The notes under the pieces: model-generated | Told to the model about the DNA's origin: nothing | Databases searched by the model: none | Seen by the model: the letters and a program-made list of their open reading frames with translations, nothing else | Made by a program: the position numbers and the translations under genes | Part shown: positions 1 through 64,000 of the stretch, piece by piece | Numbering within the stretch: the first letter of the stretch is position 1 | Layout: every line of letters starts with the position of its first letter | Source of the DNA: Thermoanaerobaculia bacterium | Lineage (GTDB): Bacteria > Acidobacteriota > Thermoanaerobaculia > Multivoradales > JAIOJS01 | Reading direction: 5' to 3' | Assembly (NCBI GenBank): GCA_030429235.1 | Contig: JAUIDB010000010.1 | Location: forward strand, 13,334-77,333 | Length of the DNA stretch: 64,000 nt

Positions 1-920
1 GCTACTTGGGCCATCTGCTGGTAGGAGGGTCGGTCCGCGACGTCGAACTAGCCAATGGCCACGCCTACCTGGCAGGCAGCGGAGGCTTTACGGTATTGGA
101 TACTTCGTCACCGTGGATGCCAACTGTGTCTGCGAGGTTTGAAACCCAGGGCCGAGCCCTTGATGTCTCGTTGGATTCTGGATTGGCCTATGTTTCCGTC
201 GATGGTCCCGAGGGCCTGTTGATTTATGACTTGGGAGACCCAGGAGTCCCGGTGCTGCTCGGTTCACTTGCGTCGGCATCCGCAGCCGAAGAGGTTTCCG
301 TTAGGGGCGGCTATGCGTTCTTGGCATCACCCTTTCTTGATCTGAAGATCGTTGATATCAGCGTTCCGTCAGCGCCAATCGAAGTTGCTTCGGTAGTAGC
401 CGGGGCCTCCCAGACGACCGCCCTCAATGGCGACTACGCCTATAGCGCCGGTTCTCAACTGGCGGTCATCGATGTCTCCGTTCCGTCCAACCCGGTGGTT
501 CTGGCCTCTCAGGGGTTGCCCTTCTCAATAAGCGACTCTGCAGTTCGCAATGGGGTGCTCTACTTCTCCTCTTCCGGCCTGCGCGTTTTTGACACTGTCG
601 ATCCTCTTTCTCCGAACCAAATCGGATTGCTGTCTCTGGCGGGAGGTTCTTCCCACGATTTGGTCCTCGAGGCCGACCTCGTCTACCTGGCTGCCGGCCT
701 AGGTGGTGTTCGGGTAGTAGATGTTTCTGCGCCCACGGCACCTCGGCAAGTAGCGTATCGCGGTACCTCGTACGCTCGTGGAATTGCGGTTGGTGGTGAT
801 CGGGTTGCTGTAGCCAAGGACGGGCAAGGTCTGTCGATTCTGCAAGGCTGCGCAGGGCTGCTTTTTGCCGATGGTTTTGAGTCCGGGGATACCGTGGCCT
901 GGCCCCAGAGTAGTCCGTAG
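1..920 (+). CDS. Secreted LVIVD-repeat beta-propeller-like protein, 5'-truncated by the window edge, with a C-terminal FADGFESGDTVAW tail
   Basis: ORF 6..920 stays open to the window start. It contains repeated ~45-aa units resembling LVIVD repeats ('LAVIDVSVPSNPV', 'LKIVDISVPSAPI', 'VRVVDVSAPTAP'). It ends with ...LLFADGFESGDTVAWPQSSP. Confidence 0.6.
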   Translation, partial: YLGHLLVGGSVRDVELANGHAYLAGSGGFTVLDTSSPWMPTVSARFETQGRALDVSLDSGLAYVSVDGPEGLLIYDLGDPGVPVLLGSLASASAAEEVSVRGGYAFLASPFLDLKIVDISVPSAPIEVASVVAGASQTTALNGDYAYSAGSQLAVIDVSVPSNPVVLASQGLPFSISDSAVRNGVLYFSSSGLRVFDTVDPLSPNQIGLLSLAGGSSHDLVLEADLVYLAAGLGGVRVVDVSAPTAPRQVAYRGTSYARGIAVGGDRVAVAKDGQGLSILQGCAGLLFADGFESGDTVAWPQSSP

Positions 921-1197
921 CTCTTGCTCTTCAGTGGCGGCTGAACTTCGTGCCAGATGGGAGTGCGTCAAGGTGGGGTTCACCCCTTATACCGTCGTTT
1001 GTTTGGGGACTTCGCCTACGAGCCAACCGCCGAAGATCTGAGGTTTTGGAACGAGTGGGCCGAGGAAGGCAGGAGAGTACTGGGTGCGGGCCGGGTCGGA
1101 TTGCGGGAGTTGGTCGAACCGAACGGTTGGTTCCTCGAACCCTCGCTAGTTCGCGCTAGGATCGCCCCTCGAATCCAGCCACACGAGGAACGTCTCC

Positions 1198-2661
1198 ATG
1201 ATCCGACTGAACCAGCTCCGCTTGCTGACCCTCTTGGTCACGATCGCCGCCGCCCTGCTGCTTGCGAGTCCCTCCGCCTCGACGGAGGCGGGGGAGACCT
1301 CCGATCTGCTGCTGATTCTCGACGCCTCGGGGTCGATGTGGGGGCAGATCGACGGCGAGAACAAGATCGTCATCGCTCGTCGCGTCATGGCGGGCCTGAT
1401 CGAGGGGCTTCCGGACGAGAGCGAGGTGGGGCTGGTGGCCTACGGGCATCGCCGTGAGGGCGACTGCGAGGACATCGAGACCGTAGTGCCGATCGGGCCG
1501 CTCGACCGCGGTGCCCTCACCGGGCGGATCGGGGAGCTCAACCCCAAGGGCAAGACGCCGATCACGCGTTCGGTCGAGGAGGCGTTCGCCTCGGTTCGGG
1601 GGCGGGAGGAGCCGACCACGATCGTGCTGGTCAGTGATGGACTGGAGACCTGTGGGGGCGACCCCTGTGCCACCGTGCGCGCGGCGGCGGAGGAGGGGAT
1701 CGACTTCGTGCTCCACGTGGTGGGTTTCGACGTCGCCAAGGAGGACGTCTCGTCGCTCGAGTGTGCGGCCCAGGCGGGGAACGGGCTCTACCTGACGGCG
1801 GAGACCGCAGGGGAGCTGGGAGCGGCGCTGGATCGGGCGGTGGCGATGCCGGCCGAGGTGCCGGGGGGGCGGCTGTCGGTCAAGGTGATCGCCGATGGCG
1901 AACTGGCCGACGCCGCGGTCCACGTCACGCGGTCCGCCGACGGTGAAGAAGCTGGTGGCGGACGCACGTACACCAGTCCCGAGACGAATCCGCGCATCAT
2001 TCCGCTGGCCGATGGTACCTACGACGTCGAAGTGACCGCGGTCGGCCTGCGCGGCGACAACCAGCGAACCTTCGCCGAGGTGGTCATCGCCGAGGACGGC
2101 GAGATGGTGGAGAAGGTAGTCGACTTCACCGCCGGCGAGGTCACGATCGAGGTCACCCGCAACGGCGAGCTCTCGGACGCCACCGTCCGCGCCTACCGCA
2201 GCGGCACCACCGAGCAGGTCGATGCCAGCCGGAGCTACGCCGCTTCCTCCTCGAACCCGGTACGGTTTCGCCTCACCGCCGGCACCTACGACGTAGAGAT
2301 CGGCTCGGTCGAGATGAGCGACAAACCCGAGCACCGCTGGGAAGGCGTGGTCATCGAACCGGGCGGACTCGCCGAACTCTCGCACGACTTCACCAGCGGC
2401 ACCTTGAAGGTCGGCGCCACCCTGGCCGGCGAACTGGTCGACGCCACCACCTCGGTCCGCCGGGTCTCCGACGGCAAGGCAGTGGCCCAGGGCCGAACCT
2501 ACACGAGCCCCAAGTCGAATCCCAAGACCTGGGATCTCGCTCCTGGCCGCTACCGAGTTACGGTCAAGGGGGTACGGCTCGAGGGGGATCCCCGCCGGGA
2601 GGTCGAGTTGGAGGTCCGGGCAGGTGAGATCACCGAGACGATGGTTGAGTTCGACGGGTGA
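1198..2661 (+). CDS. Secreted von Willebrand factor A (VWA) domain protein with repeated C-terminal beta-sandwich-like modules
   Basis: ATG at 1198 with a GAGGA RBS 8 nt upstream. It has an N-terminal signal peptide and a VWA MIDAS motif 'ILDASGSM'...'LVSDGLETCGG', followed by repeated 'RTYTSP(E/K)(T/S)NP' modules. Confidence 0.8.
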   Translation: MIRLNQLRLLTLLVTIAAALLLASPSASTEAGETSDLLLILDASGSMWGQIDGENKIVIARRVMAGLIEGLPDESEVGLVAYGHRREGDCEDIETVVPIGPLDRGALTGRIGELNPKGKTPITRSVEEAFASVRGREEPTTIVLVSDGLETCGGDPCATVRAAAEEGIDFVLHVVGFDVAKEDVSSLECAAQAGNGLYLTAETAGELGAALDRAVAMPAEVPGGRLSVKVIADGELADAAVHVTRSADGEEAGGGRTYTSPETNPRIIPLADGTYDVEVTAVGLRGDNQRTFAEVVIAEDGEMVEKVVDFTAGEVTIEVTRNGELSDATVRAYRSGTTEQVDASRSYAASSSNPVRFRLTAGTYDVEIGSVEMSDKPEHRWEGVVIEPGGLAELSHDFTSGTLKVGATLAGELVDATTSVRRVSDGKAVAQGRTYTSPKSNPKTWDLAPGRYRVTVKGVRLEGDPRREVELEVRAGEITETMVEFDG

Positions 2662-2688
2662 AAGCTAGGCCGTTCCTTGAAGGGATGG

Positions 2689-3672
2689 CTACTTGCGAGG
2701 GGAGGCCTGCAGAACCGTGTTCAGTACCCCGTCGACGACGGTAGCCATCCGTTCATAGTCCAGCGTGTCGGCAGTGTCCGAGGACGTGTGGTAGTTGGGA
2801 TTCCTCATGAAGGCGGTGTCCGTCACCATCACAGCGTCGTATCCGTTGCGCCAGTAGTTGCGGTGGTCGGAAGCATCGATCCCCATTACCACGGGTCCGT
2901 TGAAGCTGAAGACTGGGATGGTGGAAGCGCCTCTGAACGACTTCTTGGCGTGGGCGGTGAGCCAGGCGTCTTCTGAGCGACCCACCACGGCGATGAAGTT
3001 CCCGTGGTCCGGGTAGAAGAGATCCAGGATCCAGCTGGGCCATGGCTGCTCGTCGACGAAGTAGCCGATCATCTCCAGGTTGATCATCCCCCAGATCTCC
3101 TGCTCCTCGGCGCCCAATAGGTCCGCGTGCACTCGGCTCCCCATGAGTGGGGAAGCGTAGAAGGGCGGCTCTTCCAGGGTGAAAGCGACCAGGGTTACCG
3201 GGAGCTTCGGCTGGGTGGCGCCGAGCAGCCGTGCTAGCTCCAGAAGGCCGGCCGTGCCGCTCGCATTGTCGTCAGCCCCTGGGAACTCGCCAAACAGAGT
3301 GAAGGCATCGTAGTGGGCTCCCACCACGACTCTGGGTCCCTCGTGCGGTCCAAACTCGGCGATCACGTTGTGGTAGTCGGATCCGTTCGCCGGGAAGGTC
3401 TGAAGGCGTACTCGGTCCGAGTACTGCTCGAACAGATCGGCGATGTAGTTGGCGGCTCGGGCGAGATTCTCCGGGTTGTCGCTCCCTCTCGGTACGACCT
3501 TCGTGGTCAGGAAGCGAGTGTGGGCCTCTAGAAGGTCAGCCCGCGCCCGATCGTGGGTCAGATCCTCGAAGTGGCCGAGGGAAGGCCGGCGGAGCACGAA
3601 GCAGGCGGTCGCGAGGAGTGTGAGCGCCAGGATTCCGGCAATCGTGAGGATTCGTAGTAGGCGGCGGAGCAC
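2689..3672 (-). CDS. M28-family Zn aminopeptidase, membrane-anchored or secreted
   Basis: GTG start with a signal-anchor, 'VVVGAHYDAF', and 'GADDNASGTAGLLELARLL' metal-binding motifs typical of peptidase M28. Confidence 0.8.
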   Translation of the reverse strand: MLRRLLRILTIAGILALTLLATACFVLRRPSLGHFEDLTHDRARADLLEAHTRFLTTKVVPRGSDNPENLARAANYIADLFEQYSDRVRLQTFPANGSDYHNVIAEFGPHEGPRVVVGAHYDAFTLFGEFPGADDNASGTAGLLELARLLGATQPKLPVTLVAFTLEEPPFYASPLMGSRVHADLLGAEEQEIWGMINLEMIGYFVDEQPWPSWILDLFYPDHGNFIAVVGRSEDAWLTAHAKKSFRGASTIPVFSFNGPVVMGIDASDHRNYWRNGYDAVMVTDTAFMRNPNYHTSSDTADTLDYERMATVVDGVLNTVLQASPRK

Positions 3673-3934
3673 ACTGGTTCTACGCTGTGGCCGAGAGAAC
3701 CGTCCAACGTGTGAGTTTCTGGCCGGACCGCGGCGACCGCGGGAGTTCCTGTCTCACCAGACGGACCATTGTGCGGTTTGCGAGCCGGCTCGATAGCAAC
3801 TGATGAAGCTCCCCACTGACTGAGGGCAGTTCCTGCTCGTGCTTCAACTGCTTCTTTGGGTTCGAGGCGAGTGGAGTAGGCGGAAGTGCAGCCGGTGCTT
3901 GCTCTGCATTCGTCGAGACACTCGATGGTCCACG

Positions 3935-3950
3935 TGGCACGTCAGTTGCT
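3935..3950 (+). promoter_or_regulatory. Sigma-54 (RpoN) -24/-12 promoter candidate upstream of the Kelch-like gene
   Basis: TGGCACG-tcag-TTGCT matches the TGGCACG-N4-TTGC(A/T) consensus with correct GG-to-GC spacing. It sits ~123 nt upstream of the ATG at 4073 on the same strand. Confidence 0.55.
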
Positions 3951-4072
3951 CCTAGGACGATCGAAGCGCGCTGATCAGAAGGATGGTCCTCCACCGCGCG
4001 GACGCATCGATCCGATGCTCACACCAAGTTGTGCGGTGACCAAGAACGAATTGCTAACGAAGGGGAACAAAT

Positions 4073-5392
4073 ATGTTCAATCTCAAGAATCTAGTCATCG
4101 CGACGATTTGCCTTCTGGCGATCCCGGCTGTGCTGCCGGCGCAGTGGGTAATCAACGGTTGGATGCCGGCGGGCACGGTACCGATCGACTACCCGCCCAG
4201 TCCGTTCTTTGCTGCAAGCTACCAGGGACACCTGTTCGTAATGGATGGAGTGACCGCTTGGGTTGGAGAGGTAGACCCCTCGACCGGCAACATCCTGAGC
4301 TGGGAGGAAACCACGGCACCCGATCGGACCCAGTACCGAGCAGCTTTGGTGCCCACGAGTGCGGCCGTCGTGGGTGACTACATCGTGATACCCCATGAAC
4401 CCGAGTCGCTGGTCGCTCGGTTCAACAGCGACGGATCGATCGACGGGGACTGGCTTCCAGCCCCCGGACTCGTCAATGCAAGAGCCACGACCGGTGTTGG
4501 AGCGACCGCCGTGTCAGGCTCCTTCCTCTACGTCGTGGGGGGACATGGGCCCGGCTCGGCCCTGGGACGTGTAGAGGGAACTCTCGTCAACCAGGACGGC
4601 ACCCTGGCTCCCTGGCAAGACCTTGGATCCCTACCGGCCCCCGTGATCCTCCACGACCCAAGGGCTGATGTGATCGATGGCTTCCTCTACGTGTTCGGAG
4701 GAGAAGGAACGTCGCCTTCGGGCTCCTTGACCCACTCTCGGAACGTTCACCGGGCCCAGATTCAGCCAGACGGTACGCTTGGATCCTGGGTCAAGGTCGG
4801 TGACATGCTGCAGGCTCGCCCGCATGCCGGCCACCTGCTTGCAAACGGATCCGTCCATGTGGTTGCCGGCGGTGTTCACTCCTACATGACAAGTTCGGTG
4901 GAGTCAGCGACTCTTGCCGAGTTTGGGGAGACCGGGAGTCATATCCAGAACGCTCCCTTGCCCTACTCTCCGGGCCTCAACGAACTGGCTACGGCCGTAG
5001 TGGGGTCTTGGGGTTACGTCGTTGGTGGGAACACCCGACCGTTCGGTGGTGGTTTGGTTGCGGATGTTCTCGTCGCTCAGCTCGCACCCCTTTGCTCGGC
5101 CGATGGCGGCCCGTTTCATTTCGTTCGTCGACGTGGGAAGCCCAGGACAGAGTCTGCATCCTGGGTCGGATGCGGGGGCTCAGGGACGCTGCGGATCCTC
5201 AACAGCGGCACTTCTTCCGCGGTTGTTGTGCTCAACGGGGGCGAAGTAGCAGGGCCACAAGACTTCAACCCCAACGTGCAGGTCCTCGAGATTCCGATTC
5301 TGGACCTACCGACCGAGAACACCTTGGAGGTGACCATGAGGGGAGCTCCGGGTTCGAGTCTGCAGATCTCGTTCATAGCAGCAGGCTCTTGA
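4073..5392 (+). CDS. Secreted Kelch/galactose-oxidase-like beta-propeller protein (hypothetical)
   Basis: ATG with an AAGGGG RBS, a signal peptide (MFNLKNLVIATICLLAIPAVLPAQ), and repeated 'LYVVGG'/'LYVFGGEG'/'YVVGGN' Kelch-like motifs. The 5' end has locally lower GC. Confidence 0.6.
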   Translation: MFNLKNLVIATICLLAIPAVLPAQWVINGWMPAGTVPIDYPPSPFFAASYQGHLFVMDGVTAWVGEVDPSTGNILSWEETTAPDRTQYRAALVPTSAAVVGDYIVIPHEPESLVARFNSDGSIDGDWLPAPGLVNARATTGVGATAVSGSFLYVVGGHGPGSALGRVEGTLVNQDGTLAPWQDLGSLPAPVILHDPRADVIDGFLYVFGGEGTSPSGSLTHSRNVHRAQIQPDGTLGSWVKVGDMLQARPHAGHLLANGSVHVVAGGVHSYMTSSVESATLAEFGETGSHIQNAPLPYSPGLNELATAVVGSWGYVVGGNTRPFGGGLVADVLVAQLAPLCSADGGPFHFVRRRGKPRTESASWVGCGGSGTLRILNSGTSSAVVVLNGGEVAGPQDFNPNVQVLEIPILDLPTENTLEVTMRGAPGSSLQISFIAAGS

Positions 5393-5685
5393 TTCCGGCC
5401 CCTTCGCTTCAGTTGGCGAGCAAGACCACAGTAGGCCAGGGCGTCCTACTGTGGTCTTGGGCCTGATGATCGAGACTCTCTATCCAGGACCAGAGCTCCT
5501 TGGCTCGCCCGAAGTCGTACTGGGGCACCGGCGTCGGAGCCGGGCGCGTTCTTTGGGCGACGTTTCGGTCGCGATGAGCTTCGGTTTTGGGAGTAAGAAC
5601 AGGCGACGATCGTGTCACCGGAAGTGGCTGCAGGTCATAGCATGGCCAAACTAGGACCGAGCTGGATCATCACTCCTTGGGTTCG

Positions 5686-6804
5686 CTAGCCCGTCCTTGG
5701 CGACCTACGCGATGGTGAGATCGCGGCTGAGCTTGCCCGGAAGAAGATCAACGCCGAGAGTAGCGGGCCACCGAGTATGAGCATGAATCCAGAGAACGCC
5801 CTCACAGCCACGTTCTGAATACTGAGGTAGTAGTCCACGAGATGACTCGAGTATTGCCAGGCGTATTGGACCGTGGCGATCGCGATGAGGGCTGAGATAG
5901 CCGGTGCGGCATACCGACGGAGCCACTCTTGGCGTTTGAAGAATGCCGAGATGGGAGCCACTAGAACGGAAAACACCACCAGCATTACGGTCAAGGCCAC
6001 AGAAGCCCGAATCCAGAGGTTCATAACGCCCTTCTGGGTCAACAGGTCTCTCATTCGCTGGCTTTTGGCATGGTCTCGTGCTAGCTTGCCATCCAGGTCT
6101 CGAATGTTGACGTCAGCTCCCATGGCGATTAGTACTTCCGCTACCTGTGTGTAGTCCTCTCTGACCGCGGCCATCAACGGTGTAGTGCCGTCCTGTGCAG
6201 TCGCATCGACTTCGAGGTGTCTTCCGCTGTCTCCGATCTCGGTGAGGATTTCATGGTGACCCCGGGCCGCTACAAACCACAGTGGCGCCGCACCTTCAGG
6301 CCCACCTTTCAGGTTCAGGTTCGCACCGCCGCTGACGAGTTCCCGGAAGACCTCCAGTCGGCCCCGTTTGGCAGCAATGACGAGGGGTGTCTCTCCAAGG
6401 CTGTTTCTCGTGTCGATGTCTGGCATCCTGTCTTGAGCTAGGAGGAGCCTCAGGGTCTGCGTATCTGCGTTTCTTGCGGCTACGTGTAGGACAGTGTCTC
6501 CTGGGGCCATTTCCACAGAGTCGCCTGCTCCCTCAGGGACACGAAGAAAGGCGTCGGCTCCGTTGGCAAGAAGAAGTCGTGCTAATCCGGTACGGCTTCG
6601 GGAGATCGCCCAGAGCAGGGCTGAGATGCCCTCTCCATCCAGTTGGTTCGCATCGCCGGTGTTGGCCAGAGCCGAGAAGAGTTCCTTGACGTTCCCGGAC
6701 TTGGCTGCGGAGACCAGTTTCCCCTCGTTCGCCGCCGCTTGGCTGCTTGCCACGGTAGTCGCAGCCAGCACAAGAGCCACTTTTCCAGCTATACCGAGAT
6801 TCAC
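5686..6804 (-). CDS. Ankyrin-repeat protein with a C-terminal multi-pass membrane domain
   Basis: Signal peptide, then at least five ANK repeats ('GISALLWAISRSRTGLARLLLANGADA', 'GDTVLHVAARNADTQTLRLLLAQ', 'GETPLVIAAKRGRLEVFRELVSGGANLNL', 'GTTPLMAAVREDYTQVAEVLIAMGADVNIRD') and about three C-terminal TM helices. GC is lower than in the flanks. Confidence 0.8.
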   Translation of the reverse strand: MNLGIAGKVALVLAATTVASSQAAANEGKLVSAAKSGNVKELFSALANTGDANQLDGEGISALLWAISRSRTGLARLLLANGADAFLRVPEGAGDSVEMAPGDTVLHVAARNADTQTLRLLLAQDRMPDIDTRNSLGETPLVIAAKRGRLEVFRELVSGGANLNLKGGPEGAAPLWFVAARGHHEILTEIGDSGRHLEVDATAQDGTTPLMAAVREDYTQVAEVLIAMGADVNIRDLDGKLARDHAKSQRMRDLLTQKGVMNLWIRASVALTVMLVVFSVLVAPISAFFKRQEWLRRYAAPAISALIAIATVQYAWQYSSHLVDYYLSIQNVAVRAFSGFMLILGGPLLSALIFFRASSAAISPSRRSPRTG

Positions 6805-7619
6805 CGAGACTCACCCTTCCGAGACAGTTCGAGTTGAATTGATTGGAGTGACTCCCCAGTTCCTGCTAGGAAGCGAGATACCGCCTGCTTTTTTTCTGGC
6901 CGGAGATCTAGGGTTGCCGGACAGAGCCTCTTCTTCGTACAGCTGATACGGGATCGTTCCCACTCGTCTATGGATTGCGCCAACTCGAGCAGTCGAAGCG
7001 CTACGGTTTCTCGCTGTCGTTCGTAGCTATCGATTCTGTGAGACAGGGTGTTCTCGGTCCGTTCGGTTGTCTCCCGGACCGCAGTGAGTTCCTTTTTCGT
7101 CTCATAGAGCTGTTCGAGTGTTTCGTTGGCTTTGGCTTGCAGGTCCACAAGTTCGTCCTCGACGGTTTGTATGTGCGCCCCGACCCCAGCGAGTAGAAGC
7201 TCGAAACTCGTACGGATTTCCGAGCGCACTTCGTCGTCGTAGTTCTGAAGCTGCCCCTCCACTTGACGAAAGACCTTCTCTCGATGATCGTTAAAGGCGC
7301 TGGGAATTTGGTCTACGTACTGCATCACCTGCTCGTTGAGTTCGAGGTGTCTACGCACCAGATCGTCGTGTTCACTCCGAAGTACTGATAGCTCGACTTC
7401 GTGAATCCGGAGTTCCTTCCGGAGGTCGGCCGTCAACTCGTTCGCTCGCTGAAGCTGATCTGAACAGCCCTGGCCTTCGGACCTGCATCTCTTGAGATCC
7501 CTTTCGCAGCAGGCTGCGGTGCCACTGATAAGAAAGACGAGCAGTAGCCGAGTCGGCAACGAGCGGCTCCGGCGGTGGAGGCTCCTTTCAGATCGAACCA
7601 TCATGGATTCTTTGTCCAT
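6801..7619 (-). CDS. Coiled-coil lipoprotein (hypothetical), probably co-transcribed with the ankyrin gene
   Basis: ATG at 7619 with an AAGGAG RBS and a signal plus lipobox-like 'LISGTAAC'. A long heptad-rich coiled-coil region follows. There is a 4-nt overlap with the downstream ankyrin gene. Confidence 0.6.
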   Translation of the reverse strand: MDKESMMVRSERSLHRRSRSLPTRLLLVFLISGTAACCERDLKRCRSEGQGCSDQLQRANELTADLRKELRIHEVELSVLRSEHDDLVRRHLELNEQVMQYVDQIPSAFNDHREKVFRQVEGQLQNYDDEVRSEIRTSFELLLAGVGAHIQTVEDELVDLQAKANETLEQLYETKKELTAVRETTERTENTLSHRIDSYERQRETVALRLLELAQSIDEWERSRISCTKKRLCPATLDLRPEKKQAVSRFLAGTGESLQSIQLELSRKGESR

Positions 7620-7684
7620 CCGATCTCCTTCTTCCGAGGCCTTCTCGGGCGGCCTTCACAAAACAACTCGTGGGGCCATGGATC

Positions 7685-7700
7685 TGCAAGGCCCGGGCCA
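7685..7700 (-). promoter_or_regulatory. Sigma-54 -24/-12 promoter candidate for the coiled-coil/ankyrin operon
   Basis: The minus strand reads TGGCCC-gggcc-TTGCA, ~65 nt upstream of the ATG at 7619. GG and GC spacing is correct, but the match sits in a GC-palindromic context and could be chance. Confidence 0.35.
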
Positions 7701-7820
7701 AGCCCTCCCGGAGGCCTGGGTATGTCTGGACGCGATTTCCGGCGCGACCCCGAGTGCAAGCAGGTGAAGAGACTGGCTGTGGACGTTGCTAAGCTAGTGT
7801 CTACCCGTGTCTCTCGGAAG

Positions 7821-10577
7821 ATGCGCGCTCCTGACACAATAGGGCCAGCAATGAACAGAGACGGGGATCAGGGTGTCCCATCGGTTCCGAGCCCGGCCCT
7901 AGCAGCCGGAGCCACCTTCCGCTCCCGCTACGAGATCGTCGAACGGCTCGGTCAGGGCGGCTACGCCGAGGTGTACCGGGCTCAGGATCTAGAGATCGAT
8001 CGCGAGGTCGCCTTGAAGATCCTGCGGCCGGATCGGACGAGTGACGCTTCGGTACGCCGGCTGAAGCGGGAGGCGGCGGTGGCCCGGGATGTGGAGAGTC
8101 CTCATCTGGTTCGGGTCTTCGAGGTGGATACGTCGACTCTGCCGGCGTTTCTCACCATGGAGGTGGTGGAGGGGGGCAGCCTGCTGGAGGAGATCGCGGC
8201 GGGCCCGGTGCCGATCGAGCGGGTGCTGGAGGTGGCGCGGCAGGTACTCCTCGGGTTGGAAGCGCTGCACGGAATGGGGATCCTGCACCGGGACATCAAG
8301 CCCAGCAACGTGATGATCACGTCGGACGGCCAGGTGAAGCTGGCCGACTTTGGGATGGTCCACCAACTCTCGCGAGAGTCGACGCGGCTGACCGAGTCTT
8401 CGGCCATCGTGGGGACGATCGACTACGTGGCTCCGGAGACGGTTCTCGGCGATCCGCCCGACGGTCGAGCCGATCTCTACGGGCTCGGGTTGTTGCTGTT
8501 CGAGATGCTCACGGGGAGCCTGCCCTTCGGTGACTCCCCTTCGGCTCTCGGCGCTGCGTTGGAGCGCCTGCACCGATCACCGCCTCGGGTGGTACCGCTC
8601 CGACCAGAGACCCCCCGTTGGCTAGAGAAGGTCGTCCTGAGGCTCCTCGAACGACGTCCGGAAGACCGTTTCGCGAGTGCCGAGGCCGTGCGCCGCGCCT
8701 TGCGCGAGCATCGTGTGCCGCGATCTCGTCGGGTGTGGCGACGGAACGCCTGGCTGGCGGCGGGGATCGTGCTGGCCAGTGTCGCGAGCGCCTGGGTGCT
8801 GGCGAGGATAGGGGGATCGATCCCGGTCCTCTCGCACATCACGGCGCAGGAACCGGAGCCGGGCCTCTTCGGGCTCTCGGCTGACGGTGAGGTGCTGTGG
8901 CATCGGCCCGACCTGAGGTCCGGTTGGTGGGTCACTGCCCAGTCGAGTTCGGGGGGCGGACCGATTCCCCTCGGGTTGCGGGCCGGGGCCGGGCCACAGG
9001 ATCTGGAGGTGCTGCACCAGTTGCTGGTTCTCGATCCCACCAGCGGGGAGACGGTGGACCGAGTGACGCTGCCTTCGGCGGGAGATGAGTTTCCCGGTTT
9101 TGCACCGCGGTTCCAGCCGGAACTCCACGCGGTCGACATCGATGGAGATGGCGGCGAGGAGGTGGTGGTCACCTACTTTCACACCTACTGGCCCTCGTAC
9201 ACCGTGGTCTATGAACCCAGATGGCGCCGGGCGCGGGTGGCGCTGTTGGCGGCGGGGCACCACCGCCCGGTCGGCGTGGCCGACGTGGATTCTGACGGCA
9301 ACAACGAACTGATCTTCCTGGGAGTTTCGAACCGCATGGGTTGGTACGCTGGGCTGGCCGCAGTTTCGATGGTGCCTCCGATCAACCGGCCGGGAGAGGC
9401 GACGCTGAGTACGGCGGCGGCCACGACGCCGGACGGCTACTTCCTCAGGCGATGGCGGGGCATGGTTTGGTACGCGCTCGCTCCGCCCGGGATCTGGTGC
9501 TCCGGGATCGGCACCTGTACCGAAGTGGACCCCGATGCTCGTGAGATTCGCCTGGAACCCCCCGGCGGCTCGCAAGTGCGCTACTCGTTCGACGGGTACC
9601 TAGTGGAAGACCGGGTCTCCGGCCTCGATTCGGCGGAGCGGAACCGCCGCCGGGGTCGCGCCTACAAGCACCTGGAGGAAGCGGGGCGGCTGCTCGATTC
9701 GCGGCTCGAAGATTGGGGCGAGGAGGAGGCCGAGCGAGCGGTGGAGTTGGCTCGTACGGTCCGCGACCGCTTCCTTACCGACTGGGCCCTGCGCACGCTG
9801 GGGAGGATCGTGATCGAGCGCGGACGAATCGAGGAAGGAGAGCAGATCTTCGAACAACTCTCGGTCGACTCTCCAGCTGCTACCAGCGCCGCCTTCGAGG
9901 CCGCCCACGCGCTGCAATTGGCTGGCCGCCCGGATCGCTCTCTCGATTGGTACCCGCGGGCCTTCGGCGCCGCTGGGGACTGGGGACCGGGCCGCAGTCG
10001 CGACCGGCTGGTTCGGGGGTTGTTGTTGGCCTACAGCGAGATCGGTGACTACGAAGGAGCACAGAAGGCCCTCGACCGGTTCAGCAATCCCGGGCAGATC
10101 ACGTCGCGAATCGACACGTATCTGAGGCCCTACGTCGCCTGGCGGATGGAGGATCGATCCGTAGCCCCCATGCCCTACCGCGCGGGGAACCCCGATCTGG
10201 AGGTCTATTGGAGCCTCGAGCAGGCGCTGGCTCACGGTACCGAACTCGAAGTCCTTTGGGAACGGGTGCAACTCGCCATGGACCAGAGTTCGGAGGAATT
10301 GCCTTTGCTGCAGAATCTGGCCGGTGAGATCCAATGGAAGATGGGTCGCCGTGCGGAGGCTTTGGTCTGGTTCGAGAGGGCTTTCGCGGGAGGTGAAGCG
10401 GAGCTCGAGCGGAGTATCTCGGTCCGTGCCCACTTCGATCTGATCGTCAGCCGACTGCTGCGGGGAGTCCGCGACGCAGGCCTCGAGACCAGAAGCAGAG
10501 AGATCGCGAGCGTGGCGGAAGCCTGGGATTCTCATCAGCGGCAGCTGCGTCATCTCATGTCTGTCAGAGGGCAGTAA
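7821..10577 (+). CDS. Hanks-type Ser/Thr protein kinase with a TM segment, FG-GAP/VCBS-like repeats and C-terminal TPR-like region
   Basis: Kinase subdomains 'LGQGGYAEVYRA', 'VALKIL', 'HRDIKPSNVM', 'DFGM' and 'APE' are present. There is a TM segment after the kinase, 'DIDGDGGEEVVV'/'DVDSDGNNELIFLG' repeats, and a TPR-like C-terminus. The ORF opens at 7575 but overlaps the convergent gene. Start chosen at the ATG at 7821 (7851 is also possible). Confidence 0.8.
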   Translation: MRAPDTIGPAMNRDGDQGVPSVPSPALAAGATFRSRYEIVERLGQGGYAEVYRAQDLEIDREVALKILRPDRTSDASVRRLKREAAVARDVESPHLVRVFEVDTSTLPAFLTMEVVEGGSLLEEIAAGPVPIERVLEVARQVLLGLEALHGMGILHRDIKPSNVMITSDGQVKLADFGMVHQLSRESTRLTESSAIVGTIDYVAPETVLGDPPDGRADLYGLGLLLFEMLTGSLPFGDSPSALGAALERLHRSPPRVVPLRPETPRWLEKVVLRLLERRPEDRFASAEAVRRALREHRVPRSRRVWRRNAWLAAGIVLASVASAWVLARIGGSIPVLSHITAQEPEPGLFGLSADGEVLWHRPDLRSGWWVTAQSSSGGGPIPLGLRAGAGPQDLEVLHQLLVLDPTSGETVDRVTLPSAGDEFPGFAPRFQPELHAVDIDGDGGEEVVVTYFHTYWPSYTVVYEPRWRRARVALLAAGHHRPVGVADVDSDGNNELIFLGVSNRMGWYAGLAAVSMVPPINRPGEATLSTAAATTPDGYFLRRWRGMVWYALAPPGIWCSGIGTCTEVDPDAREIRLEPPGGSQVRYSFDGYLVEDRVSGLDSAERNRRRGRAYKHLEEAGRLLDSRLEDWGEEEAERAVELARTVRDRFLTDWALRTLGRIVIERGRIEEGEQIFEQLSVDSPAATSAAFEAAHALQLAGRPDRSLDWYPRAFGAAGDWGPGRSRDRLVRGLLLAYSEIGDYEGAQKALDRFSNPGQITSRIDTYLRPYVAWRMEDRSVAPMPYRAGNPDLEVYWSLEQALAHGTELEVLWERVQLAMDQSSEELPLLQNLAGEIQWKMGRRAEALVWFERAFAGGEAELERSISVRAHFDLIVSRLLRGVRDAGLETRSREIASVAEAWDSHQRQLRHLMSVRGQ

Positions 10578-10638
10578 GTAGCGACTGTGCTATTCTGAGC
10601 GCACTTTCCGATCCGAGAAGAAGGGGGAGGCCTCACGC

Positions 10639-12414
10639 ATGCTGCGTTTTGTCGCCCGGAACGAGGGCCAGGAGCGTCGATTTCCGATCGCGGCCGATGG
10701 CGTGTGGACCGTAGGCTCGGCGATCGAGTGCGAACTCTCTGTCCCCTTCGACGGGGTCTCGCGGCGGCATGCCAGCCTCGAGCGCCGGGGAAGCCGAGTC
10801 TGGCTCACGGATTGTGGTTCCAAGAACGGCCTCAGGGTGGAGGGGCGGGTCGAGGCGCAGATCGAACTGCTGCCAGGGATTCGGGTAGACCTCGGTGGCA
10901 CGGTGGTCGAGATCGAAGAGGCAGCGTCGTCGGATACACGATTCGCGGTCGAGCTGCGGCGTTCGTCGAGCGTGGCTTCTCGACTGCGCACCAGTACGGC
11001 GGGAGCGATGGCCGGCGACGGACGTTCTTCACCCGCTGCCGCGCTCGCCTTCGTTCGGCGGTTCGAGCGAGCGTCGCTCCAACCGGGCTCGGAACTCTGG
11101 TCGCGACTCGTCGCCGAGACTCTGGAGATCCTCGAGGCCGAAACCGTGGCGGTGCTGCAGCGGGTTCCCGGGGAGCCTCGCGAGGTGTTGGAACAGTGCT
11201 GGGGCAGGCACCGGGTGCCAGGAGCCGAGGTAGAGGATCCGTGGAGCGCGGCCCAGCTCTCGGCCGAACTGGAAGGGGAATCGGCCAGAATCGTGGCCAT
11301 CCTGGGCCAGGGGGCCAAGGTCGATCGCTGGAAGGAGGACTTCTTCTCCTACCTGGCGACCCGCTGGCAGGAGCAGCGTCACGACCCTCCCGCTCCTCGC
11401 GCCCAGCCGGCCCAGGTCGAGCCGGAACGAGGCCCCGTGGTTCTCGGGCGCTCCGCCGCCATGGTAGAGGTCGAAACGCTGGCTCGGGCCGCGGCCGAGA
11501 GTGGTCTCAACGTCGTGCTCCTCGGCGAGACGGGGACCGGCAAGGAGGTTCTCTCACGCTTCATCCATCGTCTGCGTGCCACCGGGAAGGGTGAGCTGGT
11601 AGCGATCAACTGCGCTGCGATTCCCTCCGAACTCCTCGAAGCCGAACTCTTTGGCGTTGCCAGCCGAGTGGCGACCGGCGTAGATCCCCGCGAGGGGCTC
11701 TTCGTGCGCGCCCACGGGGGAACCCTTCTCCTGGACGAGATTGGCGAGATGCCCTACACGCTGCAGGCGAAACTGCTGCGAGCGCTCCAGGAGCGGGAGG
11801 TCATGCCGGTGGGAGGGCGACGGCCGATGCCGGTCGATCTTCGAGTCATCTCGACGACGCACCGTCCCCTGGCTCGGCTCGTGGCCGAGAAGAAGTTTCG
11901 CGCTGATCTCTACTACCGACTCCGCGGACTCGAGATCTGGCTTCCACCCCTCCGAGAGCGACTCGAAGACATTCCGGAGTTCGCCACTCTCTTTGCCCAG
12001 AGAGCAGCCCGTGCTTCGGGAAAGCGGGTCCGCGGGATCACCGAGCGTGCGCTGCGGCTTCTTACCTGCCACCGCTGGCCCGGCAACGTGCGGGAACTCG
12101 AGACCGACATGGAACGCGCTGTGGCGTTGTGTGCCGACGGAGGCAGCATCGACTCGCGGCTCTTCTCCCACCTGGATCCAGTCGCGGGACGACCTAGTTC
12201 CGTCTCGGTGCTCGAAGCCCCGACCTCGAGGGCCGTGGCGCCCAAGGCTGGCCACTCTACGGTCACACTGCGGGAGGAACTCGACGCTACCGAGCGCGAG
12301 CGAATCCGACGAGAGCTGGCGCTTTCGGGCGGCAACAAGTCGGAGGCCGCTCGAAGGCTCGGGGTGACCTGGAATGGGCTGGTGATGAAGATGAAGCGAT
12401 TGGGGTTACGGTAG
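10639..12414 (+). CDS. Sigma-54-dependent transcriptional activator (bEBP) with an N-terminal FHA domain and C-terminal Fis-type HTH
   Basis: ATG with a GGGGGAGG RBS. The FHA core is 'VGSAIECELSVPFDGVSRRHASLERRGSRVWLTDCGSKNGLRVEG'. The AAA+ sigma-54 interaction domain has a 'LLGETGTGKE' Walker A, 'GGTLLLDEIGEM', and 'FRADLYYRL'. The HTH is 'GNKSEAARRLGVTWNGLVMKMKRLG'. Confidence 0.85.
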   Translation: MLRFVARNEGQERRFPIAADGVWTVGSAIECELSVPFDGVSRRHASLERRGSRVWLTDCGSKNGLRVEGRVEAQIELLPGIRVDLGGTVVEIEEAASSDTRFAVELRRSSSVASRLRTSTAGAMAGDGRSSPAAALAFVRRFERASLQPGSELWSRLVAETLEILEAETVAVLQRVPGEPREVLEQCWGRHRVPGAEVEDPWSAAQLSAELEGESARIVAILGQGAKVDRWKEDFFSYLATRWQEQRHDPPAPRAQPAQVEPERGPVVLGRSAAMVEVETLARAAAESGLNVVLLGETGTGKEVLSRFIHRLRATGKGELVAINCAAIPSELLEAELFGVASRVATGVDPREGLFVRAHGGTLLLDEIGEMPYTLQAKLLRALQEREVMPVGGRRPMPVDLRVISTTHRPLARLVAEKKFRADLYYRLRGLEIWLPPLRERLEDIPEFATLFAQRAARASGKRVRGITERALRLLTCHRWPGNVRELETDMERAVALCADGGSIDSRLFSHLDPVAGRPSSVSVLEAPTSRAVAPKAGHSTVTLREELDATERERIRRELALSGGNKSEAARRLGVTWNGLVMKMKRLGLR

Positions 12415-12466
12415 TTTAGAGAGCAGGGCCCCTGATTGCGGACGGGTGGTCGATGAGCCCGGCTCC

Positions 12467-13345
12467 TTATGCCACCAGCAAAGCCTTGGCCAGCGCCGCT
12501 CGCAGCTTTCCGAACACCACGGCGAGGTACATCAGGAGGAGCCCGATCGCCACCGTGGTTAGCCAGAGGCCGGGGAAGATCCACCAGGGCACGAACCACT
12601 CGAGCGAACCGAGGACCACGAGAGGGCGGTCGAAGATCAGCTGGGCGAAGGGACCGATGAAGCAGGAGAGGGCCAGACTGAGCAGGGTGACCGAGACGAC
12701 GAAGGTGAGAATGCCGAGTGGCAGGGAGAGCAGGCAGTAGAGCAGGGTCTTCCAGGTGAGGGAGTCGGTGAGCCAGTACCTGGCCTTGGGGAGCCAGCCC
12801 GTTTCGGTGGGCAGCGAGACCGGCCGTCGTGGCATGCGCACGCCGATCAACGCCTCGAGCAGACGCCCCTCTACCAATCCCAGCATGCGCAGGGACATGG
12901 CGAACCCGATGAAGAACGGCACGCCGAAGATGAGGATGCCGAACCCCAGGGACATCGACAGGCCGACCACCGCCCAGGTGAAGTAGAAGAGCCCGGTCAG
13001 GAGACCGAATAGCATGAGGAAGAGGGCCCCGTAGGCTTTGGGATCGATCAGCATGCCGAGGGTTCCGCTGAGGAAACTGACCACCGGCGCCGGGGTTTCG
13101 AGGGCCTTGGAGACCGTGATCTCGGTGGCCCGGTAGGAGGCGGCGACCTCCTGGGGCGACCCAAAACCGGCGATCGCACGGTCGACCAGCTCCTGCTCGG
13201 TGAGGTCACTCGCGGAAGAAGAACGCTCACTGCGCAGGAACTCGTCGACGTCGTAGAGAGCGTCCTGAACCATCGCAGGGTCGCTGGCGGTGAGTGCGAG
13301 GCGAATGGCATTGCGGTACTGTTCGGTGGTCTTGATACGAGTCAT
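12467..13345 (-). CDS. PadR-associated membrane sensor protein (N-terminal HAAS/DUF1700-like domain, C-terminal multi-TM LiaF-like region)
   Basis: The N-terminal cytoplasmic domain follows the DUF1700 pattern ('EQYRNAIRLAL...VDEFLRSE...GFGSPQEVAASY'), followed by 4-6 TM helices. There is a 4-nt overlap with the upstream padR. Confidence 0.65.
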   Translation of the reverse strand: MTRIKTTEQYRNAIRLALTASDPAMVQDALYDVDEFLRSERSSSASDLTEQELVDRAIAGFGSPQEVAASYRATEITVSKALETPAPVVSFLSGTLGMLIDPKAYGALFLMLFGLLTGLFYFTWAVVGLSMSLGFGILIFGVPFFIGFAMSLRMLGLVEGRLLEALIGVRMPRRPVSLPTETGWLPKARYWLTDSLTWKTLLYCLLSLPLGILTFVVSVTLLSLALSCFIGPFAQLIFDRPLVVLGSLEWFVPWWIFPGLWLTTVAIGLLLMYLAVVFGKLRAALAKALLVA

Positions 13346-13830
13346 GAGTCGGTCTCCTGAGTGGTGTCGTGCTGGGAGGCTTCGACCGCCCGACGGATCT
13401 GGTCACCGCCGTCGAGGACCCGGTCGACGAAGTTTCTGGTATCGGTCCAGGCCGCTTCGATCAGCTCGAGGGCCTCGTGGCCGAGCGGGGTTACCTGGTA
13501 GTAGCGCCTAGGGGGGCCCGAATCGGAGGGCTCGAGGGAGCTGCTCAACAGCCCCTCGCGTTCGAGCGATCGCAGCACCGGGTAGAGCGTCCCCTGCTTC
13601 ATCGGCAGGGGAGCGCGGGTAACCTGCTCTAGGATCTTGGACAGCTGGTAGCCGTACATCGGCTGCTCGGCCCGGGCCAGCAGGGCGAGCAGGGTCACAC
13701 TGACCGAACCGGCATTGAGCTGACGTTGGATCTTGGCCACGGCGGGCGGGTAGTCGGTTTCGTGCATAGAGGGTTCCCCGTGGGTCGGAGTGGCGGCACC
13801 TGGCTGTGCCTCGGTCTCTAGTACGATCAT
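13342..13830 (-). CDS. PadR-family transcriptional regulator
   Basis: The winged-HTH signature 'YGYQLSKILEQVTRAPLPMKQGTLYPVLRSLEREGLLSS...RRYYQVTPLG' is present, with an ATG at 13830. Confidence 0.85.
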   Translation of the reverse strand: MIVLETEAQPGAATPTHGEPSMHETDYPPAVAKIQRQLNAGSVSVTLLALLARAEQPMYGYQLSKILEQVTRAPLPMKQGTLYPVLRSLEREGLLSSSLEPSDSGPPRRYYQVTPLGHEALELIEAAWTDTRNFVDRVLDGGDQIRRAVEASQHDTTQETDS

Positions 13831-13857
13831 ACTAGTAGAAGGTTTCTAATAGCTAGT
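13831..13857. promoter_or_regulatory. AT-rich nested palindrome (candidate PadR operator/promoter) abutting the padR start codon
   Basis: ACTAGTAGAAGGTTTCTAATAGCTAGT contains TAGAA-N3-TTCTA inside ACTAG...CTAGT. It is the only AT-rich stretch in the 200-bp divergent intergenic region. Confidence 0.35.
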
Positions 13858-14029
13858 CGGCAATAGGGTGGACCAGGGTTGCCGCCTACGGGCTGATCCC
13901 GTCCGCGCGGGTTCTGAGAGTCCCAGAGCAGCGTCGCCCCTGTCTGCCAACTCGGCGAGAGGACGGGCGACAGTAGGCAGTTCGACTCTGGTAGAGTGTC
14001 GATGAGGCGACAGTAGTGAGGATTCACAT

Positions 14030-16819
14030 ATGAGGAACAACGGCAGGGTGCAATCTCGACGCCGGTTCCTTCACAGATTGGGGATTGCGTGGGCGCTGGC
14101 TGGACTGCTCGCCAGTGCGACCGGACTCAGGGCGGGTGAGTCGGCGCCTGCGGCGATGGCGGCTGATCTCGGCGAGATTCCAGGGTGGACGTTTCTCGAT
14201 GCGGCGCCCGGGGGCTTTCAGGAACTCGACGGGATCGTCTACTTCTTTGCGCATGACGGTGTTCACGGGCAGGAACTCTGGCGAACCGATCTGACGGAGG
14301 CCGGTACCTGGATGGTCGAGGACATCTGTCCTGGCTTCTGTCACGGCATGACCAATGGCCCGCCGATGGTTCAGAGCGGTGGGGCGCTGTATTTCTTCGC
14401 CGACGACGGGGGGTCCGGGGGGGAGCTGTGGACTTCGCGAGGTACGGCCGAGACAACTCGGATCGTTCGGGACTTGCAGGCCGGCCCGGCCTCCTCCGCT
14501 TGTGGTCAGTTGATCGAGTTCGGAGGCCAGGTCGTGTTCGGTGCTGACGACGGCATCCATGGCTGCGAACTCTGGGTCAAACCCTCTTCGTGGGCGGGAG
14601 TCCAGCTGCTGGTCGATGCAGTTCCCGGCGCCGACTCCGGGTTCTCGTCCGGTTATCGCCGTCTCTTTCCGCTCGACGATCAGCTTCTCTTCTGGTCGCA
14701 GGACTCTCTCTGGACGACGGACGGTACTCCGGCTGGAACCGAGAAGGTCACCGAGGTCGTGGCGAACCTCGACGTGCCTTGGTTTCACGACAACGGCCCA
14801 CGGGCCTTCGACGGCAGGTTGTTTTTTCAAGGCTGGGACGCAGTACATGGCTGGGAACTGTGGGCCACCGACGGAACCGCAGCGGGTACGGGTCTGGTTG
14901 CGGACCTGGTCGCCGGTAGCGGCAGCAGTTCTCCGGACGACTTCGTGGTGCACGCCAGCCAACTCTGGTTCGCAGCCCGGGGCGAGGACCAGGACGGGGA
15001 ACTGTGGCGGAGCGATGGGACCTCGACGGGTACTGCGTTTGTCGCCGATGCGGACTGGGGTCCCCTGGGGAGTACCCCCGCTGGCGTCCTCTACGTGGTG
15101 CACAACGGAGTCCAGAGCGAGCTAAGGATCGCCGACGGGAGTCAGGTGAACACACTGGTCAGCGTAGAGGATGTTTACTTCTACTTCCTCTATCCTCGTC
15201 GACAGCTCGATGGTGGGGTCTTCCTGGCGCTGAACGCGGGGCAAACCGGTCCGGAGCCCTGGATCTCCGAAGGCACTCCCGAGACCACGCGGCTTCTCGC
15301 CGACATCTACCAGGGCGAGGAGGGTTCCATGTTCCTTCCTCTGGACACCGCAATCCAGCTCTCGACGGGAGAGATCCTGTTCAAGGCCTATTCCCCCGAG
15401 ATCGACTACTCGCCCTGGGTCAGCGATCAGACGACGGCTGGCACCCGCCGAATCAAGCGGATCGACGATCAAGTTTCGGCCGGGTATCCGGGACGACGAC
15501 TCCTCTATTCCAGCTTGGCCCCGATCGGACCACGATGCCTGACGAGTCGATACTCTCTGGAGTACAACCGCGAGGAGGCGTGGTCCTCGGCCGGAGACCC
15601 AGCGACGGTGGCTAGGATTCCCGTCCACCAGGGGCCTGGCGCCACGGTGCTTCAGGCAGATCCCGGACCTACTCCTGCCACTCGTTCCCGCGCCATTTTG
15701 AGAGTCCACGGGGAAGAGGGACCCAGCCTGTGGGGCACGGACGGTACGGTTCAGGGAACCGAGGAGATCACCGCGGCTTTCGGTGCGACGAGTCTGGGGC
15801 TCGAACGTTTCGTGGCGACTCCAGATCGCGTCTGGATCCAGAACCACGATCGGGTCTGGAGTACCGATGGAACCCTGGCCGGAACGGTGTGGGTTCCCTC
15901 CTGGAACCAGGTCAGAGACGCTGCCGTCGTCTCTGGCCGCACCTACCTGGCGCTCGGCAACAGCGGGACCGGAGTAGAACTCTGGCTTCAGCACCAAGGG
16001 GCAGCCCCGGTTCCGGTTCGCGACATCGAGCCAGGACCCGATAGTTCCACGCCATCGTGGCTGACGACCGGTTCCGAACCGAACCTCGGGGTCTTCTTCT
16101 TTGCCAGTACTACAGAGACTGGTCGCGAGCCCTGGTTCTCGGATGGAACTGCGGAGGGAACCTACCCGCTCGGGGACATCTTTCCTGGCGAGGAAGACTC
16201 TCGCGAGTTGACTGAGGAGCCCAATTCCGGCGGGGCCGTGGGGGCCTTCCTGGGGTCGACGCTCGTGTTCGCGGCCGATGACGGAGTCCACGGCAACGAA
16301 CTGTGGGCTTCGGATGGGAGTCCCGAGAGTGCGACTCTGCTTCTCGACCTCGTGCCGGGCAACGTGGGAAGCGAACCCGCTTGGTTTACCACCTTCGAGG
16401 ATCGGGTCTACTTCGTGGCCTCCACTCTGGAGCACGGACGAGAGCTCTGGCGGACCGACGGCACTCCGGAAGGCACCGAGATCGTGTTGGATCTGTTCCC
16501 GGGACGGCGTTCCGCTCTGCCCCACGATCTCTTGGTACGTGGTGACACTCTCTTCCTGGTCGCCGCCGACCCCGCCCACGGTTCCGAATTGTGGAGGCTC
16601 GACTCCGAGGGCCTCGAACTGCACCAGGACATCAATCCAGGGCCCGACTCGTCGTCACCGAGCTGGCTGGCGCTCGGTCAAGATCGACTCTGGTTCATGG
16701 CGACGGACGGTGTTCACGGGTTTGAACTCTGGAGCCTTCCGTTTGGGCTACTCTTTGCAGACGGCTTCGAATCTGGGGACGTCACCGCCTGGGGAGAAGC
16801 CGGGTCGGTCGTTCGCTAG
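14030..16819 (+). CDS. Tat-exported ELWxxDG-repeat beta-propeller protein with a C-terminal FADGFESGDVTAW tail
   Basis: The twin-arginine signal is 'SRRRFLHRLGIAWALAGLLASATGLRA'. About 15 tandem ~55-aa repeats each carry '(E/P)LW(R/T/A/S)(T/S)DGT'. It ends with ...LLFADGFESGDVTAWGEAGSVVR. Confidence 0.8.
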   Translation: MRNNGRVQSRRRFLHRLGIAWALAGLLASATGLRAGESAPAAMAADLGEIPGWTFLDAAPGGFQELDGIVYFFAHDGVHGQELWRTDLTEAGTWMVEDICPGFCHGMTNGPPMVQSGGALYFFADDGGSGGELWTSRGTAETTRIVRDLQAGPASSACGQLIEFGGQVVFGADDGIHGCELWVKPSSWAGVQLLVDAVPGADSGFSSGYRRLFPLDDQLLFWSQDSLWTTDGTPAGTEKVTEVVANLDVPWFHDNGPRAFDGRLFFQGWDAVHGWELWATDGTAAGTGLVADLVAGSGSSSPDDFVVHASQLWFAARGEDQDGELWRSDGTSTGTAFVADADWGPLGSTPAGVLYVVHNGVQSELRIADGSQVNTLVSVEDVYFYFLYPRRQLDGGVFLALNAGQTGPEPWISEGTPETTRLLADIYQGEEGSMFLPLDTAIQLSTGEILFKAYSPEIDYSPWVSDQTTAGTRRIKRIDDQVSAGYPGRRLLYSSLAPIGPRCLTSRYSLEYNREEAWSSAGDPATVARIPVHQGPGATVLQADPGPTPATRSRAILRVHGEEGPSLWGTDGTVQGTEEITAAFGATSLGLERFVATPDRVWIQNHDRVWSTDGTLAGTVWVPSWNQVRDAAVVSGRTYLALGNSGTGVELWLQHQGAAPVPVRDIEPGPDSSTPSWLTTGSEPNLGVFFFASTTETGREPWFSDGTAEGTYPLGDIFPGEEDSRELTEEPNSGGAVGAFLGSTLVFAADDGVHGNELWASDGSPESATLLLDLVPGNVGSEPAWFTTFEDRVYFVASTLEHGRELWRTDGTPEGTEIVLDLFPGRRSALPHDLLVRGDTLFLVAADPAHGSELWRLDSEGLELHQDINPGPDSSSPSWLALGQDRLWFMATDGVHGFELWSLPFGLLFADGFESGDVTAWGEAGSVVR

Positions 16820-16832
16820 GTCTCTCAGCTAC

Positions 16833-17822
16833 CTAGCGTTCGCCTCGGGACTCGGGCTCCGGGCTCTGCTCTGATTCCAGGCAAAGACTCTCGTCCGGCG
16901 GCGACCACGATCCGTCTCGACAGTAGAGCCAGAGCAGACCAAGGCGGTAGCTGGTGCCGCTGTAGGCGGAGTGGGTGCCGCCGGGAATGGTCAGGACCTC
17001 ATGAGCCCACGGCGCGGTGTCGGCATCCTGCCAGGCGGCGCTCCAGGCCAGGGCGGCCTCTCGGAGCGGTGGGTAGTCCTCGGATCCGCTGGTGACGACC
17101 AGACCCAGATCCTTCCGCTCGGCTGGGGCCGGAGTCGAGAAGTAGAGCTCGCGCCCGGGGTCGAAAGCCGGGTTGTTGGCGATTCGGCCCCAGAAGAGAT
17201 CCGGGTGCCGGAAGGCGGAGTAGAGCACCATCGAGCCCCCGCGGCTCTGTCCGAACAGGATGCGTCGTTCGGGGTCGACTCGGTAGTCCTTCTCGATCCG
17301 TGGGAGGAGTTCGCTGGACAGAAAGCGGTGGAAGTTCTCGGCCCCGCCCCGGGCTGGGTCGCCGTCCGGGGTGGGGGCCGAAAAGTCGAAGCCCCGGCGG
17401 TTGGTGTCGGGGGCGAAGGAGCCGTACGAGATGCCGACCACCACCGCCTCGGGCAATCCGAGGTCGTAGGTCAGGAAGAGATGACTGGCGGCCAGGATCG
17501 GGAAGAGCGAATCGCCATCCAGCACGTAGACCGTGGGGTAGCGGCGATCTGAGTCCGTCTCGTACCCGTCCGGCAGGCGAACGTAGATATGGAACGGCCG
17601 GCCGACCGCGCGCGAGTCGATCCGGAAGTAGCCCCCGGCCAGCGCGGGAAGGTGGTCCAGGGGAGTGGCGGCTTTGGCGACCGCTGGGTTCGGAGTCTGG
17701 TCGCCCGATGCGGGGGCGAGGTTGTCGACGGGGTGGCCCCAACCAGGGGCGCCCAACAGTTCCAAGATCAGCAGGGAACTCGCCAGGACGACGAGGAGGA
17801 TGGCTCTCACCCTGCGGACCAT
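16833..17822 (-). CDS. Esterase-family alpha/beta hydrolase (enterochelin/siderophore-esterase-like), secreted
   Basis: Shows 'PTVYVLDGDSLF' and 'FGQSRGGSMVLYSAFRHPDLF' (nucleophile elbow GxSxGG). The ORF opens at 18293, but the signal peptide and a plausible ATG are at 17822. Confidence 0.65.
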   Translation of the reverse strand: MVRRVRAILLVVLASSLLILELLGAPGWGHPVDNLAPASGDQTPNPAVAKAATPLDHLPALAGGYFRIDSRAVGRPFHIYVRLPDGYETDSDRRYPTVYVLDGDSLFPILAASHLFLTYDLGLPEAVVVGISYGSFAPDTNRRGFDFSAPTPDGDPARGGAENFHRFLSSELLPRIEKDYRVDPERRILFGQSRGGSMVLYSAFRHPDLFWGRIANNPAFDPGRELYFSTPAPAERKDLGLVVTSGSEDYPPLREAALAWSAAWQDADTAPWAHEVLTIPGGTHSAYSGTSYRLGLLWLYCRDGSWSPPDESLCLESEQSPEPESRGER

Positions 17823-17866
17823 CCGCCGGCGGGCGGGAGTTCGATGGGTTGGGACTTCACCGGATG

Positions 17867-18415
17867 CTATTCGAACTCGAGATCCCGTCCCGGGAGGGGG
17901 GGCGGCGTCTCGTCCACTCGTTCGAGATCCTGGAACTCGGGGCTGGTGACGATGGTCTCCAGGTGTTCGACGAGCTGGTGGAGTCGTTCCTTCCGCAAGG
18001 CACGACCGCTCGCTGAGTCCGAGGGGTTGGGGGCCGCGGCTCGGAGTCCTTCCTCGGCTTGCTGCACCACCGAGGACCCTTCGGGCCAGCGACGGCTGGT
18101 CACCAACACGGAGAGGTCCTCGATGCGACGCGACAGCCGTTCGAGTTCGTCCTGAGTGGCGGACTGGCCCATGAGTTCCTGCAGTTTCTGCTCCTCCCAC
18201 TCGCGGCCACCGATACCGAAGATGCCAAAGACCTGGACGGTGTGGCTCAAAAACCCGATGCCCCAGCCCAGGAGCGGGAAGATGAACCACCACTCGCCGG
18301 GGGAGACGAGAAGATTCATAGTGAACAGCGCGGCGTTGACCCCCACGTAGGAGGTCAGGTGGCCGTAGTAGTCCCGCAGCTCTTTGACCCGCTTGCGGGC
18401 CTGGGCTTCGTTCAT
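17867..18415 (-). CDS. 2TM-domain membrane protein (PF13239-like)
   Basis: The N-terminus 'KRVKELRDYYGHLTSYVGVNAALFTMNLLVSPGEWWFIFPLLGWGIGFLSHTVQVFG' matches the 2TM-domain consensus. An acidic C-terminal tail follows. Confidence 0.6.
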   Translation of the reverse strand: MNEAQARKRVKELRDYYGHLTSYVGVNAALFTMNLLVSPGEWWFIFPLLGWGIGFLSHTVQVFGIFGIGGREWEEQKLQELMGQSATQDELERLSRRIEDLSVLVTSRRWPEGSSVVQQAEEGLRAAAPNPSDSASGRALRKERLHQLVEHLETIVTSPEFQDLERVDETPPPLPGRDLEFE

Positions 18416-18578
18416 GGGGTAAGCCTACTACGTTCGCTCCGGGGCGTGGGGCTTCGTAACCGACCCTCGACTCGTACGTCCAAGGATCTGCGGTGCCGGC
18501 TTGCGAAGTCGTTCAGCCCAGTGTGGGTAGGAGCATCGCTCCCGAAGCGCTCACCTCGAGAGTTGGAGAATCAGCGTC

Positions 18579-19793
18579 ATGAACCGAAACCGAGTCCTTC
18601 GGCGATCCCTTGGCGTCAGCCTTGCCTGGTGCATCGCGGCGCTGTCGGTGGCGGCTGGCTCGAGCACAGCTCCCGACCCGCCGATCGCCCTGGGGGTCGA
18701 GAAGACGCTCGACTCCGACCGGCTGGGACACGTTCGTCGGGTCTTCGTCTCCCTACCGTCCGACTATGCCAAGGGGGAGGAGCGGTATCCGGTGCTCTAT
18801 CTGTTGGACGGCGACCGACTCTTCGAGTCGACGGCGGCGGCCGCTCGGTTCCTGGCTTCGGCCGGCGCGATCCCTCCCCTCATCGTGGTCGGAGTGGCCA
18901 ACGATGTCGACCGCGGCTACTACCTCACTCCGCCCTTCGATCGTTGGCTTTCCCGCAGTGGGGGCGCCGACGAGTTTCTGGGGTTTCTCGAGACCGAGCT
19001 GATCCCCTGGGTCGACTCCGAGTATCGGACGGCGCCGCATCGCACCCTCGCCGGTTCGTCGTTCGGCGGCATCTTCGTGCTGCATGCGCTGTACTCGAAG
19101 CCGGACCTCTTCCACGCCTACCTCGCCGCCAGTCCGAGCCTGCACATGGGGGAGGGATCGCTGGTCGACGCGGCGGCGTCGAGACTCGATCGCGGGCTGC
19201 CGACTTCGCGCTTTCTGTTTCTGAGCCTGGCCGACGAACGCAACGAACTGGTTTGGGGCCAGGAGATGCGGACCCACTTCGACCGGTTGGTCGAGCTACT
19301 GAACTATCGCCACCGATCCGCGGGGCTGCGGTTCGAGGCGCGGCAGTATCCCGACGAGACCCACTCCACGGTGAAACTGCGCGCCTTCTCGGACGGGCTG
19401 CGCAGCCTCTTCTGGCAGTGGCCCATCCCCGAGTTTCGCTCCCGCCGTGGCTTGTCCGGTCTCGAGGAACACTTTCGTGAACTGTCGAAGGAACTGGGGT
19501 TCGAGTTGGGGATTCCGGTGGTGGCCTTCGTCGACCTCGGGTCTCGGGCCCTCGATCGCGACGAGGCCGACCAGGCGGTCGAGTTGTTCCGCCTGGCTAC
19601 CGAGCGGTTCGCGGAGTCACCGATCCTCTGGCACGGCCTGGCGGAGTCGCTGGAGAAGGTCGGTGAGGGTGACTCGGCGCTCGAAGCCATGGCCCGAGCC
19701 GTGGACACGGCGCAGAGATCGGACGATCCCGACCTGGAGCGGTACCGCCGCCGCCTTCAGGCGATGGAGCAGCGACTGGGCGTCGAGCCCTGA
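18579..19793 (+). CDS. Secreted esterase-family alpha/beta hydrolase with a C-terminal TPR-like helical domain
   Basis: Signal peptide, then 'YPVLYLLDGDRLF' and 'LAGSSFGGIFVLHALYSKPDLF'. It is a paralogue of the gene at 16833..17822. The C-terminal ~120 aa is helical and TPR-like. Confidence 0.7.
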   Translation: MNRNRVLRRSLGVSLAWCIAALSVAAGSSTAPDPPIALGVEKTLDSDRLGHVRRVFVSLPSDYAKGEERYPVLYLLDGDRLFESTAAAARFLASAGAIPPLIVVGVANDVDRGYYLTPPFDRWLSRSGGADEFLGFLETELIPWVDSEYRTAPHRTLAGSSFGGIFVLHALYSKPDLFHAYLAASPSLHMGEGSLVDAAASRLDRGLPTSRFLFLSLADERNELVWGQEMRTHFDRLVELLNYRHRSAGLRFEARQYPDETHSTVKLRAFSDGLRSLFWQWPIPEFRSRRGLSGLEEHFRELSKELGFELGIPVVAFVDLGSRALDRDEADQAVELFRLATERFAESPILWHGLAESLEKVGEGDSALEAMARAVDTAQRSDDPDLERYRRRLQAMEQRLGVEP

Positions 19794-19914
19794 TTCCTCG
19801 ACCGATCGGCCCCACCGACCGGGATCCTCACCGCCGCTAGGGATTCAGGAACGACGCCGAGCCGAGCGCCCGCGGAGGGATCTCGACGAGCTGCCAGCCC
19901 GCTCGGCGACGACC

Positions 19915-20646
19915 TCAGCCGGCCGGCTCGGGCAGCGTCAGCACAGGCGCGCCCGCGGCGTCGAGGAACTCGAGGCGGGGTCCGGCTTCGTCGACTAGAA
20001 GCCGCAGTCGCGGTTGTCCTGCTTCGTCTCGCATCTCGACCTGGGCCACCTGGTCGCGGCTGCCGACGAACAGTCGCTCGACTCCGATCTTCTCTCGCAT
20101 CGTCGCCATCTCGGCCCGCAGCCGTTCCCGCTCCGCTTCGTCCTCGCTCTCCATCCGCCGTAGGCCGAGGTCGAGGAAGTCGCCGAAGAAGAGGTCGCTG
20201 GGACGGTCCCAGACTCTGAGGCCCGCGCGGCGGGTCTGGCCGTTGTCGAGGTACTGGATTGCCACCACCTGGTTCTGGCGCCACTGATCGAAGGAGAGAT
20301 GGCCTCCCGCCCAGTATCCGTCCTCTTTGGGGATGCCATTGAAGACGAGGCCTCCCACCTCGTCGCCCTCTTCGTTGAAGAAGATCATGCCCGACAGCAG
20401 ATTGCGGCCGTCGCCGAAGGCCGCCGGATACTCCTTGCCCCCGAAGGTCGGGCCCGGGATATGCCGCTGGTTGGCCAGGGCGAGGACCGGTGCCCCGTTG
20501 ACCCCGACGATGTCGATGCGCTCGGCGCTGATGCGCGTGGTGTCGAGGTGGTCACGGGCCGCCGCCCGATCGAGGAGCAGGTAGCCGAGGGCGATCCAGG
20601 TCACCAACTGGCTCGTGACGAGGGCGAAGAGAACAGTGCGCTGCAT
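19915..20646 (-). CDS. Hypothetical signal-anchored or secreted protein
   Basis: The ORF opens at 20883 but a hydrophobic N-terminus begins at the ATG at 20646 (MQRTVLFALVTSQLVTWIALGYLLL). No recognisable domain. Confidence 0.45.
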   Translation of the reverse strand: MQRTVLFALVTSQLVTWIALGYLLLDRAAARDHLDTTRISAERIDIVGVNGAPVLALANQRHIPGPTFGGKEYPAAFGDGRNLLSGMIFFNEEGDEVGGLVFNGIPKEDGYWAGGHLSFDQWRQNQVVAIQYLDNGQTRRAGLRVWDRPSDLFFGDFLDLGLRRMESEDEAERERLRAEMATMREKIGVERLFVGSRDQVAQVEMRDEAGQPRLRLLVDEAGPRLEFLDAAGAPVLTLPEPAG

Positions 20647-21447
20647 GCGAATCTCCAAGGGAATGGGGCGGAGGTAGAAACAGGGACTGGGAGGCGCTCC
20701 TGACGTCGCGAGGCAGCCTTCGACTCGGCCAAGGGTCCGGGGCGAACCTGTCGAGGTGCGGAGCGGAGACCCACGATCGTCGGGACGAGGCGCGAGGTTA
20801 CCTGATGTGAGGGCACTCTCGAGGCACCTGGCGCGAGTGGTTGGGGTCGACCGGTTTCCTGCTCCCGTTCTCGGGTGAGGCAAGGGTTCTCGACGGCCTC
20901 GTGTGAATCCAGGGAGGCCACACAGTCTGTGTCGAGCCCTGGGTCAAGTGGCTCTCGATTGAGTCTTGATCCTCACCCTACGTCAGGGACTACCGTCGGA
21001 TCTCCATCGATGTTCTGCAAAGGAAGGGACTTCCAATGAGTGAGAATGGCAAACCCCGAATCGACTCCGTTGAGGCAACGTTTCCTCTCTCTGTTCGAGG
21101 CTTTCGCTTGGACTCTGACCCTGGTGGTCCTGCTCCAGTTCATGGCCTGGCATCAGTCCGCGTTGGAACACACCATCTCGCAGCGCGCGATGGCCCTCCT
21201 CAAGATTGGCGGAGCCGACACCGTCGAGTTCGGCCTTGATTGTCTTCCTGGTCCTGCGGTTTCGCAGGAGGGGTATTCCCCGGAGCAACGAGTCGAGACG
21301 AGTGCAGAGTGCGACCCTCGACATCGGTCCGTCCGACTAGACTACGAGGCCATGGGCAGAGAGAGCCGAGGTCTCCAGCGGAGGTCCGAACCCACCAAGG
21401 ATCTGAAGCAGGTTCCAAGCTGGTCATGACGATCTTTCCGGCATCGG

Positions 21448-23745
21448 TTGTCCGTGCTTTCTTGCGTTCCGAAGACTGGTTTCGAAGCAGCAGCGAGTGG
21501 ATCGACCGGCCATGAGTTCAGCGCTAGTTCACTTCGGCCGTCGACCGACCCGGTACGGATTCTCGGTTTGACGCTCGGAAACAAGGGGGCCGACTGGCTG
21601 CGCCATGGGGTGGTCTTGTGGCTCGTGTCGTTGGCACTAGGCTGCAGCTCCGAGGCACCCTGGAACGTCTTGCTGGTGACTCTCGACACCACCAGGGCGG
21701 ACTTCCTCGGCTGCTACGGCAAGACCTCCGCGCAGACTCCCGTTCTCGACCAACTGGCCGAAAGGGGGACTCTCTTCGAGAGCGCCTATACCTCGAATCC
21801 GGTAACCCAAGCCGCGCACTCGACCATTCTCACCGGGGTCTACCCCATGGTTCACGGAGTGCGAGACAACATTCTCTTTCGCCTTCCCGAGGAGATGACG
21901 ACCCTCGCTGAGCATCTTCGGGTCGCTGGCTACGCGACCGGTGCCGCGGTCGGTGGCTTTCCCTTGACGCGGGAGTTCGGGACCGCACAGGGTTTCGACT
22001 TCTATGACGACGACTTGACCCATGGCCGCACAGATTTCCGGGGCCGGCCGATTCCGGATCGGCTCGCTACTTGGTACGACGAGCGTCCCGCGCCGCAGGT
22101 CAACGATGCGATTCTCAGCTGGCTCCGCGAAGATCGGTCGGTTCCATTCTTCGCCTGGGTGCACTATTGGGATCCGCACGAACCCCACATCGCTCCGTCG
22201 CCCTTCAGAGAACTGTTCATCGACGATCCCTACCAGGCCGAAATCGCCTACGCCGATCAAAGCCTGGGTGCACTACTCGACGCTCTGGAGCGTGCTGGCG
22301 AACGGCACCGCACTCTCGTCGTGGTGACCGCAGACCACGGCGAGGGACGGGGCGAACACCGCGAGAGCACACACGCGTTTCTTGCGTACGATGCCACGCT
22401 CCGCGTGCCGTTGATTGTCAGCGCGCCCGATCAAGCGCAGAACCGGAGGATTGCGGAACGCGTCGGCACGGTCGACATCGTGCCGACCATCCTGGATCTT
22501 CTCGATCTACCGTCCAGTGACCAGCTTCAGGGACGATCTCTGGCGCCGCTGATGCGCCAGCCTGCTGCCTCCGACAGTGTGGCGACCCCGCGCCATCGCA
22601 CTCCCTACTACAGTGAGAGTCTGTCGCCCCGGCTCTCTCATGGACTCGGAGAGCTTCGAGCCCTGTTCCTAGGTCCTTGGAAGTACGTCCACGGGCCTCG
22701 ACCGGAGCTGTTTCATCTGGGTCGCGACCCCGGCGAGCTTCGTGACCTCATCACGGTCGAGACAGCCCAAGCCGAATCGATGAGATCCCAGTTGCAGGAG
22801 TTCCTGCACGCAAGGAAGAGCAAAGAGGTGACGAAGGCCTTGCATGACATCGATGAAGAAACGCGGCAGAGATTGGCAGCCCTGGGCTACCTCGCCTCCA
22901 TGCCGGGTACCGGCGAGCAGGTCGACGAGATCCTGCGCTCTGATGGCGAAGCTCCCCAGGACCGTGTGGGCGACATCAACCTCCAGAGCCGTTTGAGAAG
23001 ACAGCTCGGAGTGCGACACTTCGCTGCCGCGGAGCGCACGGCTCGATCGCTGTTGATGGCCGCGCCCGAGAACACCTTCTACCTGAAGTCCCTCGTGGCG
23101 GCGCAACTCGGGCTCGACAAACCTGAGGAGGCGGCCCGCGAGCTGCTCGCCGTGACGCCGTCGGCTGCGCTTGGCCCTCAGTTCCTAGCAGTTGGCCAAG
23201 CTCTCTTCGACTCTGGCGCGGAGGTTCGAGGCCTCGAGCTGATTCGGCGAGGCATCGAAGCTGGAGACGTGGCCAACGGCGAAGCGCAGCTGGCCAGGCT
23301 GCTGCTTGCGTCCGACGACATCGAGGGATTCCAGCAAGCCACGAAGCGGGCTCTCGAGGCCGATCCGGAGCATCGAGGATCCCGTCTGGAACGGGCTCGC
23401 TACTACCTGGCGACCGACCGACTGCGTGAAGCAGAAAGCGATCTGCTGCGGCTCTTGCGCGCGAACCCTATCGACCCCGAAGTGCATCTGGAGTACGCGG
23501 GTCTGCTCCGTAGGGAAGGGCAGTCCGAGGCAGCGGAAAGGCGCTTGCTGCGCGTCCTGCGACTCGCACCGCACTGGTGTGACCCCTACCTGGAGCTGAT
23601 CCGGTTGCATCGAGAAGCCCTCCGGCCAGCGGAGGCTTCCGAGGTCTTGGGACGGATGCGCACACACTGCACCGACGCAAGCCAACTTTCCCATGCCGCC
23701 ACTCTTGCCGTGGCGATGGACACAGCTGGAGGATACCGCCCGTGA
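21448..23745 (+). CDS. Sulfatase-like (alkaline-phosphatase superfamily) lipoprotein with Thr at the nucleophile position and a C-terminal TPR domain
   Basis: The lipobox is 'LVSLALGCSS'. 'LLVTLDTTRADFLGCYG' carries the metal-binding Asp. 'NPVTQAAHSTILTG' aligns to the sulfatase 'CSPSRAALLTG' with C to T and R to H. 'VVVTADHGEG' is present, and TPR repeats fill the last ~300 aa. The true start may be a GTG nearer the lipobox. Confidence 0.75.
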   Translation: MSVLSCVPKTGFEAAASGSTGHEFSASSLRPSTDPVRILGLTLGNKGADWLRHGVVLWLVSLALGCSSEAPWNVLLVTLDTTRADFLGCYGKTSAQTPVLDQLAERGTLFESAYTSNPVTQAAHSTILTGVYPMVHGVRDNILFRLPEEMTTLAEHLRVAGYATGAAVGGFPLTREFGTAQGFDFYDDDLTHGRTDFRGRPIPDRLATWYDERPAPQVNDAILSWLREDRSVPFFAWVHYWDPHEPHIAPSPFRELFIDDPYQAEIAYADQSLGALLDALERAGERHRTLVVVTADHGEGRGEHRESTHAFLAYDATLRVPLIVSAPDQAQNRRIAERVGTVDIVPTILDLLDLPSSDQLQGRSLAPLMRQPAASDSVATPRHRTPYYSESLSPRLSHGLGELRALFLGPWKYVHGPRPELFHLGRDPGELRDLITVETAQAESMRSQLQEFLHARKSKEVTKALHDIDEETRQRLAALGYLASMPGTGEQVDEILRSDGEAPQDRVGDINLQSRLRRQLGVRHFAAAERTARSLLMAAPENTFYLKSLVAAQLGLDKPEEAARELLAVTPSAALGPQFLAVGQALFDSGAEVRGLELIRRGIEAGDVANGEAQLARLLLASDDIEGFQQATKRALEADPEHRGSRLERARYYLATDRLREAESDLLRLLRANPIDPEVHLEYAGLLRREGQSEAAERRLLRVLRLAPHWCDPYLELIRLHREALRPAEASEVLGRMRTHCTDASQLSHAATLAVAMDTAGGYRP

Positions 23746-25496
23746 TGATACTGCTCAGCCGTCGACTGAGGGCTGTCCCTTCCATCCTCTTCCTACTCGC
23801 TGTCGTGTCGCTCGCCTGCGCCAGCAACGACTCGTCCTCGCCGATCGACCCGGCCCGAGCTGGTGTCGTGGCTTCCTGGGACAGCGGGAGCCTTGGGCTC
23901 GAGGAGATCGAACAGGCACTCTCGACTTCGGTCCTCGAAACCTGCCGCAAGGCTCGCCGCCAGGGCGGACTGGAGAACCTGATTCCCTGCTATCGAGAGT
24001 TGTCCGAGGCTCTGGTGCTGGAACGTCTGGTGCTGGCCGATGTCGCCGACCTCGCGGAGGCAACGCGGAGGGTAGAGGGTTTTGGGCAGTTGGAACGGGA
24101 AGCTCTTCTAGGGTTGTTCCTGAGCCAGGTGCGAACTGAGATCTCGATCGAACCCGCTGAGATCGAGCGCCACTTCGAGGCCGACCCGGAACGGTTCCGC
24201 CAGCCTAGAGCTGTCGAGTTGTCGACGCTCTTTCGTCGCCACGAGAATCCGAGTCAGCCCGAGGCGACTCTCGCCTATCTCGAGGATCTCAAGCGGCGCT
24301 TCGAGGCAGGCGCTTCCTTTTCGGCACTCTCTCGGTCGCATTCGCATTCCGAGACCCGCTCTCGCGGCGGCGAGGTCGGTAGCGTTTCCGAGTTCGACCT
24401 ACCACCCCGGCTCGCTCAGGTCGCCTTCTCACTGGAGGTTGGCGAAGTCAGCGACCCAGTTCTGGTGAGAAACGGTGCGATTCTCTTGCACGTTCGCGGG
24501 GCGCGGGCAGCGGTCGAGCCCAGTCTGTCCAGTGCCGAGCTAGAGATCCGCCGCGAACTCCTACGCGAGCGGATCCGGTCGATCGTGTCAGAGCACACAA
24601 AGGACCTGACGCCGCCCGCTGGCTCGACCGTCCTCACCTCAGGGGAGCTCTCGACCGCGGTCGAGGCGGGCGTTCCAGATCGGATGGTTCTCGAGGTCGA
24701 AGGGGATTCCCTCGATCTCGCGGCGTTGCATCGACTGGCTGGGATCGGCAATCCCGGTCGGGCGCTGACCGAGGCCCAGTTCGGTCAACTCGAAGCTGAG
24801 TACCGGCACCAGATCGAGCGCCGACTCCTCGGTCTGGAACTCGTTCGGTCCCCGCCACCCGATCTCTCGGAAGCGGCTTTCGAGCGGGTACGGCGGAACG
24901 CGATTGATCGGCTCGTCGATGATCGAGTGCAAGAGGCCCTCGACCTTCGGCTCGACGAGACCGTCCTCCAGGAGTACTACGCGGACAATCGTCTGCACTA
25001 TCAGAGCCCGCTGCGGCTCGAGTTGCGGCTGTGGAGCCTGCCTTTCGGCGACGATCCACCCGCACAGCTTCGTCAGATGGAGCAGTTCCGAGCCGACCTG
25101 ATCGGTCACCGGAGGACGCTCGACGAAGCGGTCCAACGACTGGGAGGGGTCGTTCGAGAACTAGGCTGGAGGACCATCCAGGAACTACCGAGCGACATAC
25201 CGCCCAAAGCCCGAACCTATCTGGCCGAGGCTGCCTCCACGGGGTACTCCGTTCCCTACCAACAGGCCGAGGAACTCCACCTGTTCGTCATCGATGCGCG
25301 GCAGGATCCCCTGCCGCTTCCCTACGGGGAGGTCAAGGAAGAGGTGCGGTCGGACTATCTGAGGCGATTCCACCATCAGCTCTATCGAGAGATGCTGGAC
25401 GAGCGCCTGGCGGCCAGATCCTTCCAGTTCCACGAAACAGCCCTCCATGACCTACTGATTCCGAGCGGCGACCGCGATCCAACTGCGGTGCGGTAG
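23742..25496 (+). CDS. SurA/PpiD-like periplasmic chaperone with a parvulin-type PPIase domain (lipoprotein)
   Basis: Its start overlaps the upstream stop (GTG 23742 or ATG 23745). The lipobox is 'VVSLACAS'. The parvulin-like core is 'GEVGSVSEFDLPPRLAQVAFSLEVGEVSDPVLVRNGAILLHVRG', flanked by SurA-N-like helical regions. Confidence 0.7.
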   Translation: MMILLSRRLRAVPSILFLLAVVSLACASNDSSSPIDPARAGVVASWDSGSLGLEEIEQALSTSVLETCRKARRQGGLENLIPCYRELSEALVLERLVLADVADLAEATRRVEGFGQLEREALLGLFLSQVRTEISIEPAEIERHFEADPERFRQPRAVELSTLFRRHENPSQPEATLAYLEDLKRRFEAGASFSALSRSHSHSETRSRGGEVGSVSEFDLPPRLAQVAFSLEVGEVSDPVLVRNGAILLHVRGARAAVEPSLSSAELEIRRELLRERIRSIVSEHTKDLTPPAGSTVLTSGELSTAVEAGVPDRMVLEVEGDSLDLAALHRLAGIGNPGRALTEAQFGQLEAEYRHQIERRLLGLELVRSPPPDLSEAAFERVRRNAIDRLVDDRVQEALDLRLDETVLQEYYADNRLHYQSPLRLELRLWSLPFGDDPPAQLRQMEQFRADLIGHRRTLDEAVQRLGGVVRELGWRTIQELPSDIPPKARTYLAEAASTGYSVPYQQAEELHLFVIDARQDPLPLPYGEVKEEVRSDYLRRFHHQLYREMLDERLAARSFQFHETALHDLLIPSGDRDPTAVR

Positions 25497-25766
25497 GAGC
25501 GTGGGTCCCGCGGCACTGGCACGAAAGCCTGCGAGCTCTCGATCGAAGGGTTTGGACGAGGGGTCGTGTCTCGAGAGTGACTCTCGCCGGAGGTCGGAGT
25601 CCACCCCACAACCGGAAGGCGCGAAGGAAGCAGTCGCCATCCGAGGCGGCGGCATGCGACATGCTAGACTGCAGAAGCGTCCTACACAGGCAAGAGCGTC
25701 CGAGTTCAATGGCCATGGTCTACAAAAACGAGCCTTCTTGCTCGGCACACACGAGGTGACGAAACA

Positions 25767-26267
25767 ATGGTGACTTCCCGAGCGAGGCTGCTGGCCTGCA
25801 TCGCCGGCGGCATTCTGATCTTGATGGCTGGTGTCGACCCCGCCCGGGCACAATGCAATACCACCGGGAATCCGAACATGACCACGTTCCCGACCGGCCC
25901 CACCATCGTGATCACCAAGTACCTAACGGCGGCCACGACCTGTACGGGGACCGTGAGCACTGCCCTCGCCTGCTACCCATCGAATGGAGAGGTGGTCACC
26001 GGGTTGACGTTTCTGGTTGCGAGTGCGCTGACGGCAACAGTCAACCCTGTTTGTCAGTGGAACTGTGGCTGTGGCACCGTCACCACGGACACGGGAGACG
26101 GTCTGCCGGTGGAACTGATGGACTTCGAGATCGAAGCTTCGTCCCAAGCGGCTGGCATGCCAGTCGAGGAGACTCCGGCCAGAGCGGCTCCACTCGCTTC
26201 GAGTACCAGAGCCTCGAGCGCCGACTCCAACGCGCCGGTGTATCGACCAGAACCTCAGCCACTCTGA
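25767..26267 (+). CDS. Small secreted Cys/Thr-rich protein (hypothetical) carrying a 'LPVELMDFEIE' motif
   Basis: Has a signal peptide and seven Cys in the mature part. Lies in a lower-GC patch. Confidence 0.45.
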   Translation: MVTSRARLLACIAGGILILMAGVDPARAQCNTTGNPNMTTFPTGPTIVITKYLTAATTCTGTVSTALACYPSNGEVVTGLTFLVASALTATVNPVCQWNCGCGTVTTDTGDGLPVELMDFEIEASSQAAGMPVEETPARAAPLASSTRASSADSNAPVYRPEPQPL

Positions 26268-27060
26268 GAGAAGGACACTCGATCTCGAGAAGGCTTTGGG
26301 AACCGAGGTGTCGAGGTATCGGGGCTGCCTAGACTAGTGTTCTAGGGGATTCCGGAATGCCGATGTTGATGGTTGTGGTTCTGAATGAAGATCCGTGCCC
26401 ACTGGTGTCGATGGTCGAGATCACGGAGCCTACCGAGCACGCCACGGTGGAGTAATCTGGCTTCTTTGAAGTGACTCTCGGAGAAGGGGTTGCCGTCCGA
26501 GGGGTGTGGACTCGATGTTCGCTCACTGAGCAGGTGCGTGCGTTGTCGGGTCCGCTGGCGTTTCTAGGGTCATGGGACAGCCATTGCAGTTGCTTGAACA
26601 CGCAATCGTTGAGCTGCGTCTCGTCGTGGTCTGGAGGCGGATTCCCTGGGCCTCTTGGGCCTTGACTCTGGCGACCCTTTTCGCGCTCTGGCCCCTCGTG
26701 GCGGCTCACAGCTCGAATCTCGGCGCCCCACCTAGCGATCGGGTTCGTCAGCTCCCAGACTCCACCATGGAAGCCGCGATCCAGGCCGGTTGTGGCTCGG
26801 CGGCCCCGTTGGAGTTCCGTCAGTCCCCGGGGTCGAAACCCGAGGTCACAGGGCCGCTCCTGCTCGCTGAGGGCCCCGAGCCGGTGCCCCGAGGCGTCAT
26901 CCTACTTCCTTGTCGGCGGGTTCCCCTTGACGGCCGCGGTCGGGGCTTCCATCGAGCCCATGGTGGAGGAGGCTCGTACCTGACCGACTCAGAGGTCTTC
27001 TCGTTGACGATGGTTCTTGAGGAACCGTGGTCGATTACTCAGGGCCAGGAGTCAGAGTAG

Positions 27061-27792
27061 GTGCCGAGCGGTTTGCAGCCTCGGAGAGAGGAAGCGCCCG
27101 CCGCAGTTCCCGGAAGAGTCTGGGCTTTGCTCAGTGTCGTCTTGCTGCTCGATGGCTTCCTGGCAGTTCCGATGCTCGAGCAGTGGCGAGCGGGAAGCCT
27201 CCATCACGGGCTGCTTCTCTTTCTCCTGCCGTTTCATCTCTTCGCTCTGGGCTGGGTTCTCGAGCTTGTCTCGCGTTGCACTCTCGGGCGGTCACTCGAG
27301 CCGGAGGGCCTTTCGTTTGGTCGTGACGAGGCCATCGAGTGGGCGGAGTTCCATCGACTCGGTCCGATCAAGTTCGCACTGGGACTGCTGTTCGCGCTCG
27401 CCTTCGTACTGATGTTCTTTGCCTTCAGGGTGTCCAACGAGTCACTCGCGAGAGTCTGGCCGGTCCTTCTGTCTCTAGCCGTTGGGTTGTGGCTGGGGAA
27501 GGCTGTGTTCAACCGGCGCCGTTCCCGCCGGTATCTCTACTCCGCCGTGAAAGACTTGTTGACGCTTCCTGGAGGCGAGCAACTCGTGGCGTCGACTCTG
27601 AACCTACGGATCGAGGAGATCCAGTCTCCTCGCGGTGACAGAGTTCGCTGTCGCCCCGTACTCCTCGTCTGCGAAGATGGCCGCACGCGGCACATCCACC
27701 TTCCGTGGTCCTTTGGGCGGGAGACGAGCGAGCAGTTTGCCGACTGGTGGACCAGTCGCTGTGGTCAAGCGGCTGAGAGAGCTCTGCTCTGA
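27061..27792 (+). CDS. Hypothetical membrane protein
   Basis: GTG start with 3-4 predicted TM helices. The ORF 26572..27060 abuts it upstream. No domain recognised. Confidence 0.35.
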   Translation: MPSGLQPRREEAPAAVPGRVWALLSVVLLLDGFLAVPMLEQWRAGSLHHGLLLFLLPFHLFALGWVLELVSRCTLGRSLEPEGLSFGRDEAIEWAEFHRLGPIKFALGLLFALAFVLMFFAFRVSNESLARVWPVLLSLAVGLWLGKAVFNRRRSRRYLYSAVKDLLTLPGGEQLVASTLNLRIEEIQSPRGDRVRCRPVLLVCEDGRTRHIHLPWSFGRETSEQFADWWTSRCGQAAERALL

Positions 27793-27884
27793 TCCTGCTG
27801 GTTGCTAACGGAACGGAGTGTAGTCAGCGAGATCAGGCAACCTAGTCCACGATACCCGAGCCAACCGCGAACAAACGAGGAAGC

Positions 27885-28256
27885 ATGCGACCGAAGACCT
27901 TGATACTCGCCGCTCTAATGGTGATCGATGTCGGGGTCTTGCCGGTCACGGCTCAGGTCTTCGATCTCGTCATCACCAAGGGTCGAGTCTTGGATCCAGA
28001 GTCCGGGCTCGACGCGATGCGCAACGTGGCCCGCGCTCGATCCCGATTTCTCGGGGTGCGACCCCCCATGCCGGCTTCTAGGTCGATGATCGAGACGCCG
28101 CGAGTCAGCGGATCCTGCTCTTCGGGTCGAGCGGTTGGTCCCCGGTCCGAGACCGGAGATCCAAGACACCGCAACCAGTATCAGCAGGCTCGCCCGCAAT
28201 CCACCTTCCGGTCGATGCGCTACAGAACCTCCTTGAAGCTGCCATCGCCGCCGTAG
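27885..28256 (+). pseudogene. Amidohydrolase gene remnant: only the N-terminal ~47 codons retain similarity
   Basis: Signal peptide plus 'VFDLVITKGRVLDPESGLDAMRNVA' is a typical amidohydrolase N-terminus (compare the C-terminal domain of the 51424 gene). After that the frame yields unrelated Arg/Ser-rich sequence and runs into the convergent gene at 28220. Confidence 0.35.
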
Positions 28257-29596
28257 CGAAGCTGCTTTCCGCTGTCGAACGTAACGACAGTGTAGGCGGT
28301 GCCGCAGGGGGTTTGCCCAACGGTAATCTGGAGGAGGCTGCTTCTGGATCCAACCCTTCCTTGGGCGTCATCCAACAAGAGAGGCAGGGCTTCCAGTTTG
28401 AACGCCCCGGGGGTCATGCCCTGCTTGCAACTCAGCCACTGGGTATCCACGGCGGTGGGACCTGAGATCTCACCCGCCCTCCAACTCCACTGCTCGACCC
28501 CACCTTCGGCCTCAACCGAGAGGCTTAGGAAAGACGGTGGCATGGCTAGAGCACTTACTATCTCGGGTCCCGGGCCGACCCTCTCGAGCAGGGCGGTCGC
28601 CGCGTCTAGTAGGTCTCTAGCGACCGGAGAGAAGCCCTCGACGGAGTGGGTACCCGAGTGTTGGCTTCTGCTGGCGGATCCCACCACGACCTCGATCAGG
28701 CTCGTCGGGGCTTGCGCGACCACCCTGGGATCTTCGATCATTTTCCCCAACATCGCTTTCGGTAGAGGTTCCGCGATCGGCACATCGTAGTGGATCGTCA
28801 GCTCCGCGAATCGTGGCACGACATCGACTTCGCCCCGGGCCACGACGCCGTAGAAACCGACGCGCTTGAACGACTTGCCCTTCCGCTCGATGTAGGTGGT
28901 CACCGTCGGATCGCGAGCGAGCTGACGCCCCTGAGCATCAAACGCCCGGATGGGACCCATCTCTGAGAAGGGCGCGGCCTCCGGCAAGATCGCGGTCTCC
29001 ACCTCGAGGAAGGCCCCATCGACACGAGCCACTGATTCCTCATCTCCCCGGGTGGATCGAGTCTCCACTACGACTGGGTAGCGAACAGAGATCGTCCCGA
29101 CCACCCTCGCAAACTCGGCCGGCCCCTCGCCCGCCTCATCGAGAAAACGGATCTCGGCGATCTGCGACTCGGAGTCGTGCAGACCTCGCTCCAACTCAAA
29201 GGCGACCTCGTTCTCCGCAGCGTCGAGCAGGCGAGGTTCGAGCATCTCGATCTCTGCGTAGGTGCTGTTGGCTACCGCCGGTAGATGCAGTTGTAGTTCC
29301 GGCGTGTTGAACCCAAGAACGGCGTTGTTGCGGGTCGAAACGACGAGGAACGCTGATCGTAGATCCTCGTCGGTCCACTCGACAAAGCCGGGCTCGACAG
29401 GTGGATCGACAAACTGTGGGTTGTTGTCTTGTAGCGAGTCAAGCGCTCGTCCGGAGCTCACAACCAGGAAGAACAGAGTGAGAACTACCGCTACGTGGCC
29501 TAGGGGGTTGCTCTCGACAAGTTTCCGACGGAGGCTCCGGGGCCTCTGGTCTAGAGTCGTCGGTCCGTCTTCCGCGGGACAAGTTGAGGCGTTCAT
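28220..29596 (-). CDS. Hypothetical signal-anchored or secreted protein (458 aa)
   Basis: ATG at 29596 with a TM/signal segment 'VAVVLTLFFLVVSSGRA'. No recognisable domain. Lies in the lower-GC region. Confidence 0.5.
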   Translation of the reverse strand: MNASTCPAEDGPTTLDQRPRSLRRKLVESNPLGHVAVVLTLFFLVVSSGRALDSLQDNNPQFVDPPVEPGFVEWTDEDLRSAFLVVSTRNNAVLGFNTPELQLHLPAVANSTYAEIEMLEPRLLDAAENEVAFELERGLHDSESQIAEIRFLDEAGEGPAEFARVVGTISVRYPVVVETRSTRGDEESVARVDGAFLEVETAILPEAAPFSEMGPIRAFDAQGRQLARDPTVTTYIERKGKSFKRVGFYGVVARGEVDVVPRFAELTIHYDVPIAEPLPKAMLGKMIEDPRVVAQAPTSLIEVVVGSASRSQHSGTHSVEGFSPVARDLLDAATALLERVGPGPEIVSALAMPPSFLSLSVEAEGGVEQWSWRAGEISGPTAVDTQWLSCKQGMTPGAFKLEALPLLLDDAQGRVGSRSSLLQITVGQTPCGTAYTVVTFDSGKQLRYGGDGSFKEVL

Positions 29597-30064
29597 GACT
29601 CTAGAAACGCCGCGGTAGCTTGAAACGCACAGTTGCCTCGACTTCTCGAGCGACCGCCTGAACCGTCGGGTTCCAAGAGTCGTACCCGACGGCAGTGGTT
29701 GAAGTTCCAGGTCAGATGTGACCCGTGTGGGCAGGTCTGTGTCCTGGCGTCGCGGAGGTTGGAGCGTTGAGGTTCGCTGGCGGGTCTTCGGGCACTCGTC
29801 AGCTCAGTTCGTCAGCTCAACCGAGTCCGCGGAGCGCTCGATCGCCGACGAACGTCGTGACGCTGGGTCGCTGAGTTGCGGCCGAGGTGGCAGGGCTCGC
29901 GAAACAGTCGTTTGGCCGTGAGGTGTGCGGTTTCAACCGGATCGTCGTTTCGATGGGTGTACGCGGTCAGATCGACGGTTGGCTGGCGGAGCTCACAGCG
30001 CCGCTCGGTACCCAGATCGGACCTCTCGGAATCGTCGATCTGGTTATTCCTCTAGGAGTTCACA

Positions 30065-32230
30065 GTGAGTACACCACGCCTCGTCTTGCTCGGCAGCCTT
30101 GCCGTCCTCCTCCTCACCACTCCGGCGCTGATGGCTGGGGTCATCACCGTCGACACCGCCCTCGGCACGCGAGTGGACGACATGGGCGATGGCCCCTGCT
30201 CCTTCAAGGAGGCCCTGGCGAATGCCTTCGGGTCGATGCAGCAGTTCGACGATTGCGAGGACCCCGGGATGGCGCCCCACACCATCGTGTTCACGGGGGC
30301 CTTCGTGATCAATATGGACGATACCGGCTCGATCGCGAACGTGGTGAACGAACTGACCATTCAGGGGCCGGTGGTTTTGGACGGAAACAATCAGATGCAC
30401 GGGGGATTCCTCCTCGATGCGGCCAGTTCGGCCATCCTCACCGTCAACCAGGTGACGTTTCAGGACAACGGCGCGAGCGCGATCAACGTGCGGGACAGCG
30501 CCACGCTGACGGTGAACGCGAGCGTCTTCGACAACAACCAGGCCAACAACGGAGGCGCGATCCAGGCCGGAGGTAGCGGTTCGGTGACGGTCAATCTGTC
30601 GAACTTCACCCGCAACGATGCCACCTTCTTCGGCGGGGCGATCTTCAAGGGCAATGGGTGCGAACTGTTCGTCAGCGGCTCCAACTTCGGCGGACCGATG
30701 CTCGGTAACGAGGCCGACCAGGGGGGAGCGATCTACATCGCGGGCGCGGCCACCGGCGAAGGGGTGGTGATCACGGGATCGACGTTCCTCGGGAACTCCT
30801 CCGACGGCACCGATACCAACGACGGGGGTGGGGCGATCTACATCCAGGGCGCGGGGAACGGCTCCTACATCTCGATCTTCGGCGGTGCTTTCGGCTCCTC
30901 GGTGCCGCTGACCGGTAACAGTGCGATGAGCCGCGGTGGAGCGATCTACAACAACGCCACCTCGGGGCTGGTGAACAGCGACCCCACCGACATTCTCGAC
31001 GCGGGGATCATCGGCGTGGAGTTCGTGGGCAACAGCGCCGGTGATCGGGGCGGAGCGATCTACAACCGCGGGTCGATGAATGTCTTCCACGCTACCTTCG
31101 ATGGCAACAGTGCCGTCGGCGGGGGAGCGGTGGCCGACGACCAGCAGATTTCGGGCCGGGAGTTGACGATCTCGAACTCGACCTTCAATGGCAACAGCGC
31201 TTCGGGTGACGGGGGAGGACTCGGCAGCTTCGACTCCGACTCCAACGTGATCCTGCGGAATGTCACCCTCGCTGGGAACAGCGCTTCGACGAGTGGCCGC
31301 GAACTCTTCGCGACCGGCGACATCGACCTTGGCAACGTGCTGATCGCCAACGGGTCGGCCGGCGCCAACTGCGCCGGGGGCGGGACCTTCGTCGACTCGA
31401 TGGGCAACTTGCAGTGGGATCCGACCATGGACACCGGCTGTGGAGCGGCGATCCCCGTGGCTGATCCTCTGCTCGCGGCGCTGACCTTGAATCCGGGGCC
31501 GATCCCGGTCCGCACCATGGCCCTCGGAGCGGGGAGTCCGGCGCTGGGAGCCGGTGTACCGGCGATCTGTTCGGCCCTGCCGGTCTTCATGCTCGACGCT
31601 CGCGGGGTGCCGCGCCCTACCGCCTGTGATAGCGGAGCCTTCGAAGGTGGCGATGCGGCCCGGCTGGTCATCAACGAGATCGACTACGACCAGGGAGGGA
31701 CCGACGATCACGAGTTCATCGAGATCTACAACGGCGGTGCGGCCTCGATCAACCTCGACAACGTCAGTCTGGAGTTGGTGGACGGCAACATGGGGACGGC
31801 GAGTCTGTACGCGCCGTCGCCGATCGACCTGCCCAACGCCGACCTTGGTCCGGGCGAGTACTACGTCGTGTGTGGTCAGACCGGTCTCGGGATTCCGCTG
31901 ATCAACTGCGACCTCGACCTCGCGACCGACGATTTCCTGCAGGACGGCGATCCGGATGCAATCGGACTGCGGCTTTCGGGGCTTCTGATCGACGCCGTGA
32001 GCTACGGTGGCGCCGATACCGGGGCGCCCTACACCGAGACCGCGGGTGCCGGCGACGACCCCGGTGGTACTCCGTTCCTCGGCCTCTCGCGGTTGCCCGA
32101 TGGCGCCGACAGCGATGACAACTCGGCCGACTTTTCGAGCCGTTGTGCCACGCCGAAGGAGGCCAACGTGCCGGACGCGACGTCCTGTTCGATGGTCCCC
32201 GTGGAACTGCTCGGTTTCTCGGTCGAGTAG
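30065..32230 (+). CDS. Secreted right-handed beta-helix (Pmp/'GGAIY' repeat) protein with a C-terminal lamin-tail domain (LTD)
   Basis: GTG start with an AGGAG RBS and a signal peptide. Multiple 'GGAIY(I/N)..' polymorphic-membrane-protein-like repeats are present. The LTD signature is 'VINEIDYDQGGTDDHEFIEIYNGGAASINLDNVSLELVDGNMG...GPGEYYVV'. It ends ...CSMVPVELLGFSVE. Confidence 0.75.
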   Translation: MSTPRLVLLGSLAVLLLTTPALMAGVITVDTALGTRVDDMGDGPCSFKEALANAFGSMQQFDDCEDPGMAPHTIVFTGAFVINMDDTGSIANVVNELTIQGPVVLDGNNQMHGGFLLDAASSAILTVNQVTFQDNGASAINVRDSATLTVNASVFDNNQANNGGAIQAGGSGSVTVNLSNFTRNDATFFGGAIFKGNGCELFVSGSNFGGPMLGNEADQGGAIYIAGAATGEGVVITGSTFLGNSSDGTDTNDGGGAIYIQGAGNGSYISIFGGAFGSSVPLTGNSAMSRGGAIYNNATSGLVNSDPTDILDAGIIGVEFVGNSAGDRGGAIYNRGSMNVFHATFDGNSAVGGGAVADDQQISGRELTISNSTFNGNSASGDGGGLGSFDSDSNVILRNVTLAGNSASTSGRELFATGDIDLGNVLIANGSAGANCAGGGTFVDSMGNLQWDPTMDTGCGAAIPVADPLLAALTLNPGPIPVRTMALGAGSPALGAGVPAICSALPVFMLDARGVPRPTACDSGAFEGGDAARLVINEIDYDQGGTDDHEFIEIYNGGAASINLDNVSLELVDGNMGTASLYAPSPIDLPNADLGPGEYYVVCGQTGLGIPLINCDLDLATDDFLQDGDPDAIGLRLSGLLIDAVSYGGADTGAPYTETAGAGDDPGGTPFLGLSRLPDGADSDDNSADFSSRCATPKEANVPDATSCSMVPVELLGFSVE

Positions 32231-32322
32231 TCGCAAGATCCTCCGCGCCCGGCACGGAACGCAACCCGCCGTTGTCCGTAGGGTATTCTGAGGGAAACGA
32301 GCCACCCGGTCTCGGAGGATCC

Positions 32323-32829
32323 ATGGGCAATCACCAGCGCAGTCTCTTCGTCGTCCCCTTCCTCGCCTTCGTCCTGCTCCAAGGGCAGAGTCAGGCGGGG
32401 GAGCGCGTGGAGACCTTGCAGGATCTGAAACCGAAACTGGAGGCCCTACTCGAGGGGATCGAGGGCACTTCGGTGTCGCTCCATCCCTGGGGTCTAGCAG
32501 CGGAGTACCGCGTGCAGGAGTTCCAGGTGCACGGCGTCTCGCGAGACGGGGTGGTGGCCGAAGCTCCGCACACGGTGCGAGGACCCAACCAGGGAGGGTT
32601 CCTCCTGCGCGTCCGGGTGCAAGACGGGCCGCGCTACCAGGGTCCCATCGCGCTCTCGAGCGAAGGGTTCGGGGCGCTGCGAGAGCCCTACTGGATGACC
32701 CAGGTGCGGGAGATCCCGCTCCCGGGAGGACAGCACCACGCGTGGGTGGCCCTGGCGCAGGGCGCCAAGGTGGACCAGGAGCTGATGGCCAGGATCCACG
32801 CAGTGGTGCACCGACACCTGACCGAGTAG
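32323..32829 (+). CDS. Small secreted hypothetical protein
   Basis: ATG at 32323 with a GGAGGA RBS and a signal peptide 'LFVVPFLAFVLLQGQSQA'. No domain recognised. Confidence 0.55.
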   Translation: MGNHQRSLFVVPFLAFVLLQGQSQAGERVETLQDLKPKLEALLEGIEGTSVSLHPWGLAAEYRVQEFQVHGVSRDGVVAEAPHTVRGPNQGGFLLRVRVQDGPRYQGPIALSSEGFGALREPYWMTQVREIPLPGGQHHAWVALAQGAKVDQELMARIHAVVHRHLTE

Positions 32830-32896
32830 CGATCGCGGCAACGAATCAGCGTGGGGATTCCGAATCGAAGCCTCGCGGTCGACTCGGCCCCAGGCT

Positions 32897-33334
32897 CTAC
32901 TGCTCGACCTGGATCGACTTCAAGAAGGCCACCAGATCGTCGATCTTGGCCGAGATCTCTTCGTCGTCGGCCTCCTCGAAGGCGACCTTGAAGGCGTTGC
33001 CCCAGACCGGCATGTCCGGGCTACCGTGCGCCGGGCGGCGCTCGCGGCCGTCGATGATCTCGTGGATCGTCTGGGTGGGAAACTCGCCGTCGTAGCGAGT
33101 GACGATCCCGGTCAGGTCGGCCGGTTTGGGCTCGAGATACTCGGCCACCGGACCGTCTCCTTCACCCTGCTTCCCGTGGCAACTACCGCAGTAGTTCACG
33201 TAGGTGGCGTGTCCACGGACGGCCGAAGCGGACTCCATCTCGTCGGCGCCGACCGGGCCGCTGGCGACCCAGCTCCCGATCCCTACCACCACGGCCACGA
33301 TCATCAGGATCCAACGCGTCGTGCGAGCTCCCAT
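32897..33334 (-). CDS. Mono-haem c-type cytochrome, periplasmic
   Basis: A 'CGSCHG' CxxCH haem-binding motif sits after a signal peptide. The ATG at 33334 has a GGAGA RBS. The ORF could instead start at the GTG at 33403. Confidence 0.75.
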   Translation of the reverse strand: MGARTTRWILMIVAVVVGIGSWVASGPVGADEMESASAVRGHATYVNYCGSCHGKQGEGDGPVAEYLEPKPADLTGIVTRYDGEFPTQTIHEIIDGRERRPAHGSPDMPVWGNAFKVAFEEADDEEISAKIDDLVAFLKSIQVEQ

Positions 33335-33482
33335 CTCTGATCTCCTCTGGGTTGATTGTGGTGGATCTAGGATACACCCCTCCTGCCTCCCGTGGGATTG
33401 CACGGGCGAGGGTGGAGCTGACTTGGCAGGGTCGCCGTCGCGTTGCTATCGTCGCGGTACACAACCGAGGAGCCGAGAGTGG

Positions 33483-33719
33483 ATGCATAGCAGCCGATTG
33501 GAGTTCTGGGAGCGCTTGACACGCTGCTTCGAGGAGGACGAACTGCAGATCCTCGTGACTGGCACGACCAGCCCGGCGGTCAAGGTCGTCCACCGTCCCA
33601 CGGGGATCGAGACCACCTGCGACCAGCACAACTCGCAGATTTTCAATCGGTCGCAGGCGGCTCTCGACCTCCTGCAGCGGCTCTTCCGGGAGTCGGTGGC
33701 CGAGGACCCGGTCGCGTGA
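33483..33719 (+). CDS. Small hypothetical protein (78 aa)
   Basis: ATG with a GAGGAG RBS ~10 nt upstream. Divergent from the cytochrome c gene. No known domain. Confidence 0.3.
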   Translation: MHSSRLEFWERLTRCFEEDELQILVTGTTSPAVKVVHRPTGIETTCDQHNSQIFNRSQAALDLLQRLFRESVAEDPVA

Positions 33720-33801
33720 ACCCCCGGCTCGAGGTTCACCAACCCAGCCAACAGAAGACCACCTTGGTGCCGGCGAGCATCACTTCCGAGAGGACCTACC
33801 C

Positions 33802-34590
33802 ATGACGGACCCCTTCATCCCCCGCGTCGGCGGCGTGCTGAGCGCCGACATCGCCGTTCCCGACCACGAGCGAGAGGTGCGCTTCTACTCTCGGGTCCTC
33901 ACCACCGGCGAGAACCCGTTGTGGCGCGACGACCTGATGAACAACCGGGGTATGCCAGTCATCGGTCTCGGCGCGTACAGCGAAGAGTACGGTGATCTCC
34001 CCTTGCAGTGGATGCCCCACATCCAGGTCGAGGACGTTGCCGCCTGCGTGGCGCGGGTTCTCGAACGGGGTGGAAGTGAAGTGATGCATGCCAAGGACGA
34101 CGACGGGGCCAGCCAGTGGGCGGTGCTCCTGGACCCGAACGGCGCGGCGTTTGGGGTCATGCCAGTGGTATCGGTCGACGCGATGCCGCCGACAGACCCC
34201 TCCGCCAGTTCCGGTCCCGTGGGGTGTATCTCGTGGCTCGATCTGACGGTTGCCGATGCCTCGACCACGCGGGACTTCTATCAGCACGTCGTGGGTTGGG
34301 AAGTGCAGGACGTGGCGATGCGCGACGGCGAGGAGTCCTATGCCGACTACAACATGCTGGGGGGCGATGGATCCCCGGCCGCGGGGGTCTGCCACGCTCG
34401 GGGTGGCAATCTCGGCCTGCCGTCGGTGTGGTTGCTCTACCTGCCGGTAGGGGATCTCGCCGAGAGTCTACGCCGGGTGGAAGAGGAAGGGGGGAGCGTG
34501 GTCAAGGCGTCTCGAGGCAAGGACGGGGAGTACTCCTGGGCGGTCATCGAGGACCCGGTGGGAGTGCACCTGGCGCTGATGGCGGGATAG
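33802..34590 (+). CDS. VOC-family (glyoxalase/bleomycin-resistance/dioxygenase fold) two-domain protein
   Basis: Two tandem glyoxalase-like modules ('VGGVLSADIAVPDHEREVRFYSRVL', 'ISWLDLTVADASTTRDFYQHVVGWEV'). ATG with a GAGAGGA RBS. Confidence 0.7.
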   Translation: MTDPFIPRVGGVLSADIAVPDHEREVRFYSRVLTTGENPLWRDDLMNNRGMPVIGLGAYSEEYGDLPLQWMPHIQVEDVAACVARVLERGGSEVMHAKDDDGASQWAVLLDPNGAAFGVMPVVSVDAMPPTDPSASSGPVGCISWLDLTVADASTTRDFYQHVVGWEVQDVAMRDGEESYADYNMLGGDGSPAAGVCHARGGNLGLPSVWLLYLPVGDLAESLRRVEEEGGSVVKASRGKDGEYSWAVIEDPVGVHLALMAG

Positions 34591-34625
34591 GCCACCGTCC
34601 GGGTGGCGGTGGGATCGAAGCTGGT

Positions 34626-35303
34626 TCAGCTCGGGGTCGGCGCGGAAGCCGGGGGCCACAGGTTGCGTCCCAGCTTGGTCGACAGCCACTCCAGGCCGCC
34701 GCGCCAGCCCGTGAAGCGAATCCCGGTCTCGACGCGGGCGAGCAGTACGCAGCCTTCGTCGGCTTCGGTGGCGGGTCGGTGGCTCGAACCCGCCTCGTAC
34801 CGCACGAAGTCGCCCGCCTCGACCAGGAGCTGGTCGTCGCGATAGCCGCCGGTGAGGACCAGGGTCTCCTCGGAGCCGAGGTGCTGGTGGGTCGGGAAAC
34901 GCCGGTCGGCACCGGCTCGAGCCGCCACCAGGAAGTACTCGTCCTCGCGGGCCAGAATCGCTACCTCCACCCCCCGAGTCAAAGGCGATCGCCAGCGCGG
35001 CGAACCCTGCCAGGGGAGGCTACCCGTCCGCCACTCGCGAGGTAGAGGCAGCCCGCCATCGGTGGTGCCCGGCGAGTCGTCGAGGCTCCTTGCCAGGCGC
35101 TCCCAGATCGTCGGTGGCGGCGCGGCTTCCCGAACTCCTTCGAGCCAATGCTGTCCGGGGGCTTGCAGCGCGTCCAGTTCCGAGCGGCAGGCGGCGCAGA
35201 GATCGAGATGGCAGTCGATCAGAAAGCGGCGCGGCAGGTCGACCTGGCCGGCGGAGTAGTCGATCAGTAGATCCGCAGAGGGGTGGTGGCGGGGGATCCT
35301 CAT
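34626..35303 (-). CDS. chrR: ChrR-type anti-sigma factor (N-terminal zinc-binding ASD plus C-terminal cupin)
   Basis: The anti-sigma domain 'HHPSADLLIDYSAGQ...CHLDLCAACR' carries the HxxxCxxC motif. A cupin-like C-terminal domain follows. It is immediately downstream of an ECF sigma with a 1-nt gap. Confidence 0.75.
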   Translation of the reverse strand: MRIPRHHPSADLLIDYSAGQVDLPRRFLIDCHLDLCAACRSELDALQAPGQHWLEGVREAAPPPTIWERLARSLDDSPGTTDGGLPLPREWRTGSLPWQGSPRWRSPLTRGVEVAILAREDEYFLVAARAGADRRFPTHQHLGSEETLVLTGGYRDDQLLVEAGDFVRYEAGSSHRPATEADEGCVLLARVETGIRFTGWRGGLEWLSTKLGRNLWPPASAPTPS

Positions 35304-35304
35304 C

Positions 35305-35844
35305 CTATCGATTCTCCAGGTGTTGTCTCAGTCGGTTCAGGCCGCTCCGAACCCTCGACTTGAGGGTGCCGAGAGGGAGCTCGAGACGGCGCGCCGTCTC
35401 CTCGTAGGTCAGCCCGCCGAAGTAGGCGAGCTCGAGGGCGCTGCGCTGCCCGTCGTCCAGCTGACCGAGAGCCTGTACCACAGCGAGACGGGTCTCGAGA
35501 GAGAGCCGCAAGGGTGGTTGGATCGGCTCCGATTCCAAGGCGCTGGTGGGACGACGTCCCTGGTAGCGCAGGCGATCGAACCACTTGTTGCGGGCGATGG
35601 TGAAGAGCCAGCCGGCGGCGACTCCGCGCCGGGCATCGAAGGTCGTGGCTCGGTCCCAGACGGCGAGAAAGACGTCCTGGAGCAGGTCGTCGACGTCAGT
35701 CTTCGCTGCACCGAGGCTGCTCAGGTAGGCGGCGATGCGACCGCCGTACCGCTCGTAGAAGGTCGCAAAGGCGTGGCGGTCGCCGCTGGCGACGCGTCGC
35801 AGCAGCTCCTGGTCATCGATCGTCGGTGTGGGCAAGGGAATCAC
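35305..35844 (-). CDS. ECF (sigma-70 family, group IV) RNA polymerase sigma factor
   Basis: Region 2 is 'DDLLQDVFLAVWDRATTFDARRGVAAGWLFTIARNKWFDRLR'. Region 4 is 'ELAYFGGLTYEETARRLELPLGTLKSRVRSGLNRLR'. GTG start. Confidence 0.85.
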   Translation of the reverse strand: MIPLPTPTIDDQELLRRVASGDRHAFATFYERYGGRIAAYLSSLGAAKTDVDDLLQDVFLAVWDRATTFDARRGVAAGWLFTIARNKWFDRLRYQGRRPTSALESEPIQPPLRLSLETRLAVVQALGQLDDGQRSALELAYFGGLTYEETARRLELPLGTLKSRVRSGLNRLRQHLENR

Positions 35845-36020
35845 AGTATGGCATCTCCGAGGGCCACAAAGTCGCTGCTTTCGGCAGGCTTGTCGATCCG
35901 TCCTACGTCGGCGGGGTGGATTTGGATGAAGTCATCTATCGCGGGCATCGTGGCGTAGACCTCCATGAAGCCACCGATCCACCGCGTGCGCCGCGCACCA
36001 TCTTCAAGGAGTTCCTGCCG

Positions 36021-37448
36021 ATGCTCTATCGTTTGTTTCGTAGAATGTTTCTCGCTCTGGTCTCGATCTCGCTCCTCGCTGCCGGCGCGTCGGCGAGCAC
36101 CCATCGAGGCCCGACCGTCGTCCCGACCGCGGAGGGTCAGATCGGGGAGACACCCGGGGTGGACGACCGGATCCTGGGGCCCCGCTTCGAGTCGATCCGA
36201 GGCCAGGCCGGCGAGGTCCTGTTGGGGAGCAGCGTGCTCTTCGGAGGGGTGATGCCGCCGCCGCCGGCCTTCGACTTCCTGACGGATCGGCTGCACGGCG
36301 CCAGCAATCCGGTACCGATCACCAGTGCCACGAGCTCCTTCCTGACGGTGCCGATGCAGTCTCCGGCCTCGGATCGGCGGCGCGCGGCCAGTGGGCTCGG
36401 TGACTTCGTGGCCTTCAGTTTCGCCGTCGACGGCTCATTGCCCCAGACGATGACGGTTCGGATCGCCACCTTCGACGAAGACGGGACGACGCTGGCCTCG
36501 GTGCCGGTGGCGGTCGATGTCCCGACGTTCAGCGTTCCGGACCCCTTGTTCACCAAGACCGGCGTAGCGGTCGACGACCAGGGTCGGGCTACCGTCGTCT
36601 TCACCCAATTCGACTCCGGGATTCCTACGGTGCGCGGTCAGCGGGTGAGTGTAGTGACGGGAGCCCCGATCGGTGGGTCGTTCCCGATCGGACCCGCGGC
36701 TCAGGCGAACCCTGACGTCGCTCTGCTCGATCCGGCGGGCGATCGACTGATCGTGGCCTCCAACCGCTTCACCAATCCCCCGGTGCTGGTCGGCAATATC
36801 GTCGACTTCTCCTCGGGCAGCCCCGTGGTCTTGCCGGAGTTCACGATCCCCAATACCCCGGCCAGTTTCGGCAACTTACTCACCGATGTTGCCGCAGACC
36901 CGGCCACCGGTACCTCCACCGTGGTCTGGGATCAGTTGACCGGCGTGCTCGGCAACCCGGCCGACGTGCGCGCCCGGCGCTTCGACGCCATGGGCAACCC
37001 CATCGGTGGCGACTTCCAGGTCAACACGCTCGATGCCAACGCGCAGGGCCAGGCGGCGGTGGCCTACGGACCGAACGGCAACTCGGCCATCATCTGGGCG
37101 GGAGATCCCGCCGCACCGCAGGGTCCCGAGGATCTCGACGTGTTCGGCCAGGCCTACGACGCCGACGGCAATCCGATCGGCGGCGAGGTGCCGGTGAACA
37201 CGTTCACGACCAACACCCAGGACCGGCCGACGGTTCGGTTTCTACCAGAGCCGGACGCGCAGGGTCGGTCCCAGTTCGCCGTCGCCTGGCGCGACACCGG
37301 GGACTCCACGGGGGCAACTCCGCGCGGCACCGGTCAGAGCTACCGCTGCTTCTCGATCGAAGGTCTGGAGGATCCTACGGAGATCTTCGCCGACGGCTTC
37401 GAGTCCGGGGACACGACATCATGGTCCGAGACGCAGCCCGGGTCATAG
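36021..37448 (+). CDS. Secreted hypothetical protein with a C-terminal FADGFESGDTTSW tail
   Basis: ATG at 36021 with an AAGGAG RBS and a Sec signal 'MLYRLFRRMFLALVSISLLAAGASAS'. No recognisable domain. It ends ...IFADGFESGDTTSWSETQPGS. Confidence 0.65.
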   Translation: MLYRLFRRMFLALVSISLLAAGASASTHRGPTVVPTAEGQIGETPGVDDRILGPRFESIRGQAGEVLLGSSVLFGGVMPPPPAFDFLTDRLHGASNPVPITSATSSFLTVPMQSPASDRRRAASGLGDFVAFSFAVDGSLPQTMTVRIATFDEDGTTLASVPVAVDVPTFSVPDPLFTKTGVAVDDQGRATVVFTQFDSGIPTVRGQRVSVVTGAPIGGSFPIGPAAQANPDVALLDPAGDRLIVASNRFTNPPVLVGNIVDFSSGSPVVLPEFTIPNTPASFGNLLTDVAADPATGTSTVVWDQLTGVLGNPADVRARRFDAMGNPIGGDFQVNTLDANAQGQAAVAYGPNGNSAIIWAGDPAAPQGPEDLDVFGQAYDADGNPIGGEVPVNTFTTNTQDRPTVRFLPEPDAQGRSQFAVAWRDTGDSTGATPRGTGQSYRCFSIEGLEDPTEIFADGFESGDTTSWSETQPGS

Positions 37449-37493
37449 CTTCGGAAACCAGAGTCTTACCCGAGAGCAACGGCGATGACCGGT

Positions 37494-38888
37494 CTAGGTC
37501 TGGTCGTCCTGCTCCGGTCGGGCAATGCCGAGACTGTTCATCTTCTGATGGAGATGGGTCCTCTGCAGTTCGAGCAGGCGGGCGGCAGCGGCCACGTTCC
37601 AGCCCGTGCTGGCGAGGGCGCGTCGGATGTGGCGGGCCTCGGCGATCTCCTTGAACCGGCGAAAGGGGAGTACGGGGCCGTCGAAGGGGTCGTCGCCATC
37701 GGCTCCGCTCTCAGAGGTCCGGGGATCGAGCATCTCGACCGGTAGCTGCTCGGGAGTGACGGGGTCGGTGCCAAAGACGACGAGCCGCTCGGTCAGGTTT
37801 TCGAGTTCGCGAACGTTGCCGGGCCACGGGTACTGTTCGAGGATCGGATAGACGGCCTCGGTGGCGGCGAGTTGGCGCACGCGGTGGCGAGTCCAGGCCC
37901 GACGGAGAAAGTGGTCGAAGAGGAGCCGGATGTCTCCGGAGCGCTGGCGCAGCGGAGGGACTTCGATCGGCAGGTGGGCGAGGCGGAAGTACAGGTCCTG
38001 TCGGAAGGACTGGTTCCGGATGCCCTCCTCCAGTTGGGCGTGGGTGGCGGCGAGGACCCGCACGTCGACCTCTCGGTCGCGGGTCTCGCCGATGCGGCGG
38101 ACGCGGCCGTCCTCGAGAACCCTGAGGAGGCGGGACTGTAACCGGTAGTCCATGTCGCCGATCTCGTCGAGGAAGAGGGTCCCGCCGTGAGCCTCTTCGA
38201 AAAGGCCCCGTTTGTCGCTGGCGGCGCCGGTGAACGCTCCCTTGACGTGGCCGAAGAGCTCGTCCTCGACCAGATCCTGCGGGATCGCGGCGCAGTTGAG
38301 TTTGATGAAGGGTTGGCGCGCCCGTGGGCTGCCGCGATGGATGGCGTCGGCCACGAGCTCCTTGCCGGTACCACTCTCGCCGAGGATGAGGACCCGACCC
38401 TCGGTCGGGGCCGCTTTGGCGATCGCCTCGCGGAGGGCCAGCATGGCCGGCGACTCGCCGATCAGTTCCGACTGGCCGCGCAGCTCGGACTCGAGGTCCT
38501 GGACCCGCGTTCTCAGGCTGGAGTGTTCGAGGGTGTTCTCGATCGATCGGCGGAGGCGCTCGGTACTGAACGGCTTCTCGATGAAGTCGTGGACGCCGAG
38601 CTTGAGGGCCTCGACCGTCTCGGCGATCGAGGCCTCCCCGGAAACGATGATCGTCGGCGGGAGACGATCCGACTCGGCCAGGCGTCGGATCAACTCGACG
38701 CCGCTCAGGCCGGGCAAACGCACGTCGACCAGCATCAGGCCCGGAGGGTTGTCGGGTCGGGAGTCGAGCCATTCCAGGGCCGCCTCGGCGGTGTCGGTGG
38801 CCGCGGCCCGGTGTCCCGCCTCTTTGAGCTGGAAGAGCAGGTTGGCGCGAATCCTCGGATCGTCCTCGACGACGAGAACCTCGATCAT
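37494..38888 (-). CDS. NtrC-family sigma-54-dependent response regulator (REC plus AAA+ plus Fis HTH)
   Basis: The REC domain has the phospho-acceptor in 'LMLVDVRLPGLSG'. 'ILGESGTGKE' and 'GAFTGA'/'ELFGH' are present. The HTH is 'GWNVAAAARLLELQRTHLHQKMNSLGI'. A 4-nt overlap with the upstream kinase. Confidence 0.85.
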   Translation of the reverse strand: MIEVLVVEDDPRIRANLLFQLKEAGHRAAATDTAEAALEWLDSRPDNPPGLMLVDVRLPGLSGVELIRRLAESDRLPPTIIVSGEASIAETVEALKLGVHDFIEKPFSTERLRRSIENTLEHSSLRTRVQDLESELRGQSELIGESPAMLALREAIAKAAPTEGRVLILGESGTGKELVADAIHRGSPRARQPFIKLNCAAIPQDLVEDELFGHVKGAFTGAASDKRGLFEEAHGGTLFLDEIGDMDYRLQSRLLRVLEDGRVRRIGETRDREVDVRVLAATHAQLEEGIRNQSFRQDLYFRLAHLPIEVPPLRQRSGDIRLLFDHFLRRAWTRHRVRQLAATEAVYPILEQYPWPGNVRELENLTERLVVFGTDPVTPEQLPVEMLDPRTSESGADGDDPFDGPVLPFRRFKEIAEARHIRRALASTGWNVAAAARLLELQRTHLHQKMNSLGIARPEQDDQT

Positions 38889-40114
38889 TCGGTACTCCGT
38901 GCGGACGGCGCCTCGGGTTCGGGCGGCGGCAGGGTGAGCTGGAAGGTGGCGCCGCCGGTCGAGCTCGAAACCAGTCGAAGGTCGCCACCGTGGTCGAGGA
39001 GGATCTTCTTGGAGATCGCCAGACCGAGTCCCATCCCCTCGCCGACGTTCCGGGTCGTCGTGTAGGGCTGGAAGAGGCTGTCACTCACCTGGGCGGCGAT
39101 GCCGGGGCCGTCATCGGCCACGTCGACCTGCACCTCGTGGTCGAGGCAGCGAACCTCCAGGGTCACCGACACCGAGCCCGGGGCCGCGGCGGCGGAACTG
39201 TTATCCCAGAGGTTCACCAGCACTTGACGCATCATGTCGCGGTCGATGTTGACGAAAGCGGGTCCGCTGGTGACGCACTGGAGGGAGAGGTTGTCCCAGG
39301 CATCCTGGTAGATCTCGGCGAGTTCGGCCAGGAGACTCGACAGGTCGACGCGCTGTAGCTTCGGCCGCGGCAGCCGGGCGAAGGAGCTGAAGCGGTGGGT
39401 GAACTCGGTGAGTCGATCCAGTTCCTGCCGGGCCCCGTCGAGGAACTCGTCGATCTCGGCGGCAGTGGCGCGAGGGTTCTTCTGCAGTGTGTTGCCCAGG
39501 CGAGCCAATTCGAGGCGCAAACCGGTGATGGGAGAGCGCATCTCGTGGGCGTGGCGTCGCGCTGCTTCCTGCCAGGCGGACAGGTTTTCGAGCATGGCCA
39601 GTCGTTGGCGGTCACCGGCCATGCGGCGCGAGGTCTCCTCGATCATGGCTGCGATCCTACCGAGGACGCCCCGCCCGCTCTCGCCCGTGTCGAGGACCGG
39701 TCGGCCTTCGGCGAGCCGACCGAGCGACTCTCGGAGCCGCTCGAGGCGGCGCTCGCGGTTCGTCTGGCGCCAAACCAGGCCGCCGGCTACCACCAGGAGG
39801 CAGAGGGCGAAGAGGGTGAGCCCGAGTGCCTCGGATCGCGCCACCAGGTCGGCTCGACTGCGCTCCAAGACCTGGAGTCGGTGCAGCGTCGATTCGATCC
39901 GATCGAATCGTTCGCGGTACTCGGCCGCTCGCTCCGGATCCAGCTCCGCCAGCCGCTTCTGGTCGTCGAGCGAGCCGGACAGTCGATCGAGTACCTCGGG
40001 GTGGGCGCCGAAGGCGAAGGAAGCCTGCGAGAGCTGTCGCTGTAGGACCTGAAAGAGGAGGGCCGCGAGCAGGATGGCTCCGAGCGTGGCGACGATCGGG
40101 GTGCGAAGCTTCAT
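38885..40114 (-). CDS. Sensor histidine kinase (HisKA plus HATPase_c), NtrY-like
   Basis: The H-box is 'HEMRSPITGLRLELARL'. G-boxes are 'DDGPGI' and 'GMGLGLAISKKILLDHGGDL'. An N-terminal TM helix is present. Start chosen at the ATG at 40114 just before the TM (40147 is also possible). Confidence 0.8.
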   Translation of the reverse strand: MKLRTPIVATLGAILLAALLFQVLQRQLSQASFAFGAHPEVLDRLSGSLDDQKRLAELDPERAAEYRERFDRIESTLHRLQVLERSRADLVARSEALGLTLFALCLLVVAGGLVWRQTNRERRLERLRESLGRLAEGRPVLDTGESGRGVLGRIAAMIEETSRRMAGDRQRLAMLENLSAWQEAARRHAHEMRSPITGLRLELARLGNTLQKNPRATAAEIDEFLDGARQELDRLTEFTHRFSSFARLPRPKLQRVDLSSLLAELAEIYQDAWDNLSLQCVTSGPAFVNIDRDMMRQVLVNLWDNSSAAAAPGSVSVTLEVRCLDHEVQVDVADDGPGIAAQVSDSLFQPYTTTRNVGEGMGLGLAISKKILLDHGGDLRLVSSSTGGATFQLTLPPPEPEAPSARSTE

Positions 40115-40800
40115 GGGCGCGGTGCCTTTTCGAGGCGCAGTGTCCATTCCAGATGCACCATGGGTCGACGGCGGATCGAGGTGCTGAGGAGTCCGTCGAA
40201 GACGCGGTCGAGAGAGCTCTCGCTGCGCTCGAGACGATCCTTGGACTCCGATTCGGCCGTACGACTGGAACGTACCGACTCGGCAAACCAACGCTGGGTC
40301 TCGCGCTGTTCGGCCGCCGAGAAGGGAACCACCTGGAGGCGCACCCGGAGGGCGGGAGGCGGGTCGTGGGCAAGAGCAGCCGCGCACAGTGGGACCTCGA
40401 GGTCGGACCACCAGCCCCGGAGGTCGGCGGGGTCGGCCAGGGTTCGGCGGGTGGTGCTGTCCGGAGTTCGGAAGGTGGTGACCTGAAACTGCTCCTCCCA
40501 GAGCTCGTACCGAATCTGGATCGTGGTCCGGGCCAGGGAGGCCTTGCGGTTCAGGGCCAACTCGAACCTGAAGTGCGTGGTCAGACCGGTCTGGAGGTGT
40601 CGCTCGATCTCGGGGTCATCCAGGATTTCGGGCAGCTGCGAGAGGAGCACACACTCCTCATTGGACCGAGAGAGCCGCGGCGGGTCGGCGGCCAAGGAGG
40701 AGCCCAAACAGAGGATCAAGCAGAGACCCCAGAATCCCCGAGTCGCGGGGCGACGAGGCAGGACCGACGACGGGGGCACCCGGTAGAGCAAAGGTCGCAC
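40111..40800 (-). CDS. Periplasmic DUF4390-like protein (the type commonly encoded just upstream of NtrY-like kinases)
   Basis: GTG start with a signal peptide. Its size (~230 aa) and position (overlapping the kinase start by 4 nt) fit DUF4390. The family assignment is from context and general features only. Confidence 0.45.
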   Translation of the reverse strand: MRPLLYRVPPSSVLPRRPATRGFWGLCLILCLGSSLAADPPRLSRSNEECVLLSQLPEILDDPEIERHLQTGLTTHFRFELALNRKASLARTTIQIRYELWEEQFQVTTFRTPDSTTRRTLADPADLRGWWSDLEVPLCAAALAHDPPPALRVRLQVVPFSAAEQRETQRWFAESVRSSRTAESESKDRLERSESSLDRVFDGLLSTSIRRRPMVHLEWTLRLEKAPRP

Positions 40801-40803
40801 CGG

Positions 40804-42336
40804 CTACTGCTTCCCTCGATCCAGGTAGGCCAACCGCAAGGAGACCACGCCCCATGGGCTGCGGAACGACAGACCGCTGCTGACCTCGAACCCCCGTTCG
40901 AAGTCGGGCGCAGCGGGAGAACCGGCGAACGAACTGCCGTCGAACAGGGTCAGGGCCTGGGTCCAACGCAGTTCCCGGCTCCCGTGCCGACGGCTGGAGT
41001 GTAGGAGTAGGCTGTGTTGGAGCGAAGCCTGCAGTCGCCACACCGTCGAACGACTCGATCCGAGGCCCAGTCCCGAAGGCGCGACGTCGTCCACCTTGCG
41101 TTCTCCGGCCAGGATCCGACCGGAGACACCCAGCGACTGCCGGGCACCGAACGAGCGGTGGAGTTCCCCTCCCAGTGAGAGGCCGAGCAGGGACGAGTCC
41201 ATCTCCGCCAGCGGGGTCGTGGAGTCGAGGAAGGAGCGAATCGGGCCGAGCCGCGCGGTCAGGTGCTGCCACTCGATTCCCGCCTGCAAGCGGGCCCCGT
41301 CGGTGGGGAAGAGGGGGTCGTCGACCGAGTCGAATCGCCACGCCAACTCCAGCCGCTGGTCCTCACGGTCCTCGAAGCCCAGGGTGCTCTCGACCACCGG
41401 AGCGACGGCGGACCGACGGATCCCGGAATCGCTCCGCCGCGCTTCACCGCGGAGGAGCAGGGAGTGGTTGCGCCGCAGGGGGACTCCAAGGTCGAGCCGG
41501 AACCGGGTCGTGCGTTCGCCGGCGCTCCAGGTCGAGGCCGTCGGGTCGAGGACGTCGTGGAGCTGAGTACGGCACTCACTGCCGGCCGCCGGGACCGCGT
41601 CGTGGCCGATGGCCGACTCGAGAGAATCCACGATCTGCTGCCGCACGTCCTCGCAGTGCACGGTCGAGACGCTGAGGGTGGCCAGGCCCCCGCGGCCGAA
41701 AGGGTCGTAGCGGCTGACCCCCGCGGTGAGTTCGCCATCCCCACTGACGACGCCGAACGCGACGAGGCTCGGGCCGAGAGCGAAACGCCGACCGGCGAAC
41801 AGGGTCGTTCCGTCGACCCGATCGGTGGTGGCCAGCCCGTCGACCGAGACGTCGTGGGCCCACCAGGTGGCCTCGGAATACAGGCCGAAGACCCACCTTC
41901 GGACCTCTTCGACCCGAATCTGCAGGTGGTACAGACCGCGGGAGGAACCCTTCTCGAGCGAGAACTCGGCGTCCAGGACCAGGGGGAGCCGGACGATGCG
42001 GGCCATGGCCTGGCCGAGCTGCGACTCGCTGTAGGCGTGGCCCTCCTCCAACTGTGCCGTGTTGAGGAGGCTGGTCGTCGACAGCAGGGAGATGCCGTCG
42101 ACGGCGATCGTCTCGATCGCGAACCGAGGGCCCTCCGGGGGCGGCGGGGGCGAGGCGGCGTGCGTGGCCGGCGGGGGAGGCTGGGCGCGTCCCGTGGAGG
42201 GGCCCACCGCGGATCCCAGGAGGAGAGCGAGGCCGATCAGGACGACCGGCCGCCTCCAGCTTCCGCGGAGCCGGTTGCGGTGTGGCGGAGCGGGCCGCGG
42301 GATTCCCTGCACAAGGCCTGGTCGTCGGGTTCTCAT
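40804..42336 (-). CDS. POTRA-domain outer-membrane beta-barrel protein (ShlB/FhaC/HecB TpsB-like or Omp85-family)
   Basis: Signal peptide, then a POTRA-like segment 'FAIETIAVDGISLL...LEEGHAYSESQLGQAMARIVRLPLVLDAEFSLEKGSSRGLYHLQIRVEEV'. The remainder is rich in predicted beta-strands. It lies 3 nt from the downstream DUF4390 gene. Confidence 0.5.
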   Translation of the reverse strand: MRTRRPGLVQGIPRPAPPHRNRLRGSWRRPVVLIGLALLLGSAVGPSTGRAQPPPPATHAASPPPPPEGPRFAIETIAVDGISLLSTTSLLNTAQLEEGHAYSESQLGQAMARIVRLPLVLDAEFSLEKGSSRGLYHLQIRVEEVRRWVFGLYSEATWWAHDVSVDGLATTDRVDGTTLFAGRRFALGPSLVAFGVVSGDGELTAGVSRYDPFGRGGLATLSVSTVHCEDVRQQIVDSLESAIGHDAVPAAGSECRTQLHDVLDPTASTWSAGERTTRFRLDLGVPLRRNHSLLLRGEARRSDSGIRRSAVAPVVESTLGFEDREDQRLELAWRFDSVDDPLFPTDGARLQAGIEWQHLTARLGPIRSFLDSTTPLAEMDSSLLGLSLGGELHRSFGARQSLGVSGRILAGERKVDDVAPSGLGLGSSRSTVWRLQASLQHSLLLHSSRRHGSRELRWTQALTLFDGSSFAGSPAAPDFERGFEVSSGLSFRSPWGVVSLRLAYLDRGKQ

Positions 42337-42412
42337 GGAGTCCGGACAGAGCCTCTCACAGGTTGCGCGGTGGCGCCAGGACGGCCCGCTCTCGCCACAG
42401 GGTCCATCCCGC

Positions 42413-43060
42413 CTAGAAGCGGTACCCGAGTCCGAGACTCAGGGAGTCGAAGTCGATGTCGACGGTTCCGTAGTCGACCAGCAGGTCGAGGCGGGGCGTC
42501 AGGTCGACGCGAGCGCCGGCACCGAGGAGTAGCTCGCTTCCAGTCAGCCGACCGAGGTACCCGAAGGTCGGTTGCACCGCCGAGATACGCTCTTCGTAAT
42601 AGCCCAGACCAACCCGTCCGAAGAGCGTAGTGCGGCCGAAATGGGTCTGCGGCACGAAGGCAAAGGTGAACAGTTCGAGGTCGGCCTCGACTTTGGCCAG
42701 CAGTTCGATGCAGAGAACCAGGGGGCCGGGAAAGCAGGCGGAACCCCAGCCCTCGAGATCATCGGCCCTTTGGTAGCCAACCTCGATGGCGAGGTTGCGG
42801 TGCAGTTCGAACCCGAAGACGACGGCTGGGGAGACCGCCTCGTTGTCGAAGTCCCAAGCGTGTAGGCCTTCGTAGGTGCGGTCGAAGGCCGCCAGTCCGC
42901 CCTTGAAGTCGACGTAGAAACGTTCCTCGGCCGCGCTTGGCGCCGCCAGGGCGAAGAGCACGCAGAGCCAGGCGAGGCCGGGAAGGAGCCTTCGAGACGT
43001 CGCAGGGGACCGGCGGGTCGTGGGGGCTGGGAGGTGGTTGCGGAGGAGGGAATGGTGCAT
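42413..43060 (-). CDS. Small outer-membrane beta-barrel protein (OmpA-N/OmpW-like)
   Basis: ATG at 43060, signal peptide, alternating amphipathic strands, and a C-terminal 'GLGYRF' OMP signature ending in Phe. Confidence 0.6.
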   Translation of the reverse strand: MHHSLLRNHLPAPTTRRSPATSRRLLPGLAWLCVLFALAAPSAAEERFYVDFKGGLAAFDRTYEGLHAWDFDNEAVSPAVVFGFELHRNLAIEVGYQRADDLEGWGSACFPGPLVLCIELLAKVEADLELFTFAFVPQTHFGRTTLFGRVGLGYYEERISAVQPTFGYLGRLTGSELLLGAGARVDLTPRLDLLVDYGTVDIDFDSLSLGLGYRF

Positions 43061-43309
43061 GGTGTCTCCTGGTCGGTGGAAAGGGTTCGATGCCTCTGAC
43101 GACAGCAATGACCTTGCCAACCTCGGGGGCGGAGGGCTCGGGTGGAGCGATCCTGGCCGATCCGAAGGTTGAGAAGAATCGGGGCCGGTCGGCGCCTCGT
43201 GTCCGAGAGGGGCGAGTCGTTCGTAGCCACCGACGGTGGTGTCTGGGAAACCAGACGGTTCCGCACCATGGAGCCCCGGTCACTGCCCGTTGGAAACGGA
43301 GGAATCGTC

Positions 43310-43325
43310 TGGCCTCGGGATTGCA
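43310..43325 (+). promoter_or_regulatory. Sigma-54 -24/-12 promoter candidate upstream of the OMP gene at 43353
   Basis: TGGCCT-cggga-TTGCA has correct GG and GC spacing and ends ~28 nt before the ATG. Confidence 0.35.
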
Positions 43326-43352
43326 CCGGCTTCCGAACCAGGAGGATCTCTG

Positions 43353-43904
43353 ATGACCAAACTTCTCTGTTCGACCCTTCTCCTACTCGTCGCTGGACCG
43401 TTGGCGGCTCTGCCGGATCTCTGGATCGGAGCTGGGGTGGGTAGTTCTCCCACGGCCGGTACCCAGGGCGCCAGCTTCCCCTCGGTCACCGAGACCGACG
43501 GGCCGAGCTGGCGGCTGAGCGCCGGCGCCGAACTGGGACGTTTTTTCGGTCTGGAACTTGCCTACCGGGACTTGGCGCGCCAGCTCTGTTGCGAGGGGTT
43601 CGCGGACCTCGGGTTCGATCTCTCGGTTCGAGGGCTCTCGGCGGCGCTCTCGAGTCGACTCCCCCTGAACCGCTTCTCGCTCTTCGCCAAGATCGGTGTC
43701 TTCACCTGGGAGGAGGAGGGCAACTTGCTGACGATCGCCGGGCCCCGCGACTTCGCCGCCGACGGCACCGACCTGTTGATCGGCGCGGGGATCGACTACG
43801 AACTCTGGCGCGACCTTGGAGTCCGAGCGGATTGGGAACGTCTCGAGTTCAACGATCTTTCGAGCGACCTCTTCTGGATCTCGGTGCAGTGGCGCTTCGA
43901 GTGA
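43353..43904 (+). CDS. Small outer-membrane beta-barrel protein
   Basis: ATG with a GGAGGA RBS and a signal peptide. The C-terminal 'ISVQWRFE' has an aromatic residue near the terminus, and the pattern is amphipathic beta-strands. Confidence 0.6.
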   Translation: MTKLLCSTLLLLVAGPLAALPDLWIGAGVGSSPTAGTQGASFPSVTETDGPSWRLSAGAELGRFFGLELAYRDLARQLCCEGFADLGFDLSVRGLSAALSSRLPLNRFSLFAKIGVFTWEEEGNLLTIAGPRDFAADGTDLLIGAGIDYELWRDLGVRADWERLEFNDLSSDLFWISVQWRFE

Positions 43905-43999
43905 GATGCACCGGGGCCTGCCATCCGACGGGCTCCTGAGTCTCGGGGACCGGCGAAGCGGGTCGTCAGGCAGCGCAGGCGTCGGTGCGACCACTCGAC

Positions 44000-45385
44000 T
44001 CAGCCGAGGAGGCCGTCCGGATTCCAGGTGCGGCGCACCCGGTGGAGTCGCTCGAGGTCGACTCCTCCGCTGGCGCCGCGCCGCTCGCTTTCGTCTGAGT
44101 CCTCGGTCAGAAAGTTGACGTAGCCACCACGCTGCGATCGGGCGTGGACCTGGGTCCAGAAGTCCCGAACCCAACGGAGGTTGGCCTCGTCTTCCGACGG
44201 GTCGGTCCAGGCGGTGGCGATCACGACGATGTACCGAGCATCGCGGTGTCCGGCGGCCGAGTGCTGGGCCGAAACCCGGGCGACCGCGCCCCCCAGCTCG
44301 AAGACCTTGATGTTGGCGGCGGGGGAGGGCAGCTGCTGGAGCGCGCGGAGCAGAATCGCCTGCAGCTCGTCATCGAGTTCGCCGATGTACTCGGACTTCC
44401 AGTAGTTGCGCCGCCCGTCGGGCTCGCCGGCGTCGAACATCGCCTGGAACTGTCCGAACCGGCGGGGTTCGAAGAGGTCGGCGGCCAGGCCGGGCCCGAT
44501 GCGGAGCGGCGCGAGGTCGGTGGCAGCCTGCTCGAGATCGTCGCCACTATGGCAGCCGATGGTGGCAGCGCAGGGCTGGCCGTGGAGGTCGGCTTCCAGG
44601 AACGGGGCGGCCGGAGCCGCGCCGAGCTTCAATAGGCAGGTCAGTTCCTCGGGCCGGTTGCGCTCCCGCGAGCGGAACCGTCGAAATGCCGCTTCCGCGT
44701 CGCGGTGGAAGACCACTCCGGCCAGCACCTCGTGGTCGAGGCGGTGCGACCGGAAGTGGAAGGTGGTGACGACGCCTAGACCGCCGCCGCCGCCCCGGAG
44801 CGCCCAGAGGAGCTCGGGGTGGCTGTCGGCGTCGACGCGCACGGCTTCACCGGTGGCGGTGACCAGGTCGACCGCCTCGAGGTGGTCGCAGGTCAAGCCC
44901 CAGCGGCGGGAGAGCCAGCCGAAACCACCCCCGAGGGTGAGGCCGGCGATCCCGGTGGCCGAGACGATGCCGCTGGGGACGACGCGGCCGTGCGGCAGCG
45001 TGCCGGCGTCGAGGTCTCCCAAGGTGGCCCCCGGTTCCACGACGACGCGCTCACCTTCGATCCGCACCCCGCGGCGGTGGCCCTGGTAGACCACCACTCC
45101 TCCGTCAGCGAGGGCCCGTCCACCGATATTGTGTCCGCCACCCCGGACGCTGAGCGGCAAAGCATGGGTCCGGGCGAAGCGAACACACTCCTGCACGTCG
45201 GAGACGTCGTCGCAGCGCACGATGAGTTGCGGCTGACGCTCGATCATGGCGTTCCAGAGGGTGCATGCCGTGGGGTAGCCCGGATCCTCTGGGGTCAGGG
45301 CCTCGCCGCCCAGACGCGAACGCAGGGCCTCCAGGCCCTCCAGGGGGTGTGACGTCAAGGGGCTCGTAGGGGGTGTTTCGCGCAT
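44000..45385 (-). CDS. FAD-linked oxidase (PCMH-type FAD-binding plus BBE-like C-terminal domain)
   Basis: 'RVRGGGHNIGGRAL' is the FAD-binding signature. ATG at 45385 with a GAGGAG RBS. The ORF opens further upstream. Confidence 0.75.
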   Translation of the reverse strand: MRETPPTSPLTSHPLEGLEALRSRLGGEALTPEDPGYPTACTLWNAMIERQPQLIVRCDDVSDVQECVRFARTHALPLSVRGGGHNIGGRALADGGVVVYQGHRRGVRIEGERVVVEPGATLGDLDAGTLPHGRVVPSGIVSATGIAGLTLGGGFGWLSRRWGLTCDHLEAVDLVTATGEAVRVDADSHPELLWALRGGGGGLGVVTTFHFRSHRLDHEVLAGVVFHRDAEAAFRRFRSRERNRPEELTCLLKLGAAPAAPFLEADLHGQPCAATIGCHSGDDLEQAATDLAPLRIGPGLAADLFEPRRFGQFQAMFDAGEPDGRRNYWKSEYIGELDDELQAILLRALQQLPSPAANIKVFELGGAVARVSAQHSAAGHRDARYIVVIATAWTDPSEDEANLRWVRDFWTQVHARSQRGGYVNFLTEDSDESERRGASGGVDLERLHRVRRTWNPDGLLG

Positions 45386-45590
45386 GGTCGGTACTCCTCG
45401 GTTCTGCGGTGGCAAGGTGACGAGAGGAAGGGTAGAGGACTGCTCGCGGCGGGGCCAGTACGGTTTCTGTACCTCACCGGTAGCGTTTCTGTACCGCGAC
45501 TTCGCCCCGCAGGCGGCACAAAGCGCCATCGCGAGGCAGGGATGGGTGGGTTCGGGTGCATTTTGGCGAGGATCGGTCTACGATCGGTGC

Positions 45591-46274
45591 ATGCCCGGAT
45601 ATGGCCAGTTCTGTCCAGTGGCGAAGGCGTCGGAGGTCCTCGCCGAGCGTTGGACTCCGCTCGTCGTCCGCGAACTGCTGTCGGGGAGCCACCGCTTCAA
45701 CGAACTGCAGCGAGGCGTCCCGCTGATGTCGCGTTCCTTGCTCTCCAAGCGCTTGAAGGAACTCGAACGGGCGGGAGTGGTCGAGCGCCGGAAGCTGGCC
45801 GGTCAGGGCACCCACGAGTACTACCTCACACCGGCGGGAGAGGAACTCCGCCCGATCATCGAGGGCCTGGGAGTGTGGGGCCAGCGTTGGGTACGCCAGG
45901 CGGTCGAACCGGAGGATCTCGATCCCGCGCTCCTGATGTGGGACATTCGGCGCCGAGTGCTCTGTGACGAGATCGAGGGCCGTCGCGTCGTCACCCGGTT
46001 CGACTTCCTCGGCGTACCGGCCGCGAAACGGCGTTGGTGGCTGGTCGTCAGTGGCGACGGCTGCGATCTCTGTCTCACGGATCCCGGATTCGAAGTGCAG
46101 CTCTTCCTCGAGGTCGGGATTCAGCCGCTGACCCACTACTGGCTGGGTCGGATCGAGTGGCGCCAACTGGTGGCGACCGACGGTTTTGCCCTCGAGGGGC
46201 CGACCTGGGCGCGACGTTCGTTGCCAAAGTGGTTGGGCCGCAGCAGCACCGCCCCCTACGCTCGTCACGACTAA
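45591..46274 (+). CDS. HxlR-family transcriptional regulator with a C-terminal extension
   Basis: The wHTH is 'QFCPVAKASEVLAERWTPLVVRELLSGSHRFNELQRGVPLMSRSLLSKRLKELERAGVVERR'. It is divergent from the FAD-linked oxidase. Confidence 0.75.
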   Translation: MPGYGQFCPVAKASEVLAERWTPLVVRELLSGSHRFNELQRGVPLMSRSLLSKRLKELERAGVVERRKLAGQGTHEYYLTPAGEELRPIIEGLGVWGQRWVRQAVEPEDLDPALLMWDIRRRVLCDEIEGRRVVTRFDFLGVPAAKRRWWLVVSGDGCDLCLTDPGFEVQLFLEVGIQPLTHYWLGRIEWRQLVATDGFALEGPTWARRSLPKWLGRSSTAPYARHD

Positions 46275-46385
46275 ACCTGGGCGATCCCCATAGAGTGGCC
46301 CCGGGAATGGTGGGTTGCGGGGAGCATGTTCATGCGCTTTCGTTGCCTGGGAGCGAGCGGCCATCATGGGGCGAGAGGAGGTCCC

Positions 46386-47627
46386 ATGCACCGAGCACTT
46401 GTTCTCTCCGGAGCGTTCCTGGTTTCGTCGTTCCAGCCCATCTGCGCCGACAGCTACGTCGTCGATACCGAGGCCGACGTCATGGCGACCGGCTGCTCGG
46501 ACATCGTGGTAGGCGACTGTAGCCTGCGCGGTGCGATCCAAAGGGCGAACCAGAATCCCGGGCTCGACGTGATCACCTTCGGCTTCGGGGTGGCCGACGT
46601 TGCGCTGGGAATCGTCGGTTCCTACGAGGATGACAATCAGCAGGGCGATCTGGACATCCTGGAGGAGGTAGTGATCAACGGCGGCGACGTGGTGACGATC
46701 GACGGCAGTCTGATCGGTGATCGAGTGTTCGACGTGATGACCAGCACGACCGTCGAACCGACGATCCTTCAGGGGCTCACAGTGACGGGCGGAGCGGCGC
46801 CGTCGGGAGACTCTCTCTTCGACGGTGGCGGCGTCCGCTGTGACTCTTCTCGGCTCCACCTCGAAGCCGTGGTGCTCGCCGGCAACGGTCCGGTCCGCAA
46901 TGGGGGAGGAGTGTTTGCCCTGTCGTGCGACCTCTCGGTCGTCACTTCCACCCTCGACCACAACACGGCGACCGGTCTGGGAGGTGGACTGCACTTCGAG
47001 TCCGGATCGGATCTTTCGATAGCCCACGTCGCCTTCGTGGCCAACGTCGCCAGCTCGGGGGGTGGGTTGCAAGTGCACTCGGCGAGCGCCACCGTCGAGA
47101 ACACGACCTTCAGCGGCAACGACGCCGACAACGATGGGAGTGCGTTGCAAGTTGCGTTCGGCGAGTTGGAACTGGGCTTCGTGACCGTGGTCGGAGGGAC
47201 CGGCAACAACACTCTGTCCAACGCCGCGTCGGTGGTTTCGACCGTGGCCAACTCGGTGATCGTCGGTACCTGTCAGGGGACCTTCACGACCGAGGGTGGC
47301 AATCTCGAAGCGCCCGGCGACACCTGCGGACTCGACCCTCTCGTCGACCAGTTCTCCGTCGCCGATGCCCTCCTGCAGCCGCTGGGCTTCTACGGGGGGC
47401 GGACGCCCTCCCATGCTCCGCGCTGGGACAGTCCCGCGGTTGACGATCCTCTCGGCGTCATCGCCGACTGTCCCACGGTCGATCAGCGCCTCCAGCCTCG
47501 ACCCGTCGATGGCAACGGGGATAGCATCGTCGGGTGTGATGCCGGCGCCGTCGAAGCGGACGAACTGATCTTCGCCGACGGATTCGAGTCGGGCGACACC
47601 CTCGCCTGGGGGGTTGCCAGCCAGTAG
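46386..47627 (+). CDS. Secreted right-handed beta-helix (Pmp-like repeat) protein with a C-terminal FADGFESGDTLAW tail
   Basis: ATG with a GAGGAGG RBS and a signal peptide. Repeats of the form 'GGGV(R/F)..', 'GGGLHFESGS' and 'GGGLQVHSAS' are typical of parallel beta-helices. It ends ...LIFADGFESGDTLAWGVASQ. Confidence 0.7.
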   Translation: MHRALVLSGAFLVSSFQPICADSYVVDTEADVMATGCSDIVVGDCSLRGAIQRANQNPGLDVITFGFGVADVALGIVGSYEDDNQQGDLDILEEVVINGGDVVTIDGSLIGDRVFDVMTSTTVEPTILQGLTVTGGAAPSGDSLFDGGGVRCDSSRLHLEAVVLAGNGPVRNGGGVFALSCDLSVVTSTLDHNTATGLGGGLHFESGSDLSIAHVAFVANVASSGGGLQVHSASATVENTTFSGNDADNDGSALQVAFGELELGFVTVVGGTGNNTLSNAASVVSTVANSVIVGTCQGTFTTEGGNLEAPGDTCGLDPLVDQFSVADALLQPLGFYGGRTPSHAPRWDSPAVDDPLGVIADCPTVDQRLQPRPVDGNGDSIVGCDAGAVEADELIFADGFESGDTLAWGVASQ

Positions 47628-47853
47628 GAACGTGATGAAGAAGCGAAGGCCCCACGCCCGCGAGCTCCACCGCCGCCGCTACCAGCCTCAGACGGTACCG
47701 GACCGCCGGTCGGAGCATCTGGAAGAGGCGGCCCGCGACGAGATCGAGGAGGCCCTCGAAGAGGTCGCCAAAGATCGTCCGTCCGAGCCGTCGAACCCGA
47801 CGGTCGAAGACGATCAGCCGGGTTGATGCCGGAGGCCCGGCCCCTCTCCTAGG

Positions 47854-47882
47854 TCACGAAAACGCCAGCGGTTCGCTACAAT
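47854..47882 (+). promoter_or_regulatory. Sigma-70-like promoter candidate (TCACGA-N17-TACAAT) giving a near-leaderless transcript for the HEAT-repeat gene
   Basis: The -10 hexamer TACAAT ends 9 nt before the ATG at 47892. There is no SD sequence. Confidence 0.3.
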
Positions 47883-47891
47883 CGGCACACC

Positions 47892-50132
47892 ATGACCAGC
47901 GGACCAGTCACGGTGGAGACGTTCATCCATATGATGAGCCTCGCCTGGAAGCAGCTCTGGGTCTACCCCGAGGGGCATCCGGCACGGGCGGGAGCGGTGG
48001 GGCGTGCCTTCGCGCAGCTTCGTCTGCTCGTCGCGCCGACGGGGGAACTCGCTCTCGGCATCGATCGCGATGCCCTGGTCTGCGGCGGGGACCGGTTGAC
48101 CGACACCAACGCGCAGCAGGTGGCGGGACAGCTCTTTCGACGCAATGTCGCGGTGGTTCGGTTCCTCGAAGGGGTGGCTCCCGAGGACCTCGAGACCTGG
48201 CTGGCGCTGCTGCACCCGGATCCGTTGAAGAAGCACACCCAGAGGCTCTGGGACGAGGCGGCTCAGGCCGGAGTACAGCAGATCGAGATGGAGCCGGTCG
48301 ACTTTTCCGGCGTGGAAGCGACCGAGGACCTCGAGGCCGAGGTGGAGGAGGGCGAGTCGCCGGTCCAGGGCAACCTGTGGAACCGAATCCTCGCACGGTT
48401 GCTCGAGTCTGGCGCCAAGGGGGGTCCGAGGAAGGCGCGCAGCGGCGGTGGCGGCGGACTGTCCGAGGTCGTGCAGCTGTTGAAGGACTTGATCACGGAG
48501 GGAGAGGGGGAGGCGTCCGAGGGCGACCTGATCGGGGCTCCGGGAGCCTCCGATGGGGAGACGGTCGCCAAGCAGCGCAAGCGTCGAATGCACCATCTGG
48601 CCGAGCACCTCGCTTCGGCTGTGACCGGTCATCTCACCGAAGCGGGTACCGGCGAGCGTCCGGCCGAGGCGGACCTGCGGCAGGTGGCGGAACTGGTCAA
48701 GGCACTGCCCGCGGCGATGCGGCCCCAAGTCCTCGACGCGGCGGTGCGGCGGGTGGCGGGAGCCGAGGACGCCCGGGGTCTGGAACTGATGGCAGCCTCC
48801 AGTTCGGCGGCGGCCGTCGTCGGTTCGTTGCGCCGGTTGCGGGGAGAGGACTTCAGCTTCTCGGAACACGCGCTGTCGATCGTCGATGCCCTGGCCTGGA
48901 AGGAGGCGGGTGGTCTCGAACGCGAACAAGAGCTCTCCGAGGCCCAGCTGCAACATCGAGCCCACGATCTGAAGCGTTTCTTCGCGGCCGAGGACATCGA
49001 CTCCGTGGCCGGGGGAGGAGGGACCAACTCGCTGCTGTTGGAGCTACCGCCCGAGGTCGAGCCGCTGTCCGAGCTACCCCTCGAGATCGAGAACGATCTC
49101 CGCTCGTTGTCGGATCAGCACCAGTCTCGAGCCCTCTCGATGACGCTGCTCGAGTTGATCGCGCGCGCCCGGGAGCCGGAGGCGGCGGACCCCATGATCG
49201 AGCGGTTGGAGACGGTCTTCGCGACCCTCGTCACGGAAGGGCAGCTGACTTCGGCGACCCGAATCGTCGAGGTGCTGCGCGAGATCTCGACCCGTCAGGA
49301 AGAGACCGAGGCGGCGCGCGGGGCCGCCGTTCGTGGGCTGCGGCGCCTGTCGGGGCCGGCGGGGACCACGGCCATGGTGGACTACGTGGCGCGCGTTACC
49401 CACGAGGGATACGAGCGTCCCCAGAAACTGGTCGATGCCTTCGACGGCGCAATGCTCAAGTCGTTGCTGCAAGCGCTGTCGGAGGAGGAGGACATGACGC
49501 GGCGCAAGCGGCTGCTCGGCTTCCTGACCGCTCTGGGAAGCGAGGTAGCAGGCCTGGCTACCACCGCCCTGCAGGACTCGCGCTGGTTCGTGGTGCGCAA
49601 CATGCTGGGTCTACTCCGCGACGTCGGAGGGCCCGAAGCGGTGCCGGCGGTCCGCAAGGCAGCAGGGCACGAAAACCCGAAGGTGCGGCTCGAAGCGATC
49701 AAGACCCTCGCCCAGTTGGACGACGAGCCGCCACGAGACCTGATCGAGCAGCTCCTGGCGGACTCCGATGCCCAGGTGGCGGAACTGGCCACCACGACCC
49801 TGGCGGGCCGGGCCGGAGCCGGGGTCGACAGCCTGGTGGCTCTCCTGCAGAAGAAGGACCCTCTCGGGCGCGGCCGGGCTCAGCGGCTCAAGGCGTTCCG
49901 GACCCTCGGCACGGTGGGCGACCCACGCGCCCTCAAGCCCCTCAAGCGCTACTTCAACCAGTTCTTCGTCTTCGACCACATCAGCGAACGGAGGGCGGCG
50001 TTCGCTTCGCTGGCGGGGTACGAAGCGGAGGCGAGGAAACCCTGGCTCAAGAAGGGACGCAAGTCCAAGGACCCCGAGATCCAAGCGGTCTGTAGCCGCC
50101 TGTGGTCTGAAGATCAGGCGGGAGCGAACTGA
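47892..50132 (+). CDS. Large hypothetical cytoplasmic protein with C-terminal HEAT/PBS-lyase-like repeats
   Basis: 746 aa with no signal peptide. The C-terminal third contains repeated 'VR..A...LG.....A...L..LL.D....VR..A' HEAT-like units. The stop overlaps the start of the HD-GYP gene. Confidence 0.65.
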   Translation: MTSGPVTVETFIHMMSLAWKQLWVYPEGHPARAGAVGRAFAQLRLLVAPTGELALGIDRDALVCGGDRLTDTNAQQVAGQLFRRNVAVVRFLEGVAPEDLETWLALLHPDPLKKHTQRLWDEAAQAGVQQIEMEPVDFSGVEATEDLEAEVEEGESPVQGNLWNRILARLLESGAKGGPRKARSGGGGGLSEVVQLLKDLITEGEGEASEGDLIGAPGASDGETVAKQRKRRMHHLAEHLASAVTGHLTEAGTGERPAEADLRQVAELVKALPAAMRPQVLDAAVRRVAGAEDARGLELMAASSSAAAVVGSLRRLRGEDFSFSEHALSIVDALAWKEAGGLEREQELSEAQLQHRAHDLKRFFAAEDIDSVAGGGGTNSLLLELPPEVEPLSELPLEIENDLRSLSDQHQSRALSMTLLELIARAREPEAADPMIERLETVFATLVTEGQLTSATRIVEVLREISTRQEETEAARGAAVRGLRRLSGPAGTTAMVDYVARVTHEGYERPQKLVDAFDGAMLKSLLQALSEEEDMTRRKRLLGFLTALGSEVAGLATTALQDSRWFVVRNMLGLLRDVGGPEAVPAVRKAAGHENPKVRLEAIKTLAQLDDEPPRDLIEQLLADSDAQVAELATTTLAGRAGAGVDSLVALLQKKDPLGRGRAQRLKAFRTLGTVGDPRALKPLKRYFNQFFVFDHISERRAAFASLAGYEAEARKPWLKKGRKSKDPEIQAVCSRLWSEDQAGAN

Positions 50133-51277
50133 TGTCGCGAGGTCTCAACGAGGTGATCTTCTCGGCCACTACCGCGATCAGCGCGCGCTCGATGTACCCG
50201 GTGACCCATCCCAAGTTCGAGGAGGCTCGGGATCGTCTGCTGGGAGCGCTCGAACACGCGATGAAGGAGCGCAAGGCCGACGAGATGACCTTCCTGGTGG
50301 TCGGCGAGGACCTGGTCGAGGGCGACCGGCCGATTCGGCAATCGACCCTCTACATCGAGAGTTTTCTGCGCGCTCTGAAGCGTCACGGAGTCGAGCGGGT
50401 CACCTTTGCGCGCGGGATCACGGTCGAAGAGCTGGCGGGGTTTCTCGCCGGGATGAGTGGTGCCGGCGATCTGCAGACCACGACCCACCTGGTACTCGGT
50501 AAAGTTCGTCTCGAACTCGACTCGGTGGGTGAGGGAGGCGACGGCGAAGGCGAAGGGGAGGAGGGCGATGCCGGGGACCGGGGGCCGGGTCAGGTTCGCG
50601 GATTCTCGGAGCGAGATCTCGACGTGGCCCGAGGGAGTTTCGTGGGGTTCCGGACCGACCGTCAGGGCAGCATCAGGGCGCTGGATTCCGTGATGTGGCA
50701 TCTGATGGAGGGGATGGGCCGAGCGAGTCGCAACCTGCTGCTGTTGGCGCCGCTGAAGGGTGTGGACGACCGGGCCTTCGTGCACGCCATCAACGTCTCC
50801 CTTCTGGTGCTGATGCAGGGCCGATCGTTGGGAATCGGTGGCCAGCCGCTGCATGATCTGGGGATGGCGGCGTTGCTGCACGACATCGGCAAGCTCAGCT
50901 TGCCGCCGGCGATCGTGCAGAAGAAGGAGCCGCTGGACGAGAAGGAGGCAGCGATGCTCCGCCAGCATCCGGAACTGGGAGCGGTGCATCTGAGCGGGGT
51001 TCCGGGTACCTCGACCCTCGCCGTCTTGGTGGCCTACGAACACCATCTTCGTTGGGACGGCAAACCGAGCTATCCGGTCCTGCGGACGCCGCGGCGGCCC
51101 GGCCTCGCTTCGCAGCTGACGGCGGTGGCTGACACCTACGACCTGGCGCACAGCCGCTACGGCAACCCGCGAGGAGCCGCCCGAGCCCGGGCGCTGCAAG
51201 CGGTTGCAGCGCGGTCTGGAACCTTCTTGAATCCCGCTTTGGTACAGAACTTCAGCCGCCTGCTGGCAGCCGACTGA
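50132..51277 (+). CDS. HD-GYP-type HD-domain protein (GYP motif degenerate as 'SYP')
   Basis: 'LLHDIGK' gives the HD motif. 'EHHLRWDGKPSYPVL' corresponds to HHExxDGxGYP with G replaced by S. An N-terminal ~150-aa domain is unknown. Confidence 0.7.
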   Translation: MSRGLNEVIFSATTAISARSMYPVTHPKFEEARDRLLGALEHAMKERKADEMTFLVVGEDLVEGDRPIRQSTLYIESFLRALKRHGVERVTFARGITVEELAGFLAGMSGAGDLQTTTHLVLGKVRLELDSVGEGGDGEGEGEEGDAGDRGPGQVRGFSERDLDVARGSFVGFRTDRQGSIRALDSVMWHLMEGMGRASRNLLLLAPLKGVDDRAFVHAINVSLLVLMQGRSLGIGGQPLHDLGMAALLHDIGKLSLPPAIVQKKEPLDEKEAAMLRQHPELGAVHLSGVPGTSTLAVLVAYEHHLRWDGKPSYPVLRTPRRPGLASQLTAVADTYDLAHSRYGNPRGAARARALQAVAARSGTFLNPALVQNFSRLLAAD

Positions 51278-51423
51278 CCGCCGGTCCGCCGTCTCCACGG
51301 CGCGAGCGGGAACCGTGGGCGGGATTGGTATAGTCAGCGCTCATTACGACCCCGTGCTCATGGCGGTCGCCCGGATCTGGCGGTGGCCTCGGTGAGTGAC
51401 GATCTCGCTGGAAAGGGAACTCC

Positions 51424-54400
51424 ATGCCGCCACGTTTCTCCACCCTCCATCGGTCCGTCGCCGTTCCCGGTGCGGTCGCCTTGCTCGTTACCTGGCTCAT
51501 CCTCCTACTCGCGGCCCAGGCCGCGCTCGCCACAACCGCTCGCAAGGGGAAGAAGGCGAAAGCCGAAGCCGAAGCGGAGGAGGAAGAGTGGTCGGTCGAC
51601 GCCCCGCCGTACCCGACCTTCGAGGTGGCCATCGACGTCGAGGAGGGTACCTGGATGTCGCTCGATGTCAGTCCCGAAGGCGACGAGATCGTGTTCGATC
51701 TGCTCGGCGATCTCTACACGCTGCCCATCACCGGCGGGGAGGCCACCCGTATCAGTCAAGGGATCTCCTGGGACATGCATCCGACCTACAGCCCCGATGG
51801 CCAGCGCATCGCGTTCACCAGCGATCGGGCGGGGGGAGACAACATCTGGGTGATCGACCGCGACGGGAGCGATCCAGTGCAGGTGTCCGACGAGAGCTTC
51901 CGACTGCTGAACAGCCCGGCCTGGAGCCCCGACGGCGAGTACATCGCGGCTCACAAGCACTTCACGTCGCAGCGGTCGCTCGGAGCCGGTGAGATCTGGC
52001 TCTACCATCGGAGCGGATCCGGCGGGTTGCAGATGACCGAGCGACGGAACGACCAGAAGGACCTCGGCGAACCCGCCTTCTCGCCCGATGGGCGGTATCT
52101 CTACTACTCCCACGACGCCACGCCGGGCGACACCTTCGAGTACAGCAAGGACTCGAACGGTCAGATCTACGCAATCTACCGCATGGACCGCGAGACGGGG
52201 CGCGTCGAGTCCCTGGTTTCCGGGGCGGGCGGAGCGGTACGACCGACCCCCTCGCCGGACGGCAGGCTGCTGGCGTTCGTGCGCCGGGTCGACTTCGTGA
52301 GCACCCTCTTTCTCAAGGACCTCGAGTCGGGTCAGGAGTGGCCGCTCTATTCACCCCTCGAACGAGACATGCAGGAGACCTGGGCCATCCACGGGGTGTA
52401 TCCCTCGATGGCTTGGACCCCGGACAGCCAGGAGATCGTGTTCTGGGCCAAGGGCAAGATCCATCGGCTGGACGTCGAGACCCAGGAGTACCACGAGATC
52501 CCCTTCCACGTGGCGGACTCGAGGCAGGTGGCGCAGGCACGACGGCGGCCCATCGAGGTCCACCCCGAGGCCACCGACGTGAGGATGTTGCGGTGGCTGA
52601 CCGCCTCACCGACCGGCGACCGCGTCGTCTACCAGGCCCTGGGATACCTCTGGGTCCAGGAACTTCCGAACGGCGAGCCTCAACGGCTTACGGCCCAGGA
52701 AGCGCACTGGGAGTACTACCCGGCCTTCTCGCGCGATGGGAAGTGGATCGCCTACACCACCTGGTCGGACGACGAACTGGGGACGGTGCGGATTGTCGCC
52801 GCCAGCGGCGGGGAAAGCCAGGTGGTCAGCGACCGCCCGGGACACTACGTCGAACCCGAGTTCTCGCCCAGCGGGGAAGCGCTGATCTTTCGCCGAACCA
52901 GCGGCGGCTACCTGCGAACTCCGACCTGGTCGCAAGACGAGGGGATCTACCGGATCGAGTTGGGGATGTTCGGAGAGTCGGGACCGGCGGAGTTGGTAAC
53001 TCGCGACGGTTGGCAGGCGCACTTCGGCGCCGAGGAGGACCGGATTTACCTGCTGCGCGCCTCCGGAGCCGACAGCCGAGACCTGGTCTCGGTCGATCTG
53101 TCGGGCGAAGACGAACGGACCCACGCTAGCGGCGGGTTCGTGAGCGAGTACCGGGTGTCTCCCGACAGCCTTTGGGTGGCGTGGCGAGAGCACTATCAGG
53201 CCTACCTGGCCGCCATGCCCCGGATCGGACGATCGATCAGCGTCGCCCCTGGGGCCAAGGCGATGCCCACGGCTTCACTGAGCAAGAACGCGGGGGAGCA
53301 CCTCCACTGGTCGGCTGACGGGGAGACCGTCTACTGGTCCCTGGGATCGCAGCTCTTCGATCGCTCGCGGTCGGAGCTCTTCGCCTTTGCTCCCGGTGCC
53401 CCGGACGAGTTGCCAGAACCCCCCGAGACGGGGCGGGACTTCGGGTTCGAGGTGCCGAGCGACGTGCCCACGGGGACCGTAGCCTTCATCGGCGGCAAGG
53501 TCATCACCATGCGGGGAGACGAGATCCTGGACCCCGGAACCGTGGTCGTGGAGGGCAACCGGATCCTGGCCGTCGGTCCGAGCGACGAGGTCGAGGTGCC
53601 GGCTGACGCCCACGAGGTCGATGCCACGGGGAAGGTCCTGATGCCGGGGCTGGTCGACGTGCACTGGCATGGTGCCTTCGCCAGCGAAGAGATCGTGCCC
53701 CAGCAGAACTGGGCGACGTATGCCAGCCTGGCGTTCGGAGTCACCACGGTCCATGACCCGTCGAACGACACCTCCGAGGTGTTCGCCGCCGCCGAGCTCC
53801 AGCGCAGCGGAGCGATCACCGCCCCCCGGATCTTCTCGACCGGGGTGATCATCTACGGGGCGAAGGCGTCGGTTCATGCTCCGATCGATAGCCTGGACGA
53901 CGCCCGTCGCCACCTGAAGCGACTGGCGGCCGCCGGTGCGTTCAGTGTCAAGAGCTACAACCAACCGCGGCGGGATCAGCGGCAGCAGGTGATCGAAGCG
54001 TCGCGGGAACTCGGCATGCTGGTGGTGCCCGAGGGCGGTTCGACCTTCATGCACAACCTCACGATGATCATCGACGGTCATACCGGCATCGAGCACTCCG
54101 TACCGGTCGCGGCAATCTACGACGACGTCGCGCAGCTATGGAGTGCTACCGAGACCGGCTACACCCCAACTCTCGGGGTCGGATACGGCGGGATCTGGGG
54201 CGAACGCTACTGGTACCAGCACACCGAGGTGTGGAAGAACGAGCGGCTGCTGAACTTCGTACCCCGGCGCCTGATCGATCCCGTGGCGCGGCGACGGATG
54301 ATGGCGCCCGAGAAGGAGTACAACCACTTCAACAACGCGCGGGTGGCAGCCCAGCTCCAGGATCTCGGAGTTCCGGTGGCGGTGGGAGCCCACGGTCAGC

Positions 54401-54774
54401 GGGAAGGGCTGGCGGCGCATTGGGAGATCTGGATGTTCGAACAGGGAGGAATGACGCCCCACGAAGCCCTGCGCGCAGGGACTCTCGACGGCGCCCGCTA
54501 CCTGGGGATGGACCACGAGATCGGCTCGCTGGAGGCGGGAAAACTCGCCGATCTGCTGGTGCTCGCCGCCGACCCGCTCGCCGACCTCCGCAACAGCGAG
54601 TCGGTCGAGTCGGTGATGGTCAACGGCCGGCTCTACGATGCCATGACCATGGAGCAGATCGGCAACCACCCGAGTCCGGCCCCGAGCTTCTTCTTCTCCT
54701 CCGAACCCGCGTCGGGGATGCACTGCGCGGGAGCGGCCTGCGCGGGGCCGAGTCACGCTCGCTGCGAACACTGA
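51424..54774 (+). CDS. Secreted TolB-like PD40 beta-propeller(s) fused to a C-terminal amidohydrolase domain
   Basis: Signal peptide, then PD40 repeats ('YSPDGQRIAFTSDR', 'WSPDGEYIAAHK', 'FSPDGRYLYYSHD', 'PSPDGRLLAFVRR'). The C-terminal 'LMPGLVDVHWHG' is a metal-binding amidohydrolase signature. Confidence 0.8.
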   Translation: MPPRFSTLHRSVAVPGAVALLVTWLILLLAAQAALATTARKGKKAKAEAEAEEEEWSVDAPPYPTFEVAIDVEEGTWMSLDVSPEGDEIVFDLLGDLYTLPITGGEATRISQGISWDMHPTYSPDGQRIAFTSDRAGGDNIWVIDRDGSDPVQVSDESFRLLNSPAWSPDGEYIAAHKHFTSQRSLGAGEIWLYHRSGSGGLQMTERRNDQKDLGEPAFSPDGRYLYYSHDATPGDTFEYSKDSNGQIYAIYRMDRETGRVESLVSGAGGAVRPTPSPDGRLLAFVRRVDFVSTLFLKDLESGQEWPLYSPLERDMQETWAIHGVYPSMAWTPDSQEIVFWAKGKIHRLDVETQEYHEIPFHVADSRQVAQARRRPIEVHPEATDVRMLRWLTASPTGDRVVYQALGYLWVQELPNGEPQRLTAQEAHWEYYPAFSRDGKWIAYTTWSDDELGTVRIVAASGGESQVVSDRPGHYVEPEFSPSGEALIFRRTSGGYLRTPTWSQDEGIYRIELGMFGESGPAELVTRDGWQAHFGAEEDRIYLLRASGADSRDLVSVDLSGEDERTHASGGFVSEYRVSPDSLWVAWREHYQAYLAAMPRIGRSISVAPGAKAMPTASLSKNAGEHLHWSADGETVYWSLGSQLFDRSRSELFAFAPGAPDELPEPPETGRDFGFEVPSDVPTGTVAFIGGKVITMRGDEILDPGTVVVEGNRILAVGPSDEVEVPADAHEVDATGKVLMPGLVDVHWHGAFASEEIVPQQNWATYASLAFGVTTVHDPSNDTSEVFAAAELQRSGAITAPRIFSTGVIIYGAKASVHAPIDSLDDARRHLKRLAAAGAFSVKSYNQPRRDQRQQVIEASRELGMLVVPEGGSTFMHNLTMIIDGHTGIEHSVPVAAIYDDVAQLWSATETGYTPTLGVGYGGIWGERYWYQHTEVWKNERLLNFVPRRLIDPVARRRMMAPEKEYNHFNNARVAAQLQDLGVPVAVGAHGQREGLAAHWEIWMFEQGGMTPHEALRAGTLDGARYLGMDHEIGSLEAGKLADLLVLAADPLADLRNSESVESVMVNGRLYDAMTMEQIGNHPSPAPSFFFSSEPASGMHCAGAACAGPSHARCEH

Positions 54775-54782
54775 AACTCGAG

Positions 54783-54808
54783 GGAACCTCGGCCCGCGGG
54801 TCTGCGTT
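54783..54808 (+). promoter_or_regulatory. ECF-type promoter candidate (GGAAC-N17-CGTT) upstream of the ECF sigma gene, likely autoregulatory
   Basis: A GGAAC -35-like element and a CGTT -10-like element at ECF-typical spacing, ~55 nt upstream of the sigma gene start. Confidence 0.3.
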
Positions 54809-54861
54809 CTTTGAGATAGGGCCACTTCGGAGGCCGCCGATCGACAAGGACACGACACGCT

Positions 54862-55449
54862 TTGGATGACCTGACACTCGTAGAACGTTGCCGACTCGGC
54901 GACGACATCGCCTGGGAGGCACTCGTGCGGCGCTATCAGCACCGGGTGTTCGGGGTCGCCTTGCACTATCTACGGAATCGAGAGGATGCCCAGGACGCAG
55001 CCCAGGAGATCTTCGTCAAGGTCTACCGCGGGCTGGGGAAACTGGAGCCGGGGCGCGCCTTTCTGCCCTGGTTGCTGCGCGTCGCCCGCAACGGTTGCAT
55101 CGACCGCATTCGACGGCGCAAGGTCCGAACCCCCGAGATCGAAGTGCCAGTCGAAGATTGCTACGACCTGTCGGCCGACGATCCCACTCCCGAGGACCGT
55201 TCACTACTCAGCGGGCGGCAGGCTCTGCTGTACCAGGCGTTGGGCCAGATCAGCGACAACCATCGAGAGCTGATCCTGCTCAAGGAGATCCAGGAGATGG
55301 AGATTCGTGAGATCGCGGATCTGCTCGACCTGCCGCTGGGAACGGTCAAGTCCCGTTCCAACCGCGCCCGGCTGGAACTCGCACGGGCGGTGCGCTCGCT
55401 CGAAACGGGCCAGGCACGCAACCCGGCGGTACAGGAGGTGGCACCATGA
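54862..55449 (+). CDS. ECF RNA polymerase sigma factor
   Basis: Region 2 is 'DAQDAAQEIFVKVYRGLGKLEPGRAFLPWLLRVARNGCIDRIRRR'. Region 4 is 'ILLKEIQEMEIREIADLLDLPLGTVKSRSNRARLEL'. It uses a non-ATG start as given by the ORF track. Confidence 0.85.
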   Translation: MDDLTLVERCRLGDDIAWEALVRRYQHRVFGVALHYLRNREDAQDAAQEIFVKVYRGLGKLEPGRAFLPWLLRVARNGCIDRIRRRKVRTPEIEVPVEDCYDLSADDPTPEDRSLLSGRQALLYQALGQISDNHRELILLKEIQEMEIREIADLLDLPLGTVKSRSNRARLELARAVRSLETGQARNPAVQEVAP

Positions 55450-56246
55450 TCTGCTCGGATTTCGAGGGGCGTCTGGAGGCACTCGCAGAGGGCCGCCTCG
55501 GCGACCGTGCCGCGCAGGACTGCCGAGAGCACGCGGCCCGTTGCTCGGCTTGTTCCGAGTTGCTCTTCCTAGCGGGTCTCGGGCCCACCGAGGGGTCCGT
55601 GGTGGATCTCACGCCGGCGGTACTGGCGGCCACCAGTGGTTCCCTCTGCGAAGCGGTCCAGGGGCAACTGGCGGACGTCGAGTCTGGGGTCGGAGTTGCC
55701 GGAGCGGCCACCTACGACGAGGCGTTGGCGTCGCACCTGGACCACTGCCCGGAGTGCGAGGCGATCGCCGGTGTGCTCCACGGGTTGCCGCGGGAACTCC
55801 CCGCGCTGGCCGAGGTCCGGGCGCCGTACGGTTTCGTCGCCGCCGTACTCCGGCGCACCCTGCCGCCGACGACTCGCTGGCGACGGCGTTGCGCCACCGC
55901 GTGGCAGGATTGGGTCCGGCGGCCACGCTTCGCTACCGAACTGGCCTACGCGCTCACCGTCGCGCTATTGATCCTGGTCGGCAATCCGGCCACCCCCCTG
56001 TCGGCGATGTCGGATACGGCGCGTCGGGCGCTGCCGCGCGGCGAAGACCTGGCCCAACGAGTCGCTCCCCTGGAGAGCAAGCTCGAGCAGTATGGGGAGT
56101 CGATCGGCCACTCGCCGGCGGTGCGGGTGTTCGTGGCGGGGGCGGAGTGGAGTCAGGACCGGGTGGACGATCTGTGGCAGAGCACGTCGAGGGCCCTGTC
56201 CGACCTCGAGGCCGGCCTGACCGAGCTGTTCGGTCCCGGCCGCTAA
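55446..56246 (+). CDS. Anti-sigma factor with an N-terminal zf-HC2 zinc finger
   Basis: 'CSDFEGRLEALAEGRL...CREHAARCSAC' follows the zf-HC2 pattern. The ATGA overlaps the sigma gene. It has a TM segment and a periplasmic C-terminal part. Confidence 0.7.
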   Translation: MICSDFEGRLEALAEGRLGDRAAQDCREHAARCSACSELLFLAGLGPTEGSVVDLTPAVLAATSGSLCEAVQGQLADVESGVGVAGAATYDEALASHLDHCPECEAIAGVLHGLPRELPALAEVRAPYGFVAAVLRRTLPPTTRWRRRCATAWQDWVRRPRFATELAYALTVALLILVGNPATPLSAMSDTARRALPRGEDLAQRVAPLESKLEQYGESIGHSPAVRVFVAGAEWSQDRVDDLWQSTSRALSDLEAGLTELFGPGR

Positions 56247-56389
56247 CCGTCCGCAGTCCTCCGGACGCGTCCCTGTCGTCGACGACCTCGGGATCCGCGC
56301 GAACTCTTCGCGGTCGCTGACGTATGATTTCCTGAGTCTAGGAAATCAGCGACCACCGTGGCGTCGGCTCACGGTACGGAGGAGGCCGA

Positions 56390-58906
56390 ATGCGTAGAGG
56401 ATCGACCAGGGCGGCGACAGGTTCCACTCTTCTGGCCTTGGCCGCGGCGCTGGGTGGCTTGGCATGGCTGGCCTGCACTCCCGACGCTCCTGAGCCGGCC
56501 CCGGTCCCCCCTCTCCGCTTCCACTTGGCGAGCCAACTGAACACCGCGACGGTCGTGGCGCCGACGGCTCCCGACAGCACACCCTTGGACTGGCAGGGCC
56601 GCGATCTCGAGACGACGTGGACGCTGCTGGGCAGCGAATCGGTGCCTCACTTTGCGACCCTGGCTCCGACCTTCACCGACGAGGGAGTCGATCTCGACTT
56701 CGGGGTGCCGGCACAGCCGCGGGGACCGCTGCGGGTGGGTGGACTGCGCATCGACCTCGAAGCGAGCGACTTCGGTCGCTGGGATACCGTGCTGGTCGAG
56801 GCCCGTTCGAGTGATCGTTTTGCGGGAGTCACGGTGGCGGTCAACGTCGACGACGACGAGGCGCTGCCGGGTTTCATGCGGTTCTTCGCGTCGACTGGAA
56901 ACTGTCCCCCGATCTTCAACGATGGTTCGATCCAGACCTACGCGATTCCGATCAGCCTGGCTGAGAAGCAGACCCGCCCCGACCAACTGAAAAGCCTCGC
57001 GGTGCTCTTCGCGGCGCCCGGCGAGGCTACGATCCAGGTCCGGTCGGTCCGTTTGGTACCGCACGGCGCCTCGTACCCGGAAGAAGCCGGCGTCCTGCGC
57101 ACCGAGCGCGGGGGCACCACCCGCGAGGCGCTCTATCTACGGACACCAGGCGAGATCTCCCTCGAGGTGCCAGCCATGGGGGAGAGCCGGCTCGATTTCG
57201 GCCTCACCGCCGAGGTCGACCGCCCCGTCACGTATCGTTTGTTGCGAAGGTTCGGAGATTCCGAGGAGGTGCTGTTCGAGCGCACCGTCGAGGCGGCAGA
57301 GAGCTGGGAACAGTTCAGCCAACCGCTGAACCTGAACGAACCGACGCAGCTCGTCCTGGCGGCCGAGGCCGCGGAGCCCGGGACGGTCGCGCTGTGGGGT
57401 TCTCCGGTGGTGAGTTCCACTCCGCCGCCCGGCGGGCCACCCAACGTCATCTTCTACGTCATCGATGGCGGCGACGCCAACCTGATGAGCCTCTACGAGT
57501 ACGGCCGACCGACCACTCCCTACCTCGAGAGTCTGGCCAACGAGGGGGTTCTGTTTGGGCGGGCGTACTCCAATGCAACTTGGACCCAACCGTCGACGGT
57601 CTCGTTCCTCACCTCGCTGCAGCACAGTGTGCTGGGTGGCTTGCGTCGCGGCATCCACTCGACCCCGGTGCCGACGGCGGCGGTGACCATGGCCGAGCAC
57701 TTCCGTCAGGGCGGTTACACCACGGCTTCCTTTACCGCCAACCCCAACGCCGGTCGGATGGTCGGTACCGATCGGGGGGTCGACTGGATGCGGGATGCGG
57801 CGACCGAGAACCACTCGACTTCGTCCCTGACCCTGCACGAGGAGTTCTGGAAGTACCGCGATGCCTACCCGCAGGGGCCGTTCTTCGTCCACTTCCAGAC
57901 CACTGACGTCCACGAACCGAACCACCCCGAGGAGCCCTTTGCCGGCACCTTCGTCGGCGCGGAGCAGTTGGCCGAGTTCGAGGAGTGGGACAATCGGCTC
58001 TGGGGCGCCGTCTTCCCCTGGTTCGGACGCACCTCGGTGGTCGACCTCTACGACCGGGGTATCGAGGCCAGCGGAGTGGATCGCTACGCCTACTTCGCGG
58101 TCCGTAATGGGCTCTACGACGAGACCATGCTCCACCAGGACCACGCCCTCGAGCAGTTCGTGCAGGAACTCCGGGACCGGGGTGAGTGGGAGAACACGAT
58201 CCTGGTGATCGGCGCTGACCACGGACATCCGGCGGGGACCTTCGCCCGCTTCGGTCGTGGACTCCTCGATCCCCAGCCCGAACCCTGGCAGGGCGCCTTG
58301 GCAGATGCCTACGCCACTCGCGTACCCTTCCTCGTGGTGTGGCCGGGTCAGTTGGAGGGTGGTCGGCGGATCGACCGCCCCGTGTCGATGCTCGACGTGT
58401 TGCCCACGGTGCTGGAACTCGCCGGCCTGCCGGAGCCGGAAGTCTTACAGGGGCAGTCGCTGGCGCCGCTGCTGCGTGGGGGGGAGATCGAGGCTCGTCC
58501 GGTGATCCTGGACGAGTTCCGCGTCGACGAAACCAGCGGCGAGCTGATCGGAAATCTCGAGATCATCGACGGCCGCTGGGCCGCTTCGCTCGAGATCGGC
58601 CCCACTCCGGAGGAGACGGCGCCAGGGTTCGGTCGCTACCAGGTGCCGGCTGGAGGCCGTTGGGGGGCCGTTCATCCCTTCTTCCCCGACGTTCCGAGGC
58701 TGTTGCTCTACGACCTCGAGGAAGATCCCTTCACGACCCGGGCCGTCAACGAAGAGCATCCGGACCTGGTGCGCAAATACACGCGGTTGCTGCAGGAACA
58801 CTGGCAGGCGCACCAGGCTCTCGCCACCCGATTCAGCGAGGCGGGTGAGGTCACCCTGGATCCGGAACAGCTCGAGCAGCTCAAGGCACTGGGCTACATC
58901 CAATAG
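56390..58906 (+). CDS. Sulfatase-like (alkaline-phosphatase superfamily) lipoprotein with Thr at the nucleophile position and a ~340-aa N-terminal domain of unknown function
   Basis: ATG with a GGAGGAGG RBS and lipobox 'LAWLACT'. 'PNVIFYVIDGGDANLMS' carries the metal-binding Asp. 'ATWTQPSTVSFLTS' aligns to the sulfatase CSPSRAALLTG with C to T and R to T. 'LVIGADHGHP' is present. Confidence 0.75.
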   Translation: MRRGSTRAATGSTLLALAAALGGLAWLACTPDAPEPAPVPPLRFHLASQLNTATVVAPTAPDSTPLDWQGRDLETTWTLLGSESVPHFATLAPTFTDEGVDLDFGVPAQPRGPLRVGGLRIDLEASDFGRWDTVLVEARSSDRFAGVTVAVNVDDDEALPGFMRFFASTGNCPPIFNDGSIQTYAIPISLAEKQTRPDQLKSLAVLFAAPGEATIQVRSVRLVPHGASYPEEAGVLRTERGGTTREALYLRTPGEISLEVPAMGESRLDFGLTAEVDRPVTYRLLRRFGDSEEVLFERTVEAAESWEQFSQPLNLNEPTQLVLAAEAAEPGTVALWGSPVVSSTPPPGGPPNVIFYVIDGGDANLMSLYEYGRPTTPYLESLANEGVLFGRAYSNATWTQPSTVSFLTSLQHSVLGGLRRGIHSTPVPTAAVTMAEHFRQGGYTTASFTANPNAGRMVGTDRGVDWMRDAATENHSTSSLTLHEEFWKYRDAYPQGPFFVHFQTTDVHEPNHPEEPFAGTFVGAEQLAEFEEWDNRLWGAVFPWFGRTSVVDLYDRGIEASGVDRYAYFAVRNGLYDETMLHQDHALEQFVQELRDRGEWENTILVIGADHGHPAGTFARFGRGLLDPQPEPWQGALADAYATRVPFLVVWPGQLEGGRRIDRPVSMLDVLPTVLELAGLPEPEVLQGQSLAPLLRGGEIEARPVILDEFRVDETSGELIGNLEIIDGRWAASLEIGPTPEETAPGFGRYQVPAGGRWGAVHPFFPDVPRLLLYDLEEDPFTTRAVNEEHPDLVRKYTRLLQEHWQAHQALATRFSEAGEVTLDPEQLEQLKALGYIQ

Positions 58907-59024
58907 CGGGGATCATCTCCGTGGCGAGACTTCCGGCCGAGGAGTGGACGGAACCTCGGCGGGGTCAGCTGCGTCTTCTCTGTGAACCGGCACTCAGGTG
59001 CCCAACCCCATGAGGAGAGACGAG

Positions 59025-59675
59025 ATGTCCGAAACACCGATTTCCGATCAGGTCCCATCAGAGGAGGCGCCAGAGAGTGCAGCGCAGAGTCAAGCCCCGC
59101 CGGCCGCCGCGGCCGCGCCGAGGTCTGCTTCCTATCGAACCACCCCGACGTACTCCACCGTGGTCGCCGATGACCCGCGCCGCAAGTCCCCGCTGCTGGC
59201 TTCCTTTCTGTCGGCGATGCCGGGCCTGGGTCAGGTCTACGTGGGCTACTACCAACGGGGCTTCGCCCACCTGCTGACGGTGGCTGGCACGATCGCCGTT
59301 CTCAACACGCGTTCGCTGCACAACAACGAGGCCCTGGTCCCGGCGGTGGCCTTCTTCCTGGTCTTCTTCTGGCTCTACAACATCATCGATGCCGGCCGGC
59401 GGGCGTCCTTCTACAACTACGCCCTGGCCGGAGGAACCGACATCAACCTGCCTCAGGATCTCGGGGCACCGATGAGTGGTTCGATCGCCGGTGGCGTGGT
59501 GGCCATCGCGGTGGGTGCCCTCCTCCTGAGCCACACCCTGCTCGACTTCTCGATGGACTGGCTCGAGGAGTGGTGGCCGATGGCGATCATCGGGTTCGGC
59601 GTGTTCCTGGTCTACCGGGCGCGACAGGACCAGGCGAAGAACTCGACCGCAGCCCACGATCTCGAAGGCTACTGA
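59025..59675 (+). CDS. Hypothetical integral membrane protein (4 TM)
   Basis: The ATG at 59025 has a GAGGAG RBS. The N-terminus is acidic and Pro/Ala-rich, followed by four hydrophobic helices. Confidence 0.55.
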   Translation: MSETPISDQVPSEEAPESAAQSQAPPAAAAAPRSASYRTTPTYSTVVADDPRRKSPLLASFLSAMPGLGQVYVGYYQRGFAHLLTVAGTIAVLNTRSLHNNEALVPAVAFFLVFFWLYNIIDAGRRASFYNYALAGGTDINLPQDLGAPMSGSIAGGVVAIAVGALLLSHTLLDFSMDWLEEWWPMAIIGFGVFLVYRARQDQAKNSTAAHDLEGY

Positions 59676-59766
59676 GCCCGGGAGCGTCTGACCTCGGCTG
59701 CGAGGCACCGGGTCCCGAAGGGCTCGGTGCCTCGTGCTTGGTGCGGGGACGAGGTTGGGCGCCGGC

Positions 59767-61104
59767 TCAGAAGAAGCGGAGCCAGACGTAGAGGTGGGCG
59801 ATGGCCAGAGTCATCAGCAGGACCGGCATGCCCCAGGCCATGAAGCGCGTGAAGGAGATCTTGTGGCCGGCGCGTTCGGCGATACCGAGCACCGCCACGT
59901 TGGCGGAGGCTCCGATCGGGGTCCCGTTGCCTCCCAGGCAGGAACCCAGGGCCAGCGACCACCAGACCGGCAGGATCGAGGGGTGTTGGAGGGTCTGGAC
60001 GCCGCTCGGGGCCGCGCTGCCGACTACGGTCTCCGACATCTCGGCGACCAACGGTGCCATGGTGGCGACGTACGGGATGTTGTCGACGAAGGCCGAGAGG
60101 ATGCCGGAGAACCAGAGCATCACGTAGCTGGTGGTGGCGGTCGAGGCCAGGCTGGGGCTCGTCTCGGCGATCACCACCGCCGAGAGCTGCTCGACGAATC
60201 CCACCTTCACGATTCCGCCGATCACGATGTAGAGCCCGACGAAGAAGAAGATCGTAGGCCACTCGACCGCGGCGAACACCTCGTGCGGATCTTCCTTCGA
60301 AATCAGCAAGAGGAGGGCGGCTCCGGCGAGGGCGACGGCCGCGGGTTCGATGTGGGTCACGCTGTGGAACATGAACCCAGCGGTGACCAGGAGCAGCACC
60401 AGAATCGACTTCTTGACCAACGAGGGATCGCGGATCAGCTTCCCTTCGTTCATCCCGAGGATGTGTTGACGTTTGTCCTCGTCGACCCTCATGCGTCCGA
60501 AGAAGGCCCAGAGCACGACGAGCAGGGCTCCCATCATGACGATGACGACGGGACCGAGGTTGACGACGAAGTCGAGGAACCCCAGTTTCGAGCGCGATGC
60601 GATCATCAGGTTCGGGGGGTCACCGATCAGCGTGGCGGTACCCCCGATGTTGGAGGCGAGAGCTTCGGCGATCAAGAAGGGCACCGGGTCGAGTTCCAGC
60701 TCGTCGGCAATCAGCAGTGTCACCGGGGCGAAGAGTAGGACAGTCGTTACGTTGTCGAGCAGGGCCGAGAAGAAGGCGGTGGCGATCACGAAGAGCACCA
60801 TGATCGGAAACGGCCGACCTCCGACGAGTTTGGCCATGCGCACCGCGCACCACTCGAAGGCGCCGCTCTTGCCCAGGATGTCGACGATCACCATCATGCC
60901 GATCAGGAGGAAGATCACGCCGTGATCGATCCCGAGTTCGGCGGAGTGGAAGGCCTCCTCCTGGGTCAAGAGGCCGAGTCCCAGCACCACGCCGGCGCCG
61001 AGGAGGGCGGCTTTGGTCTTGTGGACCTTTTCACTGACGATCAGGCCCAGCGTGGCGACAAAGGTCGCGCACGCCGTCCAGTAGGCCAAGCTTCCAGAGA
61101 GCAT
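59767..61104 (-). CDS. ArsB/NhaD-superfamily (CitMHS-like) anion/cation permease
   Basis: Polytopic membrane protein. 'LLDNVTTVLLFAPVTLLIA' and 'GGTATLIGDPPNLMIA' are motifs typical of the ArsB/NhaD permease fold. Confidence 0.7.
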   Translation of the reverse strand: MLSGSLAYWTACATFVATLGLIVSEKVHKTKAALLGAGVVLGLGLLTQEEAFHSAELGIDHGVIFLLIGMMVIVDILGKSGAFEWCAVRMAKLVGGRPFPIMVLFVIATAFFSALLDNVTTVLLFAPVTLLIADELELDPVPFLIAEALASNIGGTATLIGDPPNLMIASRSKLGFLDFVVNLGPVVIVMMGALLVVLWAFFGRMRVDEDKRQHILGMNEGKLIRDPSLVKKSILVLLLVTAGFMFHSVTHIEPAAVALAGAALLLLISKEDPHEVFAAVEWPTIFFFVGLYIVIGGIVKVGFVEQLSAVVIAETSPSLASTATTSYVMLWFSGILSAFVDNIPYVATMAPLVAEMSETVVGSAAPSGVQTLQHPSILPVWWSLALGSCLGGNGTPIGASANVAVLGIAERAGHKISFTRFMAWGMPVLLMTLAIAHLYVWLRFF

Positions 61105-61133
61105 GGTCGAATCTCCGTAGAGGGTCGGGGGCG

Positions 61134-61598
61134 CTATCCTGCGGGGGTGTCTTCTTCGAGGAGCAGGGGAGCGAGATGGTTGAGAACGGTGCGGCGGGTG
61201 ATCATGCCCACGAAACGGCCCTCCTCGAGAACCGGGAGGGTCTTTCGGCGATGCTCGACGATCAAACCCACGACCTTGATCAGACTGTCGTCCGGTGCCA
61301 CCGCGTCGATCTTGGTCGACATCAGGTCGCGCACCAGTACCTTACGGATCCGTGGCGCTCGCTCCTCGAGGTAGTCGGCGTGGACTACGTCGGCGAGCTT
61401 CAGATCGAGATCGAGGTAGAGCGGCACGAACTTCTTGAGCAGGTCGTGGACTCCGACCAGACCGAGGAGTTCTCGTTCTGGACCGAGTACCGCGGCCGTG
61501 GCCTGCCGACTGGCCAGGACCCTCGGCAAGAGGGTACCCAAGGCCTCGTCTGGGTAGGTCGTCAGCGGATCGTCGAGGAGGGCGTCACGTACGAGCAT
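61134..61598 (-). CDS. CBS-domain pair protein, probably co-transcribed with the transporter
   Basis: Two CBS motifs ('VRDALLDDPLTTYPDEALGTLLPRVLASRQATAAVLGPERELLGLVGVHDLLK', 'VRDLMSTKIDAVAPDDSLIKVVGLIVEHRRKTLPVLEEGRFVGMITRRTVL'). The ORF opens further upstream (Arg-rich, unlikely). ATG at 61598. Confidence 0.6.
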   Translation of the reverse strand: MLVRDALLDDPLTTYPDEALGTLLPRVLASRQATAAVLGPERELLGLVGVHDLLKKFVPLYLDLDLKLADVVHADYLEERAPRIRKVLVRDLMSTKIDAVAPDDSLIKVVGLIVEHRRKTLPVLEEGRFVGMITRRTVLNHLAPLLLEEDTPAG

Positions 61599-61759
61599 GG
61601 TGGGCTTCGCGAGGGGGCGGGAACGCAGTCGAATCGACTGCGCCCCGGACCCTACACCAGGACGCCGAGGATTTCGAGGGTCTCGGCCAGGGAGTACCGG
61701 CGGCGCAGCGTCCAGTGCCATGGCCTCATCCCGACGAGGCCGTGGCGGTCGGAACGAGA

Positions 61760-62464
61760 CTAGAACGGATTCGTGGCGAAGACGGCGAGTTCGGGGATGA
61801 ACCCGCGGTCGTTCATCTCGAGACCGTTGACGATCGCGGCGGCAATGTCTTCGGGACGGAGCTTCTTCGCATCGCCGGGATCCTGGGCCAGACCGGCTCG
61901 AGGGTAGAAGTCGGTGACCACCTCCGAGGGGTTGATCAAGAGTACGCGGACGTCGTGGCGTCGCAGTTCGTCGCGCCAGCAGTCGTTCATCCCGCGCAGG
62001 GCAAACTTGGACGAGGAATAGGCGGTGCCGCCGGCGAAACCCTTCAGGGCAGCGGTCGAGGCGACGTTGACGATCGCGCCCGAGCGCTGAGCCACCAGGT
62101 GGCGAGCGACCTCGCGCGCGACGAGAAACGCTCCGAAGACGTTGGTCTCGTAGACTCGTCGCAGGTCGCTGAGTTCGGTCTCGAGCAGAGGGGCGAAGGT
62201 ACCGAACCCGGCGTTGTTGACGACCGCGTCGATGCCCCCGAACTCCTCGACGAAACGCGCCACCATCGCGACGACCGTCGCCTCGTCGCTGACGTCCCCG
62301 GGCAGCGCCAGACATCCGAGTTCCGCCGCGGCCTCGGCCAGGCGCTCGGGGTTCCTTCCGTTGATGGCCACGCGAGCCCCACGGGCGACGAGGGCCGCGG
62401 CGGTGGAGCGACCGATGCCGCTCGATCCCCCGGTGACGAGGATTCGACTGTTCTTGAGTTCCAT
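61760..62464 (-). CDS. SDR-family short-chain dehydrogenase/reductase
   Basis: 'ILVTGGSSGIGRSTA' is the Rossmann motif, 'NNAG' is present, and 'YSSSKFALRGM' gives the catalytic Tyr/Lys. AAGGAG RBS. Confidence 0.85.
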   Translation of the reverse strand: MELKNSRILVTGGSSGIGRSTAAALVARGARVAINGRNPERLAEAAAELGCLALPGDVSDEATVVAMVARFVEEFGGIDAVVNNAGFGTFAPLLETELSDLRRVYETNVFGAFLVAREVARHLVAQRSGAIVNVASTAALKGFAGGTAYSSSKFALRGMNDCWRDELRRHDVRVLLINPSEVVTDFYPRAGLAQDPGDAKKLRPEDIAAAIVNGLEMNDRGFIPELAVFATNPF

Positions 62465-62475
62465 GGCAGGCTCCT

Positions 62476-64000
62476 TCAGGGGGTCTCGGTGGCGAGTTCG
62501 AGCAGGGCGGCGGTCATCATCTTCAAGTTGAGTTCGACCTGGTCTCGGGTGACGAACTCATGTTCGCTGTGGCCGGTGTACGGAGTGTTCGGCATCGACG
62601 GGCCGAAGTTGACGGCTCCCGGCAGCAGCTTGGCGTGGGTGGATCCCCCGATCGCCACCGGTTGGGCGTCTGCCTGACCGGTGTAGTGGCGGTAGACCGA
62701 GAGTAGGGTAGCGACGTGGGGAGCGTCGCGCTGGTCGATCGGGTCGCTGACGCTAACCTCGAGTTCGGCGAATCCGCGGCCTGGATCCTGTTCCCGTTGC
62801 CAGGCGGAGAGCGCATCCAGCGTCGCGGCCATGACGGCCTCTCGACTCCTTCCCGAGGGACGGCGGAAACTGATCCCGAGTTCGAGCTTCCAATCTTTGC
62901 TGCGCACTCTCGCCGCGGTCAGGGTCAGGCGTCCCATGAACTCGTCTTGGTAGGCGAGGTCTCCGAATCGGCCCGCGTAGTTCCCTCTCCCGACCAGGTC
63001 GTCGATCAGGCGTACGACCCCGGCGGCGGCGCTGGGGGGCCAGTCGACGGTGGCGAGGACGGTCGCCAATCGCGTCAGGGCGTTGTCACCCTCCTCCGGT
63101 ACGCTGGAGTGAGCCCCCGTACCGCTGGCCGAGATCTGCAGCTGGTCTCCGGTTCGCTGCAGGGTCACCAGACCGCCACCGTAGGCGGCGATGGCGGTGC
63201 CGAGTTCCTTCTCGATCGCCTCGGTGGCTCGATCGACGGTGGCTGAAGCGCGGCTCGGGACGATCGACAGGCCGGTTCCGGCCTCCAGGTGGGACAACCA
63301 GGGTTCTTCGAGGCCCAGGCCATCGCCCCAGAGCGGGAAGAAGACGTCGACGCCGCCCCAGGCCTTCTCGGCGACGGTGACCGGATAGCTCGAGTCGAAC
63401 ACGACGTTGAGGGGGGGAGGCGGGTGGTCGACGAGATAGTTGCGGAACGGATTCCAGTCGAGTTCCTCGCTGAGGGAGACGATCAGTTCGATGCGGCGCT
63501 GCATCGGGCGTCCGGAGTCGGCGACGGCCTTCATGGCGTAGAGGGCGACGGCGATGGCTCCTTTGTCGTCTTCGGTGCCCCGGCCGATGAGCCGGCCCGG
63601 CTCGGTCTCGGCGTCGAGCGTGAAGGGGTCCTTGGCCCACTGGCTGGCATCGACCGGTTGCACGTCGCCGTGGGTGACGAGTCCGAGGCGGTCCTTCGAA
63701 TCACCGAGACCGACGACCACCACGAGTCCGTGGTCCTCGACGTCGAAGCCGAGTTCGGCGGCGCGCTCGGCGAGGTAGCGTCGGATCTTTACGTACTCCT
63801 CGAGCTCCCCGTCGGCGGGTTGTTCGAGTTTGAAGGTACGGAAGGAGACGAGGTCGGCGAGGGTCTCGATCGTCGGCTCCAGATACCGGGCGGCCGCGGC
63901 CTCGCCCAGTTGGAGATTCTCCGTCGCCGGTTCGGGCAAGGACCAGGCAGGCGAGGCGATGGCCAGGAGGCAGACCACCAGCGGAGATCGGAGGAGAAGG
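62476..64000 (-). CDS. M20-family metallopeptidase (dipeptidase/Sapep-like), secreted. The 5' end probably lies beyond the window
   Basis: 'LGLVTHGDVQPV' and 'GRGTEDDKGAIAVALYAM' are M20 metal-binding motifs. In-frame hydrophobic sequence ('LLLRSPLVVCLLAIASPAWS') continues to the window edge. Confidence 0.7.
   Translation of the reverse strand, partial: LLLRSPLVVCLLAIASPAWSLPEPATENLQLGEAAAARYLEPTIETLADLVSFRTFKLEQPADGELEEYVKIRRYLAERAAELGFDVEDHGLVVVVGLGDSKDRLGLVTHGDVQPVDASQWAKDPFTLDAETEPGRLIGRGTEDDKGAIAVALYAMKAVADSGRPMQRRIELIVSLSEELDWNPFRNYLVDHPPPPLNVVFDSSYPVTVAEKAWGGVDVFFPLWGDGLGLEEPWLSHLEAGTGLSIVPSRASATVDRATEAIEKELGTAIAAYGGGLVTLQRTGDQLQISASGTGAHSSVPEEGDNALTRLATVLATVDWPPSAAAGVVRLIDDLVGRGNYAGRFGDLAYQDEFMGRLTLTAARVRSKDWKLELGISFRRPSGRSREAVMAATLDALSAWQREQDPGRGFAELEVSVSDPIDQRDAPHVATLLSVYRHYTGQADAQPVAIGGSTHAKLLPGAVNFGPSMPNTPYTGHSEHEFVTRDQVELNLKMMTAALLELATETP

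Follow-up and report, generated by a model that had tools for sequence, protein, structure and literature searches.

Four genes that encode proteins of different architecture end in the same short peptide, a tail that is modular, widespread and unnamed. They lie within a single 64-kb, Acidobacteriota-like stretch of DNA, analyzed here as a whole and called the window. Because relatives of these proteins carry known protein-sorting signals at the same place, the tail probably serves as an address or anchoring tag of a new kind.

Four tails in the window

In the window sequence, [LI]FADGFESGDxxxW followed by 4-9 residues ends four genes on the + strand. An earlier note on this DNA had reported four identical tails at extreme C-termini, and all four are present. 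They are:

861-917, + strand: tail 1, LFADGFESGDTVAWPQSSP; stop codon at 918-920; nine residues after GD and a terminal Pro, the modal form
16751-16816, + strand: tail 2, LFADGFESGDVTAWGEAGSVVR
37383-37445, + strand: tail 3, IFADGFESGDTTSWSETQPGS
47568-47624, + strand: tail 4, IFADGFESGDTLAWGVASQ

The tails are 19-22 residues long, acidic and aromatic, with a net charge of about -3. All six frames of the 64-kb window hold no further copy, strict or degenerate, and the tail is absent from the other exported proteins encoded there (VWA, M28 peptidase, esterase, PPIase, sulfatases and PD40-amidohydrolase). The same nine-residue peptide four times, each directly before a stop codon, is not a product of chance in 64 kb. 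The 27 nt encoding the FADGFESGD core differ at 3-7 positions between the four copies, and since every difference is synonymous and the peptide core invariant, the tail peptide is under purifying selection. The earlier note had argued for selection and against recent duplication, and its argument for purifying selection holds.

The carrier genes

The genes that end in the tail are:

3..920, + strand: carrier gene 1, of which the window has the 3' part, for a beta-propeller with LVIVD repeats; the 5' end lies beyond the window
14030..16819, + strand: carrier gene 2, for a protein of 929 aa that has ELWxxDGT repeats and a Tat-type signal (QSRRRFLHRLG...)
36018..37448, + strand: carrier gene 3, for an exported protein of 476 aa that has a Sec-type signal, MLYRLFRRMFLALVSISLLAAGASAS, and FQVNT-like repeats
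46386..47627, + strand: carrier gene 4, for a right-handed beta-helix of 413 aa in which residues 327-391 are a choice-of-anchor Q domain

The architectures are as diverse as had been proposed. Carrier 1 matches Pfam LVIVD (1.1e-27, five repeats) and, weakly, a choice-of-anchor B model. Carrier 2, with its Tat-like SRRRFL, matches NCBIfam TIGR04534 (1.3e-155, 15 repeats). Carrier 3 has no family match in Pfam or NCBIfam, and its start at 36018 is likely. In carrier 4 the choice-of-anchor Q model NF041518 (NCBIfam) scores 44.6 bits against a cut-off of 25, and the domain stops two residues before the tail; the above-cut-off match thus lies near the C-terminus, with a variable anchor behind it. 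Database protein P0121 has the identical sequence, which confirms the start at 46386. Signal peptides had been assigned to all four proteins. They are present in carriers 2-4, where both Tat and Sec types occur, while carrier 1 is known from its 3' part alone.

An AlphaFold2 model of carrier 4 has a mean pLDDT of 91.6, with the body above 90. Over the last three 10-residue blocks the values fall to 64, 53 and 46, so that the tail is a low-confidence appendage, predicted to be unpacked against its carrier. The best match to carrier 4 among solved structures is rhombotarget A of Acinetobacter (9cdv; Foldseek E 4e-7, TM 0.58; also 9cdu), which ends in a different C-terminal tail.

Spread, consensus and cargo

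A genome scan found the motif at no fewer than 117 loci, a lower bound from samples that are biased in their taxonomic and per-genome counts. The tail is thus abundant elsewhere, and the four copies are not a local coincidence, a possibility that the earlier note had raised against itself. Among the matches listed, the motif lies within 25 residues of the stop in 114 of 128 copies, with the consensus [LIV]FADGFESGDTSAWSxxVP-stop of some 18-20 residues. The stop falls exactly nine residues after GD in 59 of these 114 C-terminal copies among the matches listed; 67 (59%) end in Pro and eight in W, and the internal W is present in 113 although it lay outside the search pattern. Pro and Gly are enriched directly upstream. 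Acidobacteriota MAGs account for 91 of 110 C-terminal copies among the matches listed. The listed matches from Actinomycetota, Chloroflexota, Dormibacterota and Planctomycetota are all in-domain copies. A tail profile matches 6,913 protein clusters, a number in which in-domain copies are counted together with tails.

The cargo is diverse. On 79 complete tail proteins we found at least 84 Pfam families, among them peptidases (S8 and M14), FG-GAP, BNR, beta-helix, LVIVD and InhA-like MAM. A signal-peptide check on the relatives, as the earlier note had suggested, indicates that most look exported, with about 65 of 83 tail proteins having a signal-peptide-like N-terminus by a crude test. Searches of Pfam, NCBIfam and full-text literature gave no entry for the tail, and isolated tails matched no Pfam or NCBIfam model even at E<=10. 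Neither of the two objections that the earlier note had named, a match to a described sorting domain and absence elsewhere, therefore applies.

The tail had also been thought strictly C-terminal, and here the earlier view needs correction. Tandem double tails occur with a spacing of about 20-24 aa, isolated units are embedded in Pro/Ser/Thr-rich linkers, and there are occasional internal copies (L058, P0333, P0250). Once, in Thermoanaerobaculia, further domains follow the tail. A free C-terminus is therefore not obligatory.

Relationship to a jelly-roll domain

The motif did not arise on its own. A common ConA-like jelly-roll domain of about 200 residues (domain X, PF14099/CBM_4_9-like) has it as its N-terminal signature, and the tail corresponds to the first 17 or so of these residues. 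We built a domain-X HMM of 211 positions from 89 domain copies, and all four window tails align to its positions 1-16/18, tail 1 to positions 1-16, and have the signature hFxDGFExGxxxxW. The PF14099 model (Polysacc_lyase, PL20-like) begins at the GFE of the motif, while positions 3-47 of CBM_4_9 (PF02018) span the whole of it. The modeled fold of domain X matches PL20 glucuronan lyase 2zzj, CBM22 and alginate lyases. Judged by these alignments, the tail and the beginning of the jelly-roll domain are homologous. The motif has an ordinary structural place in a common domain, and its conservation could in part be a legacy of this origin.

The tail is not itself a complete domain-X beta-sandwich of some 190-210 residues. 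The stop comes 4-13 residues past the motif, making the tail a fragment of domain X and not a member. In many proteins the full domain occupies the same terminal position, and there the last motif is typically about 185-205 aa from the end. The tail, by contrast, lacks the remaining 190 or so residues, sits on unrelated folds, is predicted to be unpacked and has a consensus of its own. At position 9, 64 of 114 tails among the matches listed have T, whereas 79 of 90 domain copies have L or F; at position 17, 55 of 91 tails among the matches listed have P, whereas 56 of 90 domain copies have T or G. No jelly-roll domain without its first strand was found in the 117 or more loci or in the window.

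The place of the tail in homologous proteins

Homologues of the carriers have different ends at the point where the tail is attached. Directly after the CDxGAxE sequence of choice-of-anchor Q homologues there are at least five alternatives: the tail, a short ..FADGFE-stop, IPTL-CTERM-like or MYXO-CTERM-like helices, a Chloroflexi YLPLIxK tail, or RTX repeats. LVIVD homologues end in the tail, a T9SS-type domain, a YLPL tail, a membrane-helix tail, or nothing. Tail proteins match choice-of-anchor J, B and O models, and the choice-of-anchor J domain stops just before the tail. In Rhodanobacteraceae (Tahibacter, Dokdonella) and several metagenomes, homologues have ..FADGF[EDQ] and then a stop. 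Rhombotarget A presumably carries a GlyGly-CTERM signal. The same protein is listed as a T2SS substrate (PMC5861075). By analogy, the position of the tail at such anchor points suggests a role in sorting.

Possible functions of the tail

From this position, and from the analogy with known signals, we infer a function in sorting or processing. The explanation that we favor, though with somewhat less than even confidence, is that the tail is an autonomous C-terminal cargo tag, recruited on unrelated exported proteins and read in trans for surface retention or outer-membrane sorting. Its origin would be a ConA-like jelly-roll domain, of which it retains the first beta-strand and the loop after it, with recruitment as a tag chiefly in Acidobacteriota (Thermoanaerobaculia and Holophagae). 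The carrier would cross the inner membrane via Sec or Tat, and the flexible tail would then be recognized in trans, most plausibly by beta-strand augmentation into a partner, whether receptor, scaffold or sorting factor. That partner may have a jelly-roll fold that accepts the tail strand. The cargo would thereby be marked for retention at the cell surface or passage through the outer membrane.

A more specific form of the cargo-tag explanation is a good deal less likely, although worth stating. Acidobacteriota and a few other diderm lineages may have an unrecognized system for protein sorting or display of which the tail is one half. A strand-and-loop peptide of about 18 residues, split off from a jelly-roll fold, would complement the strands of a dedicated receptor, scaffold or outer-membrane factor and so dock into it. 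In each genome, many unrelated enzymes and adhesins would thus be sent to the surface or exterior by a natural tag-and-catcher having neither a transmembrane helix nor a folded CTD. Strand-donation and docking systems (cohesin-dockerin, chaperone-usher and type V pilus donor strands, split CnaB SpyTag/SpyCatcher) provide a conceptual likeness, in that a beta-sandwich partner is bound, or its fold completed, by a short peptide or module, and tandem tails would add avidity in such a scheme. The likeness is one of analogy alone, with no sequence relationship and no partner found.

It is rather unlikely that the tail acts in cis as an end-cap without a partner, as a carboxypeptidase-resistant Pro end, a Ca2+-binding acidic loop or an aid to folding or solubility where the exterior is rich in proteases. 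The FE..G..W start of jelly-roll CBMs contributes to a structural metal site, and the net charge of about -3, the Pro that ends 59% of copies among the matches listed, and the many peptidases among the carriers (M14 carboxypeptidases included) would be consistent with such a cap. Yet a cap has no need of the 14 invariant or near-invariant residues before the Pro, the short forms stop at ..GFE without one, and a tail that is predicted to be detached from the carrier body could not stabilize its fold. The occurrence of the tail at the site of sorting signals is also left unexplained.

Removal of the tail during maturation, at a protease or transpeptidase site, perhaps in the manner of a very short T9SS or sortase substrate and possibly followed by attachment to a surface polymer, is unlikely. 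The tail sits where tags are cleaved in other lineages, and the ..FADGF[EDQ] ends of Rhodanobacteraceae and metagenome proteins resemble a long tail cut after GFE. Internal and tandem copies would however mean cuts inside proteins, and the analysis yielded no candidate enzyme. The earlier note had called for a dedicated recognition machine; at least 117 loci of 8 kb contained none, nor any conserved non-tail neighbor gene apart from abundant Ser/Thr-kinase paralogues, and no partner, protease or transporter for the tail was identified among them.

It is improbable that the tail is a functionless stub, the first strand of a C-terminal ConA-like jelly-roll module whose remainder has been lost or was never added. 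Such an origin would account for the match to positions 1-17 of the 211-position HMM, for the PF14099 and CBM_4_9 models that start on the motif, and for the many proteins with a full domain at the same terminal position. But random truncation would not fix the stop nine residues after GD (59/114), the Pro end (67/114) and T at position 9 among the matches listed. Nor would it preserve an identical peptide through synonymous change, reach 84 Pfam families, or yield tandem and linker-embedded units.

Finally, the idea that the tail is a disguised form of a known sorting signal (T9SS CTD, PEP-CTERM/exosortase, GlyGly-CTERM/rhombosortase, LPXTG or T1SS) is refuted at the level of sequence and is extremely improbable, for despite the C-terminal position on secreted proteins and two TIGR04183 matches, the 19-22 residues hold neither a hydrophobic helix nor a basic cluster and match no NCBIfam or Pfam model.

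Comparison with known systems

The T9SS type A CTD models (TIGR04183/PF18962) match neither the four proteins nor their isolated tails. TIGR04183 matches 2 of 79 tail proteins (L033 and L079), in both cases internally, partially and within Ig-like repeats. Like the T9SS CTD, the tail is a helix-free C-terminal cargo tag on S8 peptidases, propellers and beta-helices. The T9SS CTD differs in being a folded beta-sandwich of 70-100 residues, in the FCB group and of unrelated sequence, and the tail is far too short for it, as the earlier note had said.

PEP-CTERM/exosortase, IPTL-CTERM, MYXO-CTERM, GlyGly-CTERM and LPXTG signals were rejected because the tail has no hydrophobic helix or basic cluster, another point on which the earlier note stands, and no NCBIfam match; the motif is followed by 4-13 polar residues and then the stop. 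Like these tripartite signals (exosortase, IPTL-CTERM, myxosortase, rhombosortase, sortase) the tail is lineage-enriched, occurs on many unrelated exported proteins per genome and sits after choice-of-anchor domains. Unlike them it is acidic and aromatic, not hydrophobic, with no transmembrane helix or basic cluster, and we know of no cognate enzyme. A type I secretion signal was rejected since Tat or Sec signals are present in carriers 2-4, RTX repeats are absent from them, and about 65 of 83 relatives have N-termini that resemble signal peptides. The outer-membrane-protein beta-signal, a terminal F/W of a beta-barrel, was likewise rejected, with Pro ending 67 and W only 8 of 114 tails among the matches listed and the carriers being propellers and beta-helices.

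To our knowledge, all well-characterized C-terminal sorting signals are either folded domains or a motif plus helix, and we know of no experimental precedent for a 20-residue acidic peptide as an outer-membrane sorting signal.

Implications

Acidobacteriota are among the most abundant bacteria of soil and sediment, and the routes by which their large sets of hydrolases and adhesins are exported and displayed are poorly understood. If the tail is indeed a tag, the likely surface and extracellular proteome of these mostly uncultured bacteria could be read from sequence, and a further recognition step after Sec or Tat export would be implied. The tail would then be a new type among C-terminal sorting signals, meriting its own annotation model, and might serve as a very small portable tag for protein display. 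Its link to the first strand of a jelly-roll suggests a route by which tags may evolve from a piece of a fold.

An identical C-terminal peptide on four unrelated proteins

The sequence FADGFESGD was found exactly four times in the six-frame translation of the window, in each case on the forward strand and at the end of an open reading frame. This bears out the earlier note, which had described an identical tail ([LI]FADGFESGDxxxW plus a few residues) on four secreted proteins. All four reading frames are long with GC3 of the coding type, and a degenerate scan of the window revealed no fifth copy. The tails, each including the preceding Leu or Ile, are as follows.

861-917, + strand, tail 1: LFADGFESGDTVAWPQSSP
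16751-16816, + strand, tail 2: LFADGFESGDVTAWGEAGSVVR
37383-37445, + strand, tail 3: IFADGFESGDTTSWSETQPGS
47568-47624, + strand, tail 4: IFADGFESGDTLAWGVASQ

Their DNA has diverged while the peptide is the same, as had been claimed; the 27-nt core has 3-7 differences between copies, all encoding an identical peptide. The carriers are indeed unrelated. Carrier 1, whose gene is interrupted by the window edge, has LVIVD repeats, carrier 2 has ELWxxDGT repeats and a Tat-like SRRRFL signal, and carrier 3 has a Sec signal and belongs to no family. Carrier 4 is a beta-helix in which a choice-of-anchor Q domain stops two residues ahead of the tail. Its AlphaFold2 model (pLDDT 91.6) has as closest solved structure rhombotarget A of Acinetobacter (9cdv/9cdu; Foldseek E 4e-7, TM ~0.6), which is listed among T2SS substrates (PMC5861075). 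Homologues of carrier 4 bear the annotation CSLREA or choice-of-anchor Q protein, the nearest coming from Acidobacteriota and Thermoanaerobaculia MAGs.

Other clearly exported proteins of the window (VWA, M28 peptidase, esterase, SurA-like PPIase, sulfatases and PD40-amidohydrolase) lack the tail, and its use is therefore selective. An exported PMP-repeat and lamin-tail-domain protein (30065-32230, + strand) has a distinct C-terminus, ...SCSMVPVELLGFSVE-stop, of which no further example was present among the sequences gathered in this analysis. The gene content of the window resembles that of marine or sponge-associated Acidobacteriota, with an ankyrin-repeat protein (5686-6804, − strand), two sulfatases (21448-23745 and 56390-58906, both + strand) and a Ser/Thr kinase with TPR repeats (7575-10577, + strand). 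The ankyrin-repeat protein has a signal-like N-terminus and a hydrophobic segment at its C-terminus.

Distribution and consensus of the tail

We scanned one genome per GTDB species with a degenerate DNA pattern for FADGFE[ST]GD. At least 117 stretches matched, and the matches listed together with the window contain 128 motif copies. Of these, 114 have a stop codon no more than 25 residues away. Among these C-terminal copies the stop falls exactly nine residues past GD in 59/114, Pro is the last residue in 67/114, and Trp at +12 (counting from the first Phe as 0), which lies outside the search pattern, is present in 113/114. The resulting consensus for the listed matches and window is [LIV]FADGFESGDTSAWSxxVP-stop, with Pro and Gly enriched just upstream.

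Among the matches listed, which are a biased sample for taxonomic counts, 91 of 110 C-terminal copies come from Acidobacteriota-labelled MAGs, mostly Thermoanaerobaculia and Holophagae, and 12 from unclassified sources; a few are of Myxococcota type ('Deltaproteobacteria', Polyangiaceae), Gemmatimonadota or Kangiella. A tail profile run against 1.84 billion cluster representatives matched 6,913 clusters at E<=1e-3, copies within domains being counted too.

The proteins involved are diverse. In the listed loci, 79 complete tail proteins matched 84 different Pfam families, including S8 and M14 peptidases, FG-GAP, BNR/sortilin, beta-helix, LVIVD, InhA-like MAM, GSDH and LamG. By a crude hydrophobicity test, about 65 of 83 tail proteins among the matches listed have a signal-peptide-like N-terminus.

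The tail is homologous to the start of a jelly-roll domain

About 12 of the listed motif copies are internal, each followed by ~190 more residues, in proteins of Actinomycetota, Chloroflexota, Dormibacterota, Planctomycetota and Vicinamibacteria. The best matches of the representative search contain 2-6 copies per protein, ~190-290 residues apart, the last typically ~185-205 residues before the protein end. It follows that the motif is the signature at the N-terminus of a domain that repeats, here called domain X. In P0257 this domain matches Pfam PF14099 (Polysacc_lyase) with 51.2 bits against a threshold of 29.9; position 1 of that model coincides with GFE of the motif, and positions 3-47 of CBM_4_9 cover the motif entirely. 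When a two-copy protein was modelled with AlphaFold2 (pLDDT 86.9), the motif made up the first strand plus a loop. The model resembles the PL20 glucuronan lyase 2zzj, CBM22 and alginate lyases, and the fold of domain X is therefore a ConA-like jelly roll.

We built a custom HMM of 211 positions from 89 domain copies, and every tail aligned to positions 1-17. Judged by alignment, the tail is thus homologous to the start of domain X. It is not a member of that family, because the remaining ~190 residues are absent. The HMM also found extra tail genes beside the pattern-matched ones in seven loci (L003, L022, L066, L068, L089, L103 and L104); their second residue varies, as in VFFDGFESGD, LFSDDFESGD and IFTDGFESGD. 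Such genes thus lie in local clusters, like those of the window, and the family must be larger than the exact pattern showed.

Tail and domain differ in sequence. Position 9 is Thr in 64/114 tails (matches listed plus window) but Leu or Phe in 79/90 domain copies, where one would expect a buried side chain. At position 17, Pro is found in 55/91 tails among the matches listed, compared with Thr or Gly in 56/90 domain copies. The unit also occurs in other contexts. There are tandem double tails ~20-24 residues apart (P0255, P0263, P0264, P0267, P0304 and P0327), isolated units within Pro/Ser/Thr-rich linkers of large S8 proteases (P0250, P0262, P0258 and P0283), and a unit close to the N-terminus of P0333. 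Some of these S8 proteases have the unit embedded twice, and Lys-rich stretches too. In the carrier 4 model the body has pLDDT >90 to about residue 390, and the last three 10-residue blocks fall to 64, 53 and 46, so that no packing of the tail against its carrier is predicted. On these grounds the tail looks like a specialized, autonomous derivative of the start of domain X rather than a random stub.

Searches for an earlier description of the tail

Tags at the C-terminus of secreted cargo are familiar as a class. The present one matched no Pfam-A or NCBIfam (release 20) model, whether in whole proteins or in tails scanned alone at E<=10, and full-text literature searches with the motif, its variants and keywords gave nothing relevant. 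The suggestion that the tail is undescribed therefore stands, and a known sorting signal in disguise is rejected. Database copies are labeled 'hypothetical protein', and matches to a 44-residue profile are short metagenome fragments.

Individual candidates were also discarded. Two large tail proteins (L033:1224-4751 and L079:645-4049, both − strand) give several partial matches to the T9SS model TIGR04183, all internal, in Ig-like/CarboxypepD_reg-type repeats, and neither has a C-terminal CTD; such scores could mislead automatic annotation. Two T9SS-like CTDs used as phmmer queries gave no match. Matches to myxosortase- and rhombosortase-dependent M36 peptidases are partial and far below cut-off, arising from a choice-of-anchor J/MAM-like region upstream of the tail in proteins that are not M36 peptidases. 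The Bacteroidetes-type O-glycosylation sequon D-(S/T)-(A/I/L/V/M/T) is rejected because the consensus DTS does not fit. The tail is an unnamed element, helix-free and without a folded domain, derived from a fragment of a jelly roll.

The tail lies where other proteins carry sorting signals

In 120 homologues of carrier 4 we compared what follows immediately on CDxGAxE, the conserved end of the choice-of-anchor Q domain. This place is taken by the tail (with variants such as IFMDGFESGD or LFDDGFESGD), by a short form of it described below, by membrane-helix signals like IPTL-CTERM or MYXO-CTERM, by a Chloroflexi-type YLPLIxK-stop tail or by RTX repeats. LVIVD homologues of carrier 1 similarly end in the tail, a T9SS-type domain (P0373 and P0366), a YLPL tail, a helix tail or nothing. 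Tail proteins match choice-of-anchor J, B and O models, the J domain stopping just ahead of the tail. These observations, together with the likeness of carrier 4 to rhombotarget A, argue for a sorting role by position and analogy and do not demonstrate it.

In Chloroflexi-type homologues of carriers 1 and 4 a very short [YF][LV]P[LM][IV]x[KR]-stop follows the last domain (P0176, P0186, P0188, P0201, P0204 from Chloroflexus sp., P0227, P0233 and P0377). None of the family models run matched this ending, which is possibly a second C-terminal tag without a name.

Some homologues have a short form of the tail, stopping after [IV]FADGF[EDQ] with 0-4 extra residues. These are P0162 (Tahibacter amnicola WP_261693161.1, L119:10001-11509), P0159, P0161, P0163, P0169, P0190, P0207 and P0426/P0427 (Dokdonella sp.), from Rhodanobacteraceae, including a cultured isolate, and several metagenomes. 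The short form could correspond, at the level of the gene, to a long tail after processing. An FG-GAP protein neighboring the Tahibacter gene (L119:795-2066) ends RIFADGWGMRWPDQP.

Search for a partner

The earlier note had supposed a dedicated recognition machine, for which we found no candidate. When 3,111 ORFs from the 117 listed loci were clustered all against all, the conserved neighbors other than tail genes were limited to abundant families, namely Ser/Thr kinases, ECF sigma factors and sensor proteins. Thirteen of these loci have paralogues of the Ser/Thr kinase-TPR type (e.g. L104, L040 and L080) and 5-7 have the sensor and sigma-factor families, probably only as a result of their high abundance in these genomes. 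The domain X HMM detected no copy lacking its N-terminal strand in any locus or window ORF. The window contains no ConA-like domain and no candidate enzyme was found there; nothing ties its Omp85-family gene (40804-42336) to the tails.

Possible role of the tail

Rival readings of the tail were considered. It might be a processing tag that is cleaved, for which the forms ending at GFE-stop are suggestive, or it might act in cis as a cap, with the terminal Pro for example shielding against carboxypeptidase. A functionless stub of the jelly-roll domain is disfavored by the fixed length of the tail, its consensus separate from the domain version and the purifying selection on its peptide.

Our own reading, which we hold tentatively and at somewhat short of even confidence, is that the tail is an autonomous C-terminal tag on cargo. 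The carriers would be exported by Sec or Tat, after which the tag would be read in trans, plausibly via strand augmentation, leading to surface retention or outer-membrane sorting. It is rather unlikely that the tail is the mark of a genuinely new system for docking or sorting.

Follow-up and report, generated by a model that had tools for sequence, protein, structure and literature searches.

A probable sigma-54 promoter upstream of a Kelch-type propeller gene and a neighboring FHA-domain activator homolog with a conserved RVATGV loop in an uncultured acidobacterium

Enhancer-binding proteins (EBPs) that carry an FHA domain have reportedly been described in Myxococcus xanthus by Jelsbak, Givskov and Kaiser in 2005. 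A link to the cell exterior is typical of sigma-54 regulons (PMC3162934). Substitutions of the phenylalanine in the GAFTGA loop are described as mostly abolishing activation (PMC7175178, PMC3162934), and EBP homologs without an intact GAFTGA loop have been described as sigma-70 dependent (PMC3162934), as in the cases of VpsR (PMC6158489) and the Caulobacter NtrC (PMC12421884). The D. vulgaris protein DVUA0100, which has the loop GVATGV, was predicted computationally to activate type III secretion operons at their sigma-54 promoters (PMC4641369). For Acidobacteria, we found no sigma-54 regulon study in the literature, and a 2025 comparison of sigma-54 across phyla includes no members of this group (PMC12316311). 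Here we describe a compact acidobacterial locus that comprises a well-formed sigma-54 promoter element and genes for a predicted exported protein, a Ser/Thr kinase and an FHA-domain EBP homolog. All coordinates refer to the whole stretch of DNA that was analyzed, 64 kb in length, which we call the window.

The 16-mer TGGCACGTCAGTTGCT, read directly from the window at positions 3935-3950 of the forward strand, has the form of a sigma-54 -24/-12 promoter element, TGGCACG-TCAG-TTGCT. Its GG (3936-3937) and GC (3948-3949) lie 10 nt apart, which is the canonical GG-N10-GC spacing, and it matches the pattern TGGCACG-N4-TTGCW at 12 of 12 specified positions. This is the one exact match in the 64 kb, compared to 0.01 expected from dinucleotide-preserving shuffles. 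An earlier note on this DNA had described a near-perfect sigma-54 consensus here, 123 nt upstream of a gene on the same strand, and both parts of that description hold. The element is located inside a 400-bp gap between two divergent genes, an M28 peptidase gene (2689-3672, reverse strand) and the ORF at 4073-5392 (forward strand). It shares the strand of the latter and its last base precedes the start codon by 123 nt (4073 minus 3950), a distance that is typical of such promoters, while the start of the M28 gene is 263 nt away and the element is oriented away from it. The earliest possible start of the ORF is 4073, since between the preceding stop and this position the frame offers no start codon. 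Two ORFs that overlap the element, 3680-3994 (reverse strand) and 3886-4377 (forward strand), were rejected as real genes given that neither has a coding signature; the gene call for 3680-3994 is made only on the contig in which the M28 gene is cut.

Transcription from sigma-54 promoters usually begins about 12 nt (11-13) after the -12 GC. Placing the start by this rule, we predict a 112-nt leader at 3961-4072 (forward strand), with a GAAGGGGA ribosome-binding site at 4059-4066, 7 nt before the ATG at 4073. The leader folds no better than shuffled sequences (z = +0.47) and no Rfam family matched in the window, and on these grounds a riboswitch or other structured leader was rejected. Past the end of the gene, a 15-bp hairpin at 5421-5459 (forward strand; -33.8 kcal/mol, z = -3.35, with 0 of 200 shuffles folding as well) is probably a terminator between convergent genes.

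We also looked for other regulatory signals around the element. There is no IHF consensus site and, upstream of the element, no significant enhancer-like repeat, the short repeats in this region being at chance level only. Among the upstream regions of the three sigma-54-type sites in the window (see below), k-mer sharing is at the null level and there is no common motif. Two sequences considered as a possible common enhancer, GCCAAnCnACTGATCA, which derives from the gaps of orthologous FHA-EBP loci, and AGCAACTGAT, were rejected as neither is enriched in the window (7 occurrences versus 3.9 expected and 4 versus 1.55 expected, respectively). A sigma-70 scan returned no sigma-70-like site between 3500 and 5800. 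This silence is weak evidence, because the same scan was also blank for the divergent M28 gene. Lastly, no orthologous locus of the 4073 gene occurs in the collections, where the gene is present only on L001 and L002, two contigs with one and the same sequence.

A sigma-54 matrix scan was run over the 64-kb window, with approximate weights that we ourselves chose to represent the published consensus. Three sites stand well clear of the rest, and each is upstream of a same-strand gene of secreted or envelope type: 43104-43120 (reverse strand), which at 17.5 bits is the highest in the window, the 3935 element at 17.1 bits and 7685-7701 (reverse strand) at 15.9 bits. In simulated sequence, 0.23 sites of at least 14 bits would be expected, compared to the three observed. 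The site at 7685-7701, TTGGCCCGGGCCTTGCA, falls in a gap of 102 bp just upstream of the kinase gene described below and lies 66 nt before the ATG at 7619. It precedes a coiled-coil lipoprotein-like gene (6801-7619) and an ankyrin-repeat gene (5686-6804), which occupy 5686-7619 of the reverse strand with a 4-nt overlap (Pfam, translations and gene calls); the ankyrin-repeat product begins with a signal-like stretch and has membrane segments near its C-terminus. The site at 43104-43120, TTGGCAAGGTCATTGCT, is 45 nt before the ATG at 43060 of an outer-membrane beta-barrel gene (42413-43060). This gene heads a same-strand cluster (37494-43060, reverse strand; Pfam) that continues with an Omp85-like gene (40804-42336) and a histidine kinase gene (38885-40411) and ends in the gene for an NtrC-type activator (37494-38888). 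The fourth-ranked site, 26572-26588 (forward strand), was left uncounted; its ATG is the start of a 162-aa ORF.

The positions of these sites are informative. We define a placement as promoter-competent if it falls between genes and precedes the start of a gene on its own strand by 20-200 nt, which applies to 3.2% of placements. Allowing up to one mismatch, the pattern TGGCAC-N5-TTGC has five matches in the window, and three of these have a promoter-competent placement (binomial P = 3e-4). Of all the evidence, this enrichment in position speaks most strongly for the sites being real. In addition, the two added sites before envelope genes (7685-7701 and 43104-43120) lend support to the earlier suggestion that sigma-54 controls secreted and envelope proteins in this region.

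The gene at 4073-5392 (forward strand), an ORF with gene calls on two public contigs of the same sequence, encodes a 439-aa protein predicted to be an exported Kelch-type six-bladed beta-propeller. The AlphaFold model, built on twelve sequences (the protein itself and its homologs), has a pLDDT of 76 and a pTM of 0.72, and residues 25-340 are modeled with high confidence but the last 100 residues with low confidence; the propeller spans residues ~25-340 and is followed by a low-confidence C-terminal beta domain (341-439). Using Foldseek against the PDB, we find that the model matches the six-bladed Kelch domains of KLHL17, Keap1 and KLHL12 (E ~1e-13, probability 1.0, target TM ~0.73). By sequence, no Pfam family is reached at E<0.01, the best Kelch-type matches having E-values of 0.047 to 6.5, and no named NCBIfam family reaches its cut-off; in both collections, the best and non-significant matches are NanM models (E 0.04-0.05). 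The term "Kelch-like" used in the earlier note is therefore valid for the fold and not for the sequence family: a six-bladed fold is predicted and distant homologs bear Kelch domains, but the protein itself has no significant Pfam Kelch domain. The same note had called the protein secreted, and this can be kept as a prediction that rests on a hydrophobic, signal-like stretch at the N-terminus, MFNLKNLVIATICLLAIPAVLPAQ, from which we infer that the protein is exported.

Homologs of the 439-aa protein are few. Only two exceed 40% identity (P0002 and P0003, at 42-44%), and both are found in other gene contexts with no such sigma-54 site upstream. The other nine (P0004-P0012) have 27-35% identity with E-values from 6e-32 to 3e-7, and Kelch Pfam domains are present in 9 of 9. 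Judged by these similarities, the protein is nearly an orphan. The gene for the closest homolog, P0002, is situated 46 nt behind a Flg_new_2/fn3 gene, a kind of gene that is also found after RVATGV FHA-EBPs. A more distant Kelch homolog, P0004, is encoded in an operon divergent from another pair of FHA-EBP and kinase genes; that EBP has GAFTGA, and we found no clear sigma-54 site at the P0004 locus. These two neighborhoods connect the Kelch-like family with FHA-EBP modules and speak for the FHA-EBP as the activator.

Two sigma-54 activators had been reported in the window, at 10639 and 37494. The coordinates of both stand, but the FHA-EBP is not a canonical activator. Pfam identifies a Sigma54_activat AAA+ domain and a Fis-type HTH in both proteins, and no named NCBIfam family reaches its cut-off for either. 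The NtrC-type EBP (37494-38888; Sigma54_activat E = 1.1e-68) has an intact GAFTGA at residue 217, and its gene is on the reverse strand, a correction to the earlier note. The FHA-EBP (10639-12414, forward strand; Sigma54_activat PF00158 E = 5.8e-54, HTH_8 E = 9.8e-8) has its Walker motifs, GETGTGKE and LLLDEIG. At the place of the expected ELFGHEKGAFTGA, however, it reads ELFGVASRVATGV, in a gap-free alignment to the GAFTGA of ZraR; RVATGV thus takes the place of GAFTGA, such that the sigma-54-contacting Phe is replaced by Ala and the Thr-Gly pair is kept. A 951-aa Hanks-type Ser/Thr kinase (7722-10577, forward strand; Pkinase E = 2.4e-49; start 7722 from the gene call), which consists of a kinase domain, a membrane segment and an FG-GAP/TPR region, is the presumed input to the FHA-EBP. 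There is no rpoN among the genes of the 64-kb window; it is presumably encoded elsewhere in the genome, as the canonical GAFTGA activator implies. Genes for two ECF sigma factors and their anti-sigma partners are also present in the window.

We next turned to relatives of the FHA-EBP. A loop of the form [RGK][VIA]ATGV occurs in 113 of 120 full-length FHA-EBP homologs, and the closest relative, a protein with 68% identity from a Thermoanaerobaculia MAG, has GAATGV. In an alignment of 31 sequences of the subfamily, VATGVD is invariant, which argues that RVATGV is a loop under selection; on the evidence of these alignments, it is neither an error nor a decayed copy.

We then compared nine related FHA-EBP loci (L085-L088, L170, L006, L169, L171 and L172). 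A Ser/Thr kinase gene is adjacent to the FHA-EBP gene in all nine, and in five (L085-L088 and L170) a sigma-54-type promoter directly follows the EBP gene. In L085-L088, the kinase and EBP genes are 9 nt apart and the best sigma-54 match of each 14-20-kb locus falls in the ~150-nt gap right after the EBP gene. From there it is 43-45 nt to a large gene of secreted type, whose product contains Flg_new_2, fn3 or CBM96 domains. The sequence of this site is (A/T)TGGAAYC-N4-ATTGCA, and when the gaps are aligned, the -24/-12 bases prove conserved between divergent flanks. These four loci are related to each other and hence are not independent positives. In L170, a 12.9-bit site lies 30 nt before the gene following the EBP. 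In the remaining four loci (L006, L169, L171 and L172), no sigma-54 site is adjacent. Among 88 canonical-EBP loci that served as a control, 14% show a site of at least 12 bits within 300 nt downstream; these loci come from a metagenome scan that was meant for RVATGV loci and was dominated by its generic WPGNVREL pattern, and the scan gave no further RVATGV loci. Given five of nine loci against 14% of controls, with four loci negative, the association of the FHA-EBP with a sigma-54 site appears real in part of the subfamily and not universal. This acidobacterial FHA-EBP subfamily, which is large, has a fixed RVATGV loop, is paired with a Hanks kinase throughout the loci compared and is often beside a sigma-54 promoter, deserves follow-up more than the promoter itself.

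Based on the exact match, its position and the fact that three of five pattern matches are promoter-competent, we propose that 3935-3950 is probably a functional sigma-54 promoter that drives the Kelch-like gene. Under this model, sigma-54 RNA polymerase would bind the -24 GG and -12 GC of the element as a closed complex, which would stay silent until remodeled by an ATP-driven enhancer-binding protein. Transcription would then start near 3961, the predicted start site, and yield a single-gene mRNA in which the 112-nt leader and its ribosome-binding site precede the coding sequence of the 439-aa propeller, and the transcript would end at the 5421-5459 hairpin.

That the element is instead a chance match without function, with the Kelch-like gene transcribed from a promoter of the sigma-70 or ECF type that the scans used miss in this phylum, we consider unlikely. 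A single window read by eye for striking motifs involves some selection, the 4073 gene has no orthologous locus in the collections against which the site could be compared, and the enhancer and IHF sites that might accompany it were not found upstream of 3935. The two ECF sigma factors and the plain insensitivity of the sigma-70 scan here, which is blank for the M28 gene too, are also in keeping with a chance match. Such a match, however, would have to arise where only 0.01 are expected per window, and to land in a promoter-competent placement, a class that makes up 3.2% of all placements and also contains two other strong sites. In enterobacteria, sigma-54 sites that have no associated transcript are reported from genome-wide binding studies, and the holoenzyme might likewise bind at 3935 without making mRNA and instead block or repress the promoter of the divergent M28 peptidase gene, with which the Kelch-like gene shares the 400-bp gap. 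We regard this as very improbable for a site that is 263 nt from the M28 start, is directed away from it and has a favorable position before the Kelch-like gene, whose ribosome-binding site is good.

If the promoter is functional, the most likely single activator is, by our tentative assessment of the sequence evidence, the kinase-controlled FHA-EBP encoded 6.7 kb away. Phosphorylation by the adjacent Ser/Thr kinase would, through the FHA-EBP, switch on both the 3935 promoter and the 7685-7701 promoter. It is nearly as likely that sigma-54 holoenzyme binds the element but responds to another activator, either the NtrC-type protein (37494-38888) or one encoded outside the window, and that the FHA-EBP works with sigma-70 like VpsR, TyrR, DhaR and HupR. 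The substitution of RVATGV for GAFTGA points in this direction, as do the sigma-70 dependence of loop-deficient EBP homologs (PMC3162934, PMC6158489, PMC12421884), the GAFTGA carried by the NtrC-type protein and the four of nine related loci without a nearby sigma-54 site. Conversely, the loop looks selected given the invariance of VATGVD in 31 aligned members, a conserved sigma-54 site is found beside the FHA-EBP gene in L085-L088 and L170, DVUA0100 offers a precedent (PMC4641369), and the region upstream of 3935 shares no motif with the promoter region of the NtrC cluster. Returning to the FHA-EBP as activator, a broader and more speculative possibility is that RVATGV FHA-EBPs are genuine sigma-54 activators without the canonical Phe, which are switched on by a partner Hanks-type kinase via the FHA domain and form a widespread acidobacterial module for secreted propeller and repeat proteins, with the 3935 and 7685-7701 promoters among its targets.

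How does this locus compare to known systems? Like the canonical sigma-54 promoters glnAp2, pspA and nifH, to which it is identical in core and spacing, the 3935 element is intergenic, has a predicted leader of ~110 nt and has activator genes nearby, and its target encodes a protein that is predicted to be exported, which fits the "bacterial exterior" theme (PMC3162934). In contrast to these promoters, it has no recognizable enhancer repeats or IHF site, its target is an orphan Kelch-type propeller and its host is an uncultured Thermoanaerobaculia-like acidobacterium. The target itself resembles the sialic acid mutarotase NanM, a periplasmic protein, in being an exported (here by prediction) bacterial protein with a six-bladed Kelch-type fold; however, NanM is without the C-terminal beta domain of the 439-aa protein and matches it only at E 0.04-0.05, short of the cut-offs.

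For the activator, the FHA-EBPs of Myxococcus xanthus, a bacterium rich in kinases and in sigma-54 regulation, reportedly have the same combination of FHA, AAA+ and HTH domains and a presumed Ser/Thr phosphorylation input; the subfamily described here belongs to acidobacteria and has RVATGV as its defining feature. DVUA0100 and the FHA-EBP have the same xVATGV loop substitutions, co-localized sigma-54-type promoters and export-related targets, and for both the assignment is computational only. They differ in that DVUA0100 has an uncharacterized N-terminal region and no reported kinase partner, whereas the FHA-EBP combines an FHA domain with a Hanks kinase encoded next to it. With VpsR, TyrR, DhaR, HupR and the Caulobacter NtrC, the FHA-EBP shares a sigma-54-activator AAA+ core that lacks an intact GAFTGA; in the homologs that work with sigma-70 the loop is deleted or variable (PMC3162934), whereas here it is a fixed alternative that is often beside a sigma-54-type promoter.

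The 3935 element adds one more well-formed sigma-54 site, in accord with sigma-54 governing the cell exterior. More useful is the compact locus as a test system, in which a pair of strong sigma-54 promoters accompanies genes for a Ser/Thr kinase and for an FHA-type activator with a conserved non-canonical loop. If the FHA-EBP does fire these promoters, the rule that the GAFTGA Phe is required would need qualifying, and filters that drop loop-deviant EBPs as non-functional, as in PMC3162934, would miss a whole class. Measured against the described systems, the 3935 promoter is an ordinary sigma-54 promoter, and the unusual feature is the conserved loop change of the neighboring activator.

Besides the sigma-54-type element at 3935-3950 (+) that precedes the Kelch-like gene (4073-5392, +), the window holds other sites of this type. 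The top-scoring one, TTGGCAAGGTCATTGCT at 43104-43120 (-), lies 45 nt upstream of an OMP beta-barrel gene, the first of a cluster that has a histidine kinase and an NtrC-type activator at its end. Because the site precedes a cluster ending in these two genes, the sequence suggests autoregulation of the NtrC-type activator cluster via this candidate site. A second strong site, TTGGCCCGGGCCTTGCA at 7685-7701 (-), is located in the 102-bp gap adjoining the Ser/Thr kinase gene (7722-10577, +), and a coiled-coil/ankyrin gene pair starts 66 nt downstream of it. The site ranking fourth in the window, ATGGGACAGCCATTGCA at 26572-26588 (+), scores 14.0 bits in our own approximate weighted sigma-54 matrix. 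Its ATG doubles as the earliest start codon of an ORF of 162 aa whose N-terminus includes a hydrophobic stretch, and the alternatives here are a promoter or a coding start. Other regulators in the window are encoded at 34626-35844 (-) and 54862-56246 (+), where in both cases an ECF sigma factor gene adjoins an anti-sigma-like gene; one of these neighbors encodes a ChrR-type cupin, the other a zf-HC2 protein.

The region 3673-7721, between the M28 and kinase genes, has a GC content of ~0.58 (versus 0.65-0.70 nearby), and third-position GC in its Kelch-like, ankyrin, and coiled-coil genes is 0.61-0.68 (versus 0.76-0.87 in flanking genes). These values may point to an island acquired more recently. 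Within the region, the -12 sequence TCAGTTGCT (3942-3950) recurs as its exact reverse complement, AGCAACTGA, at 3795-3803, which places this copy 132 nt before the -24 element, and a related inverted pair joins 3795-3809 and 3841-3855; statistically, both inverted pairs are no more than expected by chance. Directly upstream of the window (L001 356-4314), we find the RNA-repair gene pair Hen1 methyltransferase and Pnkp (kinase/phosphatase/ligase).

Two elements are common to the gaps downstream of orthologous FHA-EBP genes (L085 10560-10885; L086 10560-10880; L087 10600-10946; L088 10590-10914): GCCAAGC ... GCTTGGC, which forms an inverted repeat, and a motif, GCCAAnCnACTGATCA, that occurs repeatedly ~45 nt ahead of the conserved -24 element. 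The activator may bind at these shared repeats, or they may form the stem of a terminator. The gene downstream of the FHA-EBP in L085, L087, and L088 is of the same kind (Flg_new_2/fn3) as the gene 46 nt upstream of P0002, the closest homolog of the Kelch-like protein (44% identity; L003 5-3850); the L003 contig ends at this upstream Flg_new_2/fn3 gene. Another homolog, the 749-aa lipoprotein-like P0004, is encoded by the final gene of a kinase/hypothetical/Kelch operon (L173 1529-8250). Divergent from this operon are an FHA-EBP gene and a 1441-aa kinase-nSTAND-WD40 gene, and the divergent gap contains two palindromes (GCAAGATTTGC and GGCAAGACTTGCC) and no clear sigma-54 site.

This L173 FHA-EBP has the canonical GAFTGA loop. 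In the FHA-EBP of the window (10639-12414, +), RVATGV replaces GAFTGA at residues 343-348. The form [RGK][VIA]ATGV is common to 113 of the 120 full-length homologs (P0013-P0132), most of whose named sources are Thermoanaerobaculia and Vicinamibacteria, and VATGVD is invariant among 31 aligned members of the subfamily.

Follow-up and report, generated by a model that had tools for sequence, protein, structure and literature searches.

Bacterial proteins with ANK repeats are mostly interpreted as host-directed effectors. Among the closest described systems is AnkB of Pseudomonas aeruginosa, a periplasmic ANK protein encoded in the katB-ankB operon (Howell et al. 2000, PMC94626, via PMC12754779). 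By description only, as far as the account relayed in that source goes, the protein presented here resembles AnkB in that a bacterial ANK-repeat protein is sent to the periplasm (here by prediction) and made together with a partner from an operon induced by stress or a signal, and both would act in the bacterium's own envelope rather than on a host. In contrast to AnkB as so described, an orphan lipoprotein with a coiled coil takes the place of a catalase as the partner, and the ANK protein has a C-terminal three-helix anchor without a homologue in our searches and a sigma-54-type promoter. The ANK proteins of sponge symbionts and of 'Ankyphages' possess a signal peptide, lack any transmembrane segment and are presumed to act on host cells after secretion (10.1101/608950). 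Like these proteins (10.1101/608950), ours begins with a signal peptide and continues with ANK repeats, but it keeps the three-helix membrane anchor, and one of its sources is a biofloc community. With the Dot/Icm Ank effectors of Legionella and Coxiella only the ANK repeats are in common, the scores lying far under the family cut-offs and the window (the whole 64-kb stretch of DNA analyzed) containing no type IV secretion system.

With respect to regulation, FHA-domain enhancer-binding proteins (hereafter abbreviated as bEBPs) of Myxococcus xanthus were reportedly described by Jelsbak, Givskov and Kaiser in 2005. They have the same FHA-AAA+-HTH architecture as the bEBP encoded at the present locus and presumably relay signals from Hanks-type Ser/Thr kinases to sigma-54 promoters. 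Here, by contrast, the kinase gene lies in one operon with the bEBP gene and the pair is conserved, the L1 loop reads RVATGV instead of GAFTGA, and the arginine of the FHA Gly-Arg pair is missing.

The reading that we favour, with a probability of roughly 55%, is a lineage-specific envelope operon of two genes, transcribed from a sigma-54 promoter under control of the receptor Ser/Thr kinase and FHA bEBP that are encoded divergently. Given this promoter and the adjoining kinase/FHA-activator pair, the ANK/lipoprotein operon looks like a regulated envelope module rather than a symbiosis effector. As judged from sequence searches, it is restricted to the present acidobacterial lineage and both of its products are orphans.

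The gene pair and its products

Both genes lie on the minus strand, the orphan lipoprotein gene (6801..7619, 272 aa, ATG start) preceding the gene of the ANK membrane protein (5686..6804, 372 aa, GTG start), and they share the 4 nt GTGA, just as an earlier note on this DNA had claimed. Together with the Shine-Dalgarno sequence AAGGAG (7625..7630, minus strand), situated 5 nt before the lipoprotein ATG, this overlap is evidence for an operon, and it would couple translation of the ANK protein to that of the lipoprotein. The locus is 100% identical across three assemblies, with zero sequence variation in both operon genes.

The lipoprotein has a signal peptide with a lipobox of the PS00013 type, LVFLISGTAAC, which matches the pattern {DERK}(6)-[LIVMFWSTAG](2)-[LIVMFYSTAGCQ]-[AGS]-C; the rule also asks for the Cys to lie within residues 15-35 and for K/R near the N-terminus. 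The candidate lipidated Cys is residue 37 when counted from the ATG at 7619 and residue 32 if Met6 is the start, lipidation being predicted. The long coiled coil proposed in the earlier note agrees with two predicted long amphipathic helices (~46-124 and 129-229), which are followed by a C-terminal helix; the hydrophobic periodicity of 3.6 residues exceeds that of 500/500 shuffles. Single-sequence AF2 modelling, used for both proteins as a guide to secondary structure only, gives two helices of ~75-100 residues at pLDDT ~80 (overall 67), and the transcript would encode a lipoprotein with a helical hairpin of ~11-15 nm. Cys residues are paired at positions 45/52 and 227/233. Among candidates taken from 5.8 billion clusters, none qualified as a homologue at E<=0.01, and Foldseek returned no match to the model in the PDB.

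The ANK protein belongs to its family on the basis of several repeats above the Pfam gathering thresholds, with Ank_2 at 4.3e-28 (98.2 bits, cut-off 27.3) and Ank at 3.4e-27 (93.4 bits, cut-off 21.1), and ~6.5 repeats can be counted in residues ~26-259 (nt 6729..6028). Its N-terminus, overlooked in the earlier note, is a Sec-type signal peptide, MNLGIAGK-VALVLAATTVA-SSQAAA|NEG (residues 1-25, nt 6804..6730), with an h-region of 11 residues and a small-residue cleavage site. The expected anchor of three transmembrane segments is represented by hydrophobic helices at residues 267-285, 299-316 (the weaker one) and 337-355, all within region 267-355 (nt 6006..5740), where the single-sequence AF2 model, of low confidence overall (pLDDT 57), also has three long helices. 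K and R residues number four in loop 286-297, none in loop 317-331 and four in the Arg-rich C-terminal tail. Owing to the signal peptide and this charge distribution, the ANK domain is probably periplasmic and membrane-anchored, the topology having been drawn by hand rules with a middle helix that is only weakly hydrophobic. The signal peptide would export the ~6.5 repeats and the three C-terminal helices would tether them to the inner membrane.

It is rather improbable that the ANK domain is instead cytoplasmic, its N-terminal hydrophobic stretch being no signal peptide and the protein serving as a membrane-bound adaptor, for example for the kinase/FHA pathway. The cytoplasm is the usual folding place of ANK domains, and the signal peptide and topology were assigned by hand. 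In such an arrangement, however, loop 286-297 (KRQEWLRR) and the Arg-rich tail would violate or at least strain the positive-inside rule. Moreover, the partner with which the protein is co-translated is a lipoprotein that is exported, and Cys residues are absent from the ANK protein, the paired ones being in the lipoprotein. Under the periplasmic topology the two products would, speculatively, most likely form a scaffold for protein-protein interactions, produced only once the kinase pathway has been triggered. The ANK protein looks self-directed, periplasm-tethered and tightly sigma-54-controlled, and would stand next to Pseudomonas AnkB as a second example open to testing.

The divergent kinase and FHA enhancer-binding protein

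Annotation of the window ORFs with Pfam identifies, divergent from the operon, a receptor Hanks-type Ser/Thr kinase (7824..10577, plus strand; Pkinase 2.4e-49) with intact VALK, HRDIKPSN, DFG and APE motifs and a single TM helix followed by an FG-GAP/TPR ectodomain; gene callers place its start at 7722, homology favours 7824. The next gene (10639..12414, plus strand) encodes the FHA-AAA+-HTH_8 bEBP (FHA, Sigma54_activat, AAA_lid_14 and HTH_8 in Pfam), with Walker A GETGTGK, Walker B DEIG and a C-terminal HTH. In its FHA domain, the signature residues G26, S41, H44 and N63 do not vary within the family and R42 is kept, while the Arg of the canonical Gly-Arg pair is replaced after G26, mostly by A, S or E.

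The L1 loop of this bEBP has RVATGV in place of GAFTGA, the Phe being changed to Ala, and the xxATGV form is present in 119 of its 120 closest homologues. Absence of the sigma-54-contacting Phe counts against activation of sigma-54 by this protein. The same Phe of GAFTGA is required for activation in PspF, and the GAFTGA-less relatives TyrR, HupR and Rhodobacter capsulatus NtrC work with the sigma-70 holoenzyme or as repressors. On GAFTGA variants in FHA-bEBPs specifically, we found nothing relevant in the literature. A second bEBP of the window, of NtrC type (37494..38888), has the canonical GAFTGA, which indicates that the organism uses sigma-54, even if rpoN is absent from the 64-kb window. 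This bEBP has its own -24/-12 site (43119..43104).

The comparison with relatives bears on this matter. The kinase-bEBP pair is kept in all six Thermoanaerobaculia relatives, with full-length identities of 37-38% and 43-47%. In each of them TGGAAY/TGGCAT-N5-TTGCW lies in the short intergenic spacer downstream of the bEBP gene, at the beginning of a gene for a secreted protein; the N5 spacers vary and the two blocks are constant. In two of them (L163 and L164) the element starts ~58-60 nt before the ATG of the secreted-protein gene. Since four of the six are closely related to one another (target proteins 80-88% identical), this comparative support corresponds to about three independent lineages. 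In a scan of genome contigs, L003 (68% identity) was the only close relative, on a 2.6-kb contig that lacks the upstream side. Scanning metagenomes with the alignment of the bEBP family picked up generic patterns (WPGNVREL, ELLEAELFG), almost all of the matches listed being ordinary bEBPs, and was set aside.

That the sigma-54 promoter of the operon is real but driven by a different, canonical bEBP, with the RVATGV protein acting perhaps as a partner of the sigma-70 holoenzyme or a repressor, accords with the altered loop and with the presence of a GAFTGA bEBP 30 kb away. We nevertheless consider it unlikely, because in 6/6 relatives the -24/-12 element directly follows the gene of the RVATGV-type bEBP and because both strong sites of the window flank the kinase/FHA-bEBP pair, not the NtrC-type gene with its separate site.

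If the FHA bEBP is indeed the activator, the extracytoplasmic FG-GAP/TPR domain of the kinase would sense a cue from the envelope or from outside the cell, and autophosphorylation of the kinase would follow; the FHA domain would read phosphothreonine, by analogy with the M. xanthus proteins, and free the AAA+ ring. The bEBP would then remodel RNA polymerase-sigma-54 at TGGCCCG-N4-TTGCA (7700..7685) and probably also at 3935..3950. More tentatively, Thermoanaerobaculia may harbor a large undescribed clade of kinase-coupled FHA bEBPs that still drive sigma-54 promoters with RVATGV in place of the supposedly indispensable GAFTGA loop, and that here could have captured an orphan operon for an inducible periplasmic ANK/coiled-coil scaffold. 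If true, a eukaryote-style pThr-FHA pathway would control eukaryote-style repeat proteins (ANK, Kelch) in a bacterial envelope. The genomic context may even outweigh the operon itself, namely a conserved Ser/Thr-kinase/FHA-bEBP operon, with a loop devoid of the canonical Phe, beside -24/-12 promoters. Should such bEBPs activate sigma-54, they would show the extent of permissible variation in the GAFTGA contact and constitute a compact kinase-to-sigma-54 pathway in the poorly known Acidobacteriota.

Composition, origin and the effector question

The stretch 5686-7700 has a GC content of 57.3%, the lowest of any 2 kb in the window (sliding mean 65.3%, sd 2.4), within the 55-58% estimated by eye in the earlier note; the ~68% given there for the flanks holds only further out, the adjacent gene on the left having 61.5% and the kinase gene 66%. 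Composition of the two operon genes is atypical also in the codon statistics called for in that note (GC3s z = -1.9 and -2.1; codon-bias z = 1.4 and 2.3). Moreover, the region upstream of the kinase gene is different in every relative compared. A horizontal origin of the operon is therefore plausible and compatible with GC3s values near z = -2, the orphan genes and the variable locus, but it is unproven since marks of mobility are lacking: the scan for tRNA genes in the window and the search for flanking repeats at the operon found none, and the Pfam-annotated window has no integrase or mobility genes. Of the features of a genomic island, atypical composition is thus present, whereas tRNA, integrase, direct repeats and donor are not; no donor can be named, and our searches found no close homologue anywhere.

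Homology searches with the ANK domain yielded no close homologue either, the protein resembling others through its ANK repeats only, with <=37% identity. The best matches come from bacteria or metagenomes, Vicinamibacterales and Phycisphaerae among them, and eukaryotic ones score lower, which does not sustain the 'eukaryote-like' origin initially suggested. The three-helix anchor has no real match among 1.84 billion representatives; a single extra match (P0243, 2661 aa), made up of 11 weak stretches in a repetitive surface protein, was judged spurious.

The suggestion that the ANK protein is a horizontally acquired, eukaryote-like effector acting on a host as a symbiosis factor draws on the low GC and atypical codon use, the orphan status of both genes, the Kelch-type protein gene next door and the finding that signal peptide-bearing ANK proteins of sponge-associated phages lower phagocytosis (10.1101/608950). 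We regard it as quite improbable. The phage proteins have no TM segment (10.1101/608950), whereas three hydrophobic helices follow the ANK domain here, so that it is predicted to stay tethered in the periplasm and not to be released. In addition, the annotated window has no secretion system near the operon, and the NCBIfam models of Dot/Icm Ank proteins give 15-71 bits against cut-offs of 450-1400, the best equivalog score for a Dot/Icm T4SS Ank effector being 70.6 bits versus 500; the top matches, too, are bacterial. The symbiont or sponge setting is weakened by the origin of one of the two source runs from an aquaculture biofloc metagenome.

Predicted promoters and transcript ends

The -24/-12 call is the best-supported part of the earlier note, and the element reads exactly as given there. 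This candidate promoter, hereafter promoter B (7685..7700, minus strand; TGGCCCG-GGCC-TTGCA, TGGCCCgggccTTGCA), was recovered by direct reading and by pattern search. Read as TGGCCCGGGCCTTGCA at 7700..7685, it starts 81 nt before the lipoprotein ATG, with 66 nt between motif end and start codon, and lies in a 204-nt divergent intergenic region, pointing at the lipoprotein gene. Spacing is exact, with the GG and GC doublets 10 nt apart within TGGCAC-N5-TTGCW, and 15 of 16 positions fit TGGCACG-N4-TTGCW; the predicted transcription start is ~7674, leaving a 5' UTR of ~55 nt. The pattern TGGCNC-N5-TTGCW occurs twice in the 64-kb window versus 0.15 times expected, both times upstream of exported-protein genes. 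Promoter B has the third-best weighted sigma-54 score of the window, and each of the three best sites lies 45-140 nt before the start codon of an exported-protein gene adjoining a bEBP gene. The divergent FHA bEBP/kinase pair and the -24/-12 elements of all six relatives strengthen its assignment to sigma-54. It is hardly probable that this match arose by chance, with the operon read from an unrecognised sigma-70-type promoter, for although it was called in a single sequence and its spacer contains a GC-rich 10-bp palindrome (GGCCCGGGCC) that readily arises in 65% GC DNA, the rarity of the pattern, its placement in a divergent intergenic region, aimed at a gene and beside a bEBP gene, and the lack of any sigma-70-like site found in 3500-8000 all speak against this.

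The second sigma-54-type candidate, promoter A (3935..3950, plus strand; perfect consensus TGGCACGTCAGTTGCT), lies 123 nt before the gene of an exported Kelch-type beta-propeller protein (4073..5392, plus strand; 439 aa, signal peptide, PDB Kelch chains down to 6e-08), which is convergent with the ANK operon and probably a co-regulated neighbour. Searching 7560-7900 for activator sites revealed no inverted or direct repeats, and no activator-binding repeat upstream of promoter B was convincing. The only 12-mer common to both promoter regions is the candidate activator site CTTCACCTGCTT (7758..7769, minus strand, -69 from promoter B), which agrees at 11/12 positions with CTTCAACTGCTT (3842..3853, -93 from promoter A); with an estimated ~0.34 expected by chance, it is not significant alone. 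The elements conserved in the relatives (CAACTGATCA, GCCAAGC/GCTTGGC) have no clear counterpart at promoter B. In its recognition helix the bEBP reads VTWNGLVMKM here instead of the ITRNGLALKM of the family, so activator sites need not transfer from the relatives.

Folding of the operon 5' UTR is ordinary (z = -0.1) and the Rfam scan was empty. A weak terminator-like hairpin with a U-rich tail (5602..5619, minus strand; -9.3 kcal/mol, z = -1.8) lies 67 nt after the ANK stop codon. Between the convergent genes, a perfect 15-bp inverted repeat forms a strong hairpin (5421..5459; -32.2 kcal/mol, z = -4.7; equalled by 0 of 200 shuffles), which is probably a bidirectional transcript end.

The ankyrin operon and its products

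The minus-strand operon consists of a lipoprotein gene (6801..7619, 272 aa, ATG start preceded by AAGGAG at 5 nt) and an ANK gene (5686..6804, 372 aa, GTG start), read as ORFs from the sequence, which share a GTGA overlap that suggests coupled, roughly stoichiometric synthesis of the two proteins. The ANK protein contains ankyrin repeats recognized by Pfam (Ank_2, 4.3e-28; Ank, 3.4e-27), about 6.5 of which are counted in residues 26-259, followed by hydrophobic helices at 267-285, 299-316 (weaker) and 337-355; its AF2 model, of low confidence (pLDDT 57), has ANK-typical helix pairs and then three long helices. The ORFs, Pfam matches and predicted helices thus bear out the earlier note, which described an ankyrin-repeat membrane protein and a coiled-coil lipoprotein with a 4-nt overlap. 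That note overlooked the N-terminus of the ANK protein, MNLGIAGK-VALVLAATTVA-SSQAAA|NEG, which is built like a Sec signal peptide, with n-, h- and c-regions. Given its cleavage, the ANK domain is predicted to be periplasmic, helix 1 to run out-to-in, loop 286-297 and the tail to be cytoplasmic and loop 317-331 periplasmic. Four K+R residues are found in loop 286-297 (KRQEWLRR), none in loop 317-331 and four R in the Arg-rich tail; the reversed orientation is disfavoured because it would violate the positive-inside rule.

The predicted lipoprotein carries a PS00013-type lipobox (LVFLISGTAAC, Cys37) and a hydrophobic periodicity of 3.6 residues exceeding that of 500/500 shuffles. AF2 models it as two long helices of ~75-100 residues (pLDDT ~80) plus a shorter C-terminal helix, and by our own estimate (1.5 Å per residue) the modeled hairpin would measure roughly 11-15 nm. 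Its Cys residues at 45/52 and 227/233, two pairs at close spacing, and the complete absence of Cys from the ANK protein fit an oxidizing, extracytoplasmic site. The best reading of the two products is an inducible periplasmic scaffold, in which firing of the adjacent receptor kinase would lead to synthesis of an inner-membrane ANK platform and a lipid-anchored coiled coil. Transcription of the operon probably ends at a weak hairpin (5619..5602, minus strand). Another probable transcript end is a very strong hairpin (5421..5459; -32 kcal/mol, z = -4.7) in the interval where the Kelch and ANK genes converge, formed by a perfect inverted repeat of 15 bp around a 9-nt loop and followed by no T-run on either strand.

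Sigma-54-type promoters and the adjoining kinase-bEBP pair

Promoter B (TGGCCCGGGCCTTGCA, 7700..7685, minus strand), noted before as a possible sigma-54 promoter, mismatches TGGCACG-N4-TTGCW at one position only and ends 66 nt before the lipoprotein ATG. The motif TGGCNC-N5-TTGCW has 2 matches in the window versus 0.15 expected, and no sigma-70-like site was found in the region searched (3500-8000). Promoter A, a perfect sigma-54 consensus (TGGCACGTCAGTTGCT, 3935..3950, plus strand), lies 123 nt 5' of the gene for an exported Kelch-type beta-propeller protein (4073..5392, plus strand, 439 aa), which matches PDB Kelch proteins down to 6e-08 and has no match in Pfam. (It adds a second 'eukaryote-like' repeat protein to the locus, its gene being convergent to the ANK operon.) The top three sites in a weighted scan of the window are promoter A, promoter B and TGGCAAGGTCATTGCT at 43119..43104 (minus strand), which lies 45 nt upstream of an ATG (~43060) with AGGAGA in front of it. 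This ATG begins a gene for an exported protein of ~215 aa that opens a string with Omp85-like (40804..42336), histidine kinase (38885..40411) and canonical GAFTGA NtrC-type enhancer-binding protein (bEBP; 37494..38888) genes; this looks like a second sigma-54 unit, probably autoregulated. Each strong -24/-12 match in the window therefore faces a gene start adjoining a bEBP gene. The spacer of promoter B (7690..7699) is a perfect 10-bp palindrome, GGCCCGGGCC; in GC-rich DNA it may have arisen by chance, or it may serve as an operator that overlaps the -24/-12 element.

The gene divergent from that of the lipoprotein encodes a Hanks-type Ser/Thr kinase with VALK, HRDIKPSN, DFG and APE motifs, a single TM helix and an ectodomain of FG-GAP/TPR type. 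Public gene calls start it at ATG 7722 (951 aa, GGAGG 7 nt upstream), which would overlap the divergent promoter region; aligning it with six orthologues favours ATG 7824 (917 aa; MRAPDT vs MPEPDRT), a start that would give a divergent intergenic region of 7620..7823, with ~120 nt upstream of promoter B for activator sites. At 62 nt 3' of the kinase gene follows a bEBP gene of FHA–Sigma54_activat–HTH_8 architecture (10639..12414, plus strand). The FHA domain retains the Gly, Ser-x-x-His and Asn and lacks, as does its whole family, the Arg after the Gly. Instead of the GAFTGA loop, which the NtrC-type bEBP of the window carries in canonical form, this protein has ELFGVASRVATGV; ATGVD.R.G is invariant across the 40-sequence family alignment, and among the 120 closest homologues xxATGV occurs in 119 and RVATGV in 101. 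Activation by PspF requires the Phe of GAFTGA, and the GAFTGA-less relatives TyrR and HupR act with sigma-70. The RVATGV loop thus weakens the claim that the bEBP is a classical sigma-54 activator.

Relatives of the kinase-bEBP pair

The full-length FHA-bEBPs to which the bEBP is related, at 38-50% identity, make up a large family, most named members of which, including its nearest named relatives, are from Thermoanaerobaculia (Acidobacteriota). Six members on long contigs formed our comparative set; four of these loci are fairly close kin (target proteins 80-88% identical), leaving roughly three independent lineages. All six have a ~900-aa receptor Ser/Thr kinase gene directly upstream of the bEBP gene, its product 37-38% identical to that of the window over about 900 residues, and all six have TGGAAC/TGGAAT/TGGCAT-N5-TTGCA/T at exact spacing in the short spacer 3' of the bEBP gene (L162:11819-11834, L163:11817-11832, L164:12797-12812, L165:11883-11898, L166:10904-10919, L167:11996-12011), with both blocks constant and the N5 variable. 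These elements precede a GGAGG-preceded start of a secreted-protein gene (by 58-60 nt in L163 and L164), the product being of Flg_new_2/CBM96 type in five of the six loci. Such adjoining elements argue that the RVATGV family nevertheless works at -24/-12 promoters. With the rarity of the motif, its gene-facing position and the bEBP adjacency, they strongly support the putative sigma-54 promoter before the ANK operon. The kinase-coupled RVATGV-loop family is the most interesting by-product of our analysis.

Upstream of the relatives' elements, CAACTGATCA-like and GCCAAGC/GCTTGGC sequences may be activator sites. A CAGGGAATMAWCCCTG inverted repeat is conserved in L163-L166 in the 5' UTR of the target gene, ~20-45 nt 3' of the -12 element; its fold in L164 is no stabler than shuffles (z = -0.3). 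In the window and in the contig of a 68%-identical relative, L003, convergent genes follow the bEBP gene without a -24/-12 target there, and the sites of the window lie on the opposite side of the kinase gene from those of the relatives. The genes upstream of the kinase vary from relative to relative. Several kb before the kinase-bEBP pair, the window's own contig has a pair of RNA-repair genes, PNKP/Hen1 (L001:18419-21119, just left of the window), and L165 also has a PNKP-type gene (1-757), so placed that PNKP-side genes and kinase-bEBP pair bracket a variable region, which in the window holds the ANK operon. Given the retained pair, the shared PNKP and the variable genes between, the kinase-bEBP block appears to have been inherited vertically, with the ANK operon sitting in a variable slot beside it.

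Origin of the operon and comparison with known systems

The lower-GC patch was confirmed by windowed GC: 5686-7700 has 57.3% GC, the lowest 2-kb stretch in the window (sliding mean 65.3%, sd 2.4). The ANK gene has a GC3s of 0.62 (z = -1.9) and the lipoprotein gene one of 0.61 (z = -2.1), versus 0.77 ± 0.08 for 28 other genes, and Karlin codon bias is elevated (z = 1.4 and 2.3, respectively); the deviation is moderate, yet real. The Kelch-type neighbour is low in composition as well, as is the LVIVD gene at the window start, and in GC3s the LVIVD gene (z = -2.5) and a CBS-domain ORF (61134..62315, z = -2.3) are as atypical as the patch.

A word-indexed search of 5.8 billion clusters gave no homologue of the lipoprotein at E ≤ 0.01. 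The sole high-identity match of the ANK protein is itself; the others are ≤37% identical and repeat-only, since no more than 74% of the query is covered, the named best ones being bacterial (Vicinamibacterales, Phycisphaerae) and eukaryotic ones scoring lower. When the last 121 residues were used to search 1.84 billion representatives exhaustively with HMMER, the only hits were the protein itself and one 2661-aa repetitive surface protein, judged spurious, so that anchor and architecture are orphan. Two Logan assemblies and one NCBI MAG contain identical (100%) copies of the locus. The operon is low in GC and lineage-specific. Of the horizontal origin proposed before, the atypical GC and codon use and this lineage specificity stand in favour, while no tRNA, Rfam hit, integrase or flanking repeat was found in the patch; transfer is plausible but unproven.

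In its regulatory logic the system resembles the Myxococcus FHA-bEBPs, from which it differs by its fixed kinase partner and variant sigma-54-contact loop. Relative to Pseudomonas aeruginosa AnkB (katB-ankB operon), the ANK operon has no catalase partner and its anchor is of another, orphan type. Ankyphage/sponge-symbiont ANK proteins also have signal peptides, lack TM segments and are thought to be secreted (10.1101/608950), whereas the ANK protein here is predicted to be tethered. The earlier framing as a symbiont effector is not supported, given this tethering, Dot/Icm Ank effector models scoring far under their own cut-offs on the protein, and the origin of one of the two source runs, SRR24442553, from an aquaculture biofloc metagenome (PMC10582022).

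Elsewhere in the window, two sulfatases (21448..23745, 56390..58906), the LVIVD-repeat protein (6..920) and a VWA protein (1198..2661) suggest a surface-attached, polysaccharide-degrading lifestyle. Among the relatives, a 21-nt unit, GGGGAGACCCCTCTCCCTCGC, recurs in tandem in 13 copies in L163 (6965-7239, 82% matches), between Fic and kinase genes.
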